Shown: positions 1 to 64,000 of the stretch, piece after piece | Layout: the number at the start of each line of letters is the position of its first letter | Numbering within the stretch: position 1 is the stretch's first letter | From: Bacteroidales bacterium | GTDB taxonomy: Bacteria > Bacteroidota > Bacteroidia > Bacteroidales > VadinHA17 | Direction of reading: 5' to 3' | Assembly (NCBI GenBank): GCA_963668715.1 | Contig: OY764960.1 | Location: 2,511,602 to 2,575,601 of the forward strand | DNA: 64,000 bases | The notes under the pieces: model-generated | Databases searched by the model: none | The model's input: the letters and a program-made list of their open reading frames with translations, nothing else | What the model was told of the DNA's origin: nothing | Made by a program: the position numbers and the translations under genes

Positions 1-1010
1 GAGCCTCCTGCACTGAGCCTGTCTATTGCCTGTAATATTTCTTCCTTTCTGTTTCCTCCTGTAGGCTCCAGCACTACTCCGGCTGCGCCGGCATATACTA
101 CTATCGATACCCTGTCTTCCGGTCTTAATTCATTAACCAGCAGTCTGAAAGCTGATTTCAGCAATGGCAATTTATCAGGACTGTTCATCGAGCCTGAAAC
201 GTCGAGCAGAAAGACCAGGTTTGACGGAGGCAGGTTTTCCCTGTCAATACTCTCCCCTTTCAAACCGATGTGCATCAGATAATGATCATTGTTCCATGGA
301 CATCCGGCTATTTCTGTAAAAACTGAGAAAGGATGTTCATCCCCGGGCTCAGGATAACCATAATTGAAATAGTTGATCATCTCTTCTATCCTGACGGCAT
401 CAACAGGCGGTTTCTGTCCATGGTTTATGAATCTTCTGACATTTGAATATGAGGCACGGTCAACATCTATAGAGAATGTTGAAAGCGGATTGTGCAGCAC
501 ATCCTTATAACCGTTCTCATGGATTGTCGAATATCCTTCGGTATTGAAGTTGCCGTTATACCATCCTGACTGGTCATATGCAGCCATAACTCCTCCTGCC
601 ATACGGTATGTGGCAGAACTTTTCCTGTGAGGCAGTGCAACACCGGTAACTGGCAGTCTTTGATCGCTATCCATAACTTTTTTATCAGGAATAACCTGCT
701 CTTTTTCAATGTTGTTAACCGGATTCATTGAAATATTAATAACCGTCCGGTTACTGATCTTTTCAAAAACGGTTTCATATCCTTTCCTTGAAAAAACAAG
801 ATATTTTGTTTTCACGGATATTTTTATTGAGTAATAACCGTTGATATCTGTTTCTGCTACTTCACTGCTGTTATTGTCTTTTACTTTTACACCCTGAAAC
901 GGCTGTCCTGTTTCATCAGTTACCTTACCTGTTATTATTACTGATCCTGAAAAACCTGTAGTAAATAAAGAGAGGGTCAATAGTGCGAAAATTGTTGATA
1001 TTGTCTTCAT
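1..1010 (-). CDS. vWA (von Willebrand factor type A) domain protein, YfbK/BatA-like, with signal peptide and CarboxypepD_reg-like N-terminal domain; C-terminus lies outside the window
   Basis: The frame is open to position 1, so it is absent from the ORF track. Own translation from the ATG at 1010-1008 (minus strand): MKTISTIFALLTLSLFTTGFSGSVIITGKVTDETGQPFQGVKVKD...LSTFSIDVDRASYSNVRRFINHGQKPPVDAVRIEEMINYFNYGYPEP...SNLVFLLDVSGSMNSPDKLPLLKSAFRLLVNEL...VSIVVYAGAAGVVLEPTGG. It has a DxSxS MIDAS motif and a YfbK-type pre-vWA region. Confidence 0.8.
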   Translation of the reverse strand, partial: MKTISTIFALLTLSLFTTGFSGSVIITGKVTDETGQPFQGVKVKDNNSSEVAETDINGYYSIKISVKTKYLVFSRKGYETVFEKISNRTVINISMNPVNNIEKEQVIPDKKVMDSDQRLPVTGVALPHRKSSATYRMAGGVMAAYDQSGWYNGNFNTEGYSTIHENGYKDVLHNPLSTFSIDVDRASYSNVRRFINHGQKPPVDAVRIEEMINYFNYGYPEPGDEHPFSVFTEIAGCPWNNDHYLMHIGLKGESIDRENLPPSNLVFLLDVSGSMNSPDKLPLLKSAFRLLVNELRPEDRVSIVVYAGAAGVVLEPTGGNRKEEILQAIDRLSAGG

Positions 1011-1140
1011 GATTGTGCGTTTTTAGTTTTACTTCTGTTATCAGGATGCAGGTATAACGAAAATTCCATAAAATTTTTGGCACATTTTTAGTATCATTAT
1101 TGCTGAATAAAGAAGTAGTCATCGTAAGATACATATATAC

Positions 1141-1746
1141 ATGGCATTACGCCTGAGAACAGAGAGAAATGAGAGCCGGACAGATAAGGAATTGCTCGAT
1201 GAGTATATTGCATCAGGTGTTCCCGATATCCTTGGAATACTGTATGGAAGATATATTTATCTTGTATATGGCGTATGCCTTAAGTATTTTAAAAACAGAG
1301 AACACTCACAGGATGCTGTGATGGATATATTTGAAAAAGTATTAGCAGTATTGAGGACACATAAGGTAATTAACTTTAAGAGCTGGTTATATGTTCTTAC
1401 CAAGAATTATTGCCTGATGGAATTGAGATCTTCGGATAAGATAAGGAGAGAGACCGTTAATATTGACAATCATGAGTATCTTTTTATGGAAAATGTGGCA
1501 GAACTGCATCCTATAGACAGAAAAGATGATAATATAGATAAAATTCTGGAATTGTGTATAGAAAAGCTTAAAGAGGAACAAAAGGAATGTATAAGATTGT
1601 TTTATTATGATAATAAGTGTTACAGGGAAATTGCCAGGAAGATGGATATTGATGAGAAGAAAGTAAAATCTCTTTTGCAAAATGCAAAGAGGAATTTAAG
1701 GATATGTATAGACGGAAAATATGAAGGACAGGAAGGAAGTTACTGA
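1141..1746 (+). CDS. RNA polymerase sigma-70 family (ECF-type) sigma factor
   Basis: 201-aa ORF. Region 2-like segment: QDAVMDIFEKV...SWLYVLTKNYCL. Region 4 HTH: ECIRLFYYDNKCYREIARKMDIDEKKVKSLLQNAKRNL. It overlaps the next gene by 26 nt. Confidence 0.8.
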   Translation: MALRLRTERNESRTDKELLDEYIASGVPDILGILYGRYIYLVYGVCLKYFKNREHSQDAVMDIFEKVLAVLRTHKVINFKSWLYVLTKNYCLMELRSSDKIRRETVNIDNHEYLFMENVAELHPIDRKDDNIDKILELCIEKLKEEQKECIRLFYYDNKCYREIARKMDIDEKKVKSLLQNAKRNLRICIDGKYEGQEGSY

Positions 1747-2608
1747 AAGGCGTCTTGATGAGATAAAGCGCTATCTGAAGGATGAAATGAACCCCTCCGA
1801 ACGGAATGAGTTCGAGAGGAAGCTTCAGTCCGACCCGTTTCTTGCCGAAGCAGTAGAAGGTTATTCCCTTATGGATCCTGACCTTATTAATACCGATATA
1901 AAACAAATAAAAAGAAGTCTTAAAGGTACCAGGCGGCAAAGCACTCTGATTTACAGGGTAGCTGCCGCAATTATCATACTTATAGCTGTTTCGTCTGTTC
2001 TGTTGGTAAAGAACCTCAGGCGACCTGAAATCCAAATGGCGGAAACGGTGTTAAGCCCGGGGGACGGGGATACGGCTCTTGAGATTCCGGACAAAGATAT
2101 GTTGAGAGAGGAACAGGTTATAACAGAAAATCTTAAGATTGGGAAGCAGGCGAGAAAAGAGATGCCCGAATTGAAAAAAGGAGCAGGCATAACAAGCAGA
2201 TCACCTGATACATTAAAGGAAATTCCGGCTATACCAGAAGCGCAGGCTGCAATGAAGAAAGCATCTGGAATAAGCAGGGTAACAGGTATGCCTGTAGCCA
2301 TTCGTGATTCGTCAGGAAGAGCAAGGCCTGTGACAGGCATGGAAAAATATATTGAGTACCTTGCAGAGAACCATGTTTATCCTGTTTCACAGGATAAGAC
2401 GGGCGATGCAGTGGTAGAAATGGAAATTATCATAGCTGATGACGGATCAATCGATAAGATAAAGATCCTTAAGAGCCCTGGCAAAGCATTTGCTGATGAG
2501 GCCAGGCGATTGATAAATGAAGGGCCTGCCTGGCTGCCCGCAATAAAAAACAGTGAAACTGTGCGGGATACAGTTATATTGGATATTCTTTTTAAGAAGC
2601 AGGATTAG
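1721..2608 (+). CDS. Putative anti-sigma/transducer membrane protein with TonB-C-like C-terminal domain
   Basis: Translationally coupled to the sigma factor. One TM helix (LIYRVAAAIIILIAVSSVLLV). The C-terminal about 90 aa (GMEKYIEYLAENHVYP...VVEMEIIIADDGSIDKIKILKSPGKAFADEARRLI) resemble the TonB C-terminal fold. Confidence 0.5.
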   Translation: MKDRKEVTERRLDEIKRYLKDEMNPSERNEFERKLQSDPFLAEAVEGYSLMDPDLINTDIKQIKRSLKGTRRQSTLIYRVAAAIIILIAVSSVLLVKNLRRPEIQMAETVLSPGDGDTALEIPDKDMLREEQVITENLKIGKQARKEMPELKKGAGITSRSPDTLKEIPAIPEAQAAMKKASGISRVTGMPVAIRDSSGRARPVTGMEKYIEYLAENHVYPVSQDKTGDAVVEMEIIIADDGSIDKIKILKSPGKAFADEARRLINEGPAWLPAIKNSETVRDTVILDILFKKQD

Positions 2609-2728
2609 CGGGCAGGCCTTACACCTGTTTTTATTCACTATCCATTCCTGTATACCGGTTCTTTAGGTTTGGCTGGAAAGGTTTTTACATAATTTTACTA
2701 TTCCTAATTAAAATCCATTAATGGGGCC

Positions 2729-3070
2729 TTATTTATTTTTTCCATTTACAGGGTTGGCGTCAAGAACAAACATACCTCTGCCGTGTGTTGCAATAATAAT
2801 CATGTTGTCACGAGGATGTATCTGTAGATCATGGACATATGCGAACGGGAGGTCTGCCGGGACACAAAGATTTATCCTGTTATTCCAAAATTTTACAAAA
2901 AGGTCCTGTACCGATTCTTCGATTATAAATTTACTTGAAGTGAATCTGTGCCCATAATTAATCAGAACAGGATAATACTCATTGAACAGATATTTAAATG
3001 ATTTTTCATTTCCCTTCTTAAAAGAAACCCAATGATTAATACTATTATTTTCAGGATTAATAATATTCAT
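2729..3070 (-). pseudogene. Chimeric remnant: N-terminal fragment of an ECF sigma factor fused in frame to the C-terminal tail of a BNR/sortilin-type beta-propeller protein
   Basis: Residues 1-65 (…KKGNEKSFKYLFNEYYPVLINYGHRFT…EESVQDLFVKFWNNR) look like sigma-70 region 2 only. Residues about 72-113 (DLPFAYVHDLQIHPRDNMIIIATHGRGMFVLDANPV) look like the conserved extreme C-terminus of large BNR/Vps10-like repeat proteins. Neither part is a complete domain set. Confidence 0.45.
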
Positions 3071-3327
3071 TGAATAATGATCTTATACGCTAACTTAAAA
3101 AGAATAATATATTAATACCATAGCCATATGTTATATGATTATTATTATACGCCTGCCAGGACACATCTGTCTGGCTGGTCATATTATTCAGCATGATTGA
3201 ACATTCTCGGCTTTTTATAAAAGGACAATTTTTTAAATGTTATCTATCCCTGGTTTATTTATTTTACGATATTTCAATCAGTATTTGGGTGCACAGATCG
3301 CACAGATCCGACACAAAATATTTTTAC

Positions 3328-4755
3328 TTATTGAACCATGTTCGTTTGTCCTTTCAGAATGAACTTGTCGTACAGCAGGAGCAACAGGCTGGCTCCCACG
3401 GCTATTCCTGAAAAGAGTATCCAGACATTACCAGGGTGGAAGGTGTTCCACAGGTACTGCGTAAGCTGTGTGCCATCCATTCCAAACAATTCCTGTGCTC
3501 TCTCAAAATATTGTGTCTGACTGAACTGTTCTGAGATAGGTTGTATTGTAAATCCTTTTTGTTCAACAGCCTTGCTTAGAAGGTAATATTTATCGGCCAG
3601 TATTTCGAATGGTTTACCTGATACCCATCCGGCGAGAAAATGACCTATGGCAATAGCCAGGAATACCGTACCCATATACAGGGCTTTCTTGTCAGGGGGA
3701 GCTATACGGCCTACATATTCGTTAAACTTAGGAGATGACGCCATCTCTCCAATACTGAAGATGAGCATACCTGCTATCATTATCCACGGATTCTGAGTTA
3801 TGAACATGAGAAGTAATCCTATACCAAGGATCAAAATGCCGGTCATCATCGACTGTAACGGACGGTAACGCATGCTTACCGACGACACCCACATCTGGAA
3901 CACAATTATAAAGAAGGCATCCAGACTTGTAATTGTGGGGGCTGTAATGGTTCCTTCCGCCAGTCCGAACAAAGCCCCTATCCTGTCCATGTCTACCCAA
4001 TGTTCGAGAAATACGGGGAATGAATAATATAGCTGGTTGAAGGCAGTCCAGAATAAGCCCATGATAACAAGGAAGAGTACGTATTTCCAGTTTTTTAGGG
4101 TTATCCATATATTGGTGAAAGCGATGCCGATATTCTTAATGAATTTTTCCTTAACAGGCTCCCTGTCAGGCTCCCTGAAGAAGAAAAATACGAAGATATA
4201 GTTTATGGCAATGGTAATAATAGACATCAGGAATACAAGGTTCCAGTCAATTTTATAAATAAAACCGGCAATGAAAGGGCCGATAAATCCTCCGACATTA
4301 ACCATAACGTAGAAAATACCAAAACCTACAGAAGCAGTTTCGTCATTAGTAGTCTTGGCTATCATTCCTGATATGATCGGTTTAAAAAGAGCTCCGGCAA
4401 TAGCAAGGAATATATAAGCGGCAAAAACCAGTCCGTATGAATCGAAAGTACCAACCATAAAATAGCCTGCAACATAAGCTGTAAAGGATAGGATGAGCAT
4501 TTTCTTATAACCTATCCTGTCGGATATAGCTCCTGTTATAACGGGCAGAAAATACAATAACATCGAACCCGTCCCAATGATAGCGCCTTTCTGTACCTGT
4601 GTAAAACCCAGCGCTCCTGTGTCTTTAGAAAGAGTAAGGTAAAGGGCAAAAGTATTATAGAATCCATACCAGGCCCATCTTTCGAACAGTTCCATAATAT
4701 TGGAAATCCAGAAAACACGTGGGAATTTCTTAAGTACAACACCAAGCTTACTCAT
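3328..4755 (-). CDS. MFS transporter, POT/PTR2 family (di-/tripeptide:proton symporter)
   Basis: 475 aa and polytopic. PTR2-type signatures: ERWAWYGFYNTFALYLT and FGIFYVMVNVGGFIGPFIAG. Confidence 0.85.
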   Translation of the reverse strand: MSKLGVVLKKFPRVFWISNIMELFERWAWYGFYNTFALYLTLSKDTGALGFTQVQKGAIIGTGSMLLYFLPVITGAISDRIGYKKMLILSFTAYVAGYFMVGTFDSYGLVFAAYIFLAIAGALFKPIISGMIAKTTNDETASVGFGIFYVMVNVGGFIGPFIAGFIYKIDWNLVFLMSIITIAINYIFVFFFFREPDREPVKEKFIKNIGIAFTNIWITLKNWKYVLFLVIMGLFWTAFNQLYYSFPVFLEHWVDMDRIGALFGLAEGTITAPTITSLDAFFIIVFQMWVSSVSMRYRPLQSMMTGILILGIGLLLMFITQNPWIMIAGMLIFSIGEMASSPKFNEYVGRIAPPDKKALYMGTVFLAIAIGHFLAGWVSGKPFEILADKYYLLSKAVEQKGFTIQPISEQFSQTQYFERAQELFGMDGTQLTQYLWNTFHPGNVWILFSGIAVGASLLLLLYDKFILKGQTNMVQ

Positions 4756-4781
4756 AATTATACGGTTTTAATAGAATTCGT

Positions 4782-5085
4782 AAATATAAAGTTTTAGAAA
4801 CAAAATAATTATGCTAAAAGGAATATTTGTCTTGTAATAAAAGATAAGTCCACAATCCACAGTCCACAATCCACAGGCCACAGGCCGCAATGTTAATTGG
4901 TTTATTGGTTAAATGGTTGACCTGTTAAGTCGTTGAGTTAGTTGACTAAACAATTCTTTTACACTTTTTTCTTACAATACTAAGTCCAATACACCAATAC
5001 ACCAATTAATGAATTAACATTTGAAGACTGTGGACTGGAATAACAGTCATTCCGTTAGTCTTTAGTCTTTTGCCTTTTGTCTTCA
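4782..5085. repeat. Mosaic intergenic repeat, locus A
   Basis: A 69-bp left segment (4782-4850) is about 91% identical to 8401-8469. CACARTC word array at 4849-4888. CAATGTTAATTGG at 4888-4900. GTTAAG/GTTGAG words at 4909-4946. An inverted second copy of the cagtc-aatgttaatt-ggtgtattgg block at 4983-5038. Pyrimidine-rich end module TTAGTCTTTAGTCTTTTGCCTTTTGTC at 5055-5081. Confidence 0.85.
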
Positions 5086-5696
5086 TAAAAATATGCCTCT
5101 TTCCTGTCTGCATCATCCCATGTAATAATTTTTTTGTCACGATTGATCCAGTAGAAATTGATCAGGGCAAAATCGCCGGCACACATCGTAGTATGCATGA
5201 AAAGGCTGCAGAGAATACTCCAGCTCCATAGTGGTGAATGAATAATAACTATCAGACAGATTAATAAAGCGCTTATTATAACGAATGGTGTTAAGGCTAC
5301 AATAATGAAAAGTACCGGGCCAACAGGGAACATATGGCTTGTAACATAGAAGTAATACTGGTTCCAGTCGGCGCCAATACGTATGTTCCTGGCACCACCG
5401 AAGAAATAGGGTATAATGTGAAGAAATTCGTGCGGGATAGCCAGTATAAGAGGTATTAAGATAATACCTATGGAACTATGCATTAATATTGTCAGAAAAG
5501 AATAATTATCCGAAAGAGCAATTCTGAAATCAGCCATCCATATTATTATGGCCAACAGAAATGACCAGGCCGATATCACAGGGAAAGTATGTTTTTTGAT
5601 ATATTCAAAAACAAAAGGTATCATTTCATCATATGATAAGGTGCGCAGGTGACAGAAGCGGTCACTTTTTACAATGTCCCGGACTTTTGTTTTCAT
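5055..5696 (-). CDS. DUF3267-like polytopic membrane protein, putative zincin metallopeptidase
   Basis: HExxH motif (PHEFLHIIP) inside a multi-TM protein. I prefer the ATG at 5696 (MKTKVRD) over the TTG at 5720 used by the track. The last 8-9 codons and the stop lie inside repeat locus A. Confidence 0.6.
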   Translation of the reverse strand: MKTKVRDIVKSDRFCHLRTLSYDEMIPFVFEYIKKHTFPVISAWSFLLAIIIWMADFRIALSDNYSFLTILMHSSIGIILIPLILAIPHEFLHIIPYFFGGARNIRIGADWNQYYFYVTSHMFPVGPVLFIIVALTPFVIISALLICLIVIIHSPLWSWSILCSLFMHTTMCAGDFALINFYWINRDKKIITWDDADRKEAYFYEDKRQKTKD

Positions 5697-5842
5697 GATT
5701 ATGTAAAGGTATTTATACAATTGAATAATTACAATATGCTGCTGGCTACCAGCGTTTAAAAACGGTGACGTTGTCAGGGATACTGTAAAACCGGATAATG
5801 TCTTTAAAAAACAGGATCAGATAAACGGTTTTTTCATTGTTT

Positions 5843-8227
5843 CTATTCTACTACCCATTCCTGTAAGCCGCAAGCACATTTCTTTTGTCTTTTTACAACC
5901 ATTTTCAACGAAGTGGTTTTTACCGGCTCAAAACGTACTTCATTATATCTCCGTTCTTCAGTGCCGTATTCATCCAGGTTATTAACAGGCTGCCATTCTT
6001 TATTATCATTGAGATATAACAGCTCCCATGATTCGGGAGGACGGCAACATGTCCAGGGTTGATCGTCGTACCATATAATCATGGTAAATGGCCTGTCATA
6101 CCAGTATACTTTGACAGAAGATACGGTTTCAGGTTTATTAAAAACATATTGAACCCAGCCTGTTGTATCTTTTAATGGCCATTTGTAATAGCCACATACC
6201 GGATTACACTGGAGATTTGAAACAAAACGCTGGTCATTTATGCTTTTAATAGTGACAGTATCATAGGAGGATAACACTTTGCTTGTTGCTGCAATAGTAG
6301 GTGACGGATCACGATGAGGTATGATAGCCCATTCTTTACAGGGTATCCATACGATCATCTCTGACGGTCCCCTGTTGGCCCACAGGTAATAAGGTATCGC
6401 CCTTACTTCCTGTTCATTCATTATGGGTTTATCATTACCCTGTTGTTCTCTGAAACTGTACCCTGTAGTATTAAGTACATATGTCCCGTCAAGCAGGTTA
6501 TCTTCTTTTTCTATACTGAAGGATGCTTCCGGTTTGATCATTATATTCTGAACATGGCCTTCTTTATTGTCCTGTCCCTCCAGACAGTATACGACAGGGC
6601 CTCTCTGAAGGGCCATTCTTCCCCTGTCAGCCACTACATTATTGTCGGCATATATTTTCATGACATCCATCGGAAGCTCCAGTTTGATTTCATCACCTGC
6701 AGACCATCTTCTTTCAAAGACCGCATAACCGTTTTCTTTATAATATTTTACAGGTTTCCCGTTAAGGCTTATCTTAACGTTATCTTTATGCTCGTTTTCA
6801 TAATAATAAAGGCCGGAAGGGAGAGGTTGTTTTTCTGCCCATCCGGGAATCCTTACCCTGACAGTGAATTTCCTGTTTTTTAACGGATCAACCTTTATAA
6901 TTATTTCTCCATCCCATGGATAGCCGGTTTCCTGCGATATCTCAACAGCTCCGTTTTTCAGATCCACCTTACTGCTGCTACCGATAAAGAGGTTTACATA
7001 CAGGTCATTCTCTTTATATGCGTAGATAAAACCCGGTATTTGTGGCATAAATCGTACAATGTTGGTAAGACAGCATGGGACACCATAGAATGAAGCCCTC
7101 TGGTATTCTCCGTTTGAAGCAAGTGGATTGGGATAGAAGAAACGGTCCCCGCTAATAGAAACACCGTCAAGGAGGCTGTTATAAAGAACCCTTTCAAGTA
7201 CATCAATATATGCAGCATCACCTTTTAGCCTGAACATACGGTCATTCCATAAGATGTCGGCTATTGAGGCACATGTCTCATTATAAGCTATTTCATTGGG
7301 AAGTTGGTAACGTTTGCCGAAAGCCTCATCATAATCGTATGATCCTGTGCCTCCGGTTATATATATTTTTGATCTTACCATGCTTTTCCATATGGTGTCG
7401 ATAGCCCTGGCGTATCCCCTGTCTCCTGTTAATGCTACAATATCTGTTACTCCGGAATAAAGATATAGCGCACGCACGGCATGACCGATTGGTTCTGTCT
7501 GGTCTGTTACTTTCTTATTCGATACCCCATATTCAGTCCCGTCAGGGCCCCTGGAATCGATAAAGAATTTTGAAAGTTCAAGATATTCCTTTTTACCTGT
7601 AGCGCGGTACAATTTCACCAAAGCCAGCTCTATTTCAGGGTGGAATGGGTAAGCTACAAGTTTGTCAGGCCCGAAAACAGACAATAGTAGTTGTGCATTT
7701 TTTTCAGCCATATCAAGCATGTCTTTTTTACCCGTTGCCTCATAATGAGCCACGGCAGCCTCAAACATATGCCCGGAAAAATACAGTTTATGACTACCGC
7801 CCGTTTCACCGAAATCCTCGCCCAGCCAGCGTAGTGAGTCCGGCATGGGTGTCCTGTTTGGTTTTGCCCCGGGGAACAACAGGTCGCCGTCGGGTTGCTG
7901 CGATTCCCTGACTATCTGAATAAGCTTATTTGCCATTGATTCCAGTTGAGGACTATCATCAGTCATCATATAATAGGATATACCCTCAAGTACTTTATAG
8001 AGACTCGATCCTCCCAGTCCGCCTTTATCCTCTAACTGTCCCAAAACAAAGGGAAGTGTAACATTCAGGTTTCGTTCTATCTTGTGATTCCAGAAAGCAT
8101 CCTTCATTTCTACTTCCGTAAAGTGTACGGGATGAATGGGATAATCCCTTTTTTCAGGTTGCCTGCTGCTTGTCATAACAGCAACAGGAATAAGTACCAT
8201 AATAAAATTAATAATGTTTCTTTTCAT
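5843..8227 (-). CDS. Glycoside hydrolase family 127 (DUF1680, beta-L-arabinofuranosidase-like), secreted
   Basis: 794 aa with a signal peptide. GH127-like segments: HKLYFSGHMFEAAVAHY, AYNETCASI, YGVPCCLTNIVRF (Cys cluster). An extra C-terminal beta-sandwich-like region is present. Confidence 0.8.
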   Translation of the reverse strand: MKRNIINFIMVLIPVAVMTSSRQPEKRDYPIHPVHFTEVEMKDAFWNHKIERNLNVTLPFVLGQLEDKGGLGGSSLYKVLEGISYYMMTDDSPQLESMANKLIQIVRESQQPDGDLLFPGAKPNRTPMPDSLRWLGEDFGETGGSHKLYFSGHMFEAAVAHYEATGKKDMLDMAEKNAQLLLSVFGPDKLVAYPFHPEIELALVKLYRATGKKEYLELSKFFIDSRGPDGTEYGVSNKKVTDQTEPIGHAVRALYLYSGVTDIVALTGDRGYARAIDTIWKSMVRSKIYITGGTGSYDYDEAFGKRYQLPNEIAYNETCASIADILWNDRMFRLKGDAAYIDVLERVLYNSLLDGVSISGDRFFYPNPLASNGEYQRASFYGVPCCLTNIVRFMPQIPGFIYAYKENDLYVNLFIGSSSKVDLKNGAVEISQETGYPWDGEIIIKVDPLKNRKFTVRVRIPGWAEKQPLPSGLYYYENEHKDNVKISLNGKPVKYYKENGYAVFERRWSAGDEIKLELPMDVMKIYADNNVVADRGRMALQRGPVVYCLEGQDNKEGHVQNIMIKPEASFSIEKEDNLLDGTYVLNTTGYSFREQQGNDKPIMNEQEVRAIPYYLWANRGPSEMIVWIPCKEWAIIPHRDPSPTIAATSKVLSSYDTVTIKSINDQRFVSNLQCNPVCGYYKWPLKDTTGWVQYVFNKPETVSSVKVYWYDRPFTMIIWYDDQPWTCCRPPESWELLYLNDNKEWQPVNNLDEYGTEERRYNEVRFEPVKTTSLKMVVKRQKKCACGLQEWVVE

Positions 8228-8400
8228 GTCTTTTAGCGTTTAATTCAGGTGCAGAATTGTCTATTCAACTTTTTCGATTGCCCTTTTAGTATGAACTTTA
8301 TCATATAGCAGCAGGAATAAACTGGCTGCTACAGCAATCTGTGAACATTATCCGGATATTACCAGGTTTGCTCATAATACAGTTGTATAATAGAACCCAT

Positions 8401-8582
8401 AAATATAGGGCTTTAGAGACAAAATAATTATGCTAAAAAGAATATTTGTCTTGTAATAAAAAATAAGTCGGCAGTCCACAATTCACAGTCCGCAATGTTA
8501 ATTGGTGTATAGCGTTAAACGTTCCGGGTTAAGCGTTCCGGGTTCCCTTGTCCCTTTTGCTGGTGCGGACGGAAAGAGATGG
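8401..8582. repeat. Mosaic intergenic repeat, locus B
   Basis: The 69-bp segment shared with locus A, then GGCAGTCCACAATTCACAGTCCGCAATGTTAATTGGTGTAT, then AGCGTTAAACGTTCC/GTTAAGCGTTCC words, then GTTCCCTTGTCCCTTTTGCTGGTGCGG. It ends in a truncated, arm-flipped hairpin core (GCGGACGGAAAGAGAT). Confidence 0.85.
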
Positions 8583-8615
8583 TTTAATACCATTTATTAT
8601 TAATTTTGTCATGAA

Positions 8616-9230
8616 ATGTACAGGCAACTGATTTATATTATATTATTTTCTGTTTTTATAGTACCGGTCAGAGGACAGGATACTGTTAAAAATAAAAAGG
8701 ATAGCCTGCCTGACAGGTTCTACCTGCTGGAAAATGTTATGCGGGAAGGAGAGACCTTGCCGGAAGTTGAGATTGATGAGGTTAAGGTGGTCAGAAAGAT
8801 GGGTGTCAGGGGACGGTTCAGATGGTGGAAATACCGCAGGCTTGTATATAATGTAAAGAAAGTATACCCTTATTCTATTGTGGTAAGGGAGACATTTGCA
8901 GAAATAAACGACACGCTTCGGCTGATAGAAGATGATAAGGAAAGAAGAAAATTCCTGAGAGAATTTGAAACTGATCTTTTTGGCAAGTATGAAGACGATA
9001 TAAAGCATATGACCATAACCCAGGGAAAGATACTTATCAAGTTAATAGACAGGGAAACACAGAATACTTCCTATGATCTTATAAAGGAATACAGCGGATC
9101 CGTATCAGCCGTCTTCTGGCAGGGCCTGGCGCGTTTGTTCGGGTCTAACCTTAAGGCGGAATATGATCCGGATGATGAAGATTACCTGATAGAAAAAGTT
9201 ATTTACGAGATAGAGAACGGGAGGCTGTAA
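8616..9230 (+). CDS. DUF4294 domain-containing protein (secreted, Bacteroidota-specific family)
   Basis: Signal peptide. Family-typical segments: LPEVEIDEVKVV, YRRLVYNVKKVYPY, MTITQGKILIKLIDRETQNTSYDLIKEY. Confidence 0.7.
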   Translation: MYRQLIYIILFSVFIVPVRGQDTVKNKKDSLPDRFYLLENVMREGETLPEVEIDEVKVVRKMGVRGRFRWWKYRRLVYNVKKVYPYSIVVRETFAEINDTLRLIEDDKERRKFLREFETDLFGKYEDDIKHMTITQGKILIKLIDRETQNTSYDLIKEYSGSVSAVFWQGLARLFGSNLKAEYDPDDEDYLIEKVIYEIENGRL

Positions 9231-9288
9231 AGGCACTAAAGGCTATAGAGGCTTTAAAGGCTAAAGGGGCTTTTTAGCCGGAATTATT

Positions 9289-9939
9289 TTATTTCTTGAT
9301 TAATTCAATAATTGCTTTTATCACGTTATCTGCGCCGTTGTATATATCGGAGATGTCCGAATCAATCATATAACAGGGATTGGTAACTATCCTGTTTGAA
9401 TTGTCCACAACTATCTCTCCGGGTCCTGTTTCAATATGAATGGCGCCAAGTTTTTCGATATCGGAGGCAGTGCCTGCATCTTTCCCTATTGTAACATCAA
9501 TACCGTCGAAGACTCCGGCAAGTAAAACGGGCGAGATACATAAGGCTCCTATCGGTTTGCCTGCTTTATATGTCGATACAAGTGCATCTTCAACCTGCCT
9601 GTTAACCGAAAAATCAGCTCCGTCAAAAGCATATGTGCACAGGTTCTTGGCTACACCGAACCCTCCCGGCAATATCAGCGCATCATAGTCATCTGCCTTG
9701 TAGGCGGTTAGAGCCTTTATATTACCCCTTGCTATACGCGCCGACTCGACAAGGACATTTCTTTTTTCATTGGTTTCTTCACCTGTAAGGTGATTAATAA
9801 CATGAGACTGTGGAATATCTGGTGCGAATATGTCATATGTAGCTTCATTTCTTACGATGGCAAGCATGGTCATTGTTGATTCGTGGATCTCGGCTCCGTC
9901 ATAGACCCCGCATCCTGATAGTATTATTGCAAATTTCAT
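9289..9939 (-). CDS. elbB: Isoprenoid biosynthesis glyoxalase ElbB (DJ-1/PfpI superfamily)
   Basis: MKFAIILSGCGVYDGAEIHESTMTMLAI...LILPGGFGVAKNL...PIGALCISPV. The start is set at the ATG at 9939. The track's 16-codon N-terminal extension is not family-like. Confidence 0.85.
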   Translation of the reverse strand: MKFAIILSGCGVYDGAEIHESTMTMLAIVRNEATYDIFAPDIPQSHVINHLTGEETNEKRNVLVESARIARGNIKALTAYKADDYDALILPGGFGVAKNLCTYAFDGADFSVNRQVEDALVSTYKAGKPIGALCISPVLLAGVFDGIDVTIGKDAGTASDIEKLGAIHIETGPGEIVVDNSNRIVTNPCYMIDSDISDIYNGADNVIKAIIELIKK

Positions 9940-9980
9940 TTGATTTTGAACTTTGGTTTCCATAAAAATATGAAATTTTA

Positions 9981-10219
9981 ATAACAAAGACGAACGGTTA
10001 GCCTCCAGTCGGCAATCTGCAGCCCACAGTCTTCAGTCGCAAGGTTTATTTGTTGAGCTGTTAAGTTGTTTATGTCTCGTTACTTATAACCTTCGCTGGC
10101 GCGGATCTCTCCCCGTCCGCCAAAGCTTCATCGTAGGCGGAAGATCCGTGCCTATCACTCACCATTCTCTATTATTCCATTACTCCATCGTTCCATTGTT
10201 CCAGTATTCCATCCTTCCT
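9981..10219. repeat. Mosaic intergenic repeat, locus C (with full hairpin core at 10095-10152)
   Basis: ATAACAAAGACGAACGGTTAGCC, then cagtc words, then GTTGAG/GTTAAG words. The core is GCTGGCGCGGATCTCTCCCCGTCCGCCAAAGCTTCATCGTAGGCGGAAGATCCGTGCC. A CATTCC/CCAT word array follows and abuts the stop codon at 10220. Confidence 0.9.
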
Positions 10220-11488
10220 TTAGAAGGTAACAAACATCAATACCGGATTATCATTTTCAGAAAGCCTGTTTGCAAGTTCTTCAAGTTGTTCTTTCCTGTA
10301 AGCATACTTAGGGGTACTGTTCCTGAAATTTTCACTGGCAATATGTTCTTTGAGCTCTTTTGCTGAGACTATCATTATCATGGTTGAATCGTTTACTGTT
10401 TTTACAGGAAAAAACCTTGGACCGCCATCAATATCGTTATAGATGCCTGAAGTATACAGAGGATTATCCGTGTCGGTAGGTTTACAAAAAATCAGTTCGT
10501 TCTTGTTTTTATCAAATATACCAAGACAATCTGTTATATTTGTTATAACCGGGTTCCCTCCCTGAGATGTTGATTGTTTGGGTGTAAGCCTTTTTGCGGG
10601 GAAACGATTGTCATAATTAACTTTCAGAAACAGATAATTTTCAGTTTCAAAGATGTCTTCAACGGCAATAAAATCATTCATCTTCTGAAAATATTCGTAA
10701 AAGTTACTCCTTACCGTTTCTGGCATTTTCAGGTTTCCCATATCAAATGAATAACGGGGAGAAAGTTTATAATTTTCATCGAGAGAAAATAGAGTATCGG
10801 TAAATTGTTCCTTGAAAGAAAGAGTTCCGGCAAACTCATATACCTGTGTTGAGCCTCCGTTTATTCTTGAACCTTTGATTTCCAGTATGTCATGATTGGT
10901 AAATGACTGTTTGATTTCCCCTTGCATATTAACTAGCATTGCTTTTGTTTCCGTTTGTCCGTCATCATTAGTTATGTGGCCGAAGATCAGCGAGTCGTCA
11001 ACAATATCCCAAGGTTCGAGTAGATGTTTTCCGCCAAAGGACAGGGCTTTAGGGTATTTATTTTCAAAGTCTCCGTCTGTATTAAACACGAATAAGTCAT
11101 ACGTACTGCTGAAATATATTTTATTTCCAACAATAGAGAGGTTCTCAACAGACTGGTATTCTTCAGGTCCTCGTCCTCCGTGGCCAAATCTCCTGATAAA
11201 TTTCCCTGACCTGTCGAACAGTACCAGAGACAATTTCCTGTCGGAAGTCAGGATATGCTCCTCAGAAATGTCAAAATTCAGGTAGTCTCCAAGTACGAGT
11301 TCAGGATTTGTTTCAAGAGGAATGTATTTAATTTCATCTGCAAACCGGCTTAGATTGATCTGTTTCATGTTATTAATATTACCTGCAATATCAATATTCC
11401 TGATTACCTGTTTCTGTGATTGATCATTGTTGCAGGCGACAAATATTATTACTAATAAGAAAGGTGTAATAATTTTTAAGTATTTCAT
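10220..11488 (-). CDS. 6-bladed beta-propeller lipoprotein (BF3164/TolB-like family)
   Basis: Lipoprotein signal MKYLKIITPFLLVIIFVAC at the ATG at 11488. Family-like segments: IKYIPLETN and FDRSGKFIRRFGHGGRGPEEY. The track's upstream extension runs into repeat locus D. Confidence 0.6.
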   Translation of the reverse strand: MKYLKIITPFLLVIIFVACNNDQSQKQVIRNIDIAGNINNMKQINLSRFADEIKYIPLETNPELVLGDYLNFDISEEHILTSDRKLSLVLFDRSGKFIRRFGHGGRGPEEYQSVENLSIVGNKIYFSSTYDLFVFNTDGDFENKYPKALSFGGKHLLEPWDIVDDSLIFGHITNDDGQTETKAMLVNMQGEIKQSFTNHDILEIKGSRINGGSTQVYEFAGTLSFKEQFTDTLFSLDENYKLSPRYSFDMGNLKMPETVRSNFYEYFQKMNDFIAVEDIFETENYLFLKVNYDNRFPAKRLTPKQSTSQGGNPVITNITDCLGIFDKNKNELIFCKPTDTDNPLYTSGIYNDIDGGPRFFPVKTVNDSTMIMIVSAKELKEHIASENFRNSTPKYAYRKEQLEELANRLSENDNPVLMFVTF

Positions 11489-11595
11489 TTGAATATTTTT
11501 TAACCCGTATATGGATAATGTTTCCGGCAAGATGAACGCATATAGTGCTAAAACAAGTATAAATTTTCTTTTATGCCTCAATATTGCCTTTAAAG

Positions 11596-12200
11596 ATAAC
11601 AAAAACGAACAGCTAACCCTTCGACAGGCCCTTCGATGGGCTCAGGACAAGCGACGAACGGCAAAAGACGAAAGACTAAAGACAAAAGGAAAAAGTCTAC
11701 AGTCTACAGTCCGCAGTCGGCAAATGTTAATTGGTATATTTGTTAGTTGGTTGATTGGTATATTCGTTTTATTTGAGTTGTGTTAGTTCATAGCTTTTTA
11801 GTTATTCAGTTAACAGTAATTCATTATCTCATCTCTCTGTCTTCTGTCTAATTCCTGATCCCTAATCCCCAGTCCCTTTTGTTGGTGCGGATCTCTCTCC
11901 GTCCGCCGCCTCCGTCGGCCATAGGTTGACTTCGGCGACCGGAGGCCGAAGCTTCAGCGCAGGCGGAAGATCCGTGCCTGTTCATATCTGTTAACCACTC
12001 ACCCATATAAATTCATTCTAAACTCATTCTTTCTCAACCTTGTAAACTATTTTCCCTTTAGTCTTTTGTCGTTAGCCTTTTGTCTTTATTGGTATAGGAA
12101 TGATTAATTAACAGGCATTTAATACTATATAAACTCATTTTAAACTCATTCTCAACTTTCTCAACCTTGTAAACTATTTTCTCTTTAGTCTTTTGTTTTT
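11596..12200. repeat. Mosaic intergenic repeat, locus D (largest composite; hairpin core at 11881-11978 with nested insert)
   Basis: Contains nearly every module: ATAACAAAAACGAACAGCTAACCC; the purine-rich GACGAAAGACTAAAGACAAAAGGAAAAAGTC; TACAGTC words; CAAATGTTAATTGGTATAT; GTTAG/GTTGA words; TAATCCC words; the core; the AAACTCATTCT..CTCAACCTTGTAAAC module twice (12020-12087 and 12141-12200), each followed by the pyrimidine-rich TTTAGTCTTTTGT end module. Confidence 0.9.
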
Positions 12201-12254
12201 ATATTCACCATGTCATTAAATTTGTTATATGATAGTATATAAAAGTAAGGCATA

Positions 12255-12824
12255 ATGAAACGTATTTTTATAGCTATTGATATAAAGAATAAGAAAGCTT
12301 TAACAACACTGGTTAATTCATATAAGGAACAACTTAAGGCTGAGAAGATAAGATGGGTTAACATGTCAAACATACATCTGACCCTTGCTTTTCTGGGTGA
12401 TAAGGATAAAAAGGAGATAGTTAAGACAGAGGAGCTGATGTTTGAGACCGCAGGTAAATTTACCCCTTTTGAAATAGAATTTTCCAGAACAGGGGTGTTC
12501 AGGGATATCAGGCATCCCAGGGTTATATGGCTGGGTTTGACTGCGCCCGCTACCATGTTCGAACTCAGGAAATATATGTGTGACCGGCTCCGGGAGCATG
12601 GCCTTTACAGTGATAGCAAACCATTTAAGCCTCATATAACACTGGGAAGGATGAATTATATAACTGATACCGGACGACTTTCCGGAATACTGGAACCGGA
12701 CAGGGCGGGCAGCCTGCCCTCTCAACACGTTGACGAACTTGTTTTATATGAAAGTATTCTTAAGCCTGGCGGGCCTGAATATCATGTCATTGCAAGGGCC
12801 GGGCTTAAACGCCTTTCCCGCTGA
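12255..12824 (+). CDS. thpR: RNA 2',3'-cyclic phosphodiesterase (2H phosphoesterase, ThpR/LigT)
   Basis: Carries the two H-x-T/S-x motifs HLTLAF and HITLGR at the expected spacing. 189 aa. Confidence 0.8.
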   Translation: MKRIFIAIDIKNKKALTTLVNSYKEQLKAEKIRWVNMSNIHLTLAFLGDKDKKEIVKTEELMFETAGKFTPFEIEFSRTGVFRDIRHPRVIWLGLTAPATMFELRKYMCDRLREHGLYSDSKPFKPHITLGRMNYITDTGRLSGILEPDRAGSLPSQHVDELVLYESILKPGGPEYHVIARAGLKRLSR

Positions 12825-14220
12825 AAATGGTAATCGTCGTATAGATAATGATTTTCAGATCGACATATAATGACATATTGTCCAGGTAGATAAGATCGTA
12901 ATCAAGTCTTTCTATCATTTGTTCTACGCTTGAGGCGTATCCGAATTTTACCTGTCCCCATGATGTTATTCCTGGCTTTATCCTGAGTAATAGTTTATAT
13001 CGTGGAGCTTCACTGATAATCTTATCGAGATAATACTTTCTTTCTGGTCTGGGCCCGACAATAGCCAGATCTCCCTTCAGTACATTTATAAAATTAGGTA
13101 TTTCATCCAGCCTGTGCCTCCTCATGAACTTTCCGATCCTGGTTACACGTTTATCATCCTGTGAAGACAGAAGGGGCCCATTGGGCTCCGCATCATCTGA
13201 CATCGATCTGAACTTATATAAGATAAAAGGCTTGCCGTGCTGGCCTATTCGTTCCTGCCTGTAAATAACCGGACCTTTGCCTGATAACTTAATTAGTATA
13301 GCCAGTGTGGCGGATACCGGAAGGAGTATAATAAATGCTGCAGCAGAGAAAAAATAATCACTTAGTTGTTTGATATTTCTCTCCCAGGCAGGGAGCGGGT
13401 CAGGATTAAGAAGGATCAGAGGCGTACCGAATATGGCGCTGGTTCTTATCCTGCCCAGCAGAATATCATGGATGCCTGGTATTGCCTTTACAATCAGACT
13501 ATGATTATTAAGCATATTAAGGATTCTTCCGATAATATCATTTTCACCCGGCTCTATTGCAATGATAACTTCTTCCGCACCCGTTTCATTTACTATCCTG
13601 TTGAGATCCTCAAGAGTACCCAACTCCGGAAGGTAATTTGCCAGTTCGTCGCCTCCTTCACCGCTTACAGTAATATATCCCGTAAACCGGTTGCCGGTTG
13701 ATTTTTTCTGGCTCAGTATTTTCTTATAAATATCTGTTGCACGTCCGTTACCGCCTATGATGATCGTATTGAAACCAAGCTTACCCTTATGTACCTTAAG
13801 TACTGTTGATGTTGTTATGATAAACCTTGGTATATATGACAGGGTAAATTGCAGCAGGAAGAGCATGGAAAAGGAAAGGTAATAATTTGTGTATTTGCTT
13901 ATTACATCATCAAGGATGAGGGCGAAAAAGAGTAGTATGCTTCCTGTAAGGGATATTATAAGTGTCTGTCCCAGATCTGTAAGACGTGATTTCCTTTGAG
14001 TATCTTTATAAAAGCCGGATATATAATGTAATATGAACCAAAACAAAGGAATGATAATCAGTCCTGTATATAACCTGTTGTCAGGAGAGATCGGCAGGCC
14101 GGGACCAAATAGTTTCTTCTCGATAACTATCTTCCTGAAAAAAAAGAATACAGTCCATGCCAGAGCCGAGGTGAAAATATCGGATGTAATATACAGGATT
14201 CTGAGACTTGTCTTATTCAT
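12805..14220 (-). CDS. Polyprenyl-phosphate glycosylphosphotransferase (WbaP/EpsB-type bacterial sugar transferase)
   Basis: N-terminal TM bundle. C-terminal sugar-transferase domain: LYKFRSM...DEIPNFINVLKGDLAIVGPRPERKYY...KPGITSWGQV. Confidence 0.85.
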   Translation of the reverse strand: MNKTSLRILYITSDIFTSALAWTVFFFFRKIVIEKKLFGPGLPISPDNRLYTGLIIIPLFWFILHYISGFYKDTQRKSRLTDLGQTLIISLTGSILLFFALILDDVISKYTNYYLSFSMLFLLQFTLSYIPRFIITTSTVLKVHKGKLGFNTIIIGGNGRATDIYKKILSQKKSTGNRFTGYITVSGEGGDELANYLPELGTLEDLNRIVNETGAEEVIIAIEPGENDIIGRILNMLNNHSLIVKAIPGIHDILLGRIRTSAIFGTPLILLNPDPLPAWERNIKQLSDYFFSAAAFIILLPVSATLAILIKLSGKGPVIYRQERIGQHGKPFILYKFRSMSDDAEPNGPLLSSQDDKRVTRIGKFMRRHRLDEIPNFINVLKGDLAIVGPRPERKYYLDKIISEAPRYKLLLRIKPGITSWGQVKFGYASSVEQMIERLDYDLIYLDNMSLYVDLKIIIYTTITIFSGKGV

Positions 14221-14368
14221 CTGTATGCCGGTTGTGACAATAAATAAAACTACCGGGTGCCATAATTATTATCATGTTTTATTAATCGGTTAAATATACG
14301 AGTATACCCTGATTATTCATGGAAGAATTATTGCTTTTATTATTTTTGTCAGGCATTAACGTTTAATA

Positions 14369-15028
14369 ATGGTATCATATCAGGATTCATTCCTTGCGAA
14401 AGGGAAAAGGCAAAAATTAATTGACAGTCTGAGGGAAAAGGGCATCAGGGATGAAAACGTCCTGGAAGCAATGAACAAGGTTCCCAGACATGTATTCATG
14501 GACAATGCTTTTTTGCATCATGCATACCAGGATAAAGCATTTCCAATATCCTCGGGACAAACGATATCGCAGCCGTATACAGTGGCTTTTCAGACCGAAC
14601 TGCTCAATATCAGAAAGCGGGACAAGGTACTTGAGATAGGTACGGGTTCAGGCTACCAGGCTGCCATACTGATTGAAATGGGAGCAAGGGTATATACCAT
14701 AGAAAGGCACAGGGAATTGTTTAACAAAGCCCAGAAAACATTATCAAGACTTGGCTATAATGCACATTTTTTTCATGGGGACGGACATCAGGGCAAACCG
14801 CAATACGGGCCTTATAATGCAATACTTATAACTGCAGCGACAGAAGATATCCCGTCTGGGCTTATAGAGCAGCTTAAACCCGGCGGCTGTCTTGTAGCTC
14901 CGGTTGGAGGACAGCATAATCAGGTTATGACACGTGTCTGTAAGGATGAGAACGGCGAAATTACTGAAACAAACCATGGTTTGTTCATGTTTGTACCGAT
15001 GTTGAAAGGTACTGTAAATGATAAATGA
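14369..15028 (+). CDS. pcm: Protein-L-isoaspartate O-methyltransferase
   Basis: GQTISQPYTVAFQTELL and the SAM-binding motif VLEIGTGSGYQAAIL. Confidence 0.9.
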   Translation: MVSYQDSFLAKGKRQKLIDSLREKGIRDENVLEAMNKVPRHVFMDNAFLHHAYQDKAFPISSGQTISQPYTVAFQTELLNIRKRDKVLEIGTGSGYQAAILIEMGARVYTIERHRELFNKAQKTLSRLGYNAHFFHGDGHQGKPQYGPYNAILITAATEDIPSGLIEQLKPGGCLVAPVGGQHNQVMTRVCKDENGEITETNHGLFMFVPMLKGTVNDK

Positions 15029-15035
15029 ATACTAT

Positions 15036-15671
15036 ATGAAGATAAACCGTTTTGTGTTTTCGCCAATAAGGGTAAATACATACCTGATATCAGATGAGAA
15101 TGGTGATTGTGCCATTATTGACTGCGGATGTTACGATGAAACCGAATTTAGTGAATTAAAGAAATTCATTTCAGAAAACAGGCTTAATCCGGTAAAATTA
15201 CTTAACACTCATTTGCATCTTGATCATATTTTCGGCAACCGGTTTGTTAATAGCGAATACGGATTAAAGACTCATGCCAACAGAAATGAAGAAGAGAACC
15301 TTAATTCAGCGGTGACGACTGCAGGCCTGTTTGGACTCAGCATGCCTGAGCCGCCCGGAATAGGTAAATATATTGAAGCCGGTGATATTATTGAGATAGG
15401 AAATATTAAGCTTGAATGTATACCTGTGCCGGGACATACGAGAGGAAGTATAGCTTTTTATTGTGAGGATGAGCAGTTTGTTTTTTCAGGTGACGCATTG
15501 TTTGCCGGTAGTATAGGGAGAACTGATTTGCCCGGGGGCGACCATACGACACTGATAAACAGTATCAGAAACAATCTTTTCTGTCTGCCTGAAAATACAA
15601 CAGTCTTTCCCGGTCACGGCCCCTCTTCTACAATAGGAGCCGAAAGTGAAAATAATCCTTTTTTAACTTAA
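15036..15671 (+). CDS. MBL-fold metallo-hydrolase (glyoxalase II-like)
   Basis: HxHxDH motif (HLHLDHIFGN), plus PGHTRGS and later His/Asp ligands. I prefer the ATG at 15036 (MKINRF); the track start at 15018 is also possible. Confidence 0.8.
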   Translation: MKINRFVFSPIRVNTYLISDENGDCAIIDCGCYDETEFSELKKFISENRLNPVKLLNTHLHLDHIFGNRFVNSEYGLKTHANRNEEENLNSAVTTAGLFGLSMPEPPGIGKYIEAGDIIEIGNIKLECIPVPGHTRGSIAFYCEDEQFVFSGDALFAGSIGRTDLPGGDHTTLINSIRNNLFCLPENTTVFPGHGPSSTIGAESENNPFLT

Positions 15672-15770
15672 TACATAAGTATTATCTTTAGGATTCCTGA
15701 AATTTGAGATTCCGGAGTATATTGATTTACTAACCCGATTGAACTGGTAATAAATAAATAAGTTATAAAT

Positions 15771-18641
15771 ATGGCATTTGATAAATTTGTAAACAGACAT
15801 ATTGGGCCACGTGATGCGGAAGTTTCCCGTATGCTTGAAACCGTTGGCACCGATTCGTTGGAAGGACTGATAAGGGAAACCGTTCCTTCATCTATTATGC
15901 TGGAAAAACCGCTTGATCTTCCTGATGGTATGAGTGAGTATGAATATCTGGAACGGATCAGGGCAATAGGCTCAATGAATAAACAGTACCGTTCGTTTAT
16001 CGGTATGGGTTATTACAGGACAGCTTCACCCTCTGTTATTATCAGAAACGTGCTGGAAAATCCGGGATGGTATACATCCTATACCCCTTATCAGGCCGAG
16101 ATATCACAGGGAAGACTGGAGGCGCTTCTTAATTATCAGACAATGGTCAGCGAGCTGACAGGTGTTGAGATTGCCAATGCTTCTCTTCTGGATGAAGCCA
16201 CAGCAGGAGCGGAGGCTATGATCATGATGTATAATGCACGATCCAGGGCTGCTGTAAAGGAGGGGGTGAATAGACTGTTCATTGACGAGAAGATCTTTCC
16301 GCAGACTCTTGATGTTGTAATCACAAGAGCTGAACCATTAGGTATTGAACTGGTGATGGGTGATTTCAGGGAACAGGTTATCGATTCTTCCTTCTTTGGC
16401 ATAATCCTGCAATACCCCTCCGCTGATGGTGATATAAGAGATTATAGTAGTTTTGTTGAGAAAACACATGATGCCGGTGCCCTGGTCGCAGTGGCATCAG
16501 ACCTGATGAGCCTTGTCCTTATAACTCCCCCGGGAGAATGGGGGGCAGACATAGTATTCGGTTCTAACCAGCGCTTTGGAATTCCTCTGGGATATGGTGG
16601 CCCGCATGCCGGCTTTTTTGCTGCACGCGAATCATTAAAACGCAGTATGCCAGGAAGGATTATAGGTGTGTCTGTTGACATGAACGGCAAGCCTGCTCTC
16701 AGGATGGCCCTGCAGACAAGAGAACAGCATATAAAAAGGGAAAGGGCTACTTCAAATATTTGTACAGCCCAGGCTTTGCTTGCTAATATGAGCGGCATGT
16801 ATGCCCAGTATCACGGACCGGAAGGACTGAAAAAAATAGCATCGTATATACACAGTTGTACCTGTGCTTTGAAACAAACACTGGATAGTCTCGGATATAA
16901 TATAGCCAATGATCAGTTTTTTGATACTCTTGACATAAGACTACCCGAAGGGGTTGACCCAGAAAAGGTTAAAGAATCAGCACTGAAGAAAAAGATCAAT
17001 CTCAATTTCTTTTACAGAGATAAAGTGATGCTTAGCCTTGATGAAGTGACCACACTGGATGAAATAAACGATCTGATAGAGGTGTTTGCCGAAGCCGCCG
17101 GCAGGAAGGCAGAAAAACTGAATGATATCAGTGATAAAACCTGCATCGGCAGTAAGTTCCTCAGGAACTCCGGATTCCTTGCCCAGGAGGCATTCAACAG
17201 GTATCATAGCGAAACAGCTATGATGAGGTATCTGAAAATGCTGGAAGGAAGGGATATTTCTCTTAACTATAGTATGATACCTCTGGGTTCCTGTACTATG
17301 AAACTGAATCCGGCAACTTCCATGTTCCCTCTCAGCTGGCCTGAATTCGGGAATATACATCCTTTTGTGCCTGAAGATCAGGCTGAAGGCTATCATGTTA
17401 TAATGGAAGAGCTTGGCTCGGCTTTGAAAAAGATCACAGGGTTTGATGCAGTTACATTCCAACCTAACTCAGGCGCTGCAGGCGAATACGCCGGACTTAC
17501 GGTAATACGGCAATATCACCTGAACAGGGGTGAAGGTCACAGGAATATTGTCCTTATCCCTTCTTCTGCTCATGGCACAAACCCTGCAAGCGCTGTTATG
17601 GCAGGGATGGAAGTAGTGGTTGTGGACTGTGACGAGAATGGTAATGTTGATGTTGAAGACCTGGAAAGAAAAGCTGTTGATCATAAAGCAAGGCTTGCAG
17701 CGTTTATGATAACCTATCCTTCGACACATGGCGTGTTCGAGGAAGCTATTGTTGAGATGACAAAGATAATACACCAAAATGGCGGTCAGGTATACATGGA
17801 TGGAGCTAATATGAATGCGATGGTGGGATTATCGAATCCTGCCAGGATAGGAGCCGATGTATGCCATCTTAACCTTCATAAGACATTTGCTATACCACAT
17901 GGAGGAGGAGGACCGGGTGTAGGGCCCATATGCGTTGCTTCTCACTTGTCTGAGTTCCTGCCCTCACATCCTGTTATTGCCACAGGAGGGGAGAACGGAT
18001 CGACAGCAGTGGCTGCAGCACCCTTCGGCTCAGCGCATATACTTACAATTTCACATGCCTATATTTCTATGCTAGGCGAGGAAGGACTTACAAAATCAAC
18101 TAAAATGGCTATCCTGAATGCTAATTACCTGGCATCAGCAATAAAAGAACATTTTGACGTGCTTTACAAAGGGAAGAATGGAAGGGTAGCACATGAGATG
18201 ATAGTTGATTGCAGGAAATTCAAAAATGAAGCGGGAATAACCGAGGAAGATATTGCCAAGCGACTGATGGATTACGGATTTCATGCGCCCACACTCTCTT
18301 TCCCTGTACATGGCACACTGATGGTTGAACCAACAGAAAGTGAGCCTCTTAATGAACTGGATCGTTTTGTGGAGGCGATGAGATCAATATGGAATGAGAT
18401 CATGGAGGTGAAAAACGGAGATGCTGATAAAGAAGATAATGTGCTTCATAATTCTCCGCATACAGCCGCTATGCTGATATCAGATGACTGGAATCATAAA
18501 TACAGCAGGAAGAAAGCAGCATATCCGGTTGACAGACTGGCAGATAATAAATTCTGGCCTTTGGTGGGGAGAATAGACAACGGGTATGGCGACAGGAACC
18601 TTGTATGTACCTGCGACCCTATAGACTCTTACAGGTACTGA
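15771..18641 (+). CDS. gcvP: Glycine dehydrogenase (aminomethyl-transferring), single-chain P-protein
   Basis: 956 aa. NPGWYTSYTPYQAEISQGRLEALLNYQTMV and the PLP-lysine region HLNLHKTFAIPHGGGGPG. Confidence 0.95.
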   Translation: MAFDKFVNRHIGPRDAEVSRMLETVGTDSLEGLIRETVPSSIMLEKPLDLPDGMSEYEYLERIRAIGSMNKQYRSFIGMGYYRTASPSVIIRNVLENPGWYTSYTPYQAEISQGRLEALLNYQTMVSELTGVEIANASLLDEATAGAEAMIMMYNARSRAAVKEGVNRLFIDEKIFPQTLDVVITRAEPLGIELVMGDFREQVIDSSFFGIILQYPSADGDIRDYSSFVEKTHDAGALVAVASDLMSLVLITPPGEWGADIVFGSNQRFGIPLGYGGPHAGFFAARESLKRSMPGRIIGVSVDMNGKPALRMALQTREQHIKRERATSNICTAQALLANMSGMYAQYHGPEGLKKIASYIHSCTCALKQTLDSLGYNIANDQFFDTLDIRLPEGVDPEKVKESALKKKINLNFFYRDKVMLSLDEVTTLDEINDLIEVFAEAAGRKAEKLNDISDKTCIGSKFLRNSGFLAQEAFNRYHSETAMMRYLKMLEGRDISLNYSMIPLGSCTMKLNPATSMFPLSWPEFGNIHPFVPEDQAEGYHVIMEELGSALKKITGFDAVTFQPNSGAAGEYAGLTVIRQYHLNRGEGHRNIVLIPSSAHGTNPASAVMAGMEVVVVDCDENGNVDVEDLERKAVDHKARLAAFMITYPSTHGVFEEAIVEMTKIIHQNGGQVYMDGANMNAMVGLSNPARIGADVCHLNLHKTFAIPHGGGGPGVGPICVASHLSEFLPSHPVIATGGENGSTAVAAAPFGSAHILTISHAYISMLGEEGLTKSTKMAILNANYLASAIKEHFDVLYKGKNGRVAHEMIVDCRKFKNEAGITEEDIAKRLMDYGFHAPTLSFPVHGTLMVEPTESEPLNELDRFVEAMRSIWNEIMEVKNGDADKEDNVLHNSPHTAAMLISDDWNHKYSRKKAAYPVDRLADNKFWPLVGRIDNGYGDRNLVCTCDPIDSYRY

Positions 18642-18648
18642 GATAACC

Positions 18649-19629
18649 TTATTTCCTGGTTTTTATTGCATCCTCGATAAGCAGGGAATAGAGTTCTCCG
18701 GGTATAATTCCGTATTCCTTCATTTGTTTGGGGACTATACTTTCTTCTGTGATGCCGGGGATTGTATTGACCTCAATAAATACCGGAGTCTGGTTTACCA
18801 CAATGAAATCAACCCTTACAAGTCCCTTGCAGTCAAGAAAGGATGCTATTTCGGAACTGGCTTTTTGTATTGCCTTTGTTATATGTTCAGGGAAGCGGGC
18901 GGGAGTAATCTCATCTGCCCGGGAAGGATCATATTTGGCTTCGAAATCAAAAAACTCATTCTTACTTACTATTTCTGTAACAGGCAGTACAATGTTTTTT
19001 TCTGATGTTCTGACCACTCCGCATGCTACTTCTGTTCCATCCATGTACTCTTCAACTAAAACCTGAGGACCTTCAGTCAGCGCCAGCCTGATAGCAGGTA
19101 ATATTTCATCTGTGGACTTAACCTTACTTACTCCGAAGCTGGATCCGCTTTCATTAGGTTTAATGAACATCGGAAGGCCGATCTCCTTCACGAGGGTGCC
19201 GGGATCAGGAATATTGTTGCTGTCAAATAATATCCATTTCGCCATGTTTATCCCATAATTGCCAAGAAAGGATTTACAGGCGTTTTTATTGAATGTAATT
19301 GCTGATGTATAGGCGCTGCATCCGGTATAGGGGATATTCATCAGATCGAAATAACCCTGTAACAATCCGTTTTCACCGGGAGTCCCGTGGATAGCGATAA
19401 AAACAGCGTCGAATCTTATTTCTCTGTCATGAAGCTCAATGCTGAAGTTGTTCCTGTCAATCCTGAAGGCCTGTCCCGAGTTGCTTTCCCAGTACCAGTC
19501 GGTGCCTTTTATCATGATAAGGTAGGTTTCATACATGCCTTCCAACGCCCTTTTTACTGCCTGAGCGCTTTTTACTGATATATCAAATTCGGAAGAGTTA
19601 CCTCCTGTAACAATTGCAATGGTCTTCAT
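18649..19629 (-). CDS. ddl: D-alanine--D-alanine ligase
   Basis: MKTIAIVTGGNSSEFDISVKSA, FIAIHGTPGENGLLQGYFDL, and ATP-grasp C-terminal half (VRVDFIV...FIEVNTIPG). Confidence 0.9.
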   Translation of the reverse strand: MKTIAIVTGGNSSEFDISVKSAQAVKRALEGMYETYLIMIKGTDWYWESNSGQAFRIDRNNFSIELHDREIRFDAVFIAIHGTPGENGLLQGYFDLMNIPYTGCSAYTSAITFNKNACKSFLGNYGINMAKWILFDSNNIPDPGTLVKEIGLPMFIKPNESGSSFGVSKVKSTDEILPAIRLALTEGPQVLVEEYMDGTEVACGVVRTSEKNIVLPVTEIVSKNEFFDFEAKYDPSRADEITPARFPEHITKAIQKASSEIASFLDCKGLVRVDFIVVNQTPVFIEVNTIPGITEESIVPKQMKEYGIIPGELYSLLIEDAIKTRK

Positions 19630-19709
19630 TACTGTACCTGTGATTTATTTTGATCCAAATATAAGAAATCCCTGGCTTATGGATAGAATGACAGATTGAC
19701 AGGTAAGAA

Positions 19710-19790
19710 AGGGATCAGGGATTAGGGATTAGGGATCAGGGATCAGGGATTAGGAAAAACAACTATATAATCCTTTTGTCCTTCGTCGTT
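19710..19790. repeat. Mosaic intergenic repeat, locus E (short)
   Basis: Six tandem GGGATYA heptamers (19711-19752) plus the pyrimidine-rich CCTTTTGTCCTTCGTCGTT (19772-19790), 8 bp from the rluD stop. Confidence 0.7.
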
Positions 19791-19798
19791 GGTTAAAT

Positions 19799-20830
19799 TT
19801 AAACCATTTCCCTGCCTGCAATATAACCGCGCCATTTTTCCAGGAGCTGCGCCATGTCATCAGGCATATCCGACTCAAACTCCATTCGCGTTCCTGTTAC
19901 CGGATGGTTAAATGAGAGATATTTTGCATGCAAGGCCTGCCTCGGTAATATATTGAAGCAATTTCTGATGAATTGCTGGTATTTTGTAAAAGTGGTTCCC
20001 CGTAATATTTTGTCCCCTCCATAATCCCGGTCATTGAACAGAGGATGACCTATATGACTCATATGCACTCTTATCTGATGAGTCCTCCCTGTTTCAAGCT
20101 CACATTCTATAAGTGACACATACGAAAGATCTTCAAGTAATCTGAAATGAGTAATTGCAGGTTTGCCTTCACTGGAATCGGGGAATACATGCATTATCTT
20201 ACGGTTGCGGGGGCTTCTGCCGATATTACCTTCTATTGTCCCTTTATTTCCGGGATTACCCCATACCAGCGCAGTATATCTTCTCCCTGTACTATGTTCA
20301 TAGAATTGTTTTCCCAGTTTGTTAAGGGCATATTCGGTTTTTGCTACAACAAGAAGACCTGAAGTATTTTTGTCTATCCGGTGTACCAGGCCAGGCCGTA
20401 TCTCACCGCTATTGAACATGGGCAGATCACTGAAATGGTACAAAAGGGCATTAACAAGGGTGCCGTTATAGTTTCCGAAGCCGGGATGTACAACCATCCC
20501 CGCTTCCTTATTTACTACAAGCAGATCATCGTCTTCGAATACTATATTAAGGCGAATCTCTTCAGGTAATATCTCTGTTTCATGTGGAGGGTGCGTAAGC
20601 AGTATCTGTATCACATCACCGGGTTTGACCTTATAACTCGGCTTTACCGGCTCGTTGTTAACCACAATATTTCCTGCAATGGCTGCGCTCTGAATACGTG
20701 TACGCGAGGCATTTTCAATCCGGTTAACGAGGAATTTATCTATTCTTAATGGTTTTTGTCCCGGATCTGTTTCAATACGGTAATGTTCGAACAGTTCATT
20801 ATTATCAATGTTTTCAGGAACAGCATTCAT
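19799..20830 (-). CDS. rluD: RluA/RluD-family 23S rRNA pseudouridine synthase
   Basis: S4-like N-terminus (RIDKFLVNRI...SRTRIQ). Catalytic motif HRIDKNTSGLLVVAK. QIRVHM near the C-terminus. Confidence 0.9.
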   Translation of the reverse strand: MNAVPENIDNNELFEHYRIETDPGQKPLRIDKFLVNRIENASRTRIQSAAIAGNIVVNNEPVKPSYKVKPGDVIQILLTHPPHETEILPEEIRLNIVFEDDDLLVVNKEAGMVVHPGFGNYNGTLVNALLYHFSDLPMFNSGEIRPGLVHRIDKNTSGLLVVAKTEYALNKLGKQFYEHSTGRRYTALVWGNPGNKGTIEGNIGRSPRNRKIMHVFPDSSEGKPAITHFRLLEDLSYVSLIECELETGRTHQIRVHMSHIGHPLFNDRDYGGDKILRGTTFTKYQQFIRNCFNILPRQALHAKYLSFNHPVTGTRMEFESDMPDDMAQLLEKWRGYIAGREMV

Positions 20831-20836
20831 TACCGT

Positions 20837-22693
20837 TTAATATTTAATAAACCTGTTGTATCCCAGATCAGAACTGCCTGATCTGGCCTTAATAAAGTAT
20901 ATCCCGGGCTGAAGCGCTGATACATCGATTGTTTCCGTATACTCACGCGAGATAATCAAACGTCCGCTACTGTCGAAGATATCAAGAGTACAATCACCGG
21001 GCTTATACTCTGACTCACGGATTTCAATATTCAGGATCAATGAAGCCGGGTTCGGCCAGATATGCAGTATTTTTGCCTGATCCCGGGTTATTATATCAAT
21101 CCCTGAGACTGCAGTTTTTTCCCCGGTTACAGGTCTTATCATCAGACTTCCTGATACCTCCGACTCTTGCCATGATCCGTTAATATAATAATGTCTTTTA
21201 CCATGGTGAGGTGTATTCATATCCAGGCTTGCATTAAGAAATGTTTCCGTTCTTTGGACCCATCCCACATGAAAATATCCTTCAACCGGAAGCGGATCGT
21301 TCAGATCATATCTGATAAAACCGTTAATGCTTTCACCCGGATCCACCATTTCTTCCTGTTCAAGCAGAAGGTCTCCCGGTATTCCGTTATTATCGTTCCA
21401 TACCGCCAGGTCAAAATACCTCCGGTTCGAAGATTCATAGCTATCATTAAATGCGATAAATACCGCCCTGAGAGTATCCTTTAAGAATGTTCTGAACCTG
21501 GTTGCTGCCATTGCGTTTGACGCTCCCTGTCCGTTTATACCATAACCGCTTTCGGCTGAACCGTCATCATAAGAGAAATAGTTACTGAATACTTGGTAAT
21601 AATCAATTGTGTCATTAATCTTTCGGTCAAACTCATCGGTTGTCAGTATCGATCTTATCCTGAATAATGCAGAATCGGTAAATGATGAATTAAAGGTATA
21701 TATAAGATTAGCGTCATAAGATATCCACTCTCCGGGATCTATATTTGTTGCACCGGCAGAAAAGCTGTGAACGTCAGCATCTTCGTATATATCGGTAATA
21801 ATAAAACTACGTGTAACATTCCGGATCACCTTGTCGTTATTTCTGTAATTAATTTTTACAGATGATCCCATTTCCGATAAGAAAATCTGTCTGAATTGAT
21901 TCCATGGCATTGATTCGTAGGTGTTTAATACGGATCGTATTGGCGAAGTAAAGGTGACATCCTCAGCTATGGTATCTGCCGGGTCTCTGTTTCTATCCAG
22001 GTAAATATAGTCGATATTCCACTGGTCGGCATTACCTGCCATTGCAGGATCGCTCAATGTTGAACTCAAACTGGCATAATTGATAAATCTGAATCTGAAT
22101 CCTTTTTTCAGATAATCAGGATCTTCTATTTTAATTATCACAGGTTTAAAGTTATGAACCACAGTTCCTTCTGCTTTCCAGACGCTTTTCCAGATATCAC
22201 CTGTGACGGAATAAAATTGTAATACAAGACTGTCTTTAATCTCAGGAGGGTCGCCTGTTCCCTGTGGCTGGTAAAAAAAACTAAGGTATATATTTTCAGC
22301 AGGATCCAGTTCCATGTTGAGAGGCACAGACGTAAGCCTGTCGGCTTCGAATTGATAAGTTTCGGCTTCTTCATACAGGAGACCCATATTATTAAGGGCG
22401 TCAAAAGTAGCAACACCCTGACTGACAGGGTTCAGGCAAAAGGTGTTGTTAACAAAGACATCATTGTCAGTCCATCTGGTTTCCTGTGGCCAGGGTCCTT
22501 CATCAGTAAAATCTTCGAAAAAGGGCAGGTCCAGTGTGTCCGGGGGATTTAATGATTTTGTACTTGCCTTTTGTTCGTACTTTTTATTTATTTCAGGATT
22601 TATGATCAGGCCTGTTACTATTTCCTGGCTGTATCCCTTAAATATACAAGCGATAAATAGAAATCCGGCAAGATGTATCCTGCGAAAAATCAT
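20837..22693 (-). CDS. Secreted protein of unknown function with T9SS type-A C-terminal sorting domain
   Basis: Signal peptide, an LPFFEDF-type N-terminal motif, and a C-terminal Por secretion tail (LHIWPNPASLILNIEI...LQPGIYFIKARSG). Confidence 0.7.
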   Translation of the reverse strand: MIFRRIHLAGFLFIACIFKGYSQEIVTGLIINPEINKKYEQKASTKSLNPPDTLDLPFFEDFTDEGPWPQETRWTDNDVFVNNTFCLNPVSQGVATFDALNNMGLLYEEAETYQFEADRLTSVPLNMELDPAENIYLSFFYQPQGTGDPPEIKDSLVLQFYSVTGDIWKSVWKAEGTVVHNFKPVIIKIEDPDYLKKGFRFRFINYASLSSTLSDPAMAGNADQWNIDYIYLDRNRDPADTIAEDVTFTSPIRSVLNTYESMPWNQFRQIFLSEMGSSVKINYRNNDKVIRNVTRSFIITDIYEDADVHSFSAGATNIDPGEWISYDANLIYTFNSSFTDSALFRIRSILTTDEFDRKINDTIDYYQVFSNYFSYDDGSAESGYGINGQGASNAMAATRFRTFLKDTLRAVFIAFNDSYESSNRRYFDLAVWNDNNGIPGDLLLEQEEMVDPGESINGFIRYDLNDPLPVEGYFHVGWVQRTETFLNASLDMNTPHHGKRHYYINGSWQESEVSGSLMIRPVTGEKTAVSGIDIITRDQAKILHIWPNPASLILNIEIRESEYKPGDCTLDIFDSSGRLIISREYTETIDVSALQPGIYFIKARSGSSDLGYNRFIKY

Positions 22694-22704
22694 CAGGTAT
22701 TATA

Positions 22705-23550
22705 TTAGTTTATCATTTCCGGCATCACAAGGAGCGTGTCGGTTAAATTTATCATTGTTGAATCAACGGGTAGTTTAGCTGAGTCTGTTGTCATCCAGAC
22801 ATAGATGGCAGAACCCAGTTGGAGAGTTGATCCTTCAGAATATTTGGGATTTTGCTTAAAAACAAAAGCAATTGTGCTGTCTTCGGCAGTAATAATGGTG
22901 TTGTCAAAGGTAAAGGTTCCGATATTTAATGAAGCTGCGAGTATTCTTTCCCTTGCTTTATCAATGTTTAATCCTGTGAGATCAGGCACCTGTGTTCTTA
23001 TGTTACTGAGCCCTTTGCCAAGTACCAGGTCGATGACCGAGCCTTTCTGGATTGAGTCGCCCGGTTCTACAGACTTCCCGTGATATAGCTGTTCGAGTAC
23101 ATAATCGACAGCAAGGTCCGGCTTATAATTAAGTTTGCCTATCTCAAGGCCGGAGCTCTCTATAAGTGCCAGAGCCTGCCGCTTAGAGAGTTCAAGAAGG
23201 TTGGGCATCTCTACCATTTCCGGGTTATAAGCATTAATCGTTACCACTATTCTTCTGTTCTTTTTTACTTCAAAGCCGGGGACAGGATTCTGCTCAACCA
23301 CACAGCCTCTTGCAGCTATATTGGTATATACCGAATCTATTACCTGAAATCTCATTTTATTGCGCTTTACGGTTTTCTCTGCTTCCTCAACGCTTAAACC
23401 AAAGAGGTCGGGAACAGATCGTTTTTGTCCGTGCCTGGTAAAAATACTGAGCCACAGTAAAGTAAGGAAAACAATAACTATGCCTGTGGCTATTGCCAGT
23501 CCGAGGTTTTTAAAGAAATCCTTGCTGATAAGGAATTTTTTCAGGCTCAT
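22705..23550 (-). CDS. PASTA domain-containing membrane protein
   Basis: N-terminal TM helix followed by three about 65-aa PASTA-like repeats (VPDLFGLS.EEA..., MPNLLELSKRQA..., VPDLTGLNIDKAR...). Confidence 0.75.
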   Translation of the reverse strand: MSLKKFLISKDFFKNLGLAIATGIVIVFLTLLWLSIFTRHGQKRSVPDLFGLSVEEAEKTVKRNKMRFQVIDSVYTNIAARGCVVEQNPVPGFEVKKNRRIVVTINAYNPEMVEMPNLLELSKRQALALIESSGLEIGKLNYKPDLAVDYVLEQLYHGKSVEPGDSIQKGSVIDLVLGKGLSNIRTQVPDLTGLNIDKARERILAASLNIGTFTFDNTIITAEDSTIAFVFKQNPKYSEGSTLQLGSAIYVWMTTDSAKLPVDSTMINLTDTLLVMPEMIN

Positions 23551-23668
23551 AATTCAGGTTTATTTAAATAGTAACGTTTCGGCAAAGATAAAATTATATA
23601 AAGATTGTTTAATCATCCCGAAACCTAAGATTCGGTATTTCATAGTTAAAGTGTTTGAATTGTATATA

Positions 23669-24766
23669 TCACCACTCTTTAACAACCTTGTAAACCGTGT
23701 CTCTTTCAACCGGACGAAAACCTGCATCAGTAATGAGTTTACATATATCTTCCGTCGTCATTGACGGATTCTGATCTTTCGCACCGGCCATTGAGTATAT
23801 CTTTGTAGTATCATCTATGGTCCCGTCAACATCATCAACTCCAAATGAAAGTGCAATCTGAGTCGACCCCTTACCCAGCGCCGGCCAGTAAGCCTTAATA
23901 TGTGGAAAGTTATCAAGAAAGAGACGGGATACGGCATAATTCTTCATGTCTTCGAGGATGTTTACTTCACCGTAATGCTGCATCCTGTTGTTTTCCATCC
24001 TGAATTTAAGAGGTATGAATGAATTAAAGCCGCCTGTTTTATCCTGCAGACTGCGGAGCCGGTCCATATGATCTATCCTGTGCTCGTATGTTTCCATATG
24101 TCCGTATAAAATGGTAGCATTCGAAGGTAACCCTGCCTTATGTGCTTCTTCATGTATCTTCAGCCACATATCTGAAGATGATTTATCCCCGCAGATTATT
24201 GACCTGATTTTTTCATCGAATATTTCGGCTCCTCCTCCCGGAATTGACCCCAGCCCGCATTTTTTGAGTTTTAGCAGACCGTCCCTGATGCTCAAACCGG
24301 ATTTTGCAATAATATAGTCGAGTTCGATTGCTGAAAATGCTTTTATGTGCAATTCCGGCCTGTGCTTTTTTATCATTTCAAGTATACGGCAATAGTATTC
24401 TATATTGTGTCCGGGATGCACACCTCCTACGATATGTACTTCAGTTACCGGTTTGTTATCAAAATTTCTGACTATATCAAGTATTTCTTCCGGACTGTAA
24501 TTCCATGCTTCAGGACTGTCTGCCGGTTTTCTGTACGAACAGAATTCACAATTGTGTATACAGATATTTGTAGGCTCGATGTGAAAATTACGGTTAAAAT
24601 ACACTTTGTTCCCGTTCTTCTTTTTTCTCACCATATCAGCCATATAACCCAGTAGCCCCAGGTTGCCGGAGTTATATAGCATAAGTCCTTCTTCAGGACT
24701 GATCCTTGTTTCTTCCCTTATCTTTTTATATATAGTCTTAAGTTCAGATGGAATATTTTCTGTCAT
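23669..24766 (-). CDS. Radical SAM menaquinone (futalosine pathway) enzyme, MqnE/MqnC (CofH-like) family
   Basis: CxxxCxxC cluster motif (CIHNCEFCSY) in the family-typical context FNRNFHIEPTNIC. 365 aa. I cannot discriminate MqnE from MqnC by eye. Confidence 0.7.
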   Translation of the reverse strand: MTENIPSELKTIYKKIREETRISPEEGLMLYNSGNLGLLGYMADMVRKKKNGNKVYFNRNFHIEPTNICIHNCEFCSYRKPADSPEAWNYSPEEILDIVRNFDNKPVTEVHIVGGVHPGHNIEYYCRILEMIKKHRPELHIKAFSAIELDYIIAKSGLSIRDGLLKLKKCGLGSIPGGGAEIFDEKIRSIICGDKSSSDMWLKIHEEAHKAGLPSNATILYGHMETYEHRIDHMDRLRSLQDKTGGFNSFIPLKFRMENNRMQHYGEVNILEDMKNYAVSRLFLDNFPHIKAYWPALGKGSTQIALSFGVDDVDGTIDDTTKIYSMAGAKDQNPSMTTEDICKLITDAGFRPVERDTVYKVVKEW

Positions 24767-24886
24767 GACGAGTTTTTAAATATGGAAGGTAAAGTTAATA
24801 AGGTTTATAATGAAAATGAATTCGATATCCGGTATTATCCTTTATATACCATAAGATACTATTAATACAGGCTTTGATTTTTAAAC

Positions 24887-24920
24887 AAAAAAAAGTGCCT
24901 GGCAATTGCAAAGCACTTTA
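24887..24920 (-). terminator. Rho-independent terminator downstream of rpmH
   Basis: The minus strand reads AAAGTGC-tttgcaattgccag-GCACTTT followed by a run of 8 T. It starts about 25 nt after the rpmH stop. Confidence 0.6.
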
Positions 24921-24943
24921 GTTGTAAGGTGTGAGGTTAAATA

Positions 24944-25102
24944 TTACCTTTTATGTTTTGGTTCGTCTGAAACAGTAAGTTTCTTTCTTCTTTTGGCGCG
25001 ACGCCTTGCCAGAACTTTCTTCCCGTTAACCGTTGACATCCTTTCCCTGAATCCGTGTTTGTTAGCTCTTTTTCTTCTTGAAGGCTGAAATGTTCTTTTC
25101 AT
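24944..25102 (-). CDS. rpmH: 50S ribosomal protein L34
   Basis: [44 protein letters not shown]. The start is set at the internal ATG at 25102, not the track start at 25147. Confidence 0.9.
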
Positions 25103-25194
25103 CTTATTATAGCTTTCTAAAAACTTTCTATTTTGATCGAGGTGCAAAATTAATCATATTTTTTGAATAACAAAAAGAATAATATGCAGTTTAT

Positions 25195-25446
25195 GATGGA
25201 ACACTGGAACACTGGAGTGCTGGGGTGATGGTAAATAGAAGGAAATAAGAATTAGGGATTAGATTAAGAAATGACAAGTGACATCTGTCTGGCAGTCTCC
25301 AGTCCACAAGTTAATTTGTATATTGGTGTATTGGTATATTGGGTTGAACTGAAAAACTTATTTAAACTCATTCTCAACTTTCTCAACCTTTTAAACCCTT
25401 CCGCCTTCCGCCTTTTGTCTTTAGCCTTTTGTCGTTTGTCGTTTTT
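25195..25446. repeat. Mosaic intergenic repeat, locus F
   Basis: GGAACACTGGAACACTGGAGTGCTGG words; TTAGGGATTAG; GGCAGTCTCCAGTCCACAAGTTAATTTGTATATTGGTGTATTGGTATATTGG; AAACTCATTCTCAACTTTCTCAACCTTTTAAAC; CCTTCCGCCTTCCGCCTTTTGTCTTTAGCCTTTTGTCGTTTGTCG, which overlaps the rsmG 3' end. Confidence 0.85.
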
Positions 25447-26068
25447 CAGACGCCGGCATATATACAATTTTTTTTTCGCTGAAGTACTCTTCTTCGAAAT
25501 ATTCATTCAGATTAAGTATAATGCAGCGTGGAAATTTTATGAGCTCGTCTTTCAGGTCTCCTCCTTTCAAAATTATCAGACCGTTTGGCATGTTATTGAA
25601 TGATTGTCTGCTGATTTTCCCGGAGGTCCACTTAAAAAGAGCTTCAAATGGAGCAACTGCACGGCTGACAACAAAATCGACCTCTCCTGGCATGTCTTCA
25701 ATCCTGTTCCATGCTGTTGAAACGTTAACAAGACCCAACCTGTTTTTTATATCGTCAACTGCATTGATCTTTTTTCTGACTGAATCTGCCAGTATGAAAT
25801 TACATTCGGGAAATACTATTGCAAGAGGTATTCCCGGGAATCCTCCCCCGGTGCCTGCATCGAGGACGTTTGTTCCGGCTTTAAAGCTTATAAAACGGCT
25901 TATGGCGAGTGAATGTATGATATGATGAAGGGTAAAATTATCCATATCTTTTCTGGAGATAAGATTAAGCCTGGTATTCCAGTCGGAGTAGAGCCTGTTA
26001 AGGCTTTCAAGCATTATCAACTGTTTATCTGTCAGACAGGTAAAATACTTTTTTAACAGCTTGTTCAC
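25421..26068 (-). CDS. rsmG: 16S rRNA (guanine527-N7)-methyltransferase RsmG (GidB)
   Basis: LNLISRKDMDNFTLHHIIHSL and the SAM motif VLDAGTGGGFPGIPLAI. The last about 8 codons and the stop lie in repeat locus F. Confidence 0.9.
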   Translation of the reverse strand: MNKLLKKYFTCLTDKQLIMLESLNRLYSDWNTRLNLISRKDMDNFTLHHIIHSLAISRFISFKAGTNVLDAGTGGGFPGIPLAIVFPECNFILADSVRKKINAVDDIKNRLGLVNVSTAWNRIEDMPGEVDFVVSRAVAPFEALFKWTSGKISRQSFNNMPNGLIILKGGDLKDELIKFPRCIILNLNEYFEEEYFSEKKIVYMPASEKRQTTKG

Positions 26069-26661
26069 TATATATTATCGGTCTTGTTAAGGATATTGTA
26101 TAACAGTTCCTTTGCCCTGAATATCTGGGCTTTTACTGTACCTAGCGGAAGTTTCAGCTCATTAGCTATTTCCTCATAGGAATATTCCTTGAAATATCTT
26201 AGTTCAATAAGTTGCCTGTATTTGGGTTTGAGTTGATTGACAACATTGGTGAGATGTTTGATTTTTTGTTTTTTCATCATTTCCTCTTCAGGCCCCGGCA
26301 TATCCGACTGAAGATTTGACGCCGGGTCATCCTGCTCATCCTGTTGTTCAATGGCTGTCGGCACCGATTTCTTTTTTCTTATAAAATCAATACAGTTGTT
26401 GGTGGCTATTCTGAACAGCCAGGTACTGAATGCATAGGTCGGGGTGTAAAGATGAATATTCTTGAATGCCTTACCGAACGCTTCTATAGTCAGATCATCA
26501 GCATCAGACGGATTATTGACCATTTTTAACAGCATGTAATATATTGAATCGCGATACCTGTTCATCAGTTCGGCAAAAGCTTTTTCATCGCCTTCGACTG
26601 CCAGGTTTACCATGCGCAGATCATATTGAGCTTTTTCTGAGAAATCAGGGTTTATTTCCAT
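26068..26661 (-). CDS. ECF-type RNA polymerase sigma factor
   Basis: Region 2: DADDLTIEAFGKAF...STWLFRIATNNCIDFIRKKK. Region 4: YRQLIELRYFKEYSYEEIANELKLPLGTVKAQIFRAKELL. Confidence 0.8.
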   Translation of the reverse strand: MEINPDFSEKAQYDLRMVNLAVEGDEKAFAELMNRYRDSIYYMLLKMVNNPSDADDLTIEAFGKAFKNIHLYTPTYAFSTWLFRIATNNCIDFIRKKKSVPTAIEQQDEQDDPASNLQSDMPGPEEEMMKKQKIKHLTNVVNQLKPKYRQLIELRYFKEYSYEEIANELKLPLGTVKAQIFRAKELLYNILNKTDNI

Positions 26662-27785
26662 TCGTAATACTGATGTCTGTTAAAGGCAACGTTAGATAAA
26701 AAGAAAACATTCAGAAAAGGTGAAAAAATGTCAAACAATAACGAAAATACTAATAAATCCGTTTCCTTCAAATTCTTTTGTCCCAGTCCCAGTATTAGCA
26801 GTTTGCTTAAGATAACCACCGGTGCGGCTATTACAGCAAATATAAATAATCCGGGATTAAGTAATAAAACAACAGTCAGAGCATAAAATATCAGTCTGGA
26901 AACAGGCTCGGCAATCAGTAGCAGCTTTGTTATGCCCCGGTAGCGCGGGGCAGTAGACATATGCCTGGTTTTTTGTTTTATAAATTCTTTCCATGAGGAA
27001 GAAGGTACTGAGCGTGTAAATGACTCGGTTGCCAGGTTAACACGAGTGTTGTTTTTATTTGCCAGCTGATTTACGAACAGGTCATCATCTCCCGACTGCA
27101 GGTTCAGATGAGCTCCGAACCCTTTATTGTTCATAAAAGCCGACTTTCTGTAAGCCAGGTTTCTTCCTACTCCCATATACGGAAGTCCTGCCATTGCCAT
27201 ACCTGTATACTGTATCGCTATGAAGCTTGTATCATACCTGATATATTTGTTGAGTAATCCTTTTTCCTGGAGGTATCCGCCGTATCCGAGAGCAAAATCT
27301 GTTTTTTTGACAAAAGTAGATGCAAGCTGTGATATCCAGTTTGCAGAGACGGGCTGACAGTCTGCATCAGTAAGCAGAAGCAGATCGTTTTTTGCAGCCT
27401 TGATGCCCAGGAAAAGAGCCATCTTTTTACTGTGACGCAGACTTGATTCCTTATGTATAGTTGTTATTTTAAGATTATCATATTCAGAGGAAAGGCATTT
27501 AAGAATGTCTTCACTGTCATCATCGGAACAGTCATTAACGACTATTACTTCGTAATCATGATAATCCTGTTCAAGTACTGAGGGAAGAAAGGTTTTCAGA
27601 TTATTAGCCTCATCCCGTGCACATATAATAACCGAGACAGGTTCAGCTTTCCTTTTGCGTATCCGGTGTTTGTAAAAGGCAGAACGGGAATAAAACAGAA
27701 AATAATACAATAACTGCACTAATGCAGACAGTCCGAATACTGCCAGTAATATTGTCTCCTTTAATATTAAATGAAGCTCAGGCAT
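26652..27785 (-). CDS. Family 2 glycosyltransferase, membrane-anchored
   Basis: VSVIICARDEANNL...YEVIVVNDCSDDDS...LTDADC (DxD region). N- and C-terminal TM helices. Confidence 0.8.
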   Translation of the reverse strand: MPELHLILKETILLAVFGLSALVQLLYYFLFYSRSAFYKHRIRKRKAEPVSVIICARDEANNLKTFLPSVLEQDYHDYEVIVVNDCSDDDSEDILKCLSSEYDNLKITTIHKESSLRHSKKMALFLGIKAAKNDLLLLTDADCQPVSANWISQLASTFVKKTDFALGYGGYLQEKGLLNKYIRYDTSFIAIQYTGMAMAGLPYMGVGRNLAYRKSAFMNNKGFGAHLNLQSGDDDLFVNQLANKNNTRVNLATESFTRSVPSSSWKEFIKQKTRHMSTAPRYRGITKLLLIAEPVSRLIFYALTVVLLLNPGLFIFAVIAAPVVILSKLLILGLGQKNLKETDLLVFSLLFDIFSPFLNVFFLSNVAFNRHQYYEWK

Positions 27786-27931
27786 ATTATTCTTTTTTCT
27801 GCGGCAATATTAATAAGTTTGCCGAATCCAAACAATAATATAATGATTATTGCAAAGGATATTTTTATGCTAATTTTCAAAGACAGAATCTTAGCATTAC
27901 TTTTGTTCAATAAAAATAGTAGTATCCGGAA

Positions 27932-29059
27932 GTGTTTGAGGTACGGAATAGATGTAAAGACTCGGCTGCGAGAACGGGAATTCTCACAACCGCGCACGGA
28001 ACAGTAAAGACTCCCGTATTCATGCCTGTGGGTACAGGAGGTACTGTTAAGGGTGTTATGCAGAGAGACCTGAAGCATGAAGTAAATGCAGGAATAATTC
28101 TGGGTAATACTTATCATCTGTACCTCAGGCCCGGAACAGAAATAATAATGAAGGCAGGCGGACTTCACAGGTTCATGAACTGGGACAGGGCGATTCTCAC
28201 TGACAGCGGGGGTTACCAGGTTTTTTCATTGTCAGAGAACAGAAAACTCTCAGATATGGGAGCTCATTTCAAATCGCATATTGACGGTTCCTTACATACC
28301 TTTACGCCTGAGTCGGTAATTGATATCCAAAGGATTATAGGAGCTGATATAATAATGGCTCTTGATGAATGCACCCCTTACCCATGTGACTATGAATATG
28401 CAGTCAGATCAATGGAACTTACCCACAGATGGCTTACGAGGGCTGTAAATCATTTTGCAAATACCGAACCTGCATATGGTCATGAGCAGGTTTTGTTTCC
28501 GATTGTGCAGGGTTCAGTATACAAAGATCTGCGAAAGCAATCTGCAGAGTATATTGCCTCTGCCGGTATGCCTGGAAATGCCATTGGAGGACTTTCAGTA
28601 GGAGAACCTGCTGAAATTATGTATGAGATGATAGGACTGGTAAACGAAATACTGCCTGAAGAAAAACCGCGTTATCTTATGGGTGTGGGAACACCTGTAA
28701 ATATACTTGAAGCCATAGACCTGGGAATTGATATGTTTGACTGTGTAATGCCAACACGTAACGGCCGTAACGGTATGTTGTTTACAGCAGAAGGGGTTAT
28801 TAATATAAAGAACAGGAAATGGGCTGATGATTATTCTCCCCTTGATGTGAATAGCTCATCAGAAGTAAGCAGGACTTATTCAAAGGCTTATCTGCGTCAT
28901 TTGATCATCTCAGGAGAATTGCTGGGAGCACAGATAGCAAGCATACATAATCTGGCCTTTTATTTGTGGCTTGTTGCTGAGGCAGGAAGGCATATAGAAA
29001 AGGGTGATTTTAAAAACTGGAAAACAGAAATGGTAAGATCCCTTGCCCGAAGGATATGA
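27932..29059 (+). CDS. tgt: tRNA-guanosine(34) transglycosylase (queuine tRNA-ribosyltransferase)
   Basis: GTG start. ARTGILTTAHGTVKTPVFMPVGT, TDSGGYQVFSL, and zinc-site region CVMPTRNGRNG. Confidence 0.95.
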   Translation: MFEVRNRCKDSAARTGILTTAHGTVKTPVFMPVGTGGTVKGVMQRDLKHEVNAGIILGNTYHLYLRPGTEIIMKAGGLHRFMNWDRAILTDSGGYQVFSLSENRKLSDMGAHFKSHIDGSLHTFTPESVIDIQRIIGADIIMALDECTPYPCDYEYAVRSMELTHRWLTRAVNHFANTEPAYGHEQVLFPIVQGSVYKDLRKQSAEYIASAGMPGNAIGGLSVGEPAEIMYEMIGLVNEILPEEKPRYLMGVGTPVNILEAIDLGIDMFDCVMPTRNGRNGMLFTAEGVINIKNRKWADDYSPLDVNSSSEVSRTYSKAYLRHLIISGELLGAQIASIHNLAFYLWLVAEAGRHIEKGDFKNWKTEMVRSLARRI

Positions 29060-30153
29060 TTAAGATTGAAAAGAAGACACTGGATGTATATATAATCAAG
29101 AAATTCCTTGGAACTTTCTTCCTTGCACTGGTGCTTATAATGGGAGTGGCCATAATATTTGACTTCTCAGAGAAAATAGACGATTTTCTTGAGAAGGAAG
29201 CGCCTCTGAGGGCTATTATATTTGATTATTATCTGAACTTTGTTCCTTATTTCGCAACTCTTTTTGCCCCTTTATTTACGTTTATTTCTGTCATCTTCTT
29301 TACATCAAAGATGGCATATAACACTGAAATTATTGCCATACTTAGCAACGGAGTAAGCTTCAGGCGTATGATGCTCCCGTATTTTTATTCCTCGCTTGTG
29401 ATTGCTATTATAACATTTTTGCTGACAAATTATGTCATACCGCACTCCAGCAAAGAGAGGATCAGCTTTGAAGAGAGATACTACAGAGGCCGGTCGGGTC
29501 AGACTTACGAAAGAAATATACACAGGCAGGTCTATCCCAATGTCTATGCCTTTATGGAGACTTACCGTTCTGCTGCGCAGATCGGCACAGAGTTCAGTCT
29601 TGAAAAATTCAACGATAAGGGTGAGCTTGAGTCAAAGCTTTCGGCTACACATGTGAAGTGGGATTCAACAATTAATAAATGGAGCGCCAGGTTTTATGTC
29701 ATACGCGAGATAGTTGACGGAGAGGAACGTATAAGGACAGGAAGGAGAATAGATACTGCACTTACCATTACCCCTGAGGATTTTGAGAGAGGGGATAATT
29801 TTGTTGTAACCATGAACCTTCCGGAACTTAACAAGTATATAGATTTACTTAAGTTACAAGGCTCCGAAGAAGTGAAACTATGTCTGAATGAGAAGCATAA
29901 AAGAATTGCAAATCCTTTTTCTGTCTTTATTCTTACACTTATCGGCGTGTCTCTTTCATCCAGGAAAGTAAGAGGGGGAATCGGAATGCAGATAGGATTC
30001 GGACTGGCACTCAGTTTTTCTTATATTTTCTTTATGCAGTTTGCAACACAATTCAGCCTGAAAGGTAGCCTTGATCCTATGCTGGCTATGTGGCTTCCTA
30101 ATATTGTTTATCTGAGTATTGCATTCCTTTTGTACAGACAAGCCCCTAAATAA
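29056..30153 (+). CDS. LptF/LptG (YjgP/YjgQ) family LPS export permease
   Basis: Start overlaps the tgt stop (ATGA). Family-typical N-terminus (LDVYIIKKFLGTFFLALVL). Six TM helices with a large periplasmic loop. Confidence 0.8.
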   Translation: MIKIEKKTLDVYIIKKFLGTFFLALVLIMGVAIIFDFSEKIDDFLEKEAPLRAIIFDYYLNFVPYFATLFAPLFTFISVIFFTSKMAYNTEIIAILSNGVSFRRMMLPYFYSSLVIAIITFLLTNYVIPHSSKERISFEERYYRGRSGQTYERNIHRQVYPNVYAFMETYRSAAQIGTEFSLEKFNDKGELESKLSATHVKWDSTINKWSARFYVIREIVDGEERIRTGRRIDTALTITPEDFERGDNFVVTMNLPELNKYIDLLKLQGSEEVKLCLNEKHKRIANPFSVFILTLIGVSLSSRKVRGGIGMQIGFGLALSFSYIFFMQFATQFSLKGSLDPMLAMWLPNIVYLSIAFLLYRQAPK

Positions 30154-30364
30154 AAACAGTCGAAAAATATATTTTAGTAAATATTTGATATTGTATTATA
30201 TATGGAGATAAAACTGATAATTAATATATCATATTCGAAAAAAAACTGATGTATGTTCTTTATTTATTCATCCTAATTTATTAATGTTGCATGCTTAAAA
30301 CAGTAGAATATTTGGGTTAATATGTTAGTTCGCGGTTGTCCGATACAATATTATTTGAAATGAT

Positions 30365-30455
30365 AATAAAGGCTAACCCCCCGACAAGCTCGGGGGCAGG
30401 CGACAAACGACGAACGGTAAATCAGGGGCACATCCGTTTGTCTTTGGTCTGTCTT
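30365..30455. repeat. Mosaic intergenic repeat, locus G (short)
   Basis: GGCTAACCCCCCGACAAGCTCGGGGGCAGGCGACAAACGACGAACGG parallels 11611-11662 of locus D. It contains a perfect 7-bp-stem hairpin (CCCCCGA-caagc-TCGGGGG). CCGTTTGTCTTTGGTCTGTC follows. Confidence 0.65.
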
Positions 30456-30512
30456 ATAATCATCCTGTTACTAAATTTGTTATATATATAAAATTAATAA
30501 ATACAAATACTT

Positions 30513-32057
30513 ATGCCAATTAACCAGAAGATTCAGGAACTTAAAGAAAGGAGAGAAAAAATTCTTCAGGGGGGAGGAGATAAGGCCATACAGAAGCAAA
30601 AGGCAATGGGGAAGGGAACAGCAAGGGAAAGGATAATGATACTCCTGGATGAAGGCTCCTTCAGCGAATATGATATGTTCGTGGAACACGAAGCTCGTGA
30701 TTTTGATATGGATAAAAAAAGCCTCCCCAGCGACGGGGTGATAATAGGAACAGGCACCATAGAAGGAGCTCCCATAGCGATATTTGCCCAGGACTTTACT
30801 GTGGCAGGAGGATCGCTGGGTGCAATGCACTCGAGGAAGATAACAAAAATAATGGATCATGCACTGAAAATGAGAATTCCGCTGATAGGGATCAATGATT
30901 CGGGTGGTGCAAGGATCCAGGAGGGTGTTAACTCGCTTGCAGGCTATGGAGAGATTTTTTACAGGAACACACTTTCAAGCGGTGTTATACCTCAGATATC
31001 AGTGATCCTGGGACCATGCGCAGGAGGAGCGGTATACTCACCTGCACTGACTGATTTTGTATTTGTTGTACAAAATATTTCCAAGATGTTCATTACGGGC
31101 CCCGAGGTAATTAAAACTGTTCTGGGAGAAGAAATATCAATGGAGGATCTGGGAGGAGCAAGGGTACACAGCGAAATTACAGGTAATGCTCATTTTTATT
31201 CCGAGAGTGAGGATGAGTGTTTTGCCAAGATAAAGGAACTGGTTAGCTATATACCCTGGAATAACAGTCAGAAAGCCAAAACAATGGAGCCTGAAGAACC
31301 TGGCGGGGAGTGCAAAATAGAGAATATAGTACCAGATGATCCTACTTTACCTTATGATGTAAAACATGTTATACGTTCGGTAACTGACAGATCGGAGTTT
31401 TTTGAAATACAGCGCCACTGGGCAAAAAATATGGTAATAGGATTCGGGAGAATAAACGGTGCTACCGTAGGCTTTGTTGCAAATCAGCCGCTTGAGATGG
31501 CCGGTGTCCTGGATGTTGATTCATCCGACAAGGCTGCAAGGTTCATTCGTTATTGTGACGCCTTTAATATTCCTATCGTAACATTCGTGGATCTTCCCGG
31601 TTACCTGCCGGGTGCAGATCAGGAGCATGCCGGAGTAATACGCCATGGGGCAAAAGTACTTTATGCATATAGTGAAGCTACCGTGCCGAAAATAACAGTG
31701 ATCATGCGGAAGGCTTACGGCGGTGGATACATAGCAATGGGCTCAAGACATCTCAGGGCAGATTTCGTATTTGCATGGCCGGGGGCTGAGATTGCAGTAA
31801 TGGGGCCTGAAGGAGCAGCTAATATCATATTCAGGAAGGAAATACTTAATTCTGAAGATCCTGAAGCAACGAGGAAGGCTAAAGTGGAAGAATACAAGGA
31901 GAAATTTGCAAACCCGTATGTGGCTGCTGCCAGAGGTTATGTTGATGCCGTGATCGAACCACAGGAGACAAGGAAACTTCTTATACATGCGATAGAAGTA
32001 TCCGCTAACAAGAGTGTGTCACTACCTGACAAGAAGCATGGAATACCTCCGTTTTAA
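30513..32057 (+). CDS. Acyl-CoA carboxylase carboxyltransferase subunit (methylmalonyl-CoA decarboxylase alpha / propionyl-CoA carboxylase beta type)
   Basis: 514 aa. FAQDFTVAGGSLG, GINDSGGARIQEG, NQPLEMAGVLDVDSSDKAARFIRYCDAFNIPIVTFVDLPGYLPG. Confidence 0.9.
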   Translation: MPINQKIQELKERREKILQGGGDKAIQKQKAMGKGTARERIMILLDEGSFSEYDMFVEHEARDFDMDKKSLPSDGVIIGTGTIEGAPIAIFAQDFTVAGGSLGAMHSRKITKIMDHALKMRIPLIGINDSGGARIQEGVNSLAGYGEIFYRNTLSSGVIPQISVILGPCAGGAVYSPALTDFVFVVQNISKMFITGPEVIKTVLGEEISMEDLGGARVHSEITGNAHFYSESEDECFAKIKELVSYIPWNNSQKAKTMEPEEPGGECKIENIVPDDPTLPYDVKHVIRSVTDRSEFFEIQRHWAKNMVIGFGRINGATVGFVANQPLEMAGVLDVDSSDKAARFIRYCDAFNIPIVTFVDLPGYLPGADQEHAGVIRHGAKVLYAYSEATVPKITVIMRKAYGGGYIAMGSRHLRADFVFAWPGAEIAVMGPEGAANIIFRKEILNSEDPEATRKAKVEEYKEKFANPYVAAARGYVDAVIEPQETRKLLIHAIEVSANKSVSLPDKKHGIPPF

Positions 32058-32085
32058 ATGAGGGCGCAACAATAAAACCGTACCA

Positions 32086-32415
32086 ATGAAAAAGGAAGAA
32101 AGGAAACTGGAAGAACTAAATATAAACCACTCGGTATATTTAACCAGGCTGAGTGAAAGATACAAAAATGCCTTGCCTTATCAACCTCCTGATAAGACTA
32201 AGCTGGTTAGTTTTATCCCGGGGACAGTGATCGAATTATTTGTAAAGGAAGGAGATATTGTGAAGAAAGGGGCTGAAATACTTGTCCTTGAAGCCATGAA
32301 AATGAAGAACAGGATTAAGAGCCCTTTTAATGGCTCCGTTAATAAGGTCAATATCTCTGTAAATGAAAAAGTATCAAAGGGAAAGATCCTTGTAGAGATC
32401 AAACCGGATAAATAA
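32086..32415 (+). CDS. Biotin carboxyl carrier protein (biotin/lipoyl attachment domain)
   Basis: Biotinyl-lysine motif EAMKMKN in a 109-aa protein immediately after the carboxyltransferase. Confidence 0.8.
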   Translation: MKKEERKLEELNINHSVYLTRLSERYKNALPYQPPDKTKLVSFIPGTVIELFVKEGDIVKKGAEILVLEAMKMKNRIKSPFNGSVNKVNISVNEKVSKGKILVEIKPDK

Positions 32416-32420
32416 TTTTA

Positions 32421-33236
32421 TTACAAACTGCCTGACCAGGTCCAGTATTTGCGTAAAAGGCCGTATCCGGGTTTCTCCCGGAATATCCCATAGACAGATG
32501 AACCGCTTCCGCTCATCGAGCAATATGCAGCTCCTGCAGAATATAATTCCTTTATCAGTTCATCTATCAGAGGATGTTTTTTTATAATGGCTTCCTGAAA
32601 GTCGTTTTTTATTATGTCCTTCCATTCTTCAGGAGGCTCCTTTACTATATCTGTCAGATTATAAGCAGGCCCGGAGGGTTTAATAATTCTGTATGCTTCA
32701 GCCGTGCTTATATGTATACCGGGGTGTACCAGAAAAATATAGTATCCTTCAAGGCTTACATTCACCTGACTTACGATTTCTCCCCTTCCTGTTACTATTG
32801 CCGGTTTGTTATCTATGAAAAAAGCACAATCGCTGCCTATCTTTAATGATAACCTGGTCAGCTCCGAGCTACCGGCTTCAAGCCTGAAATACCTGCAGAC
32901 TGACCTGAGCATGAATGCAGCGTCGGATGATCCTCCACCCAGGCCTGATCCGGCAGGAATAGCCTTGTGCAAATGTATCCTGAGAGGCGGTACCGTGTAC
33001 TCTGTCCTTAACAGATCGAGAGCCCTGATAACAAGATTTTCATTCATTTTGCAGTCTGCAGGAAAGCCTGAAACAGTAAGTTCGTCGGTATCCTTTTCCG
33101 GCGATTGTATAACAAATTCCAGGATATCGCGTACGCCCACAGGATAGAAGAGAGACTCTATATTATGATATCCGTCATCCCGCTTTCCTGTAATATTCAA
33201 CCCTATATTGATCTTGGCATTAGGGAAAGTTGTCAT
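32421..33236 (-). CDS. ispE: 4-(cytidine 5'-diphospho)-2-C-methyl-D-erythritol kinase
   Basis: AKINIGLNITGKRDDGYHNIESLFYPV and the GHMP kinase motif IPAGSGLGGGSSDAA. The start is set at MTTFPNAK (33236). Confidence 0.85.
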   Translation of the reverse strand: MTTFPNAKINIGLNITGKRDDGYHNIESLFYPVGVRDILEFVIQSPEKDTDELTVSGFPADCKMNENLVIRALDLLRTEYTVPPLRIHLHKAIPAGSGLGGGSSDAAFMLRSVCRYFRLEAGSSELTRLSLKIGSDCAFFIDNKPAIVTGRGEIVSQVNVSLEGYYIFLVHPGIHISTAEAYRIIKPSGPAYNLTDIVKEPPEEWKDIIKNDFQEAIIKKHPLIDELIKELYSAGAAYCSMSGSGSSVYGIFREKPGYGLLRKYWTWSGSL

Positions 33237-33294
33237 TATTGGCCTGTTGAATTTTGATACAAAATACAAAAAAAATCAGTTGAAAAGGCGCCTG

Positions 33295-33797
33295 AAAGAC
33301 AAAAGACTAACGACGAAAGGCTAAAGACAAAAGGAAAAAGTCTACAGTCTTCAGTCCACAGTCGGCAAATGTTGATTGATAGCGTTAAGCGTTCCGCGTT
33401 CCATGTTCCCTTGTCCCTTTTGTTGGTGCGGATCTACCTTGCTGGCGCGGATCTCCAGATCCGTGCCTTCTCATCCATCTCTCATCTCTATTCACCATTC
33501 ACTTTTTCACCGTGTGCCACCGTGATCCTCCGTGTCCACTGTGGTGAAATATATTATTTGTTTAAAAGTTGAGAAAGTTGAGAATGAGTTTAATGAGACG
33601 AAAGACTAACGACGAAAGACGAAAGGTTATTCAGGTTCTCCATCGTTAACGAATACACCAATACAAATTAATATTTCTGACGAATATTGCTCTGGTCCCT
33701 TTGCGCTTTGCAAATCAACATTGCGGACTGAGGACTGCCGATTGCCGACTACTCAGCATTCCATCATTCCATCATTCCATCATTCCATCATTCCATC
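33295..33797. repeat. Mosaic intergenic repeat, locus H (two elements in inverted orientation upstream of dnaB)
   Basis: The left half (33295-33545) has the purine-rich module, cagtc words, CAAATGTTGATTGAT, GTTAAGCGTTCC words, a collapsed core at 33422-33467 and CTCATC/TTCACC/CGTG words. The right half (33562-33797) carries the AAACTCATTCTCAAC, ggtgtattcg, aatgttgat and cagtc modules in reverse complement. It ends in 5 perfect CATTCCAT octamers (33757-33796). Confidence 0.9.
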
Positions 33798-33938
33798 TTT
33801 ATTTCAACAAGATATCAACATAAACATGTTTGTAATATTTGGTGTTTATTACTGGGCCTAAGCTATGTATTTCCTACCTTTGATCCAGTCAGGTACGATA
33901 CGGATGCCTGCGTTTAATTAAATGATAAACAAACACAT

Positions 33939-35453
33939 ATGGCTGAGCAGAAAGCCAGAACAAGAACTCTGATAAGTAACTTCCCTGATCTGGGCAGAGT
34001 GCCTCCCCAGGCTATTGATATGGAAGAGGCTGTGCTGGGGGCAATAATGCTTGAGAAGGAAGCAATTATTACTGTTCTGGATATTCTTAAACCTGAAAGC
34101 TTCTACAAGGACGTTCATCAGAAGATATATCAGGCCATTCTGTCTCTTAACAACAGAGAGTTGCCTGTCGACCTTTATACAGTTACAGAGGAGCTCAGGG
34201 CAACAGATGAGCTGGAAGATGTTGGCGGACCGGTATATCTTACCCAACTCACATCGAAAGTAGTTTCTGCTGCGCATGTTGAGTTCCATGCTAAAATAGT
34301 TGCACAGAAATTCATACAGAGAGAACTGATACGGGTGACATCTGAAATACAGGGGAAAGCTTTTGATGATTCAAATGATATTAATGAATTACTTGATTTT
34401 TCAGAGAATGAATTGTTTCAGATTGCTGAGGGTAATATCAAGAAGGAAGTAGCTCCCCTGAACCTGGTACTTAAAGAGGCTGTACATGAGATTGAGGAAG
34501 CGAGCAAAAGAGAAGATGCTCTCGTAGGTGTACCTTCAGGATTTACAAAGCTTGACAGGCTTACATCAGGATGGCAGAAATCAGACCTTATAATAGTTGC
34601 CGCCCGGCCTTCAATGGGTAAAACTGCATTCGCTTTGACCATGGCAAGAAATATGGCGGTGGATCATAAGAAGTCGGTAGCCGTATTTTCACTCGAAATG
34701 TCGGCTGTTCAGCTGGTTAACAGACTTATAGTTGCCGAAACAGAGTTGCCGTCCAACAGGATAAAGAACGGAAGATTAAAGGAAGATGAGTGGAGGCAAC
34801 TGGAAGCAAAGATAAAGACACTTGAAGATGCCAGTATCTATATTGACGATACACCGGCAATATCTGTATTCGAGCTAAGGGCCAAGTGCCGGCGTTTGTC
34901 GGCACAGCATAAGCTTGATATAGCTATAGTTGATTACCTTCAGCTTATGTCAGGCCCAAAAGATACAGGCAGCCGGGAGCAGGAGGTGTCAAATATTTCA
35001 CGTTCACTGAAAAGTATTTCAAAAGAACTGAATGTCCCCATTATTGCACTCAGTCAGCTCAACAGGTCGGTAGAAGTAAGAGGTGGAAATAAAAGACCGC
35101 AGTTATCTGATCTGAGAGAATCGGGAGCAATCGAGCAGGATGCCGATATGGTCCTGTTCATCCACAGACCCGAAAAATACGGATTTACAACTCTTGAAAA
35201 TGATATGCCCTCAAAAGGTATCGCGGAAATAATACTGGCAAAAAACAGGAATGGTCCTGTAGATGATGTCATGTTGAGATTCCGGGAGGAAAGGGCGCAG
35301 TTCGTCGATATCGATGATCTTGATTATGATACCATGAGTAGTGCCCGAAGTATTGCGGATTCATTTACTGTTGGCTCAAAGATGAATGATGATATACCGG
35401 GCAGGGATCAGGGCATCGGATTTGAAAACGCATCCGATGATGAGTTTCCATAA
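33939..35453 (+). CDS. dnaB: Replicative DNA helicase
   Basis: PPQAIDMEEAVLGAIML. Walker A: AARPSMGKTAF. SLEMS, IVDYLQLM, and ELNVPIIALSQLNRSVE. Confidence 0.95.
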   Translation: MAEQKARTRTLISNFPDLGRVPPQAIDMEEAVLGAIMLEKEAIITVLDILKPESFYKDVHQKIYQAILSLNNRELPVDLYTVTEELRATDELEDVGGPVYLTQLTSKVVSAAHVEFHAKIVAQKFIQRELIRVTSEIQGKAFDDSNDINELLDFSENELFQIAEGNIKKEVAPLNLVLKEAVHEIEEASKREDALVGVPSGFTKLDRLTSGWQKSDLIIVAARPSMGKTAFALTMARNMAVDHKKSVAVFSLEMSAVQLVNRLIVAETELPSNRIKNGRLKEDEWRQLEAKIKTLEDASIYIDDTPAISVFELRAKCRRLSAQHKLDIAIVDYLQLMSGPKDTGSREQEVSNISRSLKSISKELNVPIIALSQLNRSVEVRGGNKRPQLSDLRESGAIEQDADMVLFIHRPEKYGFTTLENDMPSKGIAEIILAKNRNGPVDDVMLRFREERAQFVDIDDLDYDTMSSARSIADSFTVGSKMNDDIPGRDQGIGFENASDDEFP

Positions 35454-35487
35454 TGAAAACTGATAAAACAGGGAGGATTTTATTAAT

Positions 35488-36792
35488 ATGCCCGAAAGCA
35501 TTATTTATTTTTTTGCCGGACTTGCAGCAGGAATTGTACTGATGCTGATCCTCAGTTACCTGAGGAAGAAGTCTCTGTCTTCGTCGGAAGAGTTACATAT
35601 CAATGATCTTAAGCAGACAATCGCTGAAAACAAGAATGAACTCAATATACGCGAGGAAGAGATACGTAAACTGACGGGTATGGTAGCTTCAAAGGAGGCA
35701 AATATACTGTCGCTGGGAGAAAAGCTTGCAGAGCAGAAAAAAGAGCTGGAGAAAATGCAGGAGCAGATGAAAAAGGAATTCAGGTTGCTGGCTGATGAAA
35801 TACTTGAAGAGAAGAGCAGGAGGTTTACCCGGGAGAATGCAGAAAAACTTGATAACATACTGAGACCGTTTAATGATAACCTGAAGGATTTCAGGGATAA
35901 GGTGGAAAAGACCAGACTGGAAAGCAGTAAGGACAGGGAATCGCTTATGACTAAGATCGCTGATCTCGAAAAACTGAATACCAGGATAAGTGACGAAGCG
36001 AACGCTTTGACCAGGGCGCTTAAGGGAGATTCAAAAGCCAGGGGAAACTGGGGTGAAATGATACTCGAAAGTATACTGGAAAAATCGGGTCTGGTAAAGA
36101 ACAGGGAATTTCTTGTACAGGAGTCATATTCAACTGAGGAGGGAGGAAGATTACAGCCTGATGTGATTGTAAAATACCCGGGTAACAGGAGTATCATTAT
36201 CGATTCGAAAGTATCACTGATAGGTTATGAGCAATATGTAAATGCCGAAACGGATGAAGAAAGGGATAAAGCAGTAAAAGCTCATTTGCAATCTGTCAGG
36301 GCTCACCTTAATAAGCTTTCTGCCAAGGATTACCAGGATGAGTATAAACTGGAGACAGTTGATTTCGTGATGATGTTTATGCCCGTCGAACCGGCATACT
36401 TCCTTGCTTTACAGTCGGATAACAGACTATGGTCAGATTCGTACGAGAAGAGGGTTTTAATGATAAGCCCTACAAACCTTATTGCAGCACTTAAAATGAT
36501 TGAGAGTATATGGAAGCAGGAATATCAAAGCAGGAATGTCATGGAAATTGCCCGCCAGGGTGGCGCCCTGTATGACGATTTCGTACTATTGCTCGAGCGG
36601 CTTGAGAAACTTGGAAAGAAGCTTAATGAAACACAAAGGCAGTATGACGATACGGTTATGAAACTAACAGGGAGGGGTAATCTTATAAGCAGGGTAGGCT
36701 CTCTCAGGGAGCTGGGAATAAAGGCCCGCAAAGAAATGCCCGATACATTCAGGGACGACCAGTTGCAGGATAATAACGGAGCAGCTAATTAA
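35488..36792 (+). CDS. rmuC: DNA recombination protein RmuC
   Basis: N-terminal TM helix, long coiled coil, and a C-terminal RmuC nuclease-like domain (RGNWGEMILESILE...PDVIV...IIIDSKVSL). Confidence 0.9.
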   Translation: MPESIIYFFAGLAAGIVLMLILSYLRKKSLSSSEELHINDLKQTIAENKNELNIREEEIRKLTGMVASKEANILSLGEKLAEQKKELEKMQEQMKKEFRLLADEILEEKSRRFTRENAEKLDNILRPFNDNLKDFRDKVEKTRLESSKDRESLMTKIADLEKLNTRISDEANALTRALKGDSKARGNWGEMILESILEKSGLVKNREFLVQESYSTEEGGRLQPDVIVKYPGNRSIIIDSKVSLIGYEQYVNAETDEERDKAVKAHLQSVRAHLNKLSAKDYQDEYKLETVDFVMMFMPVEPAYFLALQSDNRLWSDSYEKRVLMISPTNLIAALKMIESIWKQEYQSRNVMEIARQGGALYDDFVLLLERLEKLGKKLNETQRQYDDTVMKLTGRGNLISRVGSLRELGIKARKEMPDTFRDDQLQDNNGAAN

Positions 36793-39448
36793 AAATGAAT
36801 GTAAACCTCAATCCTGCCGATTTATAATTCAGATCTTCAAAACCTGCAAATATACCTACCTTACCAACAAGGAATATTTCACTCAGACTGTATCCCAACT
36901 CATAATAATGACCGGTAGAAGGGCTGTACAGGTAGGCAATGCTCAGATTCTCCCTCATAAGGCTGTTGCTTATAAGAGGTAGTAATTTTATAAGAAGATA
37001 AGGTGTGGTATACCTGAAATGAGCTTCTATATAATATTCGGGGGTAGCCATAGAATAGTAGTCGGGCAACATAAACACATCCTGATGGTTTCTTATCAGG
37101 AAAGGCAATGATTGCGTATTGAAATGGATAAAGTCCTGAAACTGGAGTTTGTCATTGTTCAGAAAACCTCCTGCCCTTACCCTCCATGAATATTCACTGA
37201 AGGCTCCGATCGATTTTGATTTATTGGCTTCAAACTGTATATGGTCAAAATGATTGACCATGTTGCCGGGGTTAATGTTTATCCCATGATCGTAATAGAT
37301 CTTAAAGGTAGGATAGTCAGATCCGGCCGAAGATTTTTTACCGTTATTGATCCTGTATTTTTGTTTTGGGATATATGATATTACTGCTGAAAACTGGTGA
37401 TGGATATGATCAGTCAGAAGATACGCAGCATTTTCGTCACCGGCAGCACCCAGATAATCATTAAGAGGGATGTTATCTGTATAATTTTTTTCTTTATGAA
37501 AGAATGAAAATTCTGTATTATTATTAAGCAACCTCCTGTCGTCGTAATTATATTCCCATTCGATATAGAATCCATTGAAATATTCGGTTCTCTGCCTTAA
37601 AGTAAAATACCTGCTATCGTATAATTTCATGTAGTTATTCTTGAAAAGCAGAGATGTTACCATGTTTATAAAGGGGCTTATTCCTGCAGAACTGGTGAAA
37701 TCCTTACTCCCTCTTCCTCCCCAGAATATAATTCTTGATTGCCTCATATGATCGTAGGTGATCAGCCCGCTTGTCTTCCAGTCAAGACTTTCCCTGGAGA
37801 AGTTCCATACCAGTTCGGGAGTAATATTAAATGTCATCCCTTTTCCCCTGGCAAATAAATAGTTAAAGTCAATGCCATATTTAAAACCATCTACCGGATT
37901 AAAACTAAAATGATCGGGGTCAATTAATCCTCCTGTCCTGAAACGGCTGTGTATCTTGTTTTTATGCCAGGTTTCTCCGAATAGTATATCATTTATAACA
38001 GACTTGAACTGACTCTTTGGCACCTTTCCCTGCCCTGTTGTATCTTTTGAAGAAGATGCTTCCCTGAGCCTTGTCTCCAGCCTCAGACTATCGCTTACTC
38101 TTACAGATTTTTTCTCTTCTTCGGAAAGAGGGATGGGACGGATTTCATTCCAGTACTCACTACTCTTCTTCCCTGCGTCGTCTTCCACGGTAGAGCTTGT
38201 GGTTTTCTTTATCTCAAGGTCTTCTTTACCTTCTTCTTTTTTATCAGTTTCTTTTTCCATCAGCCTGGACAGCTTTGACATATCCCTGTTACTTAATTCT
38301 TTTTTCTGCAGCAATTCTTCAATCTGCTGCTGTGTTTTTGTATTCTCGCGTTGTTCTTCAAGTAATAGCTGTCCGGCTGTGGGATTAAGATTCAGGTCTT
38401 CCGGTTTCGGCAGGTCATTATTCGGCTCGACACTGGTATAGGTAACAGCCGAACCGTATGTTCCGCCGGCGTCAATACCGATCGCTGTAACCTTTACGTC
38501 GAAGTTATGGCTTACAGGCATCCATATATCATCCTGGACAGGTGTATATACCTGTTTAATATTTATCGAGCCTGCAAGATTCTCGTTTGTCAGGTCCAGA
38601 CTATGGATACACCAGAGGTCCTCGATTATATAGATTGTACCTTCAAAAACCTGTTGGCTTTTCCTTCTCGGAATAACTTTTATCTTATTGACAATATAAG
38701 GACCCTGTGGTGTTGATCCTTCGTAGCTGAATTTGTAATAGGCCATTGCATTTGGGGACAGCGGGGATATTGCTATGTCTGCCAGAACCGGCTGATAAAA
38801 ACTGGCTCTTACCACATCCATGGGGGATATGTCTGACTGTCTGGTATCCGGAAATGTGCTCTGCTGGGCTATGACAGTCTGGTTATATATATCAGGTGCT
38901 TCAAACTCTATTTTATTCATTGACTCTATAAGATAACTGTCGCCTTCCCTGACCTCAATATCATTGGCTTTTATGTTTCGCGCCACAACCTTTGGGATCT
39001 TGTTAATAACCACACTGCCTTTTATATATATATCGGCTTCGTAATGTTTTATCCTGTTGAGGTGATACGATGCCATTCCAATAGCCTTTCTCATAATACC
39101 ATATGCAGGGTCTTCGCCGGTTGCCGTTACCCTTACTTCCGGTATCTGATAGTACTGGATACTCAGCCTGATATTAATTTCCTTATCTGATGTGCCCACT
39201 TCTACTATTTTTGTTTCAGGAGAGTATCCGAGACTCTGAAAGAATACGGTATACTTTCCGGGCTTTAATCTTATCTCATATTCCCCTTTGATATTTGCTG
39301 TTGTTCCATGCCTGAGTTCGTTAATGTATACTGTAGCGAAGCTTACAGGCTCGCCCTCCGTATTTGTTATTATACCTTTAATATTTTGAGCATTCGAACA
39401 GAAAGCTACAGAAAGGAAAGTATATATTATTATCAGTATTTTCTTCAT
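36785..39448 (-). CDS. DUF5686 / CarboxypepD_reg-like domain outer-membrane-associated protein
   Basis: 887 aa. Signal peptide, N-terminal CarboxypepD_reg-like fold (IKGIITNTEGEPVSFATVYI...GKYTVFFQSLGY), an internal E/K-rich linker, and a beta-rich C-terminus ending in F-x-F. Confidence 0.7.
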   Translation of the reverse strand: MKKILIIIYTFLSVAFCSNAQNIKGIITNTEGEPVSFATVYINELRHGTTANIKGEYEIRLKPGKYTVFFQSLGYSPETKIVEVGTSDKEINIRLSIQYYQIPEVRVTATGEDPAYGIMRKAIGMASYHLNRIKHYEADIYIKGSVVINKIPKVVARNIKANDIEVREGDSYLIESMNKIEFEAPDIYNQTVIAQQSTFPDTRQSDISPMDVVRASFYQPVLADIAISPLSPNAMAYYKFSYEGSTPQGPYIVNKIKVIPRRKSQQVFEGTIYIIEDLWCIHSLDLTNENLAGSINIKQVYTPVQDDIWMPVSHNFDVKVTAIGIDAGGTYGSAVTYTSVEPNNDLPKPEDLNLNPTAGQLLLEEQRENTKTQQQIEELLQKKELSNRDMSKLSRLMEKETDKKEEGKEDLEIKKTTSSTVEDDAGKKSSEYWNEIRPIPLSEEEKKSVRVSDSLRLETRLREASSSKDTTGQGKVPKSQFKSVINDILFGETWHKNKIHSRFRTGGLIDPDHFSFNPVDGFKYGIDFNYLFARGKGMTFNITPELVWNFSRESLDWKTSGLITYDHMRQSRIIFWGGRGSKDFTSSAGISPFINMVTSLLFKNNYMKLYDSRYFTLRQRTEYFNGFYIEWEYNYDDRRLLNNNTEFSFFHKEKNYTDNIPLNDYLGAAGDENAAYLLTDHIHHQFSAVISYIPKQKYRINNGKKSSAGSDYPTFKIYYDHGININPGNMVNHFDHIQFEANKSKSIGAFSEYSWRVRAGGFLNNDKLQFQDFIHFNTQSLPFLIRNHQDVFMLPDYYSMATPEYYIEAHFRYTTPYLLIKLLPLISNSLMRENLSIAYLYSPSTGHYYELGYSLSEIFLVGKVGIFAGFEDLNYKSAGLRFTFIFN

Positions 39449-39526
39449 AAGTCGTTTTTATATATAACGAATTAACAGCACAAAGTTTTCAGGAGACCAG
39501 GGTAAAAACATATTTTCCCCGGTTAT

Positions 39527-40207
39527 TCACCGTTTGTCGGTTTTACCTGCTACAATAACTACAAACTCTCCTTTAATATCCGTATTGTTAAGCTTTTCGG
39601 AAATCTCACCCAGGGTGCCCCTTATGTTTTCCTCATGTATCTTTGTCAGTTCCCTTGATACCGAGGCTTTCCTGTCGGTACCGAATGTTTCTGCCAACTG
39701 TTCAATAAGCTTGAGTATCCTGTAGGGAGATTCGTAAAAGATCATTGTCCTTACTTCATTTTCCAGGTCCCTTATCCTTTTCATCCTTCCTTTTTTATGA
39801 GGGAGGAAACCTTCGAAACAAAATCTGTCGCATGGAAGGCCTGAGTTTACAAGGGCGGGAATGAATGCTGTTGCCCCCGGTAAGGTCTCTATCTCAATAT
39901 TATTTTCTATACAGGTTCTGACGAGCAGGAATCCGGGGTCTGATATACCGGGAGTACCTGCGTCTGTGATCAATGCCACGTTTCTTCCCGATATGATTTG
40001 TTCGCATATTTTTATTGATTCTTTATGTTCGTTGAATTTATGGTATGAAGTAAGCGGAGTACTGATATTGTAATGCTTCAGCAGTATCCCTGATTTACGG
40101 GTATCTTCTGCAAGGATAAGACCGGCTTCCTTCAATAGCTCAATAGCTCTCAGGGTGATATCTTTCAGATTACCTACCGGGGTGGGAATGATGAATAATC
40201 TGCCCAT
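39527..40207 (-). CDS. rsmI: 16S rRNA (cytidine1402-2'-O)-methyltransferase
   Basis: MGRLFIIPTPVGNLKDITLRAIELLK...LAEDTR...ALITDAGTPGISDPG. The start is set at the ATG at 40207, 1 bp after the upstream gene's stop. Confidence 0.9.
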   Translation of the reverse strand: MGRLFIIPTPVGNLKDITLRAIELLKEAGLILAEDTRKSGILLKHYNISTPLTSYHKFNEHKESIKICEQIISGRNVALITDAGTPGISDPGFLLVRTCIENNIEIETLPGATAFIPALVNSGLPCDRFCFEGFLPHKKGRMKRIRDLENEVRTMIFYESPYRILKLIEQLAETFGTDRKASVSRELTKIHEENIRGTLGEISEKLNNTDIKGEFVVIVAGKTDKR

Positions 40208-40208
40208 A

Positions 40209-40937
40209 TTATTTTGCTGATAATTTTCTTTCGACCAGTTCAAGAAGCTGAAGCGCCGGTTCTGAACCTGACTGTTCAGGCGCTGCCTCCTTCAATATGT
40301 CAGCTGCCTCATCCTTGCTTGTAACTTCATTCAGCATCTGAACCGTCTGCCTGTACCTGCCCTCATCACCATCGAACAATTCTCTGATAAAGAAAAACCT
40401 GTCATTCACTCCTATGGATTTATTCAGATCGGTAACAGGCAGTGTGCGGGTTTTCCCTTCTGTTTTCTTGCTGTCTCCCACCTTTTCATTAATCCGGCCT
40501 GACAGGTGAGCAAACTTATCAGCCAGGATCTTATCACTTTTTTTTATTTCTTCATATGCCGGTCTTTTTTTCTCCTCTGAGATCTCTTCCCGTATCAGTT
40601 CGGCGGACTTCTGGCTTGATATTGTGTCACTTTCTTTGTCAGCAGGGTTTTCGGCTATCTCAATGCTTATATCAGCTTTTTCAGGTTCGTCAACAGTAAG
40701 ATCACTGACTTTAAGATTATCTTGTCTTACAGTCTTTTGCTCAATAATGATATTACTTATCAACCTGATCATATCTTCTGCGCTTTTGCATTTAGATCTG
40801 GCAAGTTCAATCTGTAGCTCAGGAAAATCCGGTTTGTTCCTGAGATCGTCAATCAGTTCTCCGGCCTCCTTAATATCATTCAGGATAATATTTAAAGCAG
40901 TTTTCAGATCCATTAAATTGATTTTATTTAAAGTCAT
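40209..40937 (-). CDS. Hypothetical acidic protein (conserved C-terminal IGVNDRFFFIRELF motif)
   Basis: 242-aa ORF tightly coupled to rsmI. No catalytic motif recognised. The C-terminal motif recalls a Bacteroidota-restricted hypothetical family. Confidence 0.5.
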   Translation of the reverse strand: MTLNKINLMDLKTALNIILNDIKEAGELIDDLRNKPDFPELQIELARSKCKSAEDMIRLISNIIIEQKTVRQDNLKVSDLTVDEPEKADISIEIAENPADKESDTISSQKSAELIREEISEEKKRPAYEEIKKSDKILADKFAHLSGRINEKVGDSKKTEGKTRTLPVTDLNKSIGVNDRFFFIRELFDGDEGRYRQTVQMLNEVTSKDEAADILKEAAPEQSGSEPALQLLELVERKLSAK

Positions 40938-41012
40938 TTTTCTTTACCTTGCAAAGGTAATTAATAATTATCTTGACAGAAATTATCCTGGTTTCTTAAA
41001 TATTTGTGTTAG

Positions 41013-41606
41013 ATGCATTTTCTTGAAAATTCTGTTGACCATATAAATAAACGGGGATCAATAGAGGTTATTGCGGGGTCGATGTTCTCAGGCAAGACAG
41101 AAGAGCTGATACGAAGACTTAAAAGGGCAAAGATTGCAGGCCTGAAAGTTGAAATATATAAACCTTCGGTCGACACACGATATTCAGATACTTTTGTTGT
41201 TTCGCATGATGAGCGTTCTATTACCTCAACGCCGGTTGATAATGCATCCATGATACTACTCCTTTCGGCAGGCGTTGATGTAGTTGGTATCGACGAGGCG
41301 CAATTCTTTGACGAAGGACTGGCAGATGTTTGTAATGAACTTGCAGACCGGGGCGTAAGGGTAATAGTAGCCGGTCTGGATATGGATTACAACAGGGAGC
41401 CGTTCGGTCCGGTGCCTGCTATAATGTCTGTAGCCGAATATGTTTCAAAAGTTCATGCCATTTGTGTTGAATGCGGTAACCTCGCGCAGTATTCATTCAG
41501 GATGACCGATAATAAATCGAGGGTACTCCTGGGAGAAAAGGATATTTATAAACCTCTTTGCAGGGATTGCTATAATAAATTCAGAGAACAGGAGGAAGAG
41601 AGTTGA
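41013..41606 (+). CDS. tdk: Thymidine kinase
   Basis: P-loop [17 protein letters not shown], and C-terminal zinc ribbon (CVECG...CRDC). Confidence 0.9.
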
Positions 41607-44077
41607 AGACAGATCTCAGGAAAGTGGCCGAAATAGCCGGGTCGGAGCTGAAAGGTAATTCATCAATTGAGATAAAGGAATTACTGATTGACAGCAGGAA
41701 GATACCTAAATTTCCTGATGGTACGCTTTTTATTGCCCTTAACGGAGAAAAGAATGACGGGCATAATTATATCCCGGACATGTATGAATCGGGAGTGAGA
41801 GCTTTTATGGTGACAAAAGGTTGTTTCAGGGAGGCATATGAAAAGTTTCCCGGCGCCGGATTCGTTGTTACTGAAGACAGTCTGGCTGCATTACAAAAAA
41901 TTGCTGCCTGGAAAAGGGGGAATTTTAAGGGAAAAGTAATATCGGTTACCGGGAGTAACGGCAAAACTATAATAAAGGAATGGCTTTCCGATATACTCGG
42001 AAAACATGAAAGCCTGTACAGAAGCCCCGGTAGCTATAATTCACAGGTGGGAGTGCCGCTTTCGGTCTGGGGCCTTGAAAACAATTACAGTACGGCAATA
42101 ATAGAAGCCGGTATGTCAAGACCCGGAGAGATAAGCAGACTGGAGAAGATAATAAAGCCGGAGATTGGAATTTTTACTCATATCGGCGAAGCTCACCAGG
42201 AAAACTTTGACAGCATCAGCCGGAAAGTATGTGAAAAGCTGGAATTGTTCCGGGATTCGCAGGTTATTATATATCCTTCCGATGAAAAGGAAATTCACGA
42301 TAATATTATCAGGGATGAACATCTTTCCTGTAAACGGCTATTTACCTGGTCCCGTTATAATGAGAAAGCTGACGTTATTATTGATCATGATCCCGGGAAT
42401 GAAAAGGGCCGGCTTCTCAACATCGGCTTTGGTGATTTGAGATTCTCATGTATTATTCCTTTTATTGACAGGGCTTCGCTTGATAATATGTCAACAGTTA
42501 TAACTACCCTGCTGTACCTTGGACTTGATCCTGAGTCAATAGCTGATGGTATAAGAAACCTTGAACCGGTGGCCATGCGCATGGAGCAGAAGGAAGGTAT
42601 TAATAATTGTCTGCTCCTCGAAGATATATATAACTCCGACCCGGGTTCACTTAAGATAGCGCTCGATCATATTAAAGGGATCTCTGATAAGCGACTTACG
42701 CTAATTCTGTCCGACTTTATTCAAAGCAGCAGGAACCTTGAACAACTATACAAACAGGTAGCGGAGATCATAAGGAAGGCTGGTGTAAACAGGCTTATTG
42801 CCGTGGGACCGGGAATAAGCAGATACAGTGACTTTTTTAAACTGGCTGACAAAAAGTTTTATGCAGGCACGGAAGACTTCATAAATTCTTTTTCTTCTGA
42901 CGATTTCAGTAATGAAGCAATATTATTAAAAGGAGCCAGAATGTTCGGGTTCGAGCGTATCGGCAGGTTGCTGGAACTGAAAACACACCAGACACAGCTT
43001 GTGATAAACCTAAATAAGGTGCTTACAAATCTTAATACCTTCAGGACATACCTCGACAGGAACACAAGGATTATGGCTATGGTCAAAGCTTTTGCGTACG
43101 GAGCAGGCCCCATGGAGATATCCGAATGGCTTGCTTATAACGGGGTCGATTTTCTGGCAGTTGCATATCCTGACGAGGGCTTTAGTCTCAGGAAGAACGG
43201 GATTAACAAAAGGATAATGGTAATGAACCCCGACAGGTATGCCTTCGGTCAGATGATAGAGTATGATCTCGAACCTGAAATATACAGTCCCGATATACTT
43301 AATCATTTTATCACAGAAGCTAAAAAGTACGGACTGAATGATTATCCGGTACATATAAAGATCGATACCGGAATGCACAGACTCGGCTTTATGGAACAGG
43401 ATATTGATCAGATGGCTGCAGTACTGAATACAACAGCTCAGGTCGGGATTGCTTCTGTTTTTTCACACCTGGCTGCAGCATACGACCCTGCATTTGATGA
43501 GTTTACACATGAACAGGTCAGGACCTTTACAAGAATCTGCGACAGGATCGGAAAGTTAACAGGTAGTTCTTTTCTCAGGCATATATTAAATTCGGCGGGC
43601 ATAATAAGATTTCCGGAATACAGATTTGATATGGTGAGGCTGGGAATAGGACTGCATGGAGTCTCAGAAGTTGAAACAGATGGTTTAATGCCGGCCTCGT
43701 CCTTTTATACACATATCTCGCAGGTTAAAAGAATAGGAAAAGGGGAGGGCATAAGCTATGGTCTCATGGATGTATCTGATGAGGAAAGGAAGATTGCCAT
43801 ACTTCCCATCGGCTATGCTGACGGACTCAGAAGATCTATGGGTGCCGGCAGAGGCAGGGTTTATGCTGACGGTCATTTCCTGCCAATCACAGGAAATATC
43901 TGTATGGATATGTGCATGATTGATATAAGCGGCACTGACCTGAAAGCAGGGGATAAAGTTGAAATATTCGGGGATAATATAAGTATAAAAGAAATAGCAG
44001 AAATATGTGGTACAATACCCTATGAAATACTTACAGGAATACCCGCCAGGGTTAAAAGAATATTTCTGTATGAATAG
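41603..44077 (+). CDS. murF/alr: Bifunctional UDP-N-acetylmuramoyl-tripeptide--D-alanyl-D-alanine ligase (MurF) / alanine racemase (Alr)
   Basis: The N-terminal about 440 aa are a Mur ligase ([13 protein letters not shown]). The C-terminal about 370 aa are an alanine racemase (PLP-lysine motif [11 protein letters not shown]). The TTG start at 41603 overlaps the tdk stop. Confidence 0.9.
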
Positions 44078-44788
44078 CTAGCCCAGAGTACTTATTCTTT
44101 CAAGCTTTCTTGAATCGAGGATTTTAATTTTTCTTCCGTCAATTGCAATAACATTCTCGGAAGCAAAGGTTGAAAGTGTCCTGATAGCATTTGATGTTGT
44201 CATATTTGACAGATTGGCTATATCTTCCCTTGACAGGTATGCCTTTATTGTTTTACCGTCACTTTCATATCCATAGGTTTCTTTCAGAACGAGTAGCGAT
44301 TCGGCCAGCCTGCCTCTTATATGCTTCTGGGTCAGTGAAACAGTCCTGCTGTTTGAAAATCCCAGCTCCTGCGATAATATTTTTATTATTTTGATCGACA
44401 ACTCCTGACTTTCCTTAACCAGATTTAAAAACGAGTCTTTCTCAATAATACAAATCGTAGAGTCTTCAATTGCAATTGCCGAAGCAGAATATGGAGCCCC
44501 TGCAAGCAAAGCCCTGAAGCCTAGGAGGCCAGACGATTTTACCATCCTGAGTATTTGTTCGCGTCCGCCTACTCCTTCCTTGAATATCTTAACCTTACCG
44601 GTGGCAAGACTTATCAGTCCCGGTGGTTTTTCTCCTTCTTTAAAAATGATCTCACCTTTACGGTAATGAGCATACGAATGGTTTTGAACCAGTGTTTCCC
44701 TTTCGGAAAATTTGAGGCTCTTGAAAATCGAGCCCGGACTTTCAATGCAACTCTCGATGTATTGATTTTTGTATAGTGCTGTCTTCAT
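44078..44788 (-). CDS. Crp/Fnr family transcriptional regulator
   Basis: cNMP-binding beta-barrel (IFKEGEKPPGLISLATGKVKIFK...GREQIL) and a C-terminal HTH (REDIANLSNMTTSNAIRTLSTF). No N-terminal Cys cluster, so it is not a classical FNR. Confidence 0.85.
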   Translation of the reverse strand: MKTALYKNQYIESCIESPGSIFKSLKFSERETLVQNHSYAHYRKGEIIFKEGEKPPGLISLATGKVKIFKEGVGGREQILRMVKSSGLLGFRALLAGAPYSASAIAIEDSTICIIEKDSFLNLVKESQELSIKIIKILSQELGFSNSRTVSLTQKHIRGRLAESLLVLKETYGYESDGKTIKAYLSREDIANLSNMTTSNAIRTLSTFASENVIAIDGRKIKILDSRKLERISTLG

Positions 44789-44792
44789 TTAA

Positions 44793-44814
44793 GCATATGT
44801 TACATAACATATGC
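44793..44814. promoter_or_regulatory. Perfect 22-bp palindrome GCATATGTT-ACAT-AACATATGC (core ATGTT-N4-AACAT), candidate Crp/Fnr-family operator overlapping the regulator's own transcription start region
   Basis: The 9-bp arms are exact reverse complements. It lies 5-26 bp upstream of the Crp/Fnr ATG (44788) and shares base 44814 with the minus-strand -7 box. Confidence 0.5.
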
Positions 44815-44821
44815 AAAAATA
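44814..44821 (-). promoter_or_regulatory. Bacteroidota-type -7 promoter box (TATTTTTG = TAnnTTTG) for the Crp/Fnr gene
   Basis: The plus-strand CAAAAATA at 44814-44821 reads TATTTTTG on the minus strand, 26-33 nt upstream of the ATG. Confidence 0.5.
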
Positions 44822-44913
44822 ATAAAAGTAGGACACAAAAACTAAATTAACATTTTTTAACACATTCATTAACAGTATGTTGTAAAGTTCACGAATACAG
44901 AAATTTACTTATT

Positions 44914-44927
44914 ATGTTGTAAAACAT
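44914..44927. promoter_or_regulatory. Second ATGTT-N4-AACAT palindrome (ATGTTGTAAAACAT)
   Basis: Same 5-4-5 architecture, 126-139 bp upstream of the Crp/Fnr start codon. Confidence 0.4.
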
Positions 44928-45002
44928 GCATGCTTCAAAGGATATGATTCCTGTCATATTTTAGGTGCTTGTAAGCTTATTTGTAATTAGTCTAAATAAT
45001 GA

Positions 45003-46652
45003 TTAGTAATCTGCCACCAGCGGCATTCGTCTTCCCATACCGAAAGCCTTGCTTGATATTCTTAAAACAGGAGGGGACTGGTATCGTTTATATTCATTGT
45101 TATTGATAAGCTGGACTACTGAATTCACCAATCCGGAATTAATACCGGTACCTGTAATACCGGACAGGGGCTTTTGCAGTTCAATATACTGGTACAGTAT
45201 TGAATCGAGCACTTTGTAATCGGGCAGTGAATCGGAATCTTTCTGCCCCGGTCTGAGTTCAGCGGAAGGTTCTTTATTAATTATATTCACCGGAATAATT
45301 TCCTTTAGCCTGTTTATATAGCCTGCAAGCTTGTAGATATCTGTTTTATAAACATCGCCCAGTACGGATATGCTTCCTGCCATGTCTCCGTAAAGAGTTC
45401 CGTATCCCACGGCAGCTTCGCTTTTATTGGATGTATTAAGCAATATATTACCGAATTTATTCGATACGGCCATAAGAAAGAGGCTTCTCAGTCTGGCCTG
45501 TATGTTTTCCTCTGTCACATCTTCCGTCTTACCTGTCATAATTCCTGCCAGTGATTGCTTTATGGTATGATAAGCTTTTTCAATATTTACAATATCATAA
45601 CTGACTCCCAGGTTTTCACTTAGTTTTATTGCATCATCAACAGAATGACTGCTCGAGTACATTGAGGGCATAAGCAGTGCACGTACTCTTGAGGGGCCGA
45701 GAGCATCAGCTGCGATGCAGAGGCATACTGCTGAATCTATTCCCCCGGAAAGGCCAAGGACAGCATCACCGAAATTCATTTTGCTGAAATAATCACTGAT
45801 TCCCATTACCAGTCCGGAGTATATCATTTCTATACGGTTAGTATTTATTTCCGTATGGCAGGTCATATCTGCGATCTCTTCAAGCTTGTAGCTGGCAGTA
45901 TGTTCCCTGAACGAGGGGAACATACTTATAATATTACCACCGGGGCCTACAACCAGGGAGTTTCCTTCAAAGATAATGTCGGTATTTGCTCCGACCTGAT
46001 TTACCATTACCAAAGGTATCTTATATCTGGCTGCTTTACCTGTGAATATTTTTAACTTCTCCTCCATCCTGTTATGGGCAAAGGGAGAGGCAGAAATATT
46101 AACTATAAGATCTGGCTTTTGCCTGGCAAGTTCATCCATCGGCGATATTGAGTACATTTTTGAACTGCTGAATTCGTTTTCAAAACCCTGCTCGTCCCAC
46201 AGGTCTTCGCAAATTGTGACAGCCAGTCTTATACCGTCAAGATCAATTACCCTGAAATCGGTAGAGGGCTCAAAATACCTGTACTCATCAAAAATATCAT
46301 ATGTAGGAAGCAGACTCTTATATATGATATCGTGAACAATCCCGTTCCTGAGTATATACGCAGCATTGTACAGTTTTTTCCCGCTTGGGTTCCTGTTTAT
46401 TGCCGGGGCACCTATTATAGCCGTAATACCCCTGCATTCGGAAGCGATAAGATCGATATATTTATTGCATTTGTCTATGAAAGTGCTGTATTCAAGCAGG
46501 TCATGAGGAGGATAGCCTGTCAGCGAGAGCTCGGAGAACACTATCAGGTCCGACCTGTCTCTTTTTGCCCTGGAGATATTGTCCAGGATGATACTGCTGT
46601 TTTTTTCAAAATTGCCGATATGATAGTTTAATTGTGCAAGTGTAATCTTCAT
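45003..46652 (-). CDS. nadE: Glutamine-dependent NAD+ synthase
   Basis: N-terminal CN-hydrolase domain (MKITLAQLNYHIGNF...VFSELSLTGY...CEDLW). C-terminal PP-loop synthetase (LGLSGGIDSAV). Confidence 0.9.
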   Translation of the reverse strand: MKITLAQLNYHIGNFEKNSSIILDNISRAKRDRSDLIVFSELSLTGYPPHDLLEYSTFIDKCNKYIDLIASECRGITAIIGAPAINRNPSGKKLYNAAYILRNGIVHDIIYKSLLPTYDIFDEYRYFEPSTDFRVIDLDGIRLAVTICEDLWDEQGFENEFSSSKMYSISPMDELARQKPDLIVNISASPFAHNRMEEKLKIFTGKAARYKIPLVMVNQVGANTDIIFEGNSLVVGPGGNIISMFPSFREHTASYKLEEIADMTCHTEINTNRIEMIYSGLVMGISDYFSKMNFGDAVLGLSGGIDSAVCLCIAADALGPSRVRALLMPSMYSSSHSVDDAIKLSENLGVSYDIVNIEKAYHTIKQSLAGIMTGKTEDVTEENIQARLRSLFLMAVSNKFGNILLNTSNKSEAAVGYGTLYGDMAGSISVLGDVYKTDIYKLAGYINRLKEIIPVNIINKEPSAELRPGQKDSDSLPDYKVLDSILYQYIELQKPLSGITGTGINSGLVNSVVQLINNNEYKRYQSPPVLRISSKAFGMGRRMPLVADY

Positions 46653-46662
46653 TGCAGACTGC

Positions 46663-47358
46663 TTAAAAGTTTAATCCTAATCTGAATCTGACCATACGGT
46701 GCCTTACCTTATCCTCCGGTTGCCCCTCATAGTCTTTTGTAACATCCAGGAAGTTATCCTCATAAACCAGTCCGGCAACAATAGCAGTTGAGCCTCCGAG
46801 CGAATATTCCATCCCGGCAGCCACGAAATATCCTAGGTTGAATATTTTGAGTTCTTCAGTAATATTTTCGTTATCAATATTTTGTGAAGGGATATTGCAT
46901 TTGCCGCCAATCACTGCCTTTGGATTCATCCCTACGTTGGAGAAAAATGTCATATAACCGATCTGGTTGGTCTTCAGTTTTATACCAATGGGAACAGAGA
47001 GATATTGTATCCTGTATACTATATTCTCACCTGCATTCAGAACGGTTTCGGAATTCTTCAGCCTTATATCTATAGTATCTGCATAGTTTAACCTTCCCGA
47101 TGCATTTATGATATTTATACCGGTAGAGAATGCATAGTTTTTCGCGAAATATGTGTCAAAAGACAAGCCAAAGGCAAAACCGGGTCTTGCACCGTCATTT
47201 AAGGTAGATCTTGTATCAGAAGAGAACCAGCTTATAAGAGGCTCTGTATATAATCCCAGTTGAATATTCTGTGATGATAATGTATTGCTTAACAATGGCA
47301 AAAAAACAACTGTTGCGATCAGTCGTATAAATATTGTTTTATTTTTTATTTTGCTCAT
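46663..47358 (-). CDS. Outer-membrane beta-barrel (porin-like / OMP_b-brl type) protein
   Basis: Signal peptide, alternating beta-strand pattern, and C-terminal LGLNF. Confidence 0.65.
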   Translation of the reverse strand: MSKIKNKTIFIRLIATVVFLPLLSNTLSSQNIQLGLYTEPLISWFSSDTRSTLNDGARPGFAFGLSFDTYFAKNYAFSTGINIINASGRLNYADTIDIRLKNSETVLNAGENIVYRIQYLSVPIGIKLKTNQIGYMTFFSNVGMNPKAVIGGKCNIPSQNIDNENITEELKIFNLGYFVAAGMEYSLGGSTAIVAGLVYEDNFLDVTKDYEGQPEDKVRHRMVRFRLGLNF

Positions 47359-47469
47359 ATTATGATATTTGCTATTAAGGCAGATTATTATTAATAAAGC
47401 GAATTAAAAATTCAAATATACAATTATACAAATATATCAGTTTAGTCCCGTTTAAGTAAATATTTCATG

Positions 47470-47670
47470 AACGACGAAAGACAAAAGGAAAAAGTCGGCA
47501 GTCCACAGTCCCTTTTGCTGGCGCGGATCTCTCTCCGTCCGCCAAAGCTTCAGCACAGGCGGAAGATCCGTGCCTAATCCCTGATTCCCAGTTCCTAATC
47601 CCTTCTCGTTTTGTCACTCGTCACTCGTCACTCGTCACCTGTTCACTTATTCACTATTCACTATTCACTA
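47470..47670. repeat. Mosaic intergenic repeat, locus I (compact; full hairpin core at 47517-47574)
   Basis: ACGACGAAAGACAAAAGGAAAAAGTCGGCAGTCCACAGTC. The core is CCCTTTTGCTGGCGCGGATCTCTCTCCGTCCGCCAAAGCTTCAGCACAGGCGGAAGATCCGTGCC. TAATCCC words follow, then TCACTCG x3 (47614-47634) and TTCACTAT words, ending 2 bp from the citC stop. Confidence 0.9.
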
Positions 47671-47672
47671 AC

Positions 47673-48752
47673 CTAATGTCGTGTATTCATCTTACGTATA
47701 TTTTCCTTTATTTCCTCAGCTTCTTCCGAAAGAAGGAAATTTTTGGTCACTTCGGGCAGGAAATCCAGATATTTATCCAACTCGTTATTTTTTATTGCTT
47801 CTCTTATCACAGAAGCACTTATATAATGTGATTCATTGTCAGCCACACTTTTTATCCTTTCCGTTTCAATTAGTTTTATCCCTTTTTCAGGCAGCAGTTT
47901 TTTCATTGCCTTATTATATGCTGCTGTTGTATTACAGTAATTCTCAGTTCCCACATAACGTTTGTTTATTCCGAGAACAGGAACAATATATTTGCGGAAA
48001 ATTTCTATATCCAGTTCACACTGCCCTGCAATACGTTCCTCCTCACCTGTCCCCTTAAGGAAATAGGAGGGAAATGTTTTACCGGAAACAATATAATCAC
48101 CGCCGGGTATCATAATTACATTATTGAGGTGAGAGATACCTTTACTTATGATTTCCCATCGTTTTTCGAAAGGAAAAACAGACAGATCTTCCTGCACTAC
48201 AAAAAGGTATACCCATTCATTTTCCCCGGAAGCTTTTTCAATGAGATATTTGTGCCCGTTTGTAAAAGGATTGCAGTTAACTACAATTGAAGCAATATCG
48301 TTTGTCCTCGCTGTTTGCTTATATACGGCAAGGTCATTTTGAAAATCGGTTATTGTTTTTGTTCCGAATTCCAGTAACGAATAATAAGGAGGAGCAGAGG
48401 CAATATGTTTAAATCCCAGTCCGCCAAAAACAACTTTGTTTTCCGGTTTGGTATATACAAATACTGTACGGTATTCAGGCACAATAAGACCTGTAAGATG
48501 TGATATGATTTTTGAAAAGGCGGAAGTGTCCCGGTATTTCTTTGTTACAGCCACATATTTAAGTACATTTTTTTGGGATGACCCTGTACCTATTATATCT
48601 CCCTTAAGGTTGTACAGTATGATTGTATAGTCTACGCTTTCAGGTTCAAAATCAAAATCCATCCCACTAAGAAAGCTTTTGACCAGTTTTATGTCATAAG
48701 GATTTTGACGATCAATAATTTCTTCTCTGTAATCGGTGTTTTCAATAATCAT
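47673..48752 (-). CDS. citC: [Citrate (pro-3S)-lyase] ligase
   Basis: N-terminal acetyltransferase-like domain plus a cytidylyltransferase-like domain (IVVNCNPFTNGHKYLIEKA). The stop codon abuts repeat locus I. Confidence 0.85.
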   Translation of the reverse strand: MIIENTDYREEIIDRQNPYDIKLVKSFLSGMDFDFEPESVDYTIILYNLKGDIIGTGSSQKNVLKYVAVTKKYRDTSAFSKIISHLTGLIVPEYRTVFVYTKPENKVVFGGLGFKHIASAPPYYSLLEFGTKTITDFQNDLAVYKQTARTNDIASIVVNCNPFTNGHKYLIEKASGENEWVYLFVVQEDLSVFPFEKRWEIISKGISHLNNVIMIPGGDYIVSGKTFPSYFLKGTGEEERIAGQCELDIEIFRKYIVPVLGINKRYVGTENYCNTTAAYNKAMKKLLPEKGIKLIETERIKSVADNESHYISASVIREAIKNNELDKYLDFLPEVTKNFLLSEEAEEIKENIRKMNTRH

Positions 48753-48842
48753 TGTTGTAAGGTTCGGATCATTATTTTATTAGAATATATTACAGATCAA
48801 TCCCTTGTTTTGTTATCCTTTAATCTTAAATAAGAGGTCTGT

Positions 48843-50231
48843 TCATAACGGCTCATTAATTATATAATAAACAAATAATGTAACAGCCAGCAGATCTGCT
48901 GATCCGCCCGGAGAGATATTATGACTTAAGCAGTAACCGGTCAGGGCTTTAAATAAAGGATTATCTCTGATGTTTCCTTCACCGGTATCAATATTACGTG
49001 CAGCCTCCTTCAGATTGTCCAGAACACTGATGTCCGATCTGTAAAGTATATTTGTGTCGTTGTTTACCGACATTATTTTTACCAGAACACGCAGCAGTTT
49101 ATCCTGGATTTCTTCCTGACTGCTTTTGTTTATCCCTTCGTTGAACAGATCATTCAATAAAGGTATCGACACCTCAAAGACTGTTGGCAGCCCTGCTTCT
49201 GTCTCCCTTCGTATTCCCCCGGCATATTCTTTCCCATACTTACCGAAGCATATTTCTCCGTGTGATATATTCCTGTTGAAGCCATTACACAGTTCTTTTT
49301 TTACAACATCCCGGTTAAGCATCTTTAGTACTGTACGGAAAAGATTGATATCGAACGTCTTTTCTTTCTTAATAACATGAGCCGCGGCAAACAATGAAAA
49401 TCCCATAAGAAAAATGATCCCTTTCTGGGTGTTTATACCATTGCTTGCCCTGAACATTGCCTGTTCCATTTTAAGACCGGTGGTTCTTAAATCATGCAGT
49501 GTATCCCTGTTTACTGTTCCATCCCATTCATATCCTTTTGCTGCAATTCCTTCAAAGAACGTGCTTATTGCAGAAGAGGAATTAATAAACGTCAGATAGT
49601 CCATATCGGTATGCGATCCCCGGCTTTCGGGGCACACAAGGCCCGGTTTTCCGGGAAGTGATATCTCGGTAAGGATAGCCCTGCCTGCCAGTTCGGAAAG
49701 TTTATGACATACGGTTGCTTTTCTTTCCGATTCGATATAGCTCCCGATTTTTTTTACCACATACGATTTTAGTTCTTCGTATGTGTGTTTCTTTTCCCGC
49801 ATACATACGACGGCCGGTTTGTCATCACATAAAAAGCATGTTTTCCTTTTTCCTGACGAAACGGGTTTATGATCCGGGGCAAACAGGTCTACATCAACCA
49901 GCCGGCCCAGACTGTGCTTTTCTTCAAAGGCTTCCAGGTCATTTTTTACTGATTGCAGGCTACAGTCCTGTATCATGACAGGGAAAAAACATATATCACC
50001 TGCTTCATCATGACAGACAGTAATCTTATCGGTATATACGGCAATACGACAGGCAAGCAGATAATTATGCAATTCTTCCTTCAGCAGGAAGAAAGCTTTT
50101 CTGATTGAATTACCGGATTTGGGATATCCCGGTATATTAAGGTTAAGGCTCACAGTTGCATAACCCTCTGTGGCATATTCCTGCCTGATCGACTGCCTTT
50201 GATCTTTTGATTCCAGTATTCCTGTAAGCAT
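48843..50231 (-). CDS. citXG: Fused CitX (apo-citrate lyase phosphoribosyl-dephospho-CoA transferase) / CitG (triphosphoribosyl-dephospho-CoA synthase)
   Basis: The N-terminal about 175 aa are CitX-like (ILESKDQRQSIRQEY...SLNLNIPGYPK). The C-terminal about 285 aa are CitG-like (PGKPGLVCPESRGSHTDMDYLTF...GGSADLLA). Confidence 0.8.
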   Translation of the reverse strand: MLTGILESKDQRQSIRQEYATEGYATVSLNLNIPGYPKSGNSIRKAFFLLKEELHNYLLACRIAVYTDKITVCHDEAGDICFFPVMIQDCSLQSVKNDLEAFEEKHSLGRLVDVDLFAPDHKPVSSGKRKTCFLCDDKPAVVCMREKKHTYEELKSYVVKKIGSYIESERKATVCHKLSELAGRAILTEISLPGKPGLVCPESRGSHTDMDYLTFINSSSAISTFFEGIAAKGYEWDGTVNRDTLHDLRTTGLKMEQAMFRASNGINTQKGIIFLMGFSLFAAAHVIKKEKTFDINLFRTVLKMLNRDVVKKELCNGFNRNISHGEICFGKYGKEYAGGIRRETEAGLPTVFEVSIPLLNDLFNEGINKSSQEEIQDKLLRVLVKIMSVNNDTNILYRSDISVLDNLKEAARNIDTGEGNIRDNPLFKALTGYCLSHNISPGGSADLLAVTLFVYYIINEPL

Positions 50232-51791
50232 TTATTCTTTTATCTGACGAATTACATCAATAATAGTCCCGTCACGGTATTCAATTACAGCAACAATACG
50301 GTCGGTATATTCAACCTGTCTGGCTTCGCCGCAAATAGTTCTCACTTCTTCCTCAAGGCTTTCTATTGTTTTTACAGGAAGGTTGGTGTCTCTGAGCCTC
50401 TCCATCAGGTCCTCACGTAATGGATTAATACATATTCCCCGTTCTGTGACAAGTACGTCAACTGTTTCGCCGGGAGTGACAATATTGTTTATCTTTTTCT
50501 TGACAATAGGTATACGTCCCCTGAAAGACGGGCATACTATAACAGTCATAAGCGCTCCTGCGGCGGTATCGGGGTGTCCGCCCGAAGCTCCCCGTATATT
50601 CCCTTCCGATCCGGTGATAACATTCACGTTAAAGCTGGTGTCTATCTCAAGAGCGCCGAGTACAACAACATCAAGCTTATTGGTAACGCATCCGCTGTTA
50701 TATGGATTGGCATAAAAGCCTGCAGGTATTTCTATATGATTCGGATTGTTCAACAGGGACGAACTTACTGCTGCATCGAAGCTCTGGACATCAAATATTG
50801 CCCTGAACAGGCCTTCTTCCAGCATGTCGACACCATATGAGGTTATCCCTCCCAGCAAGAAGCTTCCCCTGATGCCTTTTTTTTTCATTTCGGACCGGAT
50901 AAACTTGGCGACGGCTAAGGATGCTCCTCCTGCACCAACCTGGAATGACAATCCGTTCCTGAAATATTCCGAATTAATAATTACTTCGGAGGCTAATTTG
51001 GCAATACGTAAATCAAGTGGTGATTTGGTTATGCGGGTTGTTCCGGAAGCAATCTTATCGGGGTCACCTATGGAATCCACCCTGACTACATAATCAACAA
51101 AATTTTGTGTAACAGACGGCGGTATGCAGGGATAATCAACCAGATTGTCGGTAACTACTATTACATATTTGGCATATCTGGCATCTATAGCTGCATATCC
51201 CAGCGAGCCAAATGCACTTGGACCGTGAGCGCCGGTGGCATTGCCTTCTTCATCGGCAGCCGAGGCGGCAATGAAGGCTATGTCAATATTTATTCTTCCT
51301 GTATGGACATCTCTTACCCGGCCTCCGTGGGAATGAATGACTGCCGGTCTTTTGAGGTGGCCGCGTGATATCGCTTTCCCCAGCTCTCCCCGTATACCTG
51401 AGGAAAAAATACCTGTTATTGTACCGTCTTTTATCAGCGGTACTATATCATCGTGTGCTGATGTGAGAGAAGATGAAGCCAGTGTGATATCTTTGATACC
51501 CATTGAAGCCAGGGTATTAACCACCGGGACAAGCACACCGTCGCCACTCCTCAGATGATGATGAAATGAAATGATCATTCCGTCATGCGGATTGCATTCA
51601 AGGATGGTTTCTTTAATGCTTCCCTTAATTTTGTTTTTATGTGGCAGACCTGCTTTATTTGGCGGAGGTATGGTTGGTTCGTCCATCCATCCTTTTTTTA
51701 ATTTCTCAAATGAGCCGTTATATGACTGCAGCTTTCCTATTCCTTCAATATATTCAGGAATATCTATTCCAAGTTTATTTTTTTCTGTCAT
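50232..51791 (-). CDS. citF: Citrate lyase alpha subunit (citrate CoA-transferase)
   Basis: 519 aa, and its position between citE and citXG fits. Segments such as ISFHHHLRSGD and GGHPDTAAGA are CitF-like. Confidence 0.9.
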   Translation of the reverse strand: MTEKNKLGIDIPEYIEGIGKLQSYNGSFEKLKKGWMDEPTIPPPNKAGLPHKNKIKGSIKETILECNPHDGMIISFHHHLRSGDGVLVPVVNTLASMGIKDITLASSSLTSAHDDIVPLIKDGTITGIFSSGIRGELGKAISRGHLKRPAVIHSHGGRVRDVHTGRINIDIAFIAASAADEEGNATGAHGPSAFGSLGYAAIDARYAKYVIVVTDNLVDYPCIPPSVTQNFVDYVVRVDSIGDPDKIASGTTRITKSPLDLRIAKLASEVIINSEYFRNGLSFQVGAGGASLAVAKFIRSEMKKKGIRGSFLLGGITSYGVDMLEEGLFRAIFDVQSFDAAVSSSLLNNPNHIEIPAGFYANPYNSGCVTNKLDVVVLGALEIDTSFNVNVITGSEGNIRGASGGHPDTAAGALMTVIVCPSFRGRIPIVKKKINNIVTPGETVDVLVTERGICINPLREDLMERLRDTNLPVKTIESLEEEVRTICGEARQVEYTDRIVAVIEYRDGTIIDVIRQIKE

Positions 51792-51796
51792 ATTAT

Positions 51797-52687
51797 TTAT
51801 GATTGGAAGTTTTCAGGATCAATACCGGCTGTTTGCAGAATACGCTTTGCTCTTTCCATTACCGGGGCATCAACCATTTTGCCGTCAATGGCAAAAACGC
51901 CAAGCCCTTCTTTTTTTGCTTTTACCCAGCCGTTATATATCCTGAATGCATAGCGTATTTCTTCTTCGCCCGGCATAAAGATCTCGTTTACTATGTCTAT
52001 TTGTCTCGGATTTATCACGGCCTTACCTGTAAAACCGATTTTTTTAGCATATTCCGTTTCTTTCCTTAAGCCTTCCTCGTCGTCGATATCGGTAAATACC
52101 GTGTCAATAACATCAATACGGTTAGCTTTGGCAGCCATTACTATTTGTTTTCTTGCATAGTCAATACCCGCATTATCAATGGTTTTTGCAATACCCATGT
52201 CGGCGGTCAGATCCTGTCCTCCAATTGTAATAGTATCAACACGTTCTGAAAAAGAAGCAATCTGATAAACATTCTGAACGCCGACAGCCGTTTCTATCAT
52301 AGCATGTATTTTCATCTTATCGTGAGGCAAATTATGTTTGTTTTCTATGTCTTCAATAATTTCGATAAGTGCCGCTAAGTCTTCAACAGTATCTGTTTTT
52401 GGAAAACGTATGGCATCGGGTTGCAAAGGAACGATTTCTTCAAGGTCGGCTCTGCCAAAAGGTGTGTTTATATGATTGACACGAACCGATACTTCACAAT
52501 TATAGTAATCTGTATTTTGGATCATATATCTGACCAGTATTCTGGCGGCATCTTTCTGGTTAAGGGCCACTGCATCTTCCAGGTCAAGGAGGACACAATC
52601 GGCTCCGTATACACCTCCGTTCTGCAGCATAGCCGGGTTATTACCCGGTATATACAACATACTTCTGCGCTTTCTTTCTTTATTCAT
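51797..52687 (-). CDS. citE: Citrate lyase beta subunit (citryl-CoA lyase)
   Basis: HpcH/HpaI-CitE family: RRSMLYIPGNNP...DCVLLDLEDAV...HAMIET. Confidence 0.9.
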   Translation of the reverse strand: MNKERKRRSMLYIPGNNPAMLQNGGVYGADCVLLDLEDAVALNQKDAARILVRYMIQNTDYYNCEVSVRVNHINTPFGRADLEEIVPLQPDAIRFPKTDTVEDLAALIEIIEDIENKHNLPHDKMKIHAMIETAVGVQNVYQIASFSERVDTITIGGQDLTADMGIAKTIDNAGIDYARKQIVMAAKANRIDVIDTVFTDIDDEEGLRKETEYAKKIGFTGKAVINPRQIDIVNEIFMPGEEEIRYAFRIYNGWVKAKKEGLGVFAIDGKMVDAPVMERAKRILQTAGIDPENFQS

Positions 52688-52705
52688 ATCCGGTAATTTA
52701 ATATA

Positions 52706-52996
52706 TTATTGTAATGCCCCTTCCTGTATATTAAGCGCTCTCTTTACGGCTGTTTCTACTCTTGCTTTTATTGTCGCGTCAAGAGCTCCTTTGTCTGTTG
52801 CAATTATCTTCAGGTCTTCTATTTCGTACCTGTCGAGTATTTCATTGATTGTTTTCATAATAGAGTCACCATATTCCAGTATTACATTGGAACTGAGCTT
52901 TATTTCACGCCCTGTCCCTTCACCGGCAGGTTCAATAAGTATCATTATATCACTTGATTCCAGCGTTCCTGCCTGGGCTCTTTGAATTAGTTTCAT
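52706..52996 (-). CDS. citD: Citrate lyase acyl carrier protein (gamma subunit)
   Basis: 96 aa. The prosthetic-group serine region AGTLESSDIMILIEP sits near residue 14. Confidence 0.85.
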   Translation of the reverse strand: MKLIQRAQAGTLESSDIMILIEPAGEGTGREIKLSSNVILEYGDSIMKTINEILDRYEIEDLKIIATDKGALDATIKARVETAVKRALNIQEGALQ

Positions 52997-53053
52997 GATT
53001 GTTTAAATTAATTGACCTGATAAGCATTATCTGTCTGTCAGATTATGATTTTA

Positions 53054-55300
<2,247 letters not shown>

Positions 55301-55366
55301 TTATATCTGATGGGTTATTAATAATGTCATTAAGGTATTTTCTGAATGTTACCGGTTCATGACCGT

Positions 55367-57934
55367 TTAGAGGTCTCTCCTGCGGTATACGGAACTGTTT
55401 TTTTGTTTGTCGAACCGGTGATACGAATACACTTCATTTTCACTGTTTTTAATATATTGCTCATAATATCCGAAGTATTCATCAGGCTCAGGTATTTTGC
55501 CTGTAATTGATATTATTGAAGCTATCTCGGCAGACCCGAGATAGACCTGTGCCCCGTTACCCATACGGTTGTCAAAGTTTCTTGTTGAGGTTGAGAATAC
55601 AACAGAATTGTCGGGTACTCTTAACTGATTGCCCATGCACAATGAGCATCCCGGGATCTCGATCCGTGCTCCTGTTTTTCCAAAGTTCGCAAAACAGGAT
55701 TCTTCCTTTAACACAGATGCATCCATCCTTGTGGGAGGAGCAAGATATGTTCTTACACCGGGATTGAACTTTTTGTCCTCCCATATCCTGGCTGCGGCCC
55801 TGAAATGGCCTATATTTGTCATGCATGATCCTATAAATACATCCTGTATCTGAGTGCCTGCCACTTCGGATAATAACCTGACATCATCAGGATCATTTGG
55901 GCAGCAAACCATCGGCTCCTTTATTACGTCGAGGTCTATTTCAATAATATCATCGTAGCCTGCGTTTTTATCAGCTCTCAGTAATGTGGGTTTTTTAAGC
56001 CATTTTTCAGCCTCTGATATTCTGTTTTCCAGTGTGTCCTGGTCGGAATAGCCGTCTTCAATCATTGACCGCATAAGCGCTATATTGGACTTAACAAAAG
56101 AGACAACCGAATTTTCAGACAGATTAAAACAGGCAGCTGCCGCACTGCGTTCGGCTGAAGCATCGGTGATTTCGAAAGCCTGCTCTGCCGTTATGTCTTC
56201 AAGTCCCTCAAATTCGAGTATTCTGCCATTAAAAATGTTGATCTTATTCTTCTTGGGAACAGTTAGCTTGCCCTGTCTGACAGCTACATAGGGAATAGCA
56301 TTCACGATATCTCTTATTGTGATCCCTGCCTGTAGTTTGCCGGAGAACCTTACAAGGACAGACCCGGGCATATTAAGAGGCATAAAACCCAGGGCTCCGG
56401 CAAATGCAACCAGTCCTGATCCGGCAGGGAATGATATTCCTAGAGGAAAGCGGGTATGCGAATCTCCTCCTGTACCTACCGTATCGGGTATTAACATCCT
56501 GTTCAGCCATGAGTGTATCACACCGTCACCCTGCCGTAAGGCCACTCCCTTACGCGATGTTATAAACCCGGGCATCGTTTTGTGCATTCTGATGTCGGCA
56601 GGTTTAGGATAAGCTGCTGTATGACAAAACGATTGCATAAACAGGGGAGTCTGAAACCGAAGGCAGGCCAGCTCGGTCAGTTCGTCGGCCGTCATTGGCC
56701 CTGTTGTATCCTGTGATCCTACGGTCGTCATTTTAGGCTCGCATGCCGTACCCGGTAAAACACCGTCTGTTCCGCACGCTTTGCCTACCATTTTTTGTGC
56801 TAATGTATATGGCTGGCCGGCTTTGGGTACCGGATTTGCATTGCGTGTGAAAATATTGTCTTCAGGCATGCCCAAAGCTTCCCTGGCTTTACGGGTAAGC
56901 GAACGACCCGTGATCAGGTTTATCCTGCCGCCTGCCCTGAATTCATCTTCCAGTGTATCAGGAGATAATTTAAAACTTGATATAAGCCTGCCCGATTCAT
57001 CTTTAATCTTTCCTTCCCCGGTATAAATTGTTATGATGTCACCGTTATTGATTTCAGACACATCAGTTATTATCGGTAAACTGCCGGAATCTTCTGCTGT
57101 ATTGAAAAAAATAGGGGCTATTGAACCGCCTATGATTATTGCATTATTCCTTTTATTTGGAATATATGGTATGTCTTCCCCTATATGCCATAGCAATGAA
57201 TTACAGGCTGATTTTCTTGATGATCCGGTTCCAATGACATCTCCTGCAAAAGCCACCTTATATCCTTCTTCCCTCCATCCTGCTATTGTTTCGATGCCGC
57301 CGGGAAACTTTGATTTTCCCATTGACATAGCATGCAGCGGAATGTCGGGCCGGCTCCATGCTTCGGAAGCAGGAGAGAAATCATCGGTGTTGATTTCTCC
57401 TTCAACCTTAAAGACCTTTACTTTAATGACTTCCGGTAATTTCCCCTTTTTTATAAACCATTCAGCCTCTGCCCACGATTTCAGTAATGATTTTGCTGTG
57501 ACATGATTTTGTGACAGCCGGACAATCTGATCGAATGCGTCATACACAAGACTTATCCCTGAAAGTGCTTTTATCGCATTGTCGGCCAGATCATCTGATT
57601 TGAGGGCATTTATCAGAGGTTGGACATTATAACCTCCAACCATGGTGCCGAGGATTTCAACAGCGTCTTTTTTTGAAATCAAAGGACTGCTCAGATCAGC
57701 CCTGATGATATTATCAAGGAAGCCGGCTTTTACCTTTGCTGATTCTGTAACACCGGGTGAAATGCGGTTTTTAAACAGGTGAATTAATAATTCCTGTTTG
57801 CCCCCGGGAGGATCCTGGAGTAATTCACAAAGGCAGGCACATTGCTCCGGGTCAAGCGGTAAAGCCGGTATCCCCAGCTTTTTTCTTTCCTGCTCATGCT
57901 TCGAGTAATTTTCAAAGAAATTCTTTTTATTCAT
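55367..57934 (-). CDS. acnB: Aconitate hydratase B (bifunctional aconitase 2 / 2-methylisocitrate dehydratase)
   Basis: 855 aa. AcnB-specific N-terminal domain (ERKKLGIPALPLDPEQ). Fe-S ligand regions: FIGSCMTNIGH and IPGCSLCMGNQ. Confidence 0.9.
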   Translation of the reverse strand: MNKKNFFENYSKHEQERKKLGIPALPLDPEQCACLCELLQDPPGGKQELLIHLFKNRISPGVTESAKVKAGFLDNIIRADLSSPLISKKDAVEILGTMVGGYNVQPLINALKSDDLADNAIKALSGISLVYDAFDQIVRLSQNHVTAKSLLKSWAEAEWFIKKGKLPEVIKVKVFKVEGEINTDDFSPASEAWSRPDIPLHAMSMGKSKFPGGIETIAGWREEGYKVAFAGDVIGTGSSRKSACNSLLWHIGEDIPYIPNKRNNAIIIGGSIAPIFFNTAEDSGSLPIITDVSEINNGDIITIYTGEGKIKDESGRLISSFKLSPDTLEDEFRAGGRINLITGRSLTRKAREALGMPEDNIFTRNANPVPKAGQPYTLAQKMVGKACGTDGVLPGTACEPKMTTVGSQDTTGPMTADELTELACLRFQTPLFMQSFCHTAAYPKPADIRMHKTMPGFITSRKGVALRQGDGVIHSWLNRMLIPDTVGTGGDSHTRFPLGISFPAGSGLVAFAGALGFMPLNMPGSVLVRFSGKLQAGITIRDIVNAIPYVAVRQGKLTVPKKNKINIFNGRILEFEGLEDITAEQAFEITDASAERSAAAACFNLSENSVVSFVKSNIALMRSMIEDGYSDQDTLENRISEAEKWLKKPTLLRADKNAGYDDIIEIDLDVIKEPMVCCPNDPDDVRLLSEVAGTQIQDVFIGSCMTNIGHFRAAARIWEDKKFNPGVRTYLAPPTRMDASVLKEESCFANFGKTGARIEIPGCSLCMGNQLRVPDNSVVFSTSTRNFDNRMGNGAQVYLGSAEIASIISITGKIPEPDEYFGYYEQYIKNSENEVYSYHRFDKQKNSSVYRRRDL

Positions 57935-58088
57935 CTGTTTGTAATATAATTTTCAGGTTGTTAAACACAATAACTGAGTTATTAAGATCGTCTGTAAAAT
58001 GTTGATTCAAAATATGTTTTGTTTCTCTGTCTGTTATTTATCCTGTTAACTAATTGTAATCTTATTTTAATTTTTGCCTTACATAATA

Positions 58089-58119
58089 AAAGCGTATTCA
58101 TCATGGGAGAATACGCTTT
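58089..58119 (-). terminator. Terminator-like hairpin in the acnB 5' region (possible leader attenuator or sRNA 3' end)
   Basis: Perfect 11-bp stem AAAGCGTATTC / GAATACGCTTT with a 9-nt loop. On the minus strand it is followed by TATTATG, a weak U-tract. It lies 155-185 bp upstream of the acnB ATG. Confidence 0.3.
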
Positions 58120-58210
58120 CTATATATTCAACTGCAGAAATCTGAAGCTGTAATAATCCCAGTACATGGGATCATCTTAATATACTCTTTGATTTTTTGT
58201 TCGCCGAGCC

Positions 58211-58241
58211 TGTACAAAATGTCATAGTACCTGTTTGTACA
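58211..58241. promoter_or_regulatory. Inverted repeat TGTACAAA-N15-TTTGTACA upstream of acnB
   Basis: The 8-bp arms are perfect. CCTGTAC recurs at 58209 and 58257. Confidence 0.25.
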
Positions 58242-58404
58242 GCGGTATTGCCCGGACCTGTACTGACTATTTTTTACAATACCTTTAAGTACAATTTTAC
58301 GAAGCAAAGTAAAATGCTAAATGATTTAAAACCAAAGAATTCTGGCAATATTTAGTAATGATTTTTATCATTGTTTTTTTTATCTGACTGGTTAACAGAT
58401 GCTG

Positions 58405-58418
58405 ATGTTATACAACAT
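58405..58418. promoter_or_regulatory. Third ATGTT-N4-AACAT palindrome (ATGTTATACAACAT) in the acnB/gldB divergent region
   Basis: Seen directly. It lies 153 bp upstream of the gldB ATG (58571) and 471 bp upstream of the acnB ATG (57934). Confidence 0.35.
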
Positions 58419-58536
58419 GCCTGTTATAAAGGGTAATCTGTAACGAAATACTTCAAATAAGATTGAAAAAGTGAATTACTTAAAGATATATTTCAAGAAA
58501 CATGAAAATAATATTAACAAACAACAGTTATTCTAA

Positions 58537-58544
58537 TATTTTTG
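58537..58544 (+). promoter_or_regulatory. -7 promoter box (TATTTTTG) for gldB
   Basis: Matches TAnnTTTG and ends 27 nt before the ATG at 58571. Confidence 0.45.
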
Positions 58545-58570
58545 TACATATAAAGAAAACAAGAGATATA

Positions 58571-59590
58571 ATGAGACGGTCTGTTTATTTCATCCTGCAT
58601 GTGTCCTTATTAATATTAGCGGTGTCCTGTGTTGACAATCACTATAAGATTAAGACAAGGCCGGATATTCCGGAACCTGAGATACAAAGGCTGGAGAAAG
58701 ACCTTTTTATGACCGATCCGGCATTCCTTCCCGGTATTAAGGATAGTCTTTTATCAAAGTACGGCAATTTCATACAGTTATTTGCATATGTTATCGGTGC
58801 AGGCGATCTGGCTGACAGTATGTCATTTGACAATATGGTTTCCTTTGTTACGGATCGTGATAATTATGATGTGTTCAGAGCTGTTAATGAGAAATATCCT
58901 GATATGGATTTCTATGAAAAAGAATTCAGAAAGGCCTGGGCAAATTATAATTATTATTTTCCCGATTCATGTATCCCTGCCATGTACACCTTCATTTCCG
59001 GTTTTAATAACAGTTTAATAGTAGGTGATTCGGTACTGGGAATAGGGCTGGACAGGTATCTGGGCCCGGAGTCAGGTTATTATAGTGAGATGGGCATATA
59101 CAGGTACCTTAGTTACAAAATGTCTTCATGGAAGTTGGTTCCTGATGCCATGTACGGGTGGGCATCAGCGTGTTGTCCTTATAGTGGGGATATCTCTTCA
59201 GACGACCTCTTATCGAGAATGCTTTATGAGGGGAAATTACTTTATTTTACAAAGTGTATGCTATATGATTATCCTGATTCGGTATTATTTGGGTTTACGG
59301 CCGACCAGGTACGCTTTTGCGAAGATAATGAATCTCAGATGTGGCAGTATATTATTGAGCATGATTTGCTATATAGCACCGACCTTATGATTATAAGAAA
59401 GATGACCGGCGAGGCTCCCTTTACAGCTTATTTTACTTCCGAGTCACCTGGCCGTGCTGCTGTGTGGGTCGGCTTCAGGATAGTTGAATCCTATATGAGG
59501 AACAAACCGGATGTTGAACTGTACGAACTGATGAGGGAAGAAAATTACAGGAAAATTCTTGAAGAGGCGCGGTATAACCCGTCAAAATAA
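58571..59590 (+). CDS. gldB: Gliding motility lipoprotein GldB
   Basis: Lipoprotein signal (LLILAVSC). GldB-like segments: IQRLEKDLF, GIGLDRYLG, EDNESQMWQYIIEHDLLYS, SESPGRAAVWVGFRIVESYM. I prefer the ATG at 58571 because a TATTTTTG -7 box sits at 58537-58544, inside the track's longer ORF. Confidence 0.7.
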   Translation: MRRSVYFILHVSLLILAVSCVDNHYKIKTRPDIPEPEIQRLEKDLFMTDPAFLPGIKDSLLSKYGNFIQLFAYVIGAGDLADSMSFDNMVSFVTDRDNYDVFRAVNEKYPDMDFYEKEFRKAWANYNYYFPDSCIPAMYTFISGFNNSLIVGDSVLGIGLDRYLGPESGYYSEMGIYRYLSYKMSSWKLVPDAMYGWASACCPYSGDISSDDLLSRMLYEGKLLYFTKCMLYDYPDSVLFGFTADQVRFCEDNESQMWQYIIEHDLLYSTDLMIIRKMTGEAPFTAYFTSESPGRAAVWVGFRIVESYMRNKPDVELYELMREENYRKILEEARYNPSK

Positions 59591-59625
59591 AAGGGACTGT
59601 ATTCGTAATTTATGCAGCCCCTTTA
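59589..59625. terminator. Putative bidirectional terminator between convergent gldB and ferredoxin genes
   Basis: AAAAGGGACTG-(15-nt loop)-CAGCCCCTTT, with one mismatch, followed by ATTTAGCTTTTT on the plus strand. Confidence 0.45.
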
Positions 59626-59648
59626 TTTAGCTTTTTGACAACTTGCTT

Positions 59649-59816
59649 TTACTCGGGATGAATAGCTTCAACCGGGCATACATCTGCGCATGATCCGCAA
59701 TCAGTACAAATTTCAGGATCGATAACATAGATATCACCTTCAGAGATAGCTTCAACAGGACACTCATCTATACAGGTTCCGCAAGCAGTACAATCATCAG
59801 AAATTACGTAAGCCAT
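59649..59816 (-). CDS. 2x[4Fe-4S] ferredoxin (55 aa)
   Basis: Below the ORF-track length cutoff. Own translation: MAYVISDDCTACGTCIDECPVEAISEGDIYVIDPEICTDCGSCADVCPVEAIHPE*. It has two CxxCxxCxxxCP motifs. Confidence 0.8.
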   Translation of the reverse strand: MAYVISDDCTACGTCIDECPVEAISEGDIYVIDPEICTDCGSCADVCPVEAIHPE

Positions 59817-59856
59817 TTTAATTATTTTTAATTTTAAATTCGTGTGAATTACGCTA

Positions 59857-59864
59857 CAAAATTA
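59857..59864 (-). promoter_or_regulatory. -7 promoter box (TAATTTTG) for the ferredoxin gene
   Basis: The plus-strand CAAAATTA reads TAATTTTG on the minus strand, about 40 nt upstream of the ATG at 59816. Confidence 0.4.
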
Positions 59865-59927
59865 TCTATATTTTTTAATTACAAAAGAAATATAGAATTT
59901 TTTGGGCAAGGTTTCGGTTCGGTCATA

Positions 59928-61118
59928 TTAATAACCTTCTGCAAACCTTACTGCCAGGTAGCATATAGTTCTTATTCCTGTGATCATTGCCTTCTCATCT
60001 ATTGTGAAAGAGGGAGTATGTAAACCGTGCATTCCTTCTTTGTCGCTTCTAATTCCCAGCCGGTAGAAGACAGTAGGAAATTCACGGGAATAGAATGCAA
60101 AGTCTTCGGAGCTCATTCTCTTATCAAGCAACCTGATATTTTCCTTCCCGTTTATCATGCCGGCCAGTTCGACGGATTTCATCGTATATTCTTCGCTATT
60201 GATCAGAACGGGATAGCCGTCGGGAAGGTCAGTGTCTGTTTCAACACCGAATTCTTTACGGATACTGTCACATTCATCCGACACCATTTTTTTCAGCTGC
60301 GTTCTCAGGTTTTCATCAAAGGTTCTTATAGTACCCTGTATGTTTACAACGGAGGGTATGATATTTGTCGCGCCATCGGCAATAAACCTTCCTATAGCAA
60401 GAACAGCTTCCTTATCTTTAATAAGCCCGGGAGCTTTTTCTTTTAGCCTCGTCACCAGGGTACTCCCGGCGAGAACCTGATCGGTGCTGTGTCCCGGCAG
60501 TGCGGCATGACCGCCCAGTCCTTTTATATTAATATGTATCTCATCGCTGGAGGCCATGTATATACCACCTCTAAAACCCAGTAGTCCTGTTTCAAAGTCC
60601 GGTAATATATGCTGTGCAATAATGAGATTGATATTCATTTTCCTGAAAGCTTCTTCTTTCATCAGAAGACTTGCTCCTCCCGGCGCCAGTTCTTCCCCGG
60701 GCTGGAAGATGAATACAATCCTGCCCTGTATGTGAGGACGCAGGGCATTCAGTAGTTTAGCCGAGGCCATCAACATTGCTGTATGGGCGTCATGTCCGCA
60801 TGCGTGCATGACCCCCCTGTTCCTGCTCTCAAATTCGAGTCCCGACTTTTCTTCAATTGGCAGTGCATCCAGTTCCGATCTGAGAGCAATTGTTTTTCCG
60901 TTTCCCTGTTGCCCCTCTATCCAGGCTATAATGCCTGTCCCGCCTACTTTATCAATATAATCAATGCTGTTTTTATCAAGGAATTCGCAAATATATTTTG
61001 ACGTATTATATTCTCTGAACGATAGTTCCGGATACATATGAATATGTCTTCTTATCTTAACAGCTTCATTAATTATCTCCCGGGCGCCTTTTTTAATAAG
61101 CTCTGCAATACTATTCAT
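59928..61118 (-). CDS. M20/M20D family amidohydrolase (N-acyl-L-amino acid amidohydrolase-like)
   Basis: IRRHIHMYPELSFREYNTSKYI...MHACGHDAHTAML. The start is set at MNSIAELIKK (61118). The track's 72-codon extension overlaps the upstream gene. Confidence 0.85.
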   Translation of the reverse strand: MNSIAELIKKGAREIINEAVKIRRHIHMYPELSFREYNTSKYICEFLDKNSIDYIDKVGGTGIIAWIEGQQGNGKTIALRSELDALPIEEKSGLEFESRNRGVMHACGHDAHTAMLMASAKLLNALRPHIQGRIVFIFQPGEELAPGGASLLMKEEAFRKMNINLIIAQHILPDFETGLLGFRGGIYMASSDEIHINIKGLGGHAALPGHSTDQVLAGSTLVTRLKEKAPGLIKDKEAVLAIGRFIADGATNIIPSVVNIQGTIRTFDENLRTQLKKMVSDECDSIRKEFGVETDTDLPDGYPVLINSEEYTMKSVELAGMINGKENIRLLDKRMSSEDFAFYSREFPTVFYRLGIRSDKEGMHGLHTPSFTIDEKAMITGIRTICYLAVRFAEGY

Positions 61119-61135
61119 AAATTCAATTGATAATA

Positions 61136-64000
61136 TTAAAAATCGAGACTGAAAGAAAGGTAAAACCTCCTGGGCAGAATAATTGAGTTTTCGACACCCC
61201 ATGCCCAGTCGGCCCTGACAAAATATCCGAAAAGGTTTGCCCTCAGTCCGAATCCGAATCCGCCTACAATGGGATCCCTGTTTGTTTCCAGTATAACCTT
61301 TACCGTACCGGTCTGAATGGTTTCCGTATCCCAACTGTTATCGCTCGACCATGGGCTGGGGCCCGACCATGCTGTTCCTATATCGCCGAATGCCACAACC
61401 TGAAAGTCATTAAGTATTTTCGATTTCAATGGTCTGCCTGCAATATACCTGATAACAGGCCATCTTATTTCACTGTTTATCAGTGCAAAGTTATTTCCGT
61501 TCCTTATATTCTGACTGAAGCCTCTCATATTGGTGGCCAGCGCCTGGAAACCATAATTGGCTGCCGGATTAACAGATATTGATTCATCAAACATTGTTGT
61601 ATTAGGGGTCAGAAAACCAAGCCAGTTGTCCACGCCGCCGAGGTAATAAACCAGCTTTGTCGGGCCGAATGATGAACTGGCAGCAAACCTGTTGGCCCAT
61701 ATAAGGTCACGGTGTATTCTCAGATAGTGTCTGAAGTCAGCTCCCACCACAAACATATCCGATTTGTTTCTTTGTATATCCCTGTAATATTCGCCGAATA
61801 TTTTAAATCTTGTTCCGAAATAGATATTTGTTCCCCTGCTACGTGTGTTATCATATACTATCTGAGTTTTAAGGCCTGCCCAGTTACGGTAAATGGGCTC
61901 ACTATTAAGTGTTTGAATGTCAGTGGCAAGTGCTACGTATCTGTCGTTTCTGTAGCTAACTGTACCCTTAACTGCCAGAACAGATGTCAGAGGCCTGGTG
62001 AGTGTAAAATACAGGTTATGGCTGTGAATTTTGAAATATGCAGTATCATTGGAACTGCTCATAGCCTGCCGGTGAAAAACAAACTGTTTATCGAATTTAC
62101 CTTTCAGGCTTTCCACACTGACAAGATATTCGTTACTGTCGAAATTACCTGCAAACCTGAAGCCTCCGGTTATTTTGTAGTCTTCGAAAAGGTCGACGGC
62201 TCCTATCTGTGTAAGCATATTGAACCCCGGGTTGAAATAAGGGGCCCCTCCGCTGTAGGCCTGGTACGACTGGTTTAAAAAGCTAAAATCTATCTGGTTG
62301 GCAATATAATTATTATAGAATGAAGTCTCGTATATCCTTATAGACGGAAATTCAAACTTGCCGGTATCCAGTTCAATATCCATGTATTCTTTACGCCATT
62401 GCTGTTCGTAATAATTCTCTTTCTCCTTTTCAAAAATGTAGAAGTTAATATCAATTGGTTCATCGGTGGCGTAATACTCATAAAGGGGTTTTGTAAGAGT
62501 ATCTCTTCTTTTTCTGTCTTCTTCAATAAGCCTTTTCTTTAGTTGTTCTATGCTGTCGGTCTGGTGTAACAACAGGTTTTTTTCTTCCCTTAACTGACTG
62601 ATAACCAGTTTATTTTCGGATATAGGTTTCTGATTACCGGTTGATCCTGAATACAGGCTGTATCTCCCGTCATTATATTTTATTTCTGCAACAGAATTCC
62701 CTGATAAATCATGTTTGAGGATATTCCTGTTATAGTTTGTTACCGGGCTCGAACTCAGAAAATACCTGTAGTGTGTTGTTGTGTCTATATAACTTATGGT
62801 ACTGTCAAACCTGGCAAGGTACTTATTGAGGGTTCCATTCATATCACCAATATAATACAGCTCTCTCATACTTTTTGTTGCAGGCTGCAACCGTTCAATA
62901 TATTTCCCTTCCGACAGTCTTACGGCAACTTTATTCCCCTTGTCCGGTTCATAAGTGAAAAGGTCATATGTAAGTGATGTTTTGGCTAACGGATCAAAAG
63001 GAAGGTTAAGGGTATCGTTCAGCCTGTTGGAGCTGAATATTATCTGATTGTCTGCTCCTTTGACATACCTGGGGTTCAGGTCATCGGCAACATCCCTGGT
63101 GATCTGTTCGTTTGTCCCGGAAGCTATAGTATGTATATAAATATCGGTAAGCCCGTTCTTAACGGCCGACATAACCAGCCGGTTGCCGTTAGGGGAGTAG
63201 TCAAAGTCCAGCACTTTATCAAAATAGAGCAGATTCCTGCTCTCTGTCTTTCCACTGGTCATCTGATGAAAGTATATTCTCAGATCACCCTTTTCCTCGT
63301 TGATAAACGTAAGTATACGACCACCCGGATGCCATCCCAGAACCGGATAGGTGATATCTGTTACCTGTTCGAACCGGGGTTCGATCGAAATGATTTTTTC
63401 TTTTTTACCTGTTTCCGTATCATATACCCATATATTTTTTTTACCCCAGTTATATGTTATATAGGCTACATACCTTTCATCAGGACTGATACTTACATCC
63501 TGTATTATCTTTCTCTTTTTTGTTTCATGGATCGTTTGCGCGGGATTATCAGTCGGATCTTCATTCTCCAGGTTCTGATAATAATTCCTGTAATAGCCAT
63601 ACCATTCTTTCTGCAGATCCTTAAGTTTCATACCCAGTACATACATTAATCCGTCTTCAACGTTTTTATAGATCTTTGTAAGGTAAATAATATTGGGGAT
63701 AATGGGATCTCCGTATGTTTTTGCGATATATCTCCAGAATGACTGGCCTGCAATCACAGCATCATCGTACTCAAGGAAATTCAGCTTTTTATACCTGCCT
63801 GATAATATTCCGTCCCTGAGCCTGTTGTCTGTTTCATAGTCCCATCCGAAAGCTATATAGTTTATCAGTCCCTTTATGTACCAGTCAGGAAGCTCTATCT
63901 CGGAAGAGCCGGAAACCCTGTCTTTCCTGTCAGCGTCGTAGAGCATTTCATTTATCATAACCTCGGTTACGGATGCAGCTATCTGTCTGTCATAATCCTC
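61136..64000 (-). CDS. Large PD40/TolB-like beta-propeller protein with C-terminal outer-membrane beta-barrel; N-terminus lies outside the window
   Basis: The frame stays open from 63958 to 64000 (EDYDRQIAASVTEV upstream of the track's Met). PD40-like repeats (SPDERYVAYI, SPNGNRLVMSA). The C-terminus ends FYLSFSLDF, which is beta-barrel-like. Confidence 0.6.
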   Translation of the reverse strand, partial: EDYDRQIAASVTEVMINEMLYDADRKDRVSGSSEIELPDWYIKGLINYIAFGWDYETDNRLRDGILSGRYKKLNFLEYDDAVIAGQSFWRYIAKTYGDPIIPNIIYLTKIYKNVEDGLMYVLGMKLKDLQKEWYGYYRNYYQNLENEDPTDNPAQTIHETKKRKIIQDVSISPDERYVAYITYNWGKKNIWVYDTETGKKEKIISIEPRFEQVTDITYPVLGWHPGGRILTFINEEKGDLRIYFHQMTSGKTESRNLLYFDKVLDFDYSPNGNRLVMSAVKNGLTDIYIHTIASGTNEQITRDVADDLNPRYVKGADNQIIFSSNRLNDTLNLPFDPLAKTSLTYDLFTYEPDKGNKVAVRLSEGKYIERLQPATKSMRELYYIGDMNGTLNKYLARFDSTISYIDTTTHYRYFLSSSPVTNYNRNILKHDLSGNSVAEIKYNDGRYSLYSGSTGNQKPISENKLVISQLREEKNLLLHQTDSIEQLKKRLIEEDRKRRDTLTKPLYEYYATDEPIDINFYIFEKEKENYYEQQWRKEYMDIELDTGKFEFPSIRIYETSFYNNYIANQIDFSFLNQSYQAYSGGAPYFNPGFNMLTQIGAVDLFEDYKITGGFRFAGNFDSNEYLVSVESLKGKFDKQFVFHRQAMSSSNDTAYFKIHSHNLYFTLTRPLTSVLAVKGTVSYRNDRYVALATDIQTLNSEPIYRNWAGLKTQIVYDNTRSRGTNIYFGTRFKIFGEYYRDIQRNKSDMFVVGADFRHYLRIHRDLIWANRFAASSSFGPTKLVYYLGGVDNWLGFLTPNTTMFDESISVNPAANYGFQALATNMRGFSQNIRNGNNFALINSEIRWPVIRYIAGRPLKSKILNDFQVVAFGDIGTAWSGPSPWSSDNSWDTETIQTGTVKVILETNRDPIVGGFGFGLRANLFGYFVRADWAWGVENSIILPRRFYLSFSLDF

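Follow-up and report, generated by a model that had tools for sequence, protein, structure and literature searches.

What kind of DNA occupies the nine intergenic loci (A to I) that recur through this Bacteroidales sequence? In the window, the whole 64-kb stretch analysed, these loci sum to 2458 nt, or 3.8%. Every spacer that they occupy contains at least one gene start, and none is convergent. Of about 11 gaps exceeding 200 bp they fill 8, as an earlier note on this DNA had counted; the remaining gaps of that size are ordinary. On balance, and with some reserve, the nine loci are best read as lineage-specific insertions or expansions of non-coding, non-autonomous invasive repeat DNA rather than as conserved regulatory sequence.

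The loci draw on a common stock of sequence. Over both strands, 538 exact 12-mers are common to different loci, compared with a mean of 1.7 and a maximum of 16 in 500 control sets of random segments of the same sizes. Links at k = 12 join eight of the nine loci, and locus G is tied to D through the gapped module GCTAACCC..GACGAACGG (2 matches, 0 expected). When the loci were compared with the whole window by blastn-short, all 69 non-self matches fell inside other loci and none in the window's coding sequence. They include A/B (58 nt, 95%, E = 5e-21), D/H (67 nt, 94%, E = 1e-23, and a second match of 26 nt, 100%), C/I (60 nt, 93%, E = 5e-20) and D/F (36 nt, 97%). This sharing bears out the mosaic, modular organisation described in the earlier note, whose ten modules were all recovered where it had placed them.

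Purely local simple-sequence instability, with slippage in each spacer and no movement between loci, would suit arrays that are short (2-6 units), imperfect and variable in copy number by locus, and heptamers are the commonest unit of long simple-sequence repeats in bacteria (Mrazek 2007, as summarised in PMC4679880). It would not yield the excess of shared 12-mers, non-repetitive modules of 26-67 nt common to loci at 94-100% and in fixed order, or a hairpin (T, below) found in long and short form in other genomes as well. This explanation is very improbable and already contradicted, barring assembly errors in the shared matches. Next to no weight can be given to an assembly or collapse artefact, for which no support was found: the repeats are short (<=67 nt near identity) and lie within a 4.27-Mb contig, and the occurrence of the same elements, including the hairpin, in independent JGI, ENA and NCBI assemblies argues against it. 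A CRISPR array, in which identical repeats of 24-48 nt alternate regularly with unique spacers of similar length, was rejected, the units here being contiguous and 7-8 nt long with no cas genes in the window. A Chi-like reading of GCTGGTG found no support, with 7/8 matches in B only.

The loci consist of three kinds of component, namely short 7-8-nt tandem arrays, longer single-copy modules and the bulged, structured hairpin T, and not of the single repeat family that had been supposed. Of the window's period-7/8 tandem-array bases, 579 of 657 (88%) lie inside the nine loci; TRF returned 25 rows with these periods, representing at least 12 different units. As in long simple-sequence repeats of the STRR type, whose units measure 5-11 nt, the arrays are head-to-tail repetitions of short units, mainly intergenic and of several unit families. 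The module order P-Q-R-S-T is repeated in five loci (B, C, D, H and I) with the strand unchanged, so that the mosaic in the earlier description stands but its free shuffling of modules does not.

Locus D (11596..12230, + strand) is the fullest composite. It begins with module 10 (11596-11618) and module W (11612-11661), followed by the purine array P in plus orientation (11653-11697), the CACAGTC-type array Q (11694-11720), R (11721-11760), TAATCCC words (11848-11877) and hairpin T (11884-11978). Beyond T lie V (AAACTCATTCTCAAC..; 12005-12050 and 12127-12174), P in minus orientation (12056-12088 and 12177-12200) and a TAAATTTGTTATAT box (12217-12230). P(+) and P(-) form inverted arms of 32-35 nt that are 80% complementary. 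The apical region of T contains a nested 40-nt hairpin, GCCTCCGTCGGCC..GGCGACCGGAGGCC (11908..11947, + strand), which is missing from the otherwise collinear T of C and I.

Other loci combine subsets of these modules. Locus A (4782..5085), between the DUF3267 stop and an MFS gene start, has Q (4847-4891), R (AATGTTAATTGG plus TTGGTNTA; 4889-4920), inverted R (4986-5021), inverted Q (5021-5045) and P in minus orientation (5055-5085). In the divergent spacer of B (8401..8582, + strand), the 58-nt segment held in common with A (8412-8469) precedes Q (8465-8496), R (8490-8510), S (GTTAARCGTTCC..GTTCCCTTGTCCCTTTTGCTGG; 8511-8561) and a truncated left arm of T (from 8557). Locus C (9981..10219, + strand) comprises the module ATAACAAAGACGAACGGTTAGCC (9981-10003), a Q-type array (10005-10045), a complete T (10098-10152) and CATTCC/CCATTACT arrays (10162-10219) that end at the stop codon of a DUF5128 gene (10220). 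Locus E (19710..19790) is formed by a GGGATYA x6.4 array (19710-19754) and a purine array in minus orientation (19771-19790), which begins a few nt beyond the rluD stop codon (19799-19801).

Locus F (25195..25446), between rpmH and the rsmG stop, holds a TGGAACAC array (25197-25216), Q (25290-25308), R (25309-25345), V (25361-25396), a CCTTCCG array (25397-25414) and P(-) (25411-25446). Locus G (30365..30485, + strand) is part of a window-specific addition of ~155 nt upstream of accB and contains module W (30372-30417), which comprises GCTAACCC, a CCCCCGA/TCGGGGG hairpin and CAGGCGACAAACGACGAACGG, together with GTTTGTCTTTGGTCTGTC (30436-30455) and the TAAATTTGTTATAT box (30472-30485). Locus H (33295..33797) lies in the ispE-dnaB divergent spacer and has P(+) (33295-33342 and 33596-33626), Q (33339-33363), R' (33364-33383), S (33380-33424), an orphan left arm of T (33425-33435), a short-form T (33441-33468), CTCATCT/CACCGTG arrays (33470-33545), V(-) (33560-33593), inverted R and Q (~33655-33745) and CATTCCAT x5.1 (33757-33797). 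Locus I (47470..47670, + strand), at the junction of a 10.3-kb cit/icd/acnB block, has P(+) (47470-47496), Q (47492-47511), T with the 5' flank CCCTTTTGCTGG (47508-47574; arms 47520-47530 and 47564-47574), TAATCCC words (47575-47605), GTCACTC x3.7 (47613-47638) and TTCACTA x4 (47642-47670), the last ending 3 nt from the citC stop.

Hairpin T is a bulged fold of ~55 nt with G·T wobbles confined to one strand. Its window copies, all intergenic, are full at C, D and I, short at H and truncated at B. The G·U-bearing strand folds at -30 to -40 kcal/mol (z = -4.4 to -4.8), whereas the opposite strand has a z of about -2. Across an alignment of 11 copies, 96.9% of cells pair, compared with 37-45% when the partners are slid. 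Three of the four apical-stem pairs have changed on both sides, which is compensatory; at the inner stem 7 copies have GC and 4 have GU, and nested copies read TCCACC/GGTGGA. The G·T invariance of the outer stem in metagenome copies is partly imposed by the search pattern; all window copies also have G·T. The one-strand wobble pairs and the compensatory stem changes suggest that T is recognised as a folded single-stranded nucleic acid.

Such a fold could belong to a transcript, with T and the arrays serving as RNA-level cis elements, either 3'-end hairpins (mRNA stabilisers, non-canonical or Rho-linked terminators) or 5'-UTR elements. For many copies of T the distance to a stop codon is 16-100 nt, arrays adjoin stop codons, and T is very stable and keeps its G·U pairs on one strand as an RNA would. 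Such roles have been proposed for many REPs. According to Di Nocera et al. (PMC3733652), REPs are mostly downstream of coding regions and in many cases plausibly transcribed. However, at C, I and L001/L059 (L numbers denote sequences other than the window) the G·U-competent strand runs antisense to the genes on both sides, and the orientation of T relative to genes is mixed overall. D and H sit in divergent promoter spacers, the same genes in relatives manage without the elements, and no Rfam model matches. Taken together, a role at the RNA level is unlikely. Intrinsic termination, a role raised in the earlier note, was rejected: no T-run follows the hairpin, the terminator scan calls none of the T copies, and the hairpins stand in either orientation to neighbouring genes. 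Terminator-like sites are not enriched either (15 vs 15.8 expected; 22 vs 16.4 expected). Rho utilisation also failed as a candidate, as the tracts after T are G-poor on the T strand but gene transcripts at C and I would carry the G-rich complement.

T is not confined to the window. It was found in one Rikenellaceae MAG, in Bacteroidales UBA9300 and in 15 metagenome contigs (~17), again with heptamer arrays as flanks. When genome contigs were scanned with an 18-mer of T, most matches were due to chance and two were true Bacteroidales matches; no copies were found in viral contigs. The short form is a 27-28-nt palindrome, GCTGGCGCGGATCT-CC-AGATCCGTGCC; in the long form a hairpin of ~34 nt (CTCTG-TCCGCC-GAAGC..GCGAAGG-CGGA) occupies its loop. 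Nesting is recursive, passing from the short form to a hairpin in its loop and then to an inverted short form in that hairpin's loop. In 7 contigs the loop of a long T contains an inverted short T, and the inner hairpin stands alone in L039. The short T of H has perfect (100%) matches in L049 and L053, left arms of T also occur in tandem with a 24-nt period, and in L046, L054 and L058 an identical heptamer array lies on either side of T. The 5' end is flanked by (C/T)GCTGG, while the 3' end is variable. This nesting provides an internal record of insertion order; nested palindromes can also arise by fold-back replication instead of insertion.

Orthologous spacers could be compared at F, G and H in four syntenic relatives (L034, L061, L064, L066), whose DnaB is 80-88% identical to that of the window. 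The flanks of the three loci are kept in all four and the window repeats are missing. The F spacer measures 654 nt in the window vs 594, 564, 491 and 282 nt in the relatives, the G spacer 359 nt vs 203, 204, 204 and 196 nt, and the H spacer 669 nt vs 408, 240, 258 and 207 nt; the repeats explain most of these differences. Period-7/8 array bases amount to 10.3 per kb in the window and to 0-0.7 in L061, L064 and L066; the T-bearing locus L056 has 21. No dispersed repeats were found in the syntenic 21 kb of L061, L064 and L066. In L034, the F and H intervals hold an unrelated repeat family, composed of a small hairpin with CGTAATTT and CCTTAGC heptamers. The absence of the elements from four relatives' spacers therefore indicates turnover, and the comparison of spacers proposed in the earlier note comes out in favour of mobile DNA.

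Read in this way, some 4% of the window consists of invasive non-coding DNA, and at the F, G and H spacers close relatives are without it. Several syntenic relatives offer a readable ancestral state, from which the direction of change was probably gain in the window lineage, not loss in the relatives. At 90% identity most window proteins cluster with no other, as singletons, and the nearest DnaB relative is 88% identical; with no strain-level relatives, no recent insertion or excision is visible. The DUF5128 gene between C and D was rejected as an anchor (best match 57% identical and not syntenic); it belongs to a paralogous family, so C and D lie outside the orthologous comparison.

The repeats have visible consequences for genes. 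Two arrays end 0-3 nt from a stop codon and two more supply the stop, in keeping with the stop-codon adjacency reported before; the names then given to the genes concerned (DUF3267, rluD, rsmG, citC) are also correct. Purine arrays have overwritten the stop codons of the DUF3267 gene and rsmG: P(-) of F encodes a 9-residue RsmG tail and its stop, a tail that the four relatives lack, and the array of A similarly encodes the last 9 residues and stop of the DUF3267 protein. Two proteins thus carry array-encoded C-terminal tails and two genes a promoter-like box, and spurious ORFs through arrays call for caution in annotation.

The promoter consensus of Bacteroidetes is TTTG / TAnnTTTG. The exact 14-mer TAAATTTGTTATAT stands at the gene-proximal edges of D and G, 25-28 nt before the start codons, and at D a TTTG within the P(-) array lies 21 nt upstream of it. 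With nine of nine loci in spacers that have a gene start, none of them convergent, some host use is therefore possible. The modules might be binding-site arrays, insulating spacers or portable promoters, in which the TTTG of P(-) would act as the -33 element and the TAAATTTG box as the -7 element. A 58-nt promoter-like segment is common to A and B, and the F and H spacers are filled with repeats in two lineages, albeit by different repeats. Against this, three relatives' spacers at the same genes are short and repeat-free, and array units vary by locus and genome, which fits poorly with one binding protein. The box occurs in two loci only, the TTTG spacing at G is 25-31 nt instead of 19-21 nt, and a search allowing two mismatches stayed at chance (4 matches vs 2.25 expected). 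Modules kept for their use to the host are accordingly a doubtful explanation, and the repeat DNA, read as invasive, may well have no host function.

How invasive repeats of this kind might spread can be pictured from their structure. Small hairpin elements would copy themselves into single-stranded, structure-defined targets, with existing hairpin loops and heptamer arrays as favoured landing sites. The short T palindrome would be the basic unit; acquisition of the ~34-nt hairpin in its loop would make long T, whose loop could then receive further hairpins or an inverted short T. A trans-acting enzyme from elsewhere in the genome presumably does the copying, most plausibly a single-strand transposase of the HUH/Y1 type, akin to RAYT or IS200/IS605 TnpA. 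No transposase or integrase domain was found among the genes of the window, in agreement with the earlier note, which had seen no transposase, RAYT or integrase there. Slipped-strand mispairing would lengthen and shorten the 7-8-nt arrays, and template switching could generate inverted copies and hence long imperfect palindromes, of which the P and Q/R arms in D and A are examples. Composite P-Q-R-S-T blocks may be copied from spacer to spacer in fixed order and then decay by internal deletion, giving a mosaic look. The DNA would build up where selection permits, reaching as far as stop codons and covering them in two genes, and would incidentally provide TTTG/TAnnTTTG promoter-like boxes. For the composites, neither a target-site duplication nor a clean end of the element could be made out.

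Among known systems, T resembles REP/BIME and REPIN-RAYT elements (PMC3116915, PMC3733652). It is a short, imperfect, dispersed extragenic palindrome, set in mosaics or clusters with other short motifs, with a strand-asymmetric mismatch and variable presence among related genomes; as is assumed for REPs, it may be non-autonomous and move in the form of single-stranded DNA. Other elements are known to target REP loops, much as hairpins occupy the loops of T. In contrast to REPs, which carry GTAG (or CGTC) at one palindrome end (PMC3733652), T lacks this terminal tag: CGTC occurs in window copies only within the bulge or inner stem, where most other copies have TGTC, and GTAG only inside the lone inner hairpins of L039. 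Nor do T copies alternate in orientation with linker motifs as in BIMEs, since all five window copies are on the + strand and the L053 cluster consists of direct repeats. T is also longer (27 to 55 to about 125 nt), and has a 7-nt bulge and a recursive nested build. No RAYT, the Y1 transposase gene that REPs flank in genomes with REP-RAYT systems, lies in the window. The surrounding DNA is mostly 7-8-nt tandem arrays, which BIMEs lack. The BIME/REP comparison drawn in the earlier note therefore holds as analogy, but without the defining tag and alternating orientation it does not extend to membership. An attC (integron) reading of the bulged hairpin was also rejected, with neither GTTRRRY core sites nor an integrase found.

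Elhai et al. reportedly described, in 2008, cyanobacterial small dispersed repeats of 21-27 nt with a shared hairpin, lying within heptamer arrays and within their own copies. Reportedly, that system shares with the present one many different intergenic heptamer arrays, hairpins inside arrays and inside their own copies, compensatory changes, and presence or absence among relatives with no evident transposase or target duplication. It differs in phylum and in sequence, T is larger than 21-27 nt, and fixed-order P-Q-R-S-T composites are found here; the likeness is a lead only. Named MITEs and small repeats include Correia, Nezha and P. gingivalis BrickBuilt. In D and A, inverted arms of 29-35 nt, 79-81% complementary, are made of array units, and no target duplication was identified. 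As in MITEs and pneumococcal BOX elements (boxA-boxB(n)-boxC; PMC3049150), the loci are modular, 100-600 nt long, variable in internal unit number and gene-adjacent, with inverted terminal arms at D and A and possible promoter or terminator side effects. In contrast to these, they lack defined unique terminal inverted repeats and a parent IS, no target-site duplication was found, and their module order is only partly fixed.

Much of the locus DNA consists of heptamer and octamer arrays such as occur in cyanobacteria, Beggiatoaceae and a few Bacteroidetes (PMC4679880). Like the TAACTGA/heptamer repeats of Beggiatoaceae, Cyanobacteria and five Bacteroidetes, the window arrays are intergenic tandem heptamers of sporadic lineages, several to an intergenic region, with shorter, repeat-free spacers in close relatives (PMC4679880). 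Their units are different, they are not concentrated upstream of start codons in one orientation, and they are linked with a hairpin family and single-copy modules.

As far as checked, this repeat set is real and undescribed, although its kind, invasive non-coding repeat DNA, is familiar. No described Bacteroidales repeat family matching these loci was found in the literature. The Rfam search proposed in the earlier note, which had not recognised the family, gave no match at gathering score over the whole window (Rfam 15) and, at E up to 5 over 4700-47800, only an unrelated snoRNA model in coding DNA. The tRNA/tmRNA scan of the window found nothing. A further-reaching proposal, speculative and with only a small chance of being right, is that T and its relatives are undescribed, self-nesting, structure-targeted mobile hairpins of Bacteroidales that enter hairpin loops and heptamer arrays, perhaps seeding arrays, by a mechanism other than REP-RAYT, IS or MITE, such as a single-strand DNA or RNA-mediated copier, and that together with arrays they reshape gene ends and promoters genome-wide. 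Identification of the mobilising activity would either carry the REP/RAYT picture over to Bacteroidales or uncover a new mechanism by which small elements move, and might explain why heptamer arrays and small hairpins travel jointly in unrelated phyla. The T hairpin is a ready metagenome marker for this Bacteroidales group.

The best-supported reading of the nine intergenic repeat loci, A (4782-5085), B (8401-8582), C (9981-10219), D (11596-12200), E (19710-19790), F (25195-25446), G (30365-30455), H (33295-33797) and I (47470-47670), is that they are invasive, non-autonomous repeat DNA. The sequences that the earlier note described at these loci, and its names for the genes near them, proved correct. 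Together, the loci amount to 2458 nt (3.8% of the window). When they were compared with the whole window by blastn-short, all 69 non-self matches fell within another of the nine loci. Among the strongest were A/B (58 nt, 95% identity), two matches of D/H (67 nt, 94%; 26 nt, 100%), C/I (60 nt, 93%) and D/F (36 nt, 97%). Different loci have 538 exact 12-mers in common (same-sized random segments: mean 1.7, maximum 16), and the nine loci hold 579 of the window's 657 bases that fall in period-7/8 tandem arrays. Locus G is the weakest member; a gapped module common to G and D gave two matches versus zero expected. The remaining long spacers of the window are ordinary. Purely local slippage is contradicted by the non-repetitive modules shared between loci, and an assembly artefact by the recurrence of the repeats in independent assemblies.

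The loci are built from three kinds of components: tandem arrays, single-copy modules and a bulged hairpin, T. The arrays consist of imperfect 7-8-nt units in 2-6 copies each. They include array P, with purine units (GACGAAAG, ACAAAAG or ACTAAAG), array Q (CACAGTC and variants), and arrays of TTGGTATA, GGGATYA, CATTCCAT, GTCACTC, TTCACTA, TGGAACAC, CCTTCCG and CACCGTG. The single-copy modules are R (AATGTTAATTGG), S (GTTAAGCGTTCC..GTTCCCTTGTCCCTTTTGYTGG), V (AAACTCATTCTCAACTTTCTCAACC), module 10 and W, which combines GCTAACCC, a small GC hairpin and CAGGCGACAAACGACGAACGG. Because the + strand order P-Q-R-S-T recurs at five loci (B, C, D, H and I), each lacking different parts of it, inverted arms made of Q/R or P units occur at A and D, and D is the fullest composite copy, the mosaic looks as if longer composites had given rise to it by deletion and inversion rather than by free shuffling.

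Hairpin T has an 11-bp outer stem (GGCGCGGATCT/AGATCCGTGCC, one G·T), a 7-nt pyrimidine bulge, a 6-bp inner stem (TCCGCC/GGCGGA) and a variable apical mini-stem. On the G·U-competent strand, it folds with -30 to -40 kcal/mol (z = -4.4 to -4.8), while the complement has z ~ -2. Among 11 un-nested copies, 96.9% of cells pair, versus 37-45% with the partners slid, and the inner stem shows GC in seven and GU in four; in nested copies, the change is complete (TCCACC/GGTGGA). In three of the four apical pairs, both partners change (GCTC/GAGC, GCCT/AGGC, GTC/GAC). The invariance of the outer arms among metagenome copies is not evidence, since the search pattern preset those arms; the window copies, found independently, show the same asymmetric outer arms. 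A rival explanation is that the repeats act at the RNA level. The orientation of T relative to its neighbours is mixed, being antisense to both flanking genes at C and I, and the loci are not intrinsic terminators, as no T-run follows T and a terminator scan called no T copy.

An 18-mer scan of species-representative genomes returned 33 matches, roughly what chance would give; two of them are true full-hairpin T copies (in a Rikenellaceae MAG and in Bacteroidales UBA9300). Metagenome contigs gave 24 matches to a gapped T pattern; 15 are true family members, with a GC content of 0.40-0.48, and the remainder match by chance and lie in GC-rich coding DNA. No T copies were found in viral contigs. 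Scaled up, the five T copies in the 64-kb window would mean a few hundred in the whole genome, a figure that is an extrapolation and no more. By the searches made here, the T hairpin family has no earlier description.

Copies of T can also be nested. Short T (GCTGGCGCGGATCTCCAGATCCGTGCC) is present at H, 100% identical to the copies in contigs L049 and L053, and long T is short T with a ~34-nt hairpin in its loop; this inner hairpin is found alone in L039. In seven metagenome copies, the long-T loop holds an inverted short T (a GGGTCT variant with a compensating change), and in the D copy the place of that inverted short T is taken by a different hairpin of 40 nt. Left arms of T recur in tandem every 24 nt in L005, L041 and L049 (spacing 19 nt at H), and a CTGGGTC array lies on both sides of T in L046, L054 and L058. 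As invasive repeat DNA, the loci could have arisen as follows: T-type hairpins would be recognised and copied as folded single strands, and the copies would land in hairpin loops and arrays; arrays would grow via slippage and be inverted by template switching; and composites would be copied from spacer to spacer, then decay. By analogy with REP/RAYT (PMC3116915, PMC3733652), we infer that the most likely candidate for the mobilising enzyme is an HUH/Y1-type single-strand transposase. The window itself has no transposase or integrase domain according to domain searches and synteny tables, as the earlier note had stated.

Three other Bacteroidales contigs present extreme versions of the window's repeat kit. 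L053 (770-985) packs three short T and one long T, all four complete, into 210 nt, together with one partial left arm that lies between complete copies; all five are in direct orientation. L056 (9040-9700) holds a 650-nt palindromic mosaic, comparable to the window's but in another genome, with at least eight different arrays around T along with hairpins and inverted arrays. L039 (100-490) contains ~40 P-array units (CTTTCGT/CTTTTGT) with interspersed hairpins.

The comparison with BIME/REP mosaics that had been drawn for these loci stands as a likeness in working, but not as membership, which is ruled out because the terminal tag is absent and the orientation does not alternate. Membership in CRISPR and in Rfam families likewise failed for the loci. 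Of the marks of a MITE, inverted arms occur at A and D, where they are made of array units, and no target-site duplication was identified. Closest in working, above BIME/REP, are cyanobacterial heptamer arrays with small dispersed repeats, reportedly the subject of work by Elhai in 2008. Heptamer arrays are known in some Bacteroidetes, whose close relatives have repeat-free spacers (PMC4679880).

The window was taken from a 4,266,116-bp contig (NCBI, ENA). Homologues of its proteins are annotated as Bacteroidales or Bacteroidota MAG proteins, most proteins of the window genome are singletons at 90% identity, and the nearest DnaB is 88% identical, with ~30 sister clusters at 86-88%. Four relatives (L034, L061, L064 and L066) are syntenic with the window from the radical-SAM gene to nadE, with protein identities of 59% to 91% between the window and L034. 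Spacer turnover was checked, as the earlier note had proposed, at F, G and H, and the relatives' orthologous spacers are without the window's repeats. In the window, L034, L061, L064 and L066, respectively, spacer F measures 654, 594, 564, 491 and 282 nt, spacer G 359, 203, 204, 204 and 196 nt, and spacer H 669, 408, 240, 258 and 207 nt. The window's repeats sit precisely between conserved flanks, namely the rpmH promoter region and the accB and dnaB upstream blocks. The F and H intervals of L034 hold an unrelated repeat family (870-1045, 8765-8985) of small GC hairpins followed by CGTAATTT, e.g., CCCCGCTAGCGCGGGGCGTAAC, plus CCTTAGC heptamers; a GACGAAAG array adjoins its rpmH terminator. The other three relatives have unique sequence with almost no 7/8-nt arrays at the compared intervals, and no dispersed repeats were found in them. 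Given the different family in L034 and the unique sequence in the others, the comparison indicates that the repeats are lineage-specific and that certain spacers are colonised repeatedly. The blocks CAACAAGATATCAACATAAAATGTTTGTAATATT, upstream of dnaB (window 33800-33840; L034 8985-9025), and TTCGAAAAAA..TTATTCAT..TTTATTAATGTTGTATGC, upstream of accB (window 30225-30300), are conserved in all syntenic relatives and are probably promoter or operator regions.

A 10.3-kb block (47673-57934) encoding citC, citXG, citF, citE, citD, monomeric isocitrate dehydrogenase and aconitase B is flanked by an OMP beta-barrel gene and gldB. Two syntenic relatives (L067 7165-7310, L068 7136-7310) are without the block, with an OMP gene-gldB gap of ~130-160 nt. 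No repeat modules occur at the junction on the gldB side (57935-58501), and locus I lies exactly at the OMP-side junction.

All nine locus spacers hold at least one gene start (six tandem, three divergent), and no convergent spacer of the window exceeds 120 nt or contains repeats. Host use of the repeats as promoter or insulator modules is a second rival explanation. The exact 14-mer TAAATTTGTTATAT, which includes the Bacteroidetes -7 consensus TAnnTTTG, occurs at the gene-proximal edges of D and G (TAAATTTG boxes at 12217 and 30472); 25-28 nt separate it from the thpR and accB starts downstream. The segments ending in it (12199-12230 and 30454-30485) are identical at 27 of 32 positions, and at D a P array in minus orientation contributes a TTTG 21 nt upstream of the box. 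The relatives are without a TAAATTTGTTATAT-type box at accB.

P arrays start at or over stop codons. RsmG ends in ..YMPA-SEKRQTTKG, its nine-residue tail SEKRQTTKG and stop being read from a purine array (25421-25447); the four relatives are without this tail and end in ..YMPV, ..YMEV, ..YMPL and ..YLPV. A similar purine-array tail, EDKRQKTKD and stop (5055-5084), is found in the DUF3267 protein. Crude ORF calling yields spurious ORFs through arrays, e.g., 11511-11786 and 25264-25506. The ORF list gives 10220-11602 as a 460-aa TTG-start ORF, and the database DUF5128 protein has 422 aa with a start near 11488, so the D spacer is ~770 nt, not 652. A ~110-nt duplication (4740-4850 and 8360-8470) takes in a promoter-like 58-mer (95% identical) together with the start codon and roughly five initial codons (MSK.G) of the MFS transporter gene 3328-4755. 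In its second copy, it opens no more than a 24-codon ORF, which lies upstream of a 794-aa hydrolase gene; the duplication may be a promoter duplication or a leader peptide.

Follow-up and report, generated by a model that had tools for sequence, protein, structure and literature searches.

The 58-nt hairpin at positions 47517 to 47574 of the 64,000-nt stretch of Bacteroidales DNA analysed here (the window) is very probably (probability about 0.8) the long form of a REP that belongs to a genus-restricted Bacteroidales REP/RAYT system, with the RAYT gene deleted from this genome and the copies left behind as immobile relics. The analysis indicates that the element is most probably the recognition hairpin of a RAYT, a small HUH/Y1 tyrosine transposase, and acts as single-stranded DNA; its being a structured RNA is improbable. 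The element is a known kind of bacterial repeat from a little-studied group, and what is unusual about it is its nested long form and, in this genome, its polarity with respect to replication. The genome is a single contig of 4.27 Mb (40.3% G+C), of which the window covers positions 2511602 to 2575601. Gene positions refer to crude ORF calls made in this analysis.

Hairpin copies in the window

The long hairpins quoted in the first-pass annotation for loci I, C, and D were recovered from the window exactly as quoted (Table 1), and their arms, CGGATCT...TCCGCC and GGCGGA-AGATCCG, are identical in all three, as it had claimed. Its count of 4 differences in 58 positions between loci I and C was also correct; one difference (T versus C, position 18) is in the 5′ bulge, and the other three are in the apical region (CAGCACA versus CATCGTA). 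At its outer end, locus D has GTTGGTG where I and C have GCTGGCG, and one of these changes converts a C-G pair to T·G. Each of the arm patterns was found three times in the window, compared to an expectation of 0.00 from 100 shuffles. Both strands of locus I, when folded as RNA, gave a bulged, two-tier hairpin (plus strand, −30.3 kcal/mol, z = −4.3; minus strand, z = −3.9), and the same structure was obtained when they were folded as DNA (plus strand, −17.4 kcal/mol, z = −4.3).

The five copies derived from this core (B, C, D, H, and I) are all on the plus strand of the window, but they are not five equivalent copies, as B is an 11-nt remnant and H is a half-copy followed by a short form. Stacking like that at locus H, with a half-copy ahead of a full copy, was also observed beside the RAYT gene of a related genome, G006. 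The sequence CAGTCCCTTTT, with which the array upstream of locus I ends, is a pyrimidine-rich junction that precedes most copies of the element.

Table 1. Copies of the element in the window, with the parts and flanks of locus I (positions are those of the window)
Feature	Position	Strand	Remarks
Locus I, long-form REP, 58 nt	47517..47574	+	Identified by sequence, fold, and family membership
Locus I, tag GCT	47517-47519	+	
Locus I, outer 5′ arm GGCGCGGATCT	47520-47530	+	
Locus I, bulge CTCTCCG	47531-47537	+	
Locus I, inner 5′ arm TCCGCC	47538-47543	+	
Locus I, apical region AAAGCTTCAGCACA	47544-47557	+	
Locus I, inner 3′ arm GGCGGA	47558-47563	+	
Locus I, outer 3′ arm AGATCCGTGCC	47564-47574	+	
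Locus I, upstream flank	47469..47516	+	Decayed heptamer-type array, ends in CAGTCCCTTTT
Locus I, downstream flank	47575..47670	+	7-nt-period arrays (TAATCCC-type, GTCACTC x3, TTCACTA x3)
Locus C, long-form REP, 58 nt	10095..10152	+	4 differences from locus I, in bulge and apical region only
Locus D, long-form REP, 98 nt	11881..11978	+	Holds a nested 40-nt hairpin
Locus D, nested insert GCCTCCGTCGGCCATAGGTTGACTTCGGCGACCGGAGGCC	11908..11947	+	Core common to 11 stand-alone family X copies
Locus H, short-form REP, 27 nt, GCTGGCGCGGATCTCCAGATCCGTGCC	33441..33467	+	Exactly the genus consensus
Locus H, 5′ half-copy GTTGGTGCGGATCTACCTT	33422..33440	+	Abuts the short form on its 5′ side
Locus B, truncated 11-nt 5′ remnant GCTGGTGCGGA	8559..8569	+	Usual CCCTTGTCCCTTTT flank just before

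Anatomy of the repeat family

The basal unit of the family, GCTGGCGCGGATCT-CC-AGATCCGTGCC, is 27 nt long and is present at ∼18 loci in the genome. Its parts are an unpaired GCT, with which a GCTGG tag starts, a stem of 11 bp, and a CC loop; one pair of the stem is a G·T mismatch, which renders the two strands unequal. The long form (57 to 61 nt) is found at ∼18 loci. In the long form, the outer REP stem encloses a CTCTCCG bulge, the TCCGCC...GGCGGA inner stem, and a 14-nt apical region; the 7-nt bulge is the unpaired 5′ neighbor of the inner stem, and the apical region is a small, variable mini-hairpin. The element has a total of ∼36 loci in this genome, and every copy is extragenic.

Four copies are of the locus D type, with the 40-nt insert GCCTCCGTCGGCCATAGGTTGACTTCGGCGACCGGAGGCC, whole or partly missing, after CCGCC, and one additional copy retains just the first 20 nt of the insert. 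Where the insert is partial, the missing segment is bounded by 3-nt direct repeats. The same sequence is the core of a second repeat, designated family X, which has 11 stand-alone copies and was seen solely in this genome. Family X was considered as a structured element in its own right and rejected, as the stand-alone copies folded no better than shuffles (z = −0.1 to −1.3). The lack of excess folding and the confinement to this genome indicate that family X is not a conserved riboswitch-like leader. There was no Rfam match at the gathering score across the whole window and none at an E value of ≤1 for eight family X loci.

Distribution, covariation, and drift

The element is restricted to one genus of uncultured Bacteroidales. 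The 27-nt unit was detected in 11 of the genus's 16 genomes; 25 other genera from the same order had none, and a reversed control pattern gave 0 matches. The 55 exact matches in public genomes were all in uncultured Bacteroidales/Bacteroidota MAGs, one of which is labelled Flavobacteriales.

The first-pass annotation had suggested that the structure of the hairpin, with invariant stems and a free loop, is what is maintained, and had proposed that all copies be collected and analysed for covariation. Variants for this analysis were obtained from a search that allowed up to 3 mismatches, with the addition of six variants read from loci. Among the 63 distinct copies from the genus, 6 of the 11 pairs of the outer stem covaried (30 double-sided cells). 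None of 500 shuffles gave a value as high, and slid registers yielded 2 to 9 cells. Double-sided variants of GGATCT/AGATCC included GGTTCT/AGAACC, GGGTCT/AGACCC, GAGTCT/AGACTC, and GTTGATCT/AGATCAAC; further ones were GCCGATCT/AGATCGG and GCTTGC../..GCA. Compensated changes between species were also found in the apical mini-helix when the long forms were aligned. In contrast to the outer stem, the inner stem (TCCGCC/GGCGGA) did not covary; it was invariant in the long-form alignment and is conserved as sequence only. Three-tier long forms with the same fold and differing loops were present in five species; G001, G002 (with two), G006, and G010 have such forms with other apical sequences. Within the GCT(G) tag, T3 was invariant and G1, C2, and G4 were at least 90% conserved, and GCTG(G) was found in all subfamilies. 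The G·T pair of the stem was present in 46 of the 63 variants.

The stems are invariant in the three window copies C, D, and I, but this part of the original claim did not extend to the whole genome, where the outer stems of 14 long-form copies had 12 differences. The number of differences per nucleotide per copy was highest in the apical region (0.082), followed by the outer stem (0.039), the inner stem (0.012), and the bulge (0.010). Fourteen pairs of the outer and inner stems were changed in this genome; 8 were broken, 6 had become wobble pairs, and 0 were compensated. Stem and non-stem substitution rates in this genome did not differ significantly (P = 0.07). The covariation across the genus and the uncompensated changes in this genome together indicate that the structure has been kept at the level of the genus and that the copies present here are drifting. 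The proposal that the structure is maintained is therefore upheld for the outer stem and apical helix across the genus, but not within this genome.

A RAYT gene between inverted copies in sister species

When Y1 transposases were sought across the genus, small ORFs were located between copies of the element; those in G007, G010, and G006 are RAYT ORFs of 186 to 188 amino acids. In all three species, the gene is between uvrB and trxB and is flanked by inverted copies of the element; uvrB and trxB are convergent around it in G007 and G006. The G007 ORF (186 amino acids; L051, positions 7277 to 7837) lies between GCTGGCGCGGATCTCCAGATCCGTGCC on the plus strand and its exact inverse on the minus strand. 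The REP block on its upstream side has a consensus copy first, at 7046 to 7072 (+), and the inverse copy, at 7845 to 7871, is immediately 3′ of the ORF. In G010 and G006, the RAYT gene has stacked half-copies to one side; on its opposite side there are one to three inverted copies. A RAYT gene flanked by inverted repeat copies is the defining arrangement of REP/RAYT systems.

The three ORFs matched the NCBIfam model NF047646, "REP-associated tyrosine transposase," with 113 to 116 bits (cut-off, 80), as well as Pfam Y1_Tnp (E = 1e-9), and had HxH and YIHxNP motifs; in the G007 ORF, the motifs are HSH (...IMPDHSHMV...) and YIHSNPVKAGLV. Their sole relative with a solved structure is TnpA-REP of E. 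coli (4ER8), with which the HUH and tyrosine motifs align. A paralogue with 44% identity, found in G001 and G012, is flanked by its own REP variant, GCTGGTGTTGATCT-CC-AGATCAACGCC, which has four stem differences, and pairing is preserved in all of them. Judged from these sequences, hairpin and transposase co-vary between the RAYT paralogues.

It could be argued that the element is a tiny mobile repeat, like the small dispersed repeats (SDR) of Nostoc, that spreads without any RAYT, by template switching or slippage in arrays, and that its copies at the RAYT gene are incidental. Such a repeat might be expected from the proximity of 33 of the 36 copies to tandem arrays with a period of 6 to 16 nt (≤120 nt away), from the nests and from the 5′ half-copies stacked ahead of full copies, both of which are common, and from the number of element-bearing genomes in which a cognate RAYT was called (just 3 of 11, several of the 11 being incomplete). 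However, the probability of inverted copies on both sides of a RAYT gene by chance is ∼1e-5 per genome (20 to 30 copies per 3.4 Mb), and this arrangement is present at one syntenic locus in three species. In addition, the paralogous RAYT has its own covarying hairpin variant, and the arrays around the copies (7- to 8-nt period) have no replication bias (292:309), whereas the element is biased. We consider spread without a RAYT to be improbable.

Loss of the RAYT gene from this genome

No homologue of the G007 RAYT was detected in this genome by tblastn, and no ORF scored above the RAYT cut-off. The Y1-like genes that are present (two IS200-like genes and three copies of a gene for a 180-amino-acid protein) have no copy of the element beside any of them. 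The gap between uvrB and trxB, which is 740 nt here, contains a perfect palindrome, GCTAGCGCGGATCTGGAGATCCGCGCTAGC, at genome positions 3330045 to 3330074; each of its strands bears the tag. The same gap also holds a small, unrelated ORF that has CCCCTCCTTTTTAAAGGAGGGG hairpins on either side. A structure with the tag on both strands has been termed a "double foot," and a deletion between two inverted REPs has been proposed as its origin (Quentin et al. 2018, PMC6006769). The palindrome suggests that the RAYT gene of this genome was probably deleted by recombination between the inverted REPs that flanked it. The same site has a hybrid scar in G014 (a GGATCT arm opposite an AGACCC arm) and is empty in G001 and G012, where it consists of only 22 to 28 nt. 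With the RAYT gene deleted, the ∼36 dispersed copies would be immobile relics.

An empty site corresponding to locus I was also sought. In 15 of 15 relatives, the gene at 46663 to 47358 has another neighbor beside it, with a short spacer that does not contain the element. No dispersed copy had a recoverable empty site, as the divergence between species (≤72% identity in the neighboring protein) is too great and synteny at locus I is broken.

Orientation of the element

From the cumulative GC skew, the origin of replication is at about 1.60 Mb and the terminus at about 3.75 Mb. At 29 of the 36 orientable loci, the top strand (GCTGG...) belonged to the leading-strand sequence, from which the lagging strand is copied (binomial P = 3e-4), and the orientation of the element switched at both skew extremes of the chromosome. 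For reference, 54.5% of the genes (crude gene calls) were co-oriented with replication. The correlation between core orientation and replication direction for which the first-pass annotation had called is therefore non-random here, and the replication polarity is real in this genome. The orientation of the arrays was examined as a source of the bias and rejected, as the arrays are themselves unbiased. Both orientations occur genome-wide; thus, the exclusive use of the plus strand noted among the five window copies is a local property of this replichore.

The lagging-strand template is the source of single-stranded DNA for the Y1 transposases of IS200/IS605 (PMC6006769, PMC3333891). The lagging strand is copied from the parental strand that carries the leading-strand sequence, and the polarity here therefore fits a single-stranded DNA mechanism. 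In the relatives, a local GC-skew proxy, which is correct 72 to 81% of the time in this genome, gave the expected sign at 22 of 51 loci, and in the RAYT-bearing G007 at 8 of 22.

The contention that orientation is independent of the flanking genes was borne out. The element had the same sense as the upstream gene at 17 of the 36 loci and as the downstream gene at 22 of the 36, and each of the four gene arrangements was represented among the copies, 13 of which were in divergent spacers. This lack of a relationship to either flanking gene argues against a structured RNA element (a small RNA, a 3′-UTR stabilizer or terminator, or a cis-regulatory leader) in which the hairpin has been selected as RNA. 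The RNA fold of locus I is very stable, the G·U of the plus strand is a legitimate RNA pair, and transcription of many REPs, with a function at the RNA level, has been argued for (Di Nocera et al. 2013, PMC3733652). However, no Rfam family was matched in the window or at the eight family X loci, there was no T-tail on either strand and no intrinsic terminator call at any window copy, the copies are truncated, stacked, and nested as mobile DNA is, and the stem changes in this genome are uncompensated. A role as RNA is very unlikely. The element represents the "conserved core" of this genome's mosaic intergenic repeats, and caution is advised against annotating that core as an RNA gene.

The flip in orientation at both skew extremes might instead reflect a polar DNA site that is selected by the host, for example, for binding by a chromosome-organizing or fork-associated protein or as a cruciform, and that was kept as useful after the RAYT was lost. 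The persistence of ∼36 copies without a transposase and the low variability of the bulge and inner stem (0.010 to 0.012 differences per nucleotide per copy) would be in line with such a site. On the other hand, the element is absent from 5 of the 16 genomes of the genus, the ∼36 copies are few and unevenly spaced, stem-breaking substitutions and truncated and half-copies occur, and the polarity was not seen in relatives. We give selection by the host as little credence as selection as RNA. An attC-type recombination site of an integron-like cassette system, with which the two stems, one-sided unpaired bases, and terminal structure of variable length agree broadly in shape, can effectively be dismissed, as loci I, C, and D have no RYYYAAC/GTTRRRY boxes, most copies checked are single in ordinary intergenic spacers rather than at cassette boundaries near an integrase, and the enzyme associated with the element in relatives is a Y1 HUH transposase and not a tyrosine recombinase.

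Several results count against the REP/RAYT reading: the missing cognate RAYT in this genome, the inner stem without covariation, the polarity that was not reproduced in relatives, the lack of an empty site for dispersed copies, the different tag, the predominance of singlets, and the calling of a RAYT in just 3 of 11 carriers, several of them incomplete.

Nesting and proposed mechanism

In relatives, the short REP is often located within the loop of a longer hairpin, as in TCCACC-TTC-[REP]-TAGCTAC-GGTGGA and CACCCC-[REP]-GCGGGG. Full REP-in-REP nests, with the outer 3′ arm included, were found at L021, L049, and L054. The nesting is reversed in this genome, where the TCCGCC/GGCGGA frame lies inside the REP. 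In family X, TCCGCC has CTTCTCG ahead of it, to which the CTCTCCG bulge is similar, and from this likeness the bulge may be the orphaned half of the lower stem of the frame. No empty outer hairpin frames were found in ∼1 Mb of the relatives' loci.

In the mechanism that we propose for the REP/RAYT system, the working unit would be the 27-nt hairpin with its unpaired 5′ GCT tag and G·T-mismatched 11-bp stem. The top strand, as folded single-stranded DNA, would be bound and cut and joined by the RAYT, the action of which would carry copies to intergenic positions as well as to the loops of further hairpins. In the long form, the outer REP stem clamps the second stem, TCCGCC/GGCGGA, together with the variable apical hairpin. 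Once the RAYT was gone, the ∼36 dispersed copies would drift by uncompensated point mutation.

We tentatively suggest, as a doubtful possibility, that Bacteroidales RAYTs prefer to insert REPs into single-stranded hairpin loops, on the lagging-strand template. If this were true, two hairpin families would nest mutually, with the REP in a TCCACC/GGTGGA-type frame in relatives and the frame and family X in the REP here, and repeated nesting would build multi-tier structures such as the 58- to 98-nt element. Strand-specific insertion would then be what the polarity in this genome, now without a RAYT, has preserved as a frozen record, and there would be a natural system in which to read the rules by which REP mobility selects strand and target.

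Comparison with known systems

The SDR of Nostoc punctiforme were reportedly described by Elhai and colleagues in 2008 as very small hairpin repeats that are mutually nested and located within heptamer arrays (STRR). By this description, they resemble the element in being tiny hairpin repeats with nested copies and heptamer-type arrays, but they are from a different phylum. Bertels 2011 mentions the Nostoc SDR without naming any link to a RAYT.

The element is like the subterminal hairpins of IS200/IS605 insertion sequences (IS608, ISDra2) in having a hairpin whose foot is preceded on the 5′ side by a guide sequence and in the recognition of one strand as single-stranded DNA, and the coupling of such insertion sequences to the lagging-strand template would account for the polarity in this genome. 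It differs from them in being a lone, dispersed hairpin, with no transposase or cargo between left and right ends.

The closest parallels are with the REP-BIME/TnpA-REP system of E. coli and the REPIN-RAYT system of Pseudomonas fluorescens. Like those REPs, the element is a short, extragenic, imperfect palindrome in tens of copies. In both cases, an unpaired, conserved tag precedes the stem foot on its 5′ side, and the strands are made unequal by a mismatch in the stem; a Y1 HUH transposase gene, present as a single copy, lies between inverted copies (a "REPtron"), and the hairpin co-varies with its transposase. Binding by E. coli TnpA-REP requires both the 5′ tag and the stem mismatch (PMC3333891). 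The tag is different, being GCTG(G) in the element and GTAG or CGTC in those systems, and the GTAG/CGTC superfamily tag (Di Nocera et al. 2013) was absent from it. Inverted doublets (REPINs) have been argued to be the mobile unit in Pseudomonas, whereas the element is found mostly as singlets, or as same-strand stacks of 5′ halves, in this genome; the only close inverted pair seen, with the copies 84 nt apart, was in G002. The element also differs in that it is not depleted from divergent spacers, in having a long form of two or three tiers, in which a second stem is nested, and in the loss of the transposase from this genome.

REP/RAYT systems have been well studied in Proteobacteria; for Bacteroidetes, the survey of Quentin et al. 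2018 (PMC6006769) notes only "atypical secondary structures" beside transposase genes. The same survey describes TnpA-Y1 subclass 2.6, which corresponds to RAYT group 5 of Bertels et al. 2017, as mostly from Bacteroidetes, with a mean length of ∼179 amino acids and the motifs NH[LIV]H, WQ, and YIH[QN]NP, and with atypical flanking structures that were found by manual inspection. The cognate RAYTs of this genus agree with subclass 2.6 in phylum, size (186 to 188 versus a mean of 179 amino acids), and the WQ motif. The cognate RAYT has DH[SF]H rather than NH[LIV]H, along with WQ and YIH[SN]NP, and the G001/G012 paralogue has NHIH, WQ, and YIHNNP. By comparison of these motifs with the table in that paper, the RAYTs of the genus appear to fit the description of subclass 2.6. 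The genus provides a readable example of a REP/RAYT system, in which the tag, the stem, and the mismatch are all defined, the hairpin has both a short and a long form, and each of two RAYT paralogues has a covarying hairpin. The RAYT locus can be seen occupied, empty, and scarred within the one genus, and one complete genome has ∼36 copies that have been left to decay. The genus is thus a natural experiment on the fate of REPs after the loss of their RAYT and on whether REP insertion is strand specific at the replication fork.

Sequence context of the hairpin copies

Hairpin copies are enclosed by mosaics of decayed 7- to 8-nt tandem repeats, in which the array unit drifts stepwise (AAAGACG, AAAGACT, AAAGGAA, AAAGTCT, ACAGTCT, ACAGTCC and so on). 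An array with a period of 6 to 16 nt was located no more than 120 nt away at 33 of the 36 hairpin loci in the genome. Genome-wide, Tandem Repeats Finder (TRF) detected 1,225 non-overlapping arrays with periods of 7, 8, 14, 15, 16, or 21 nt, and no replication-strand bias was found among the TRF arrays across the genome (292:309).

Synteny with related genomes is broken at locus I, the long-form hairpin at 47517-47574. Across a short spacer, a small lipoprotein-like gene is the divergent neighbor of gene 46663-47358 in 15/15 relatives. In this genome, gene 46663-47358 is instead faced by the end of another gene (47673-48752), the first of a cluster.

Positions of the features discussed (window coordinates, and coordinates on C1, the single contig of the same genome)
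Feature	Window	C1
Synteny break at locus I	47359-47672	
Tandem-repeat mosaics enclosing hairpin copies	47469-47516, 47575-47670, 11596-11880, 33295-33420	
Family X	11908-11947	491536, 698932, 1231019, 1635711, 1749370, 3095170, 3220657, 3280395, 3799028, 3945988, 4197058
uvrB-trxB site holding a small ORF	outside	3329343-3330083
180-aa Y1-like gene, three near-identical copies	outside	1057012-1057461, 2758125-2758574, 2760708-2761157
Hairpin loci adjoined by a related palindrome		2019172, 2166036

Family X, the second repeat whose core also forms the nested insert in locus D, is a repeat of ∼75 nt (...CTTCTCGTCCGCC GCCTCCGTCGGCCATAGGTTGACTTCGGCGACCGGAGGCC GAAGCGGAACGCGAAGGAGGATTAAA) that is restricted to this genome. 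Its copies are usually bordered at both ends by ATTAAA, and they are located 24 to 184 nt upstream of a gene. Neither a match to Rfam nor a significant fold was found for family X.

Around copies of the element in the draft genome G007, 9 of 20 regions (loci L169 to L188) reached a contig end; thus, many copies lie less than ∼10 kb from a contig end, and several were ∼60 nt or less from one. Assemblies may break at or near the hairpin repeats, in which case the copy numbers in draft genomes may be underestimates.

Transposase genes and the uvrB-trxB site

At least three lineages of RAYT (REP-associated tyrosine transposase) are present in the genus, each with its own flanking hairpin (loci L081 and L082 in genomes G001 and G012, and L083 in G004). 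The hairpins flanking the three lineages are GCTGGCGCGGATCT.., GCTGGTGTTGATCT.., and GTGGGGCTTAGCCCCAC.

The uvrB-trxB site, occupied by RAYT in relatives, instead holds a small ORF (MKYRSNKKSLKETRQYLR...) in this genome and in G004 (locus L160). The ORF is bracketed by CCCCTCCTTTTTAAAGGAGGGG-type palindromes, and a piece of the uvrB 3' end is duplicated at the site in this genome. The ORF and its palindromes look like another small mobile unit exploiting the same spot as RAYT. The ORF product presumably resembles DUF559-type endonucleases.

The 180-aa Y1-like gene of this genome has the motifs PDHVHGII ... YICDNP and scored 51 bits against the NCBIfam RAYT model NF047646, under the cut-off of 80 bits. 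A related palindrome, GGGCCGTTGCATGCAACGGCCC, adjoins two hairpin loci. These observations fit the feature "REP inserted within tnpAREP" that is described for subclass 2.4 (Quentin et al. 2018, PMC6006769).
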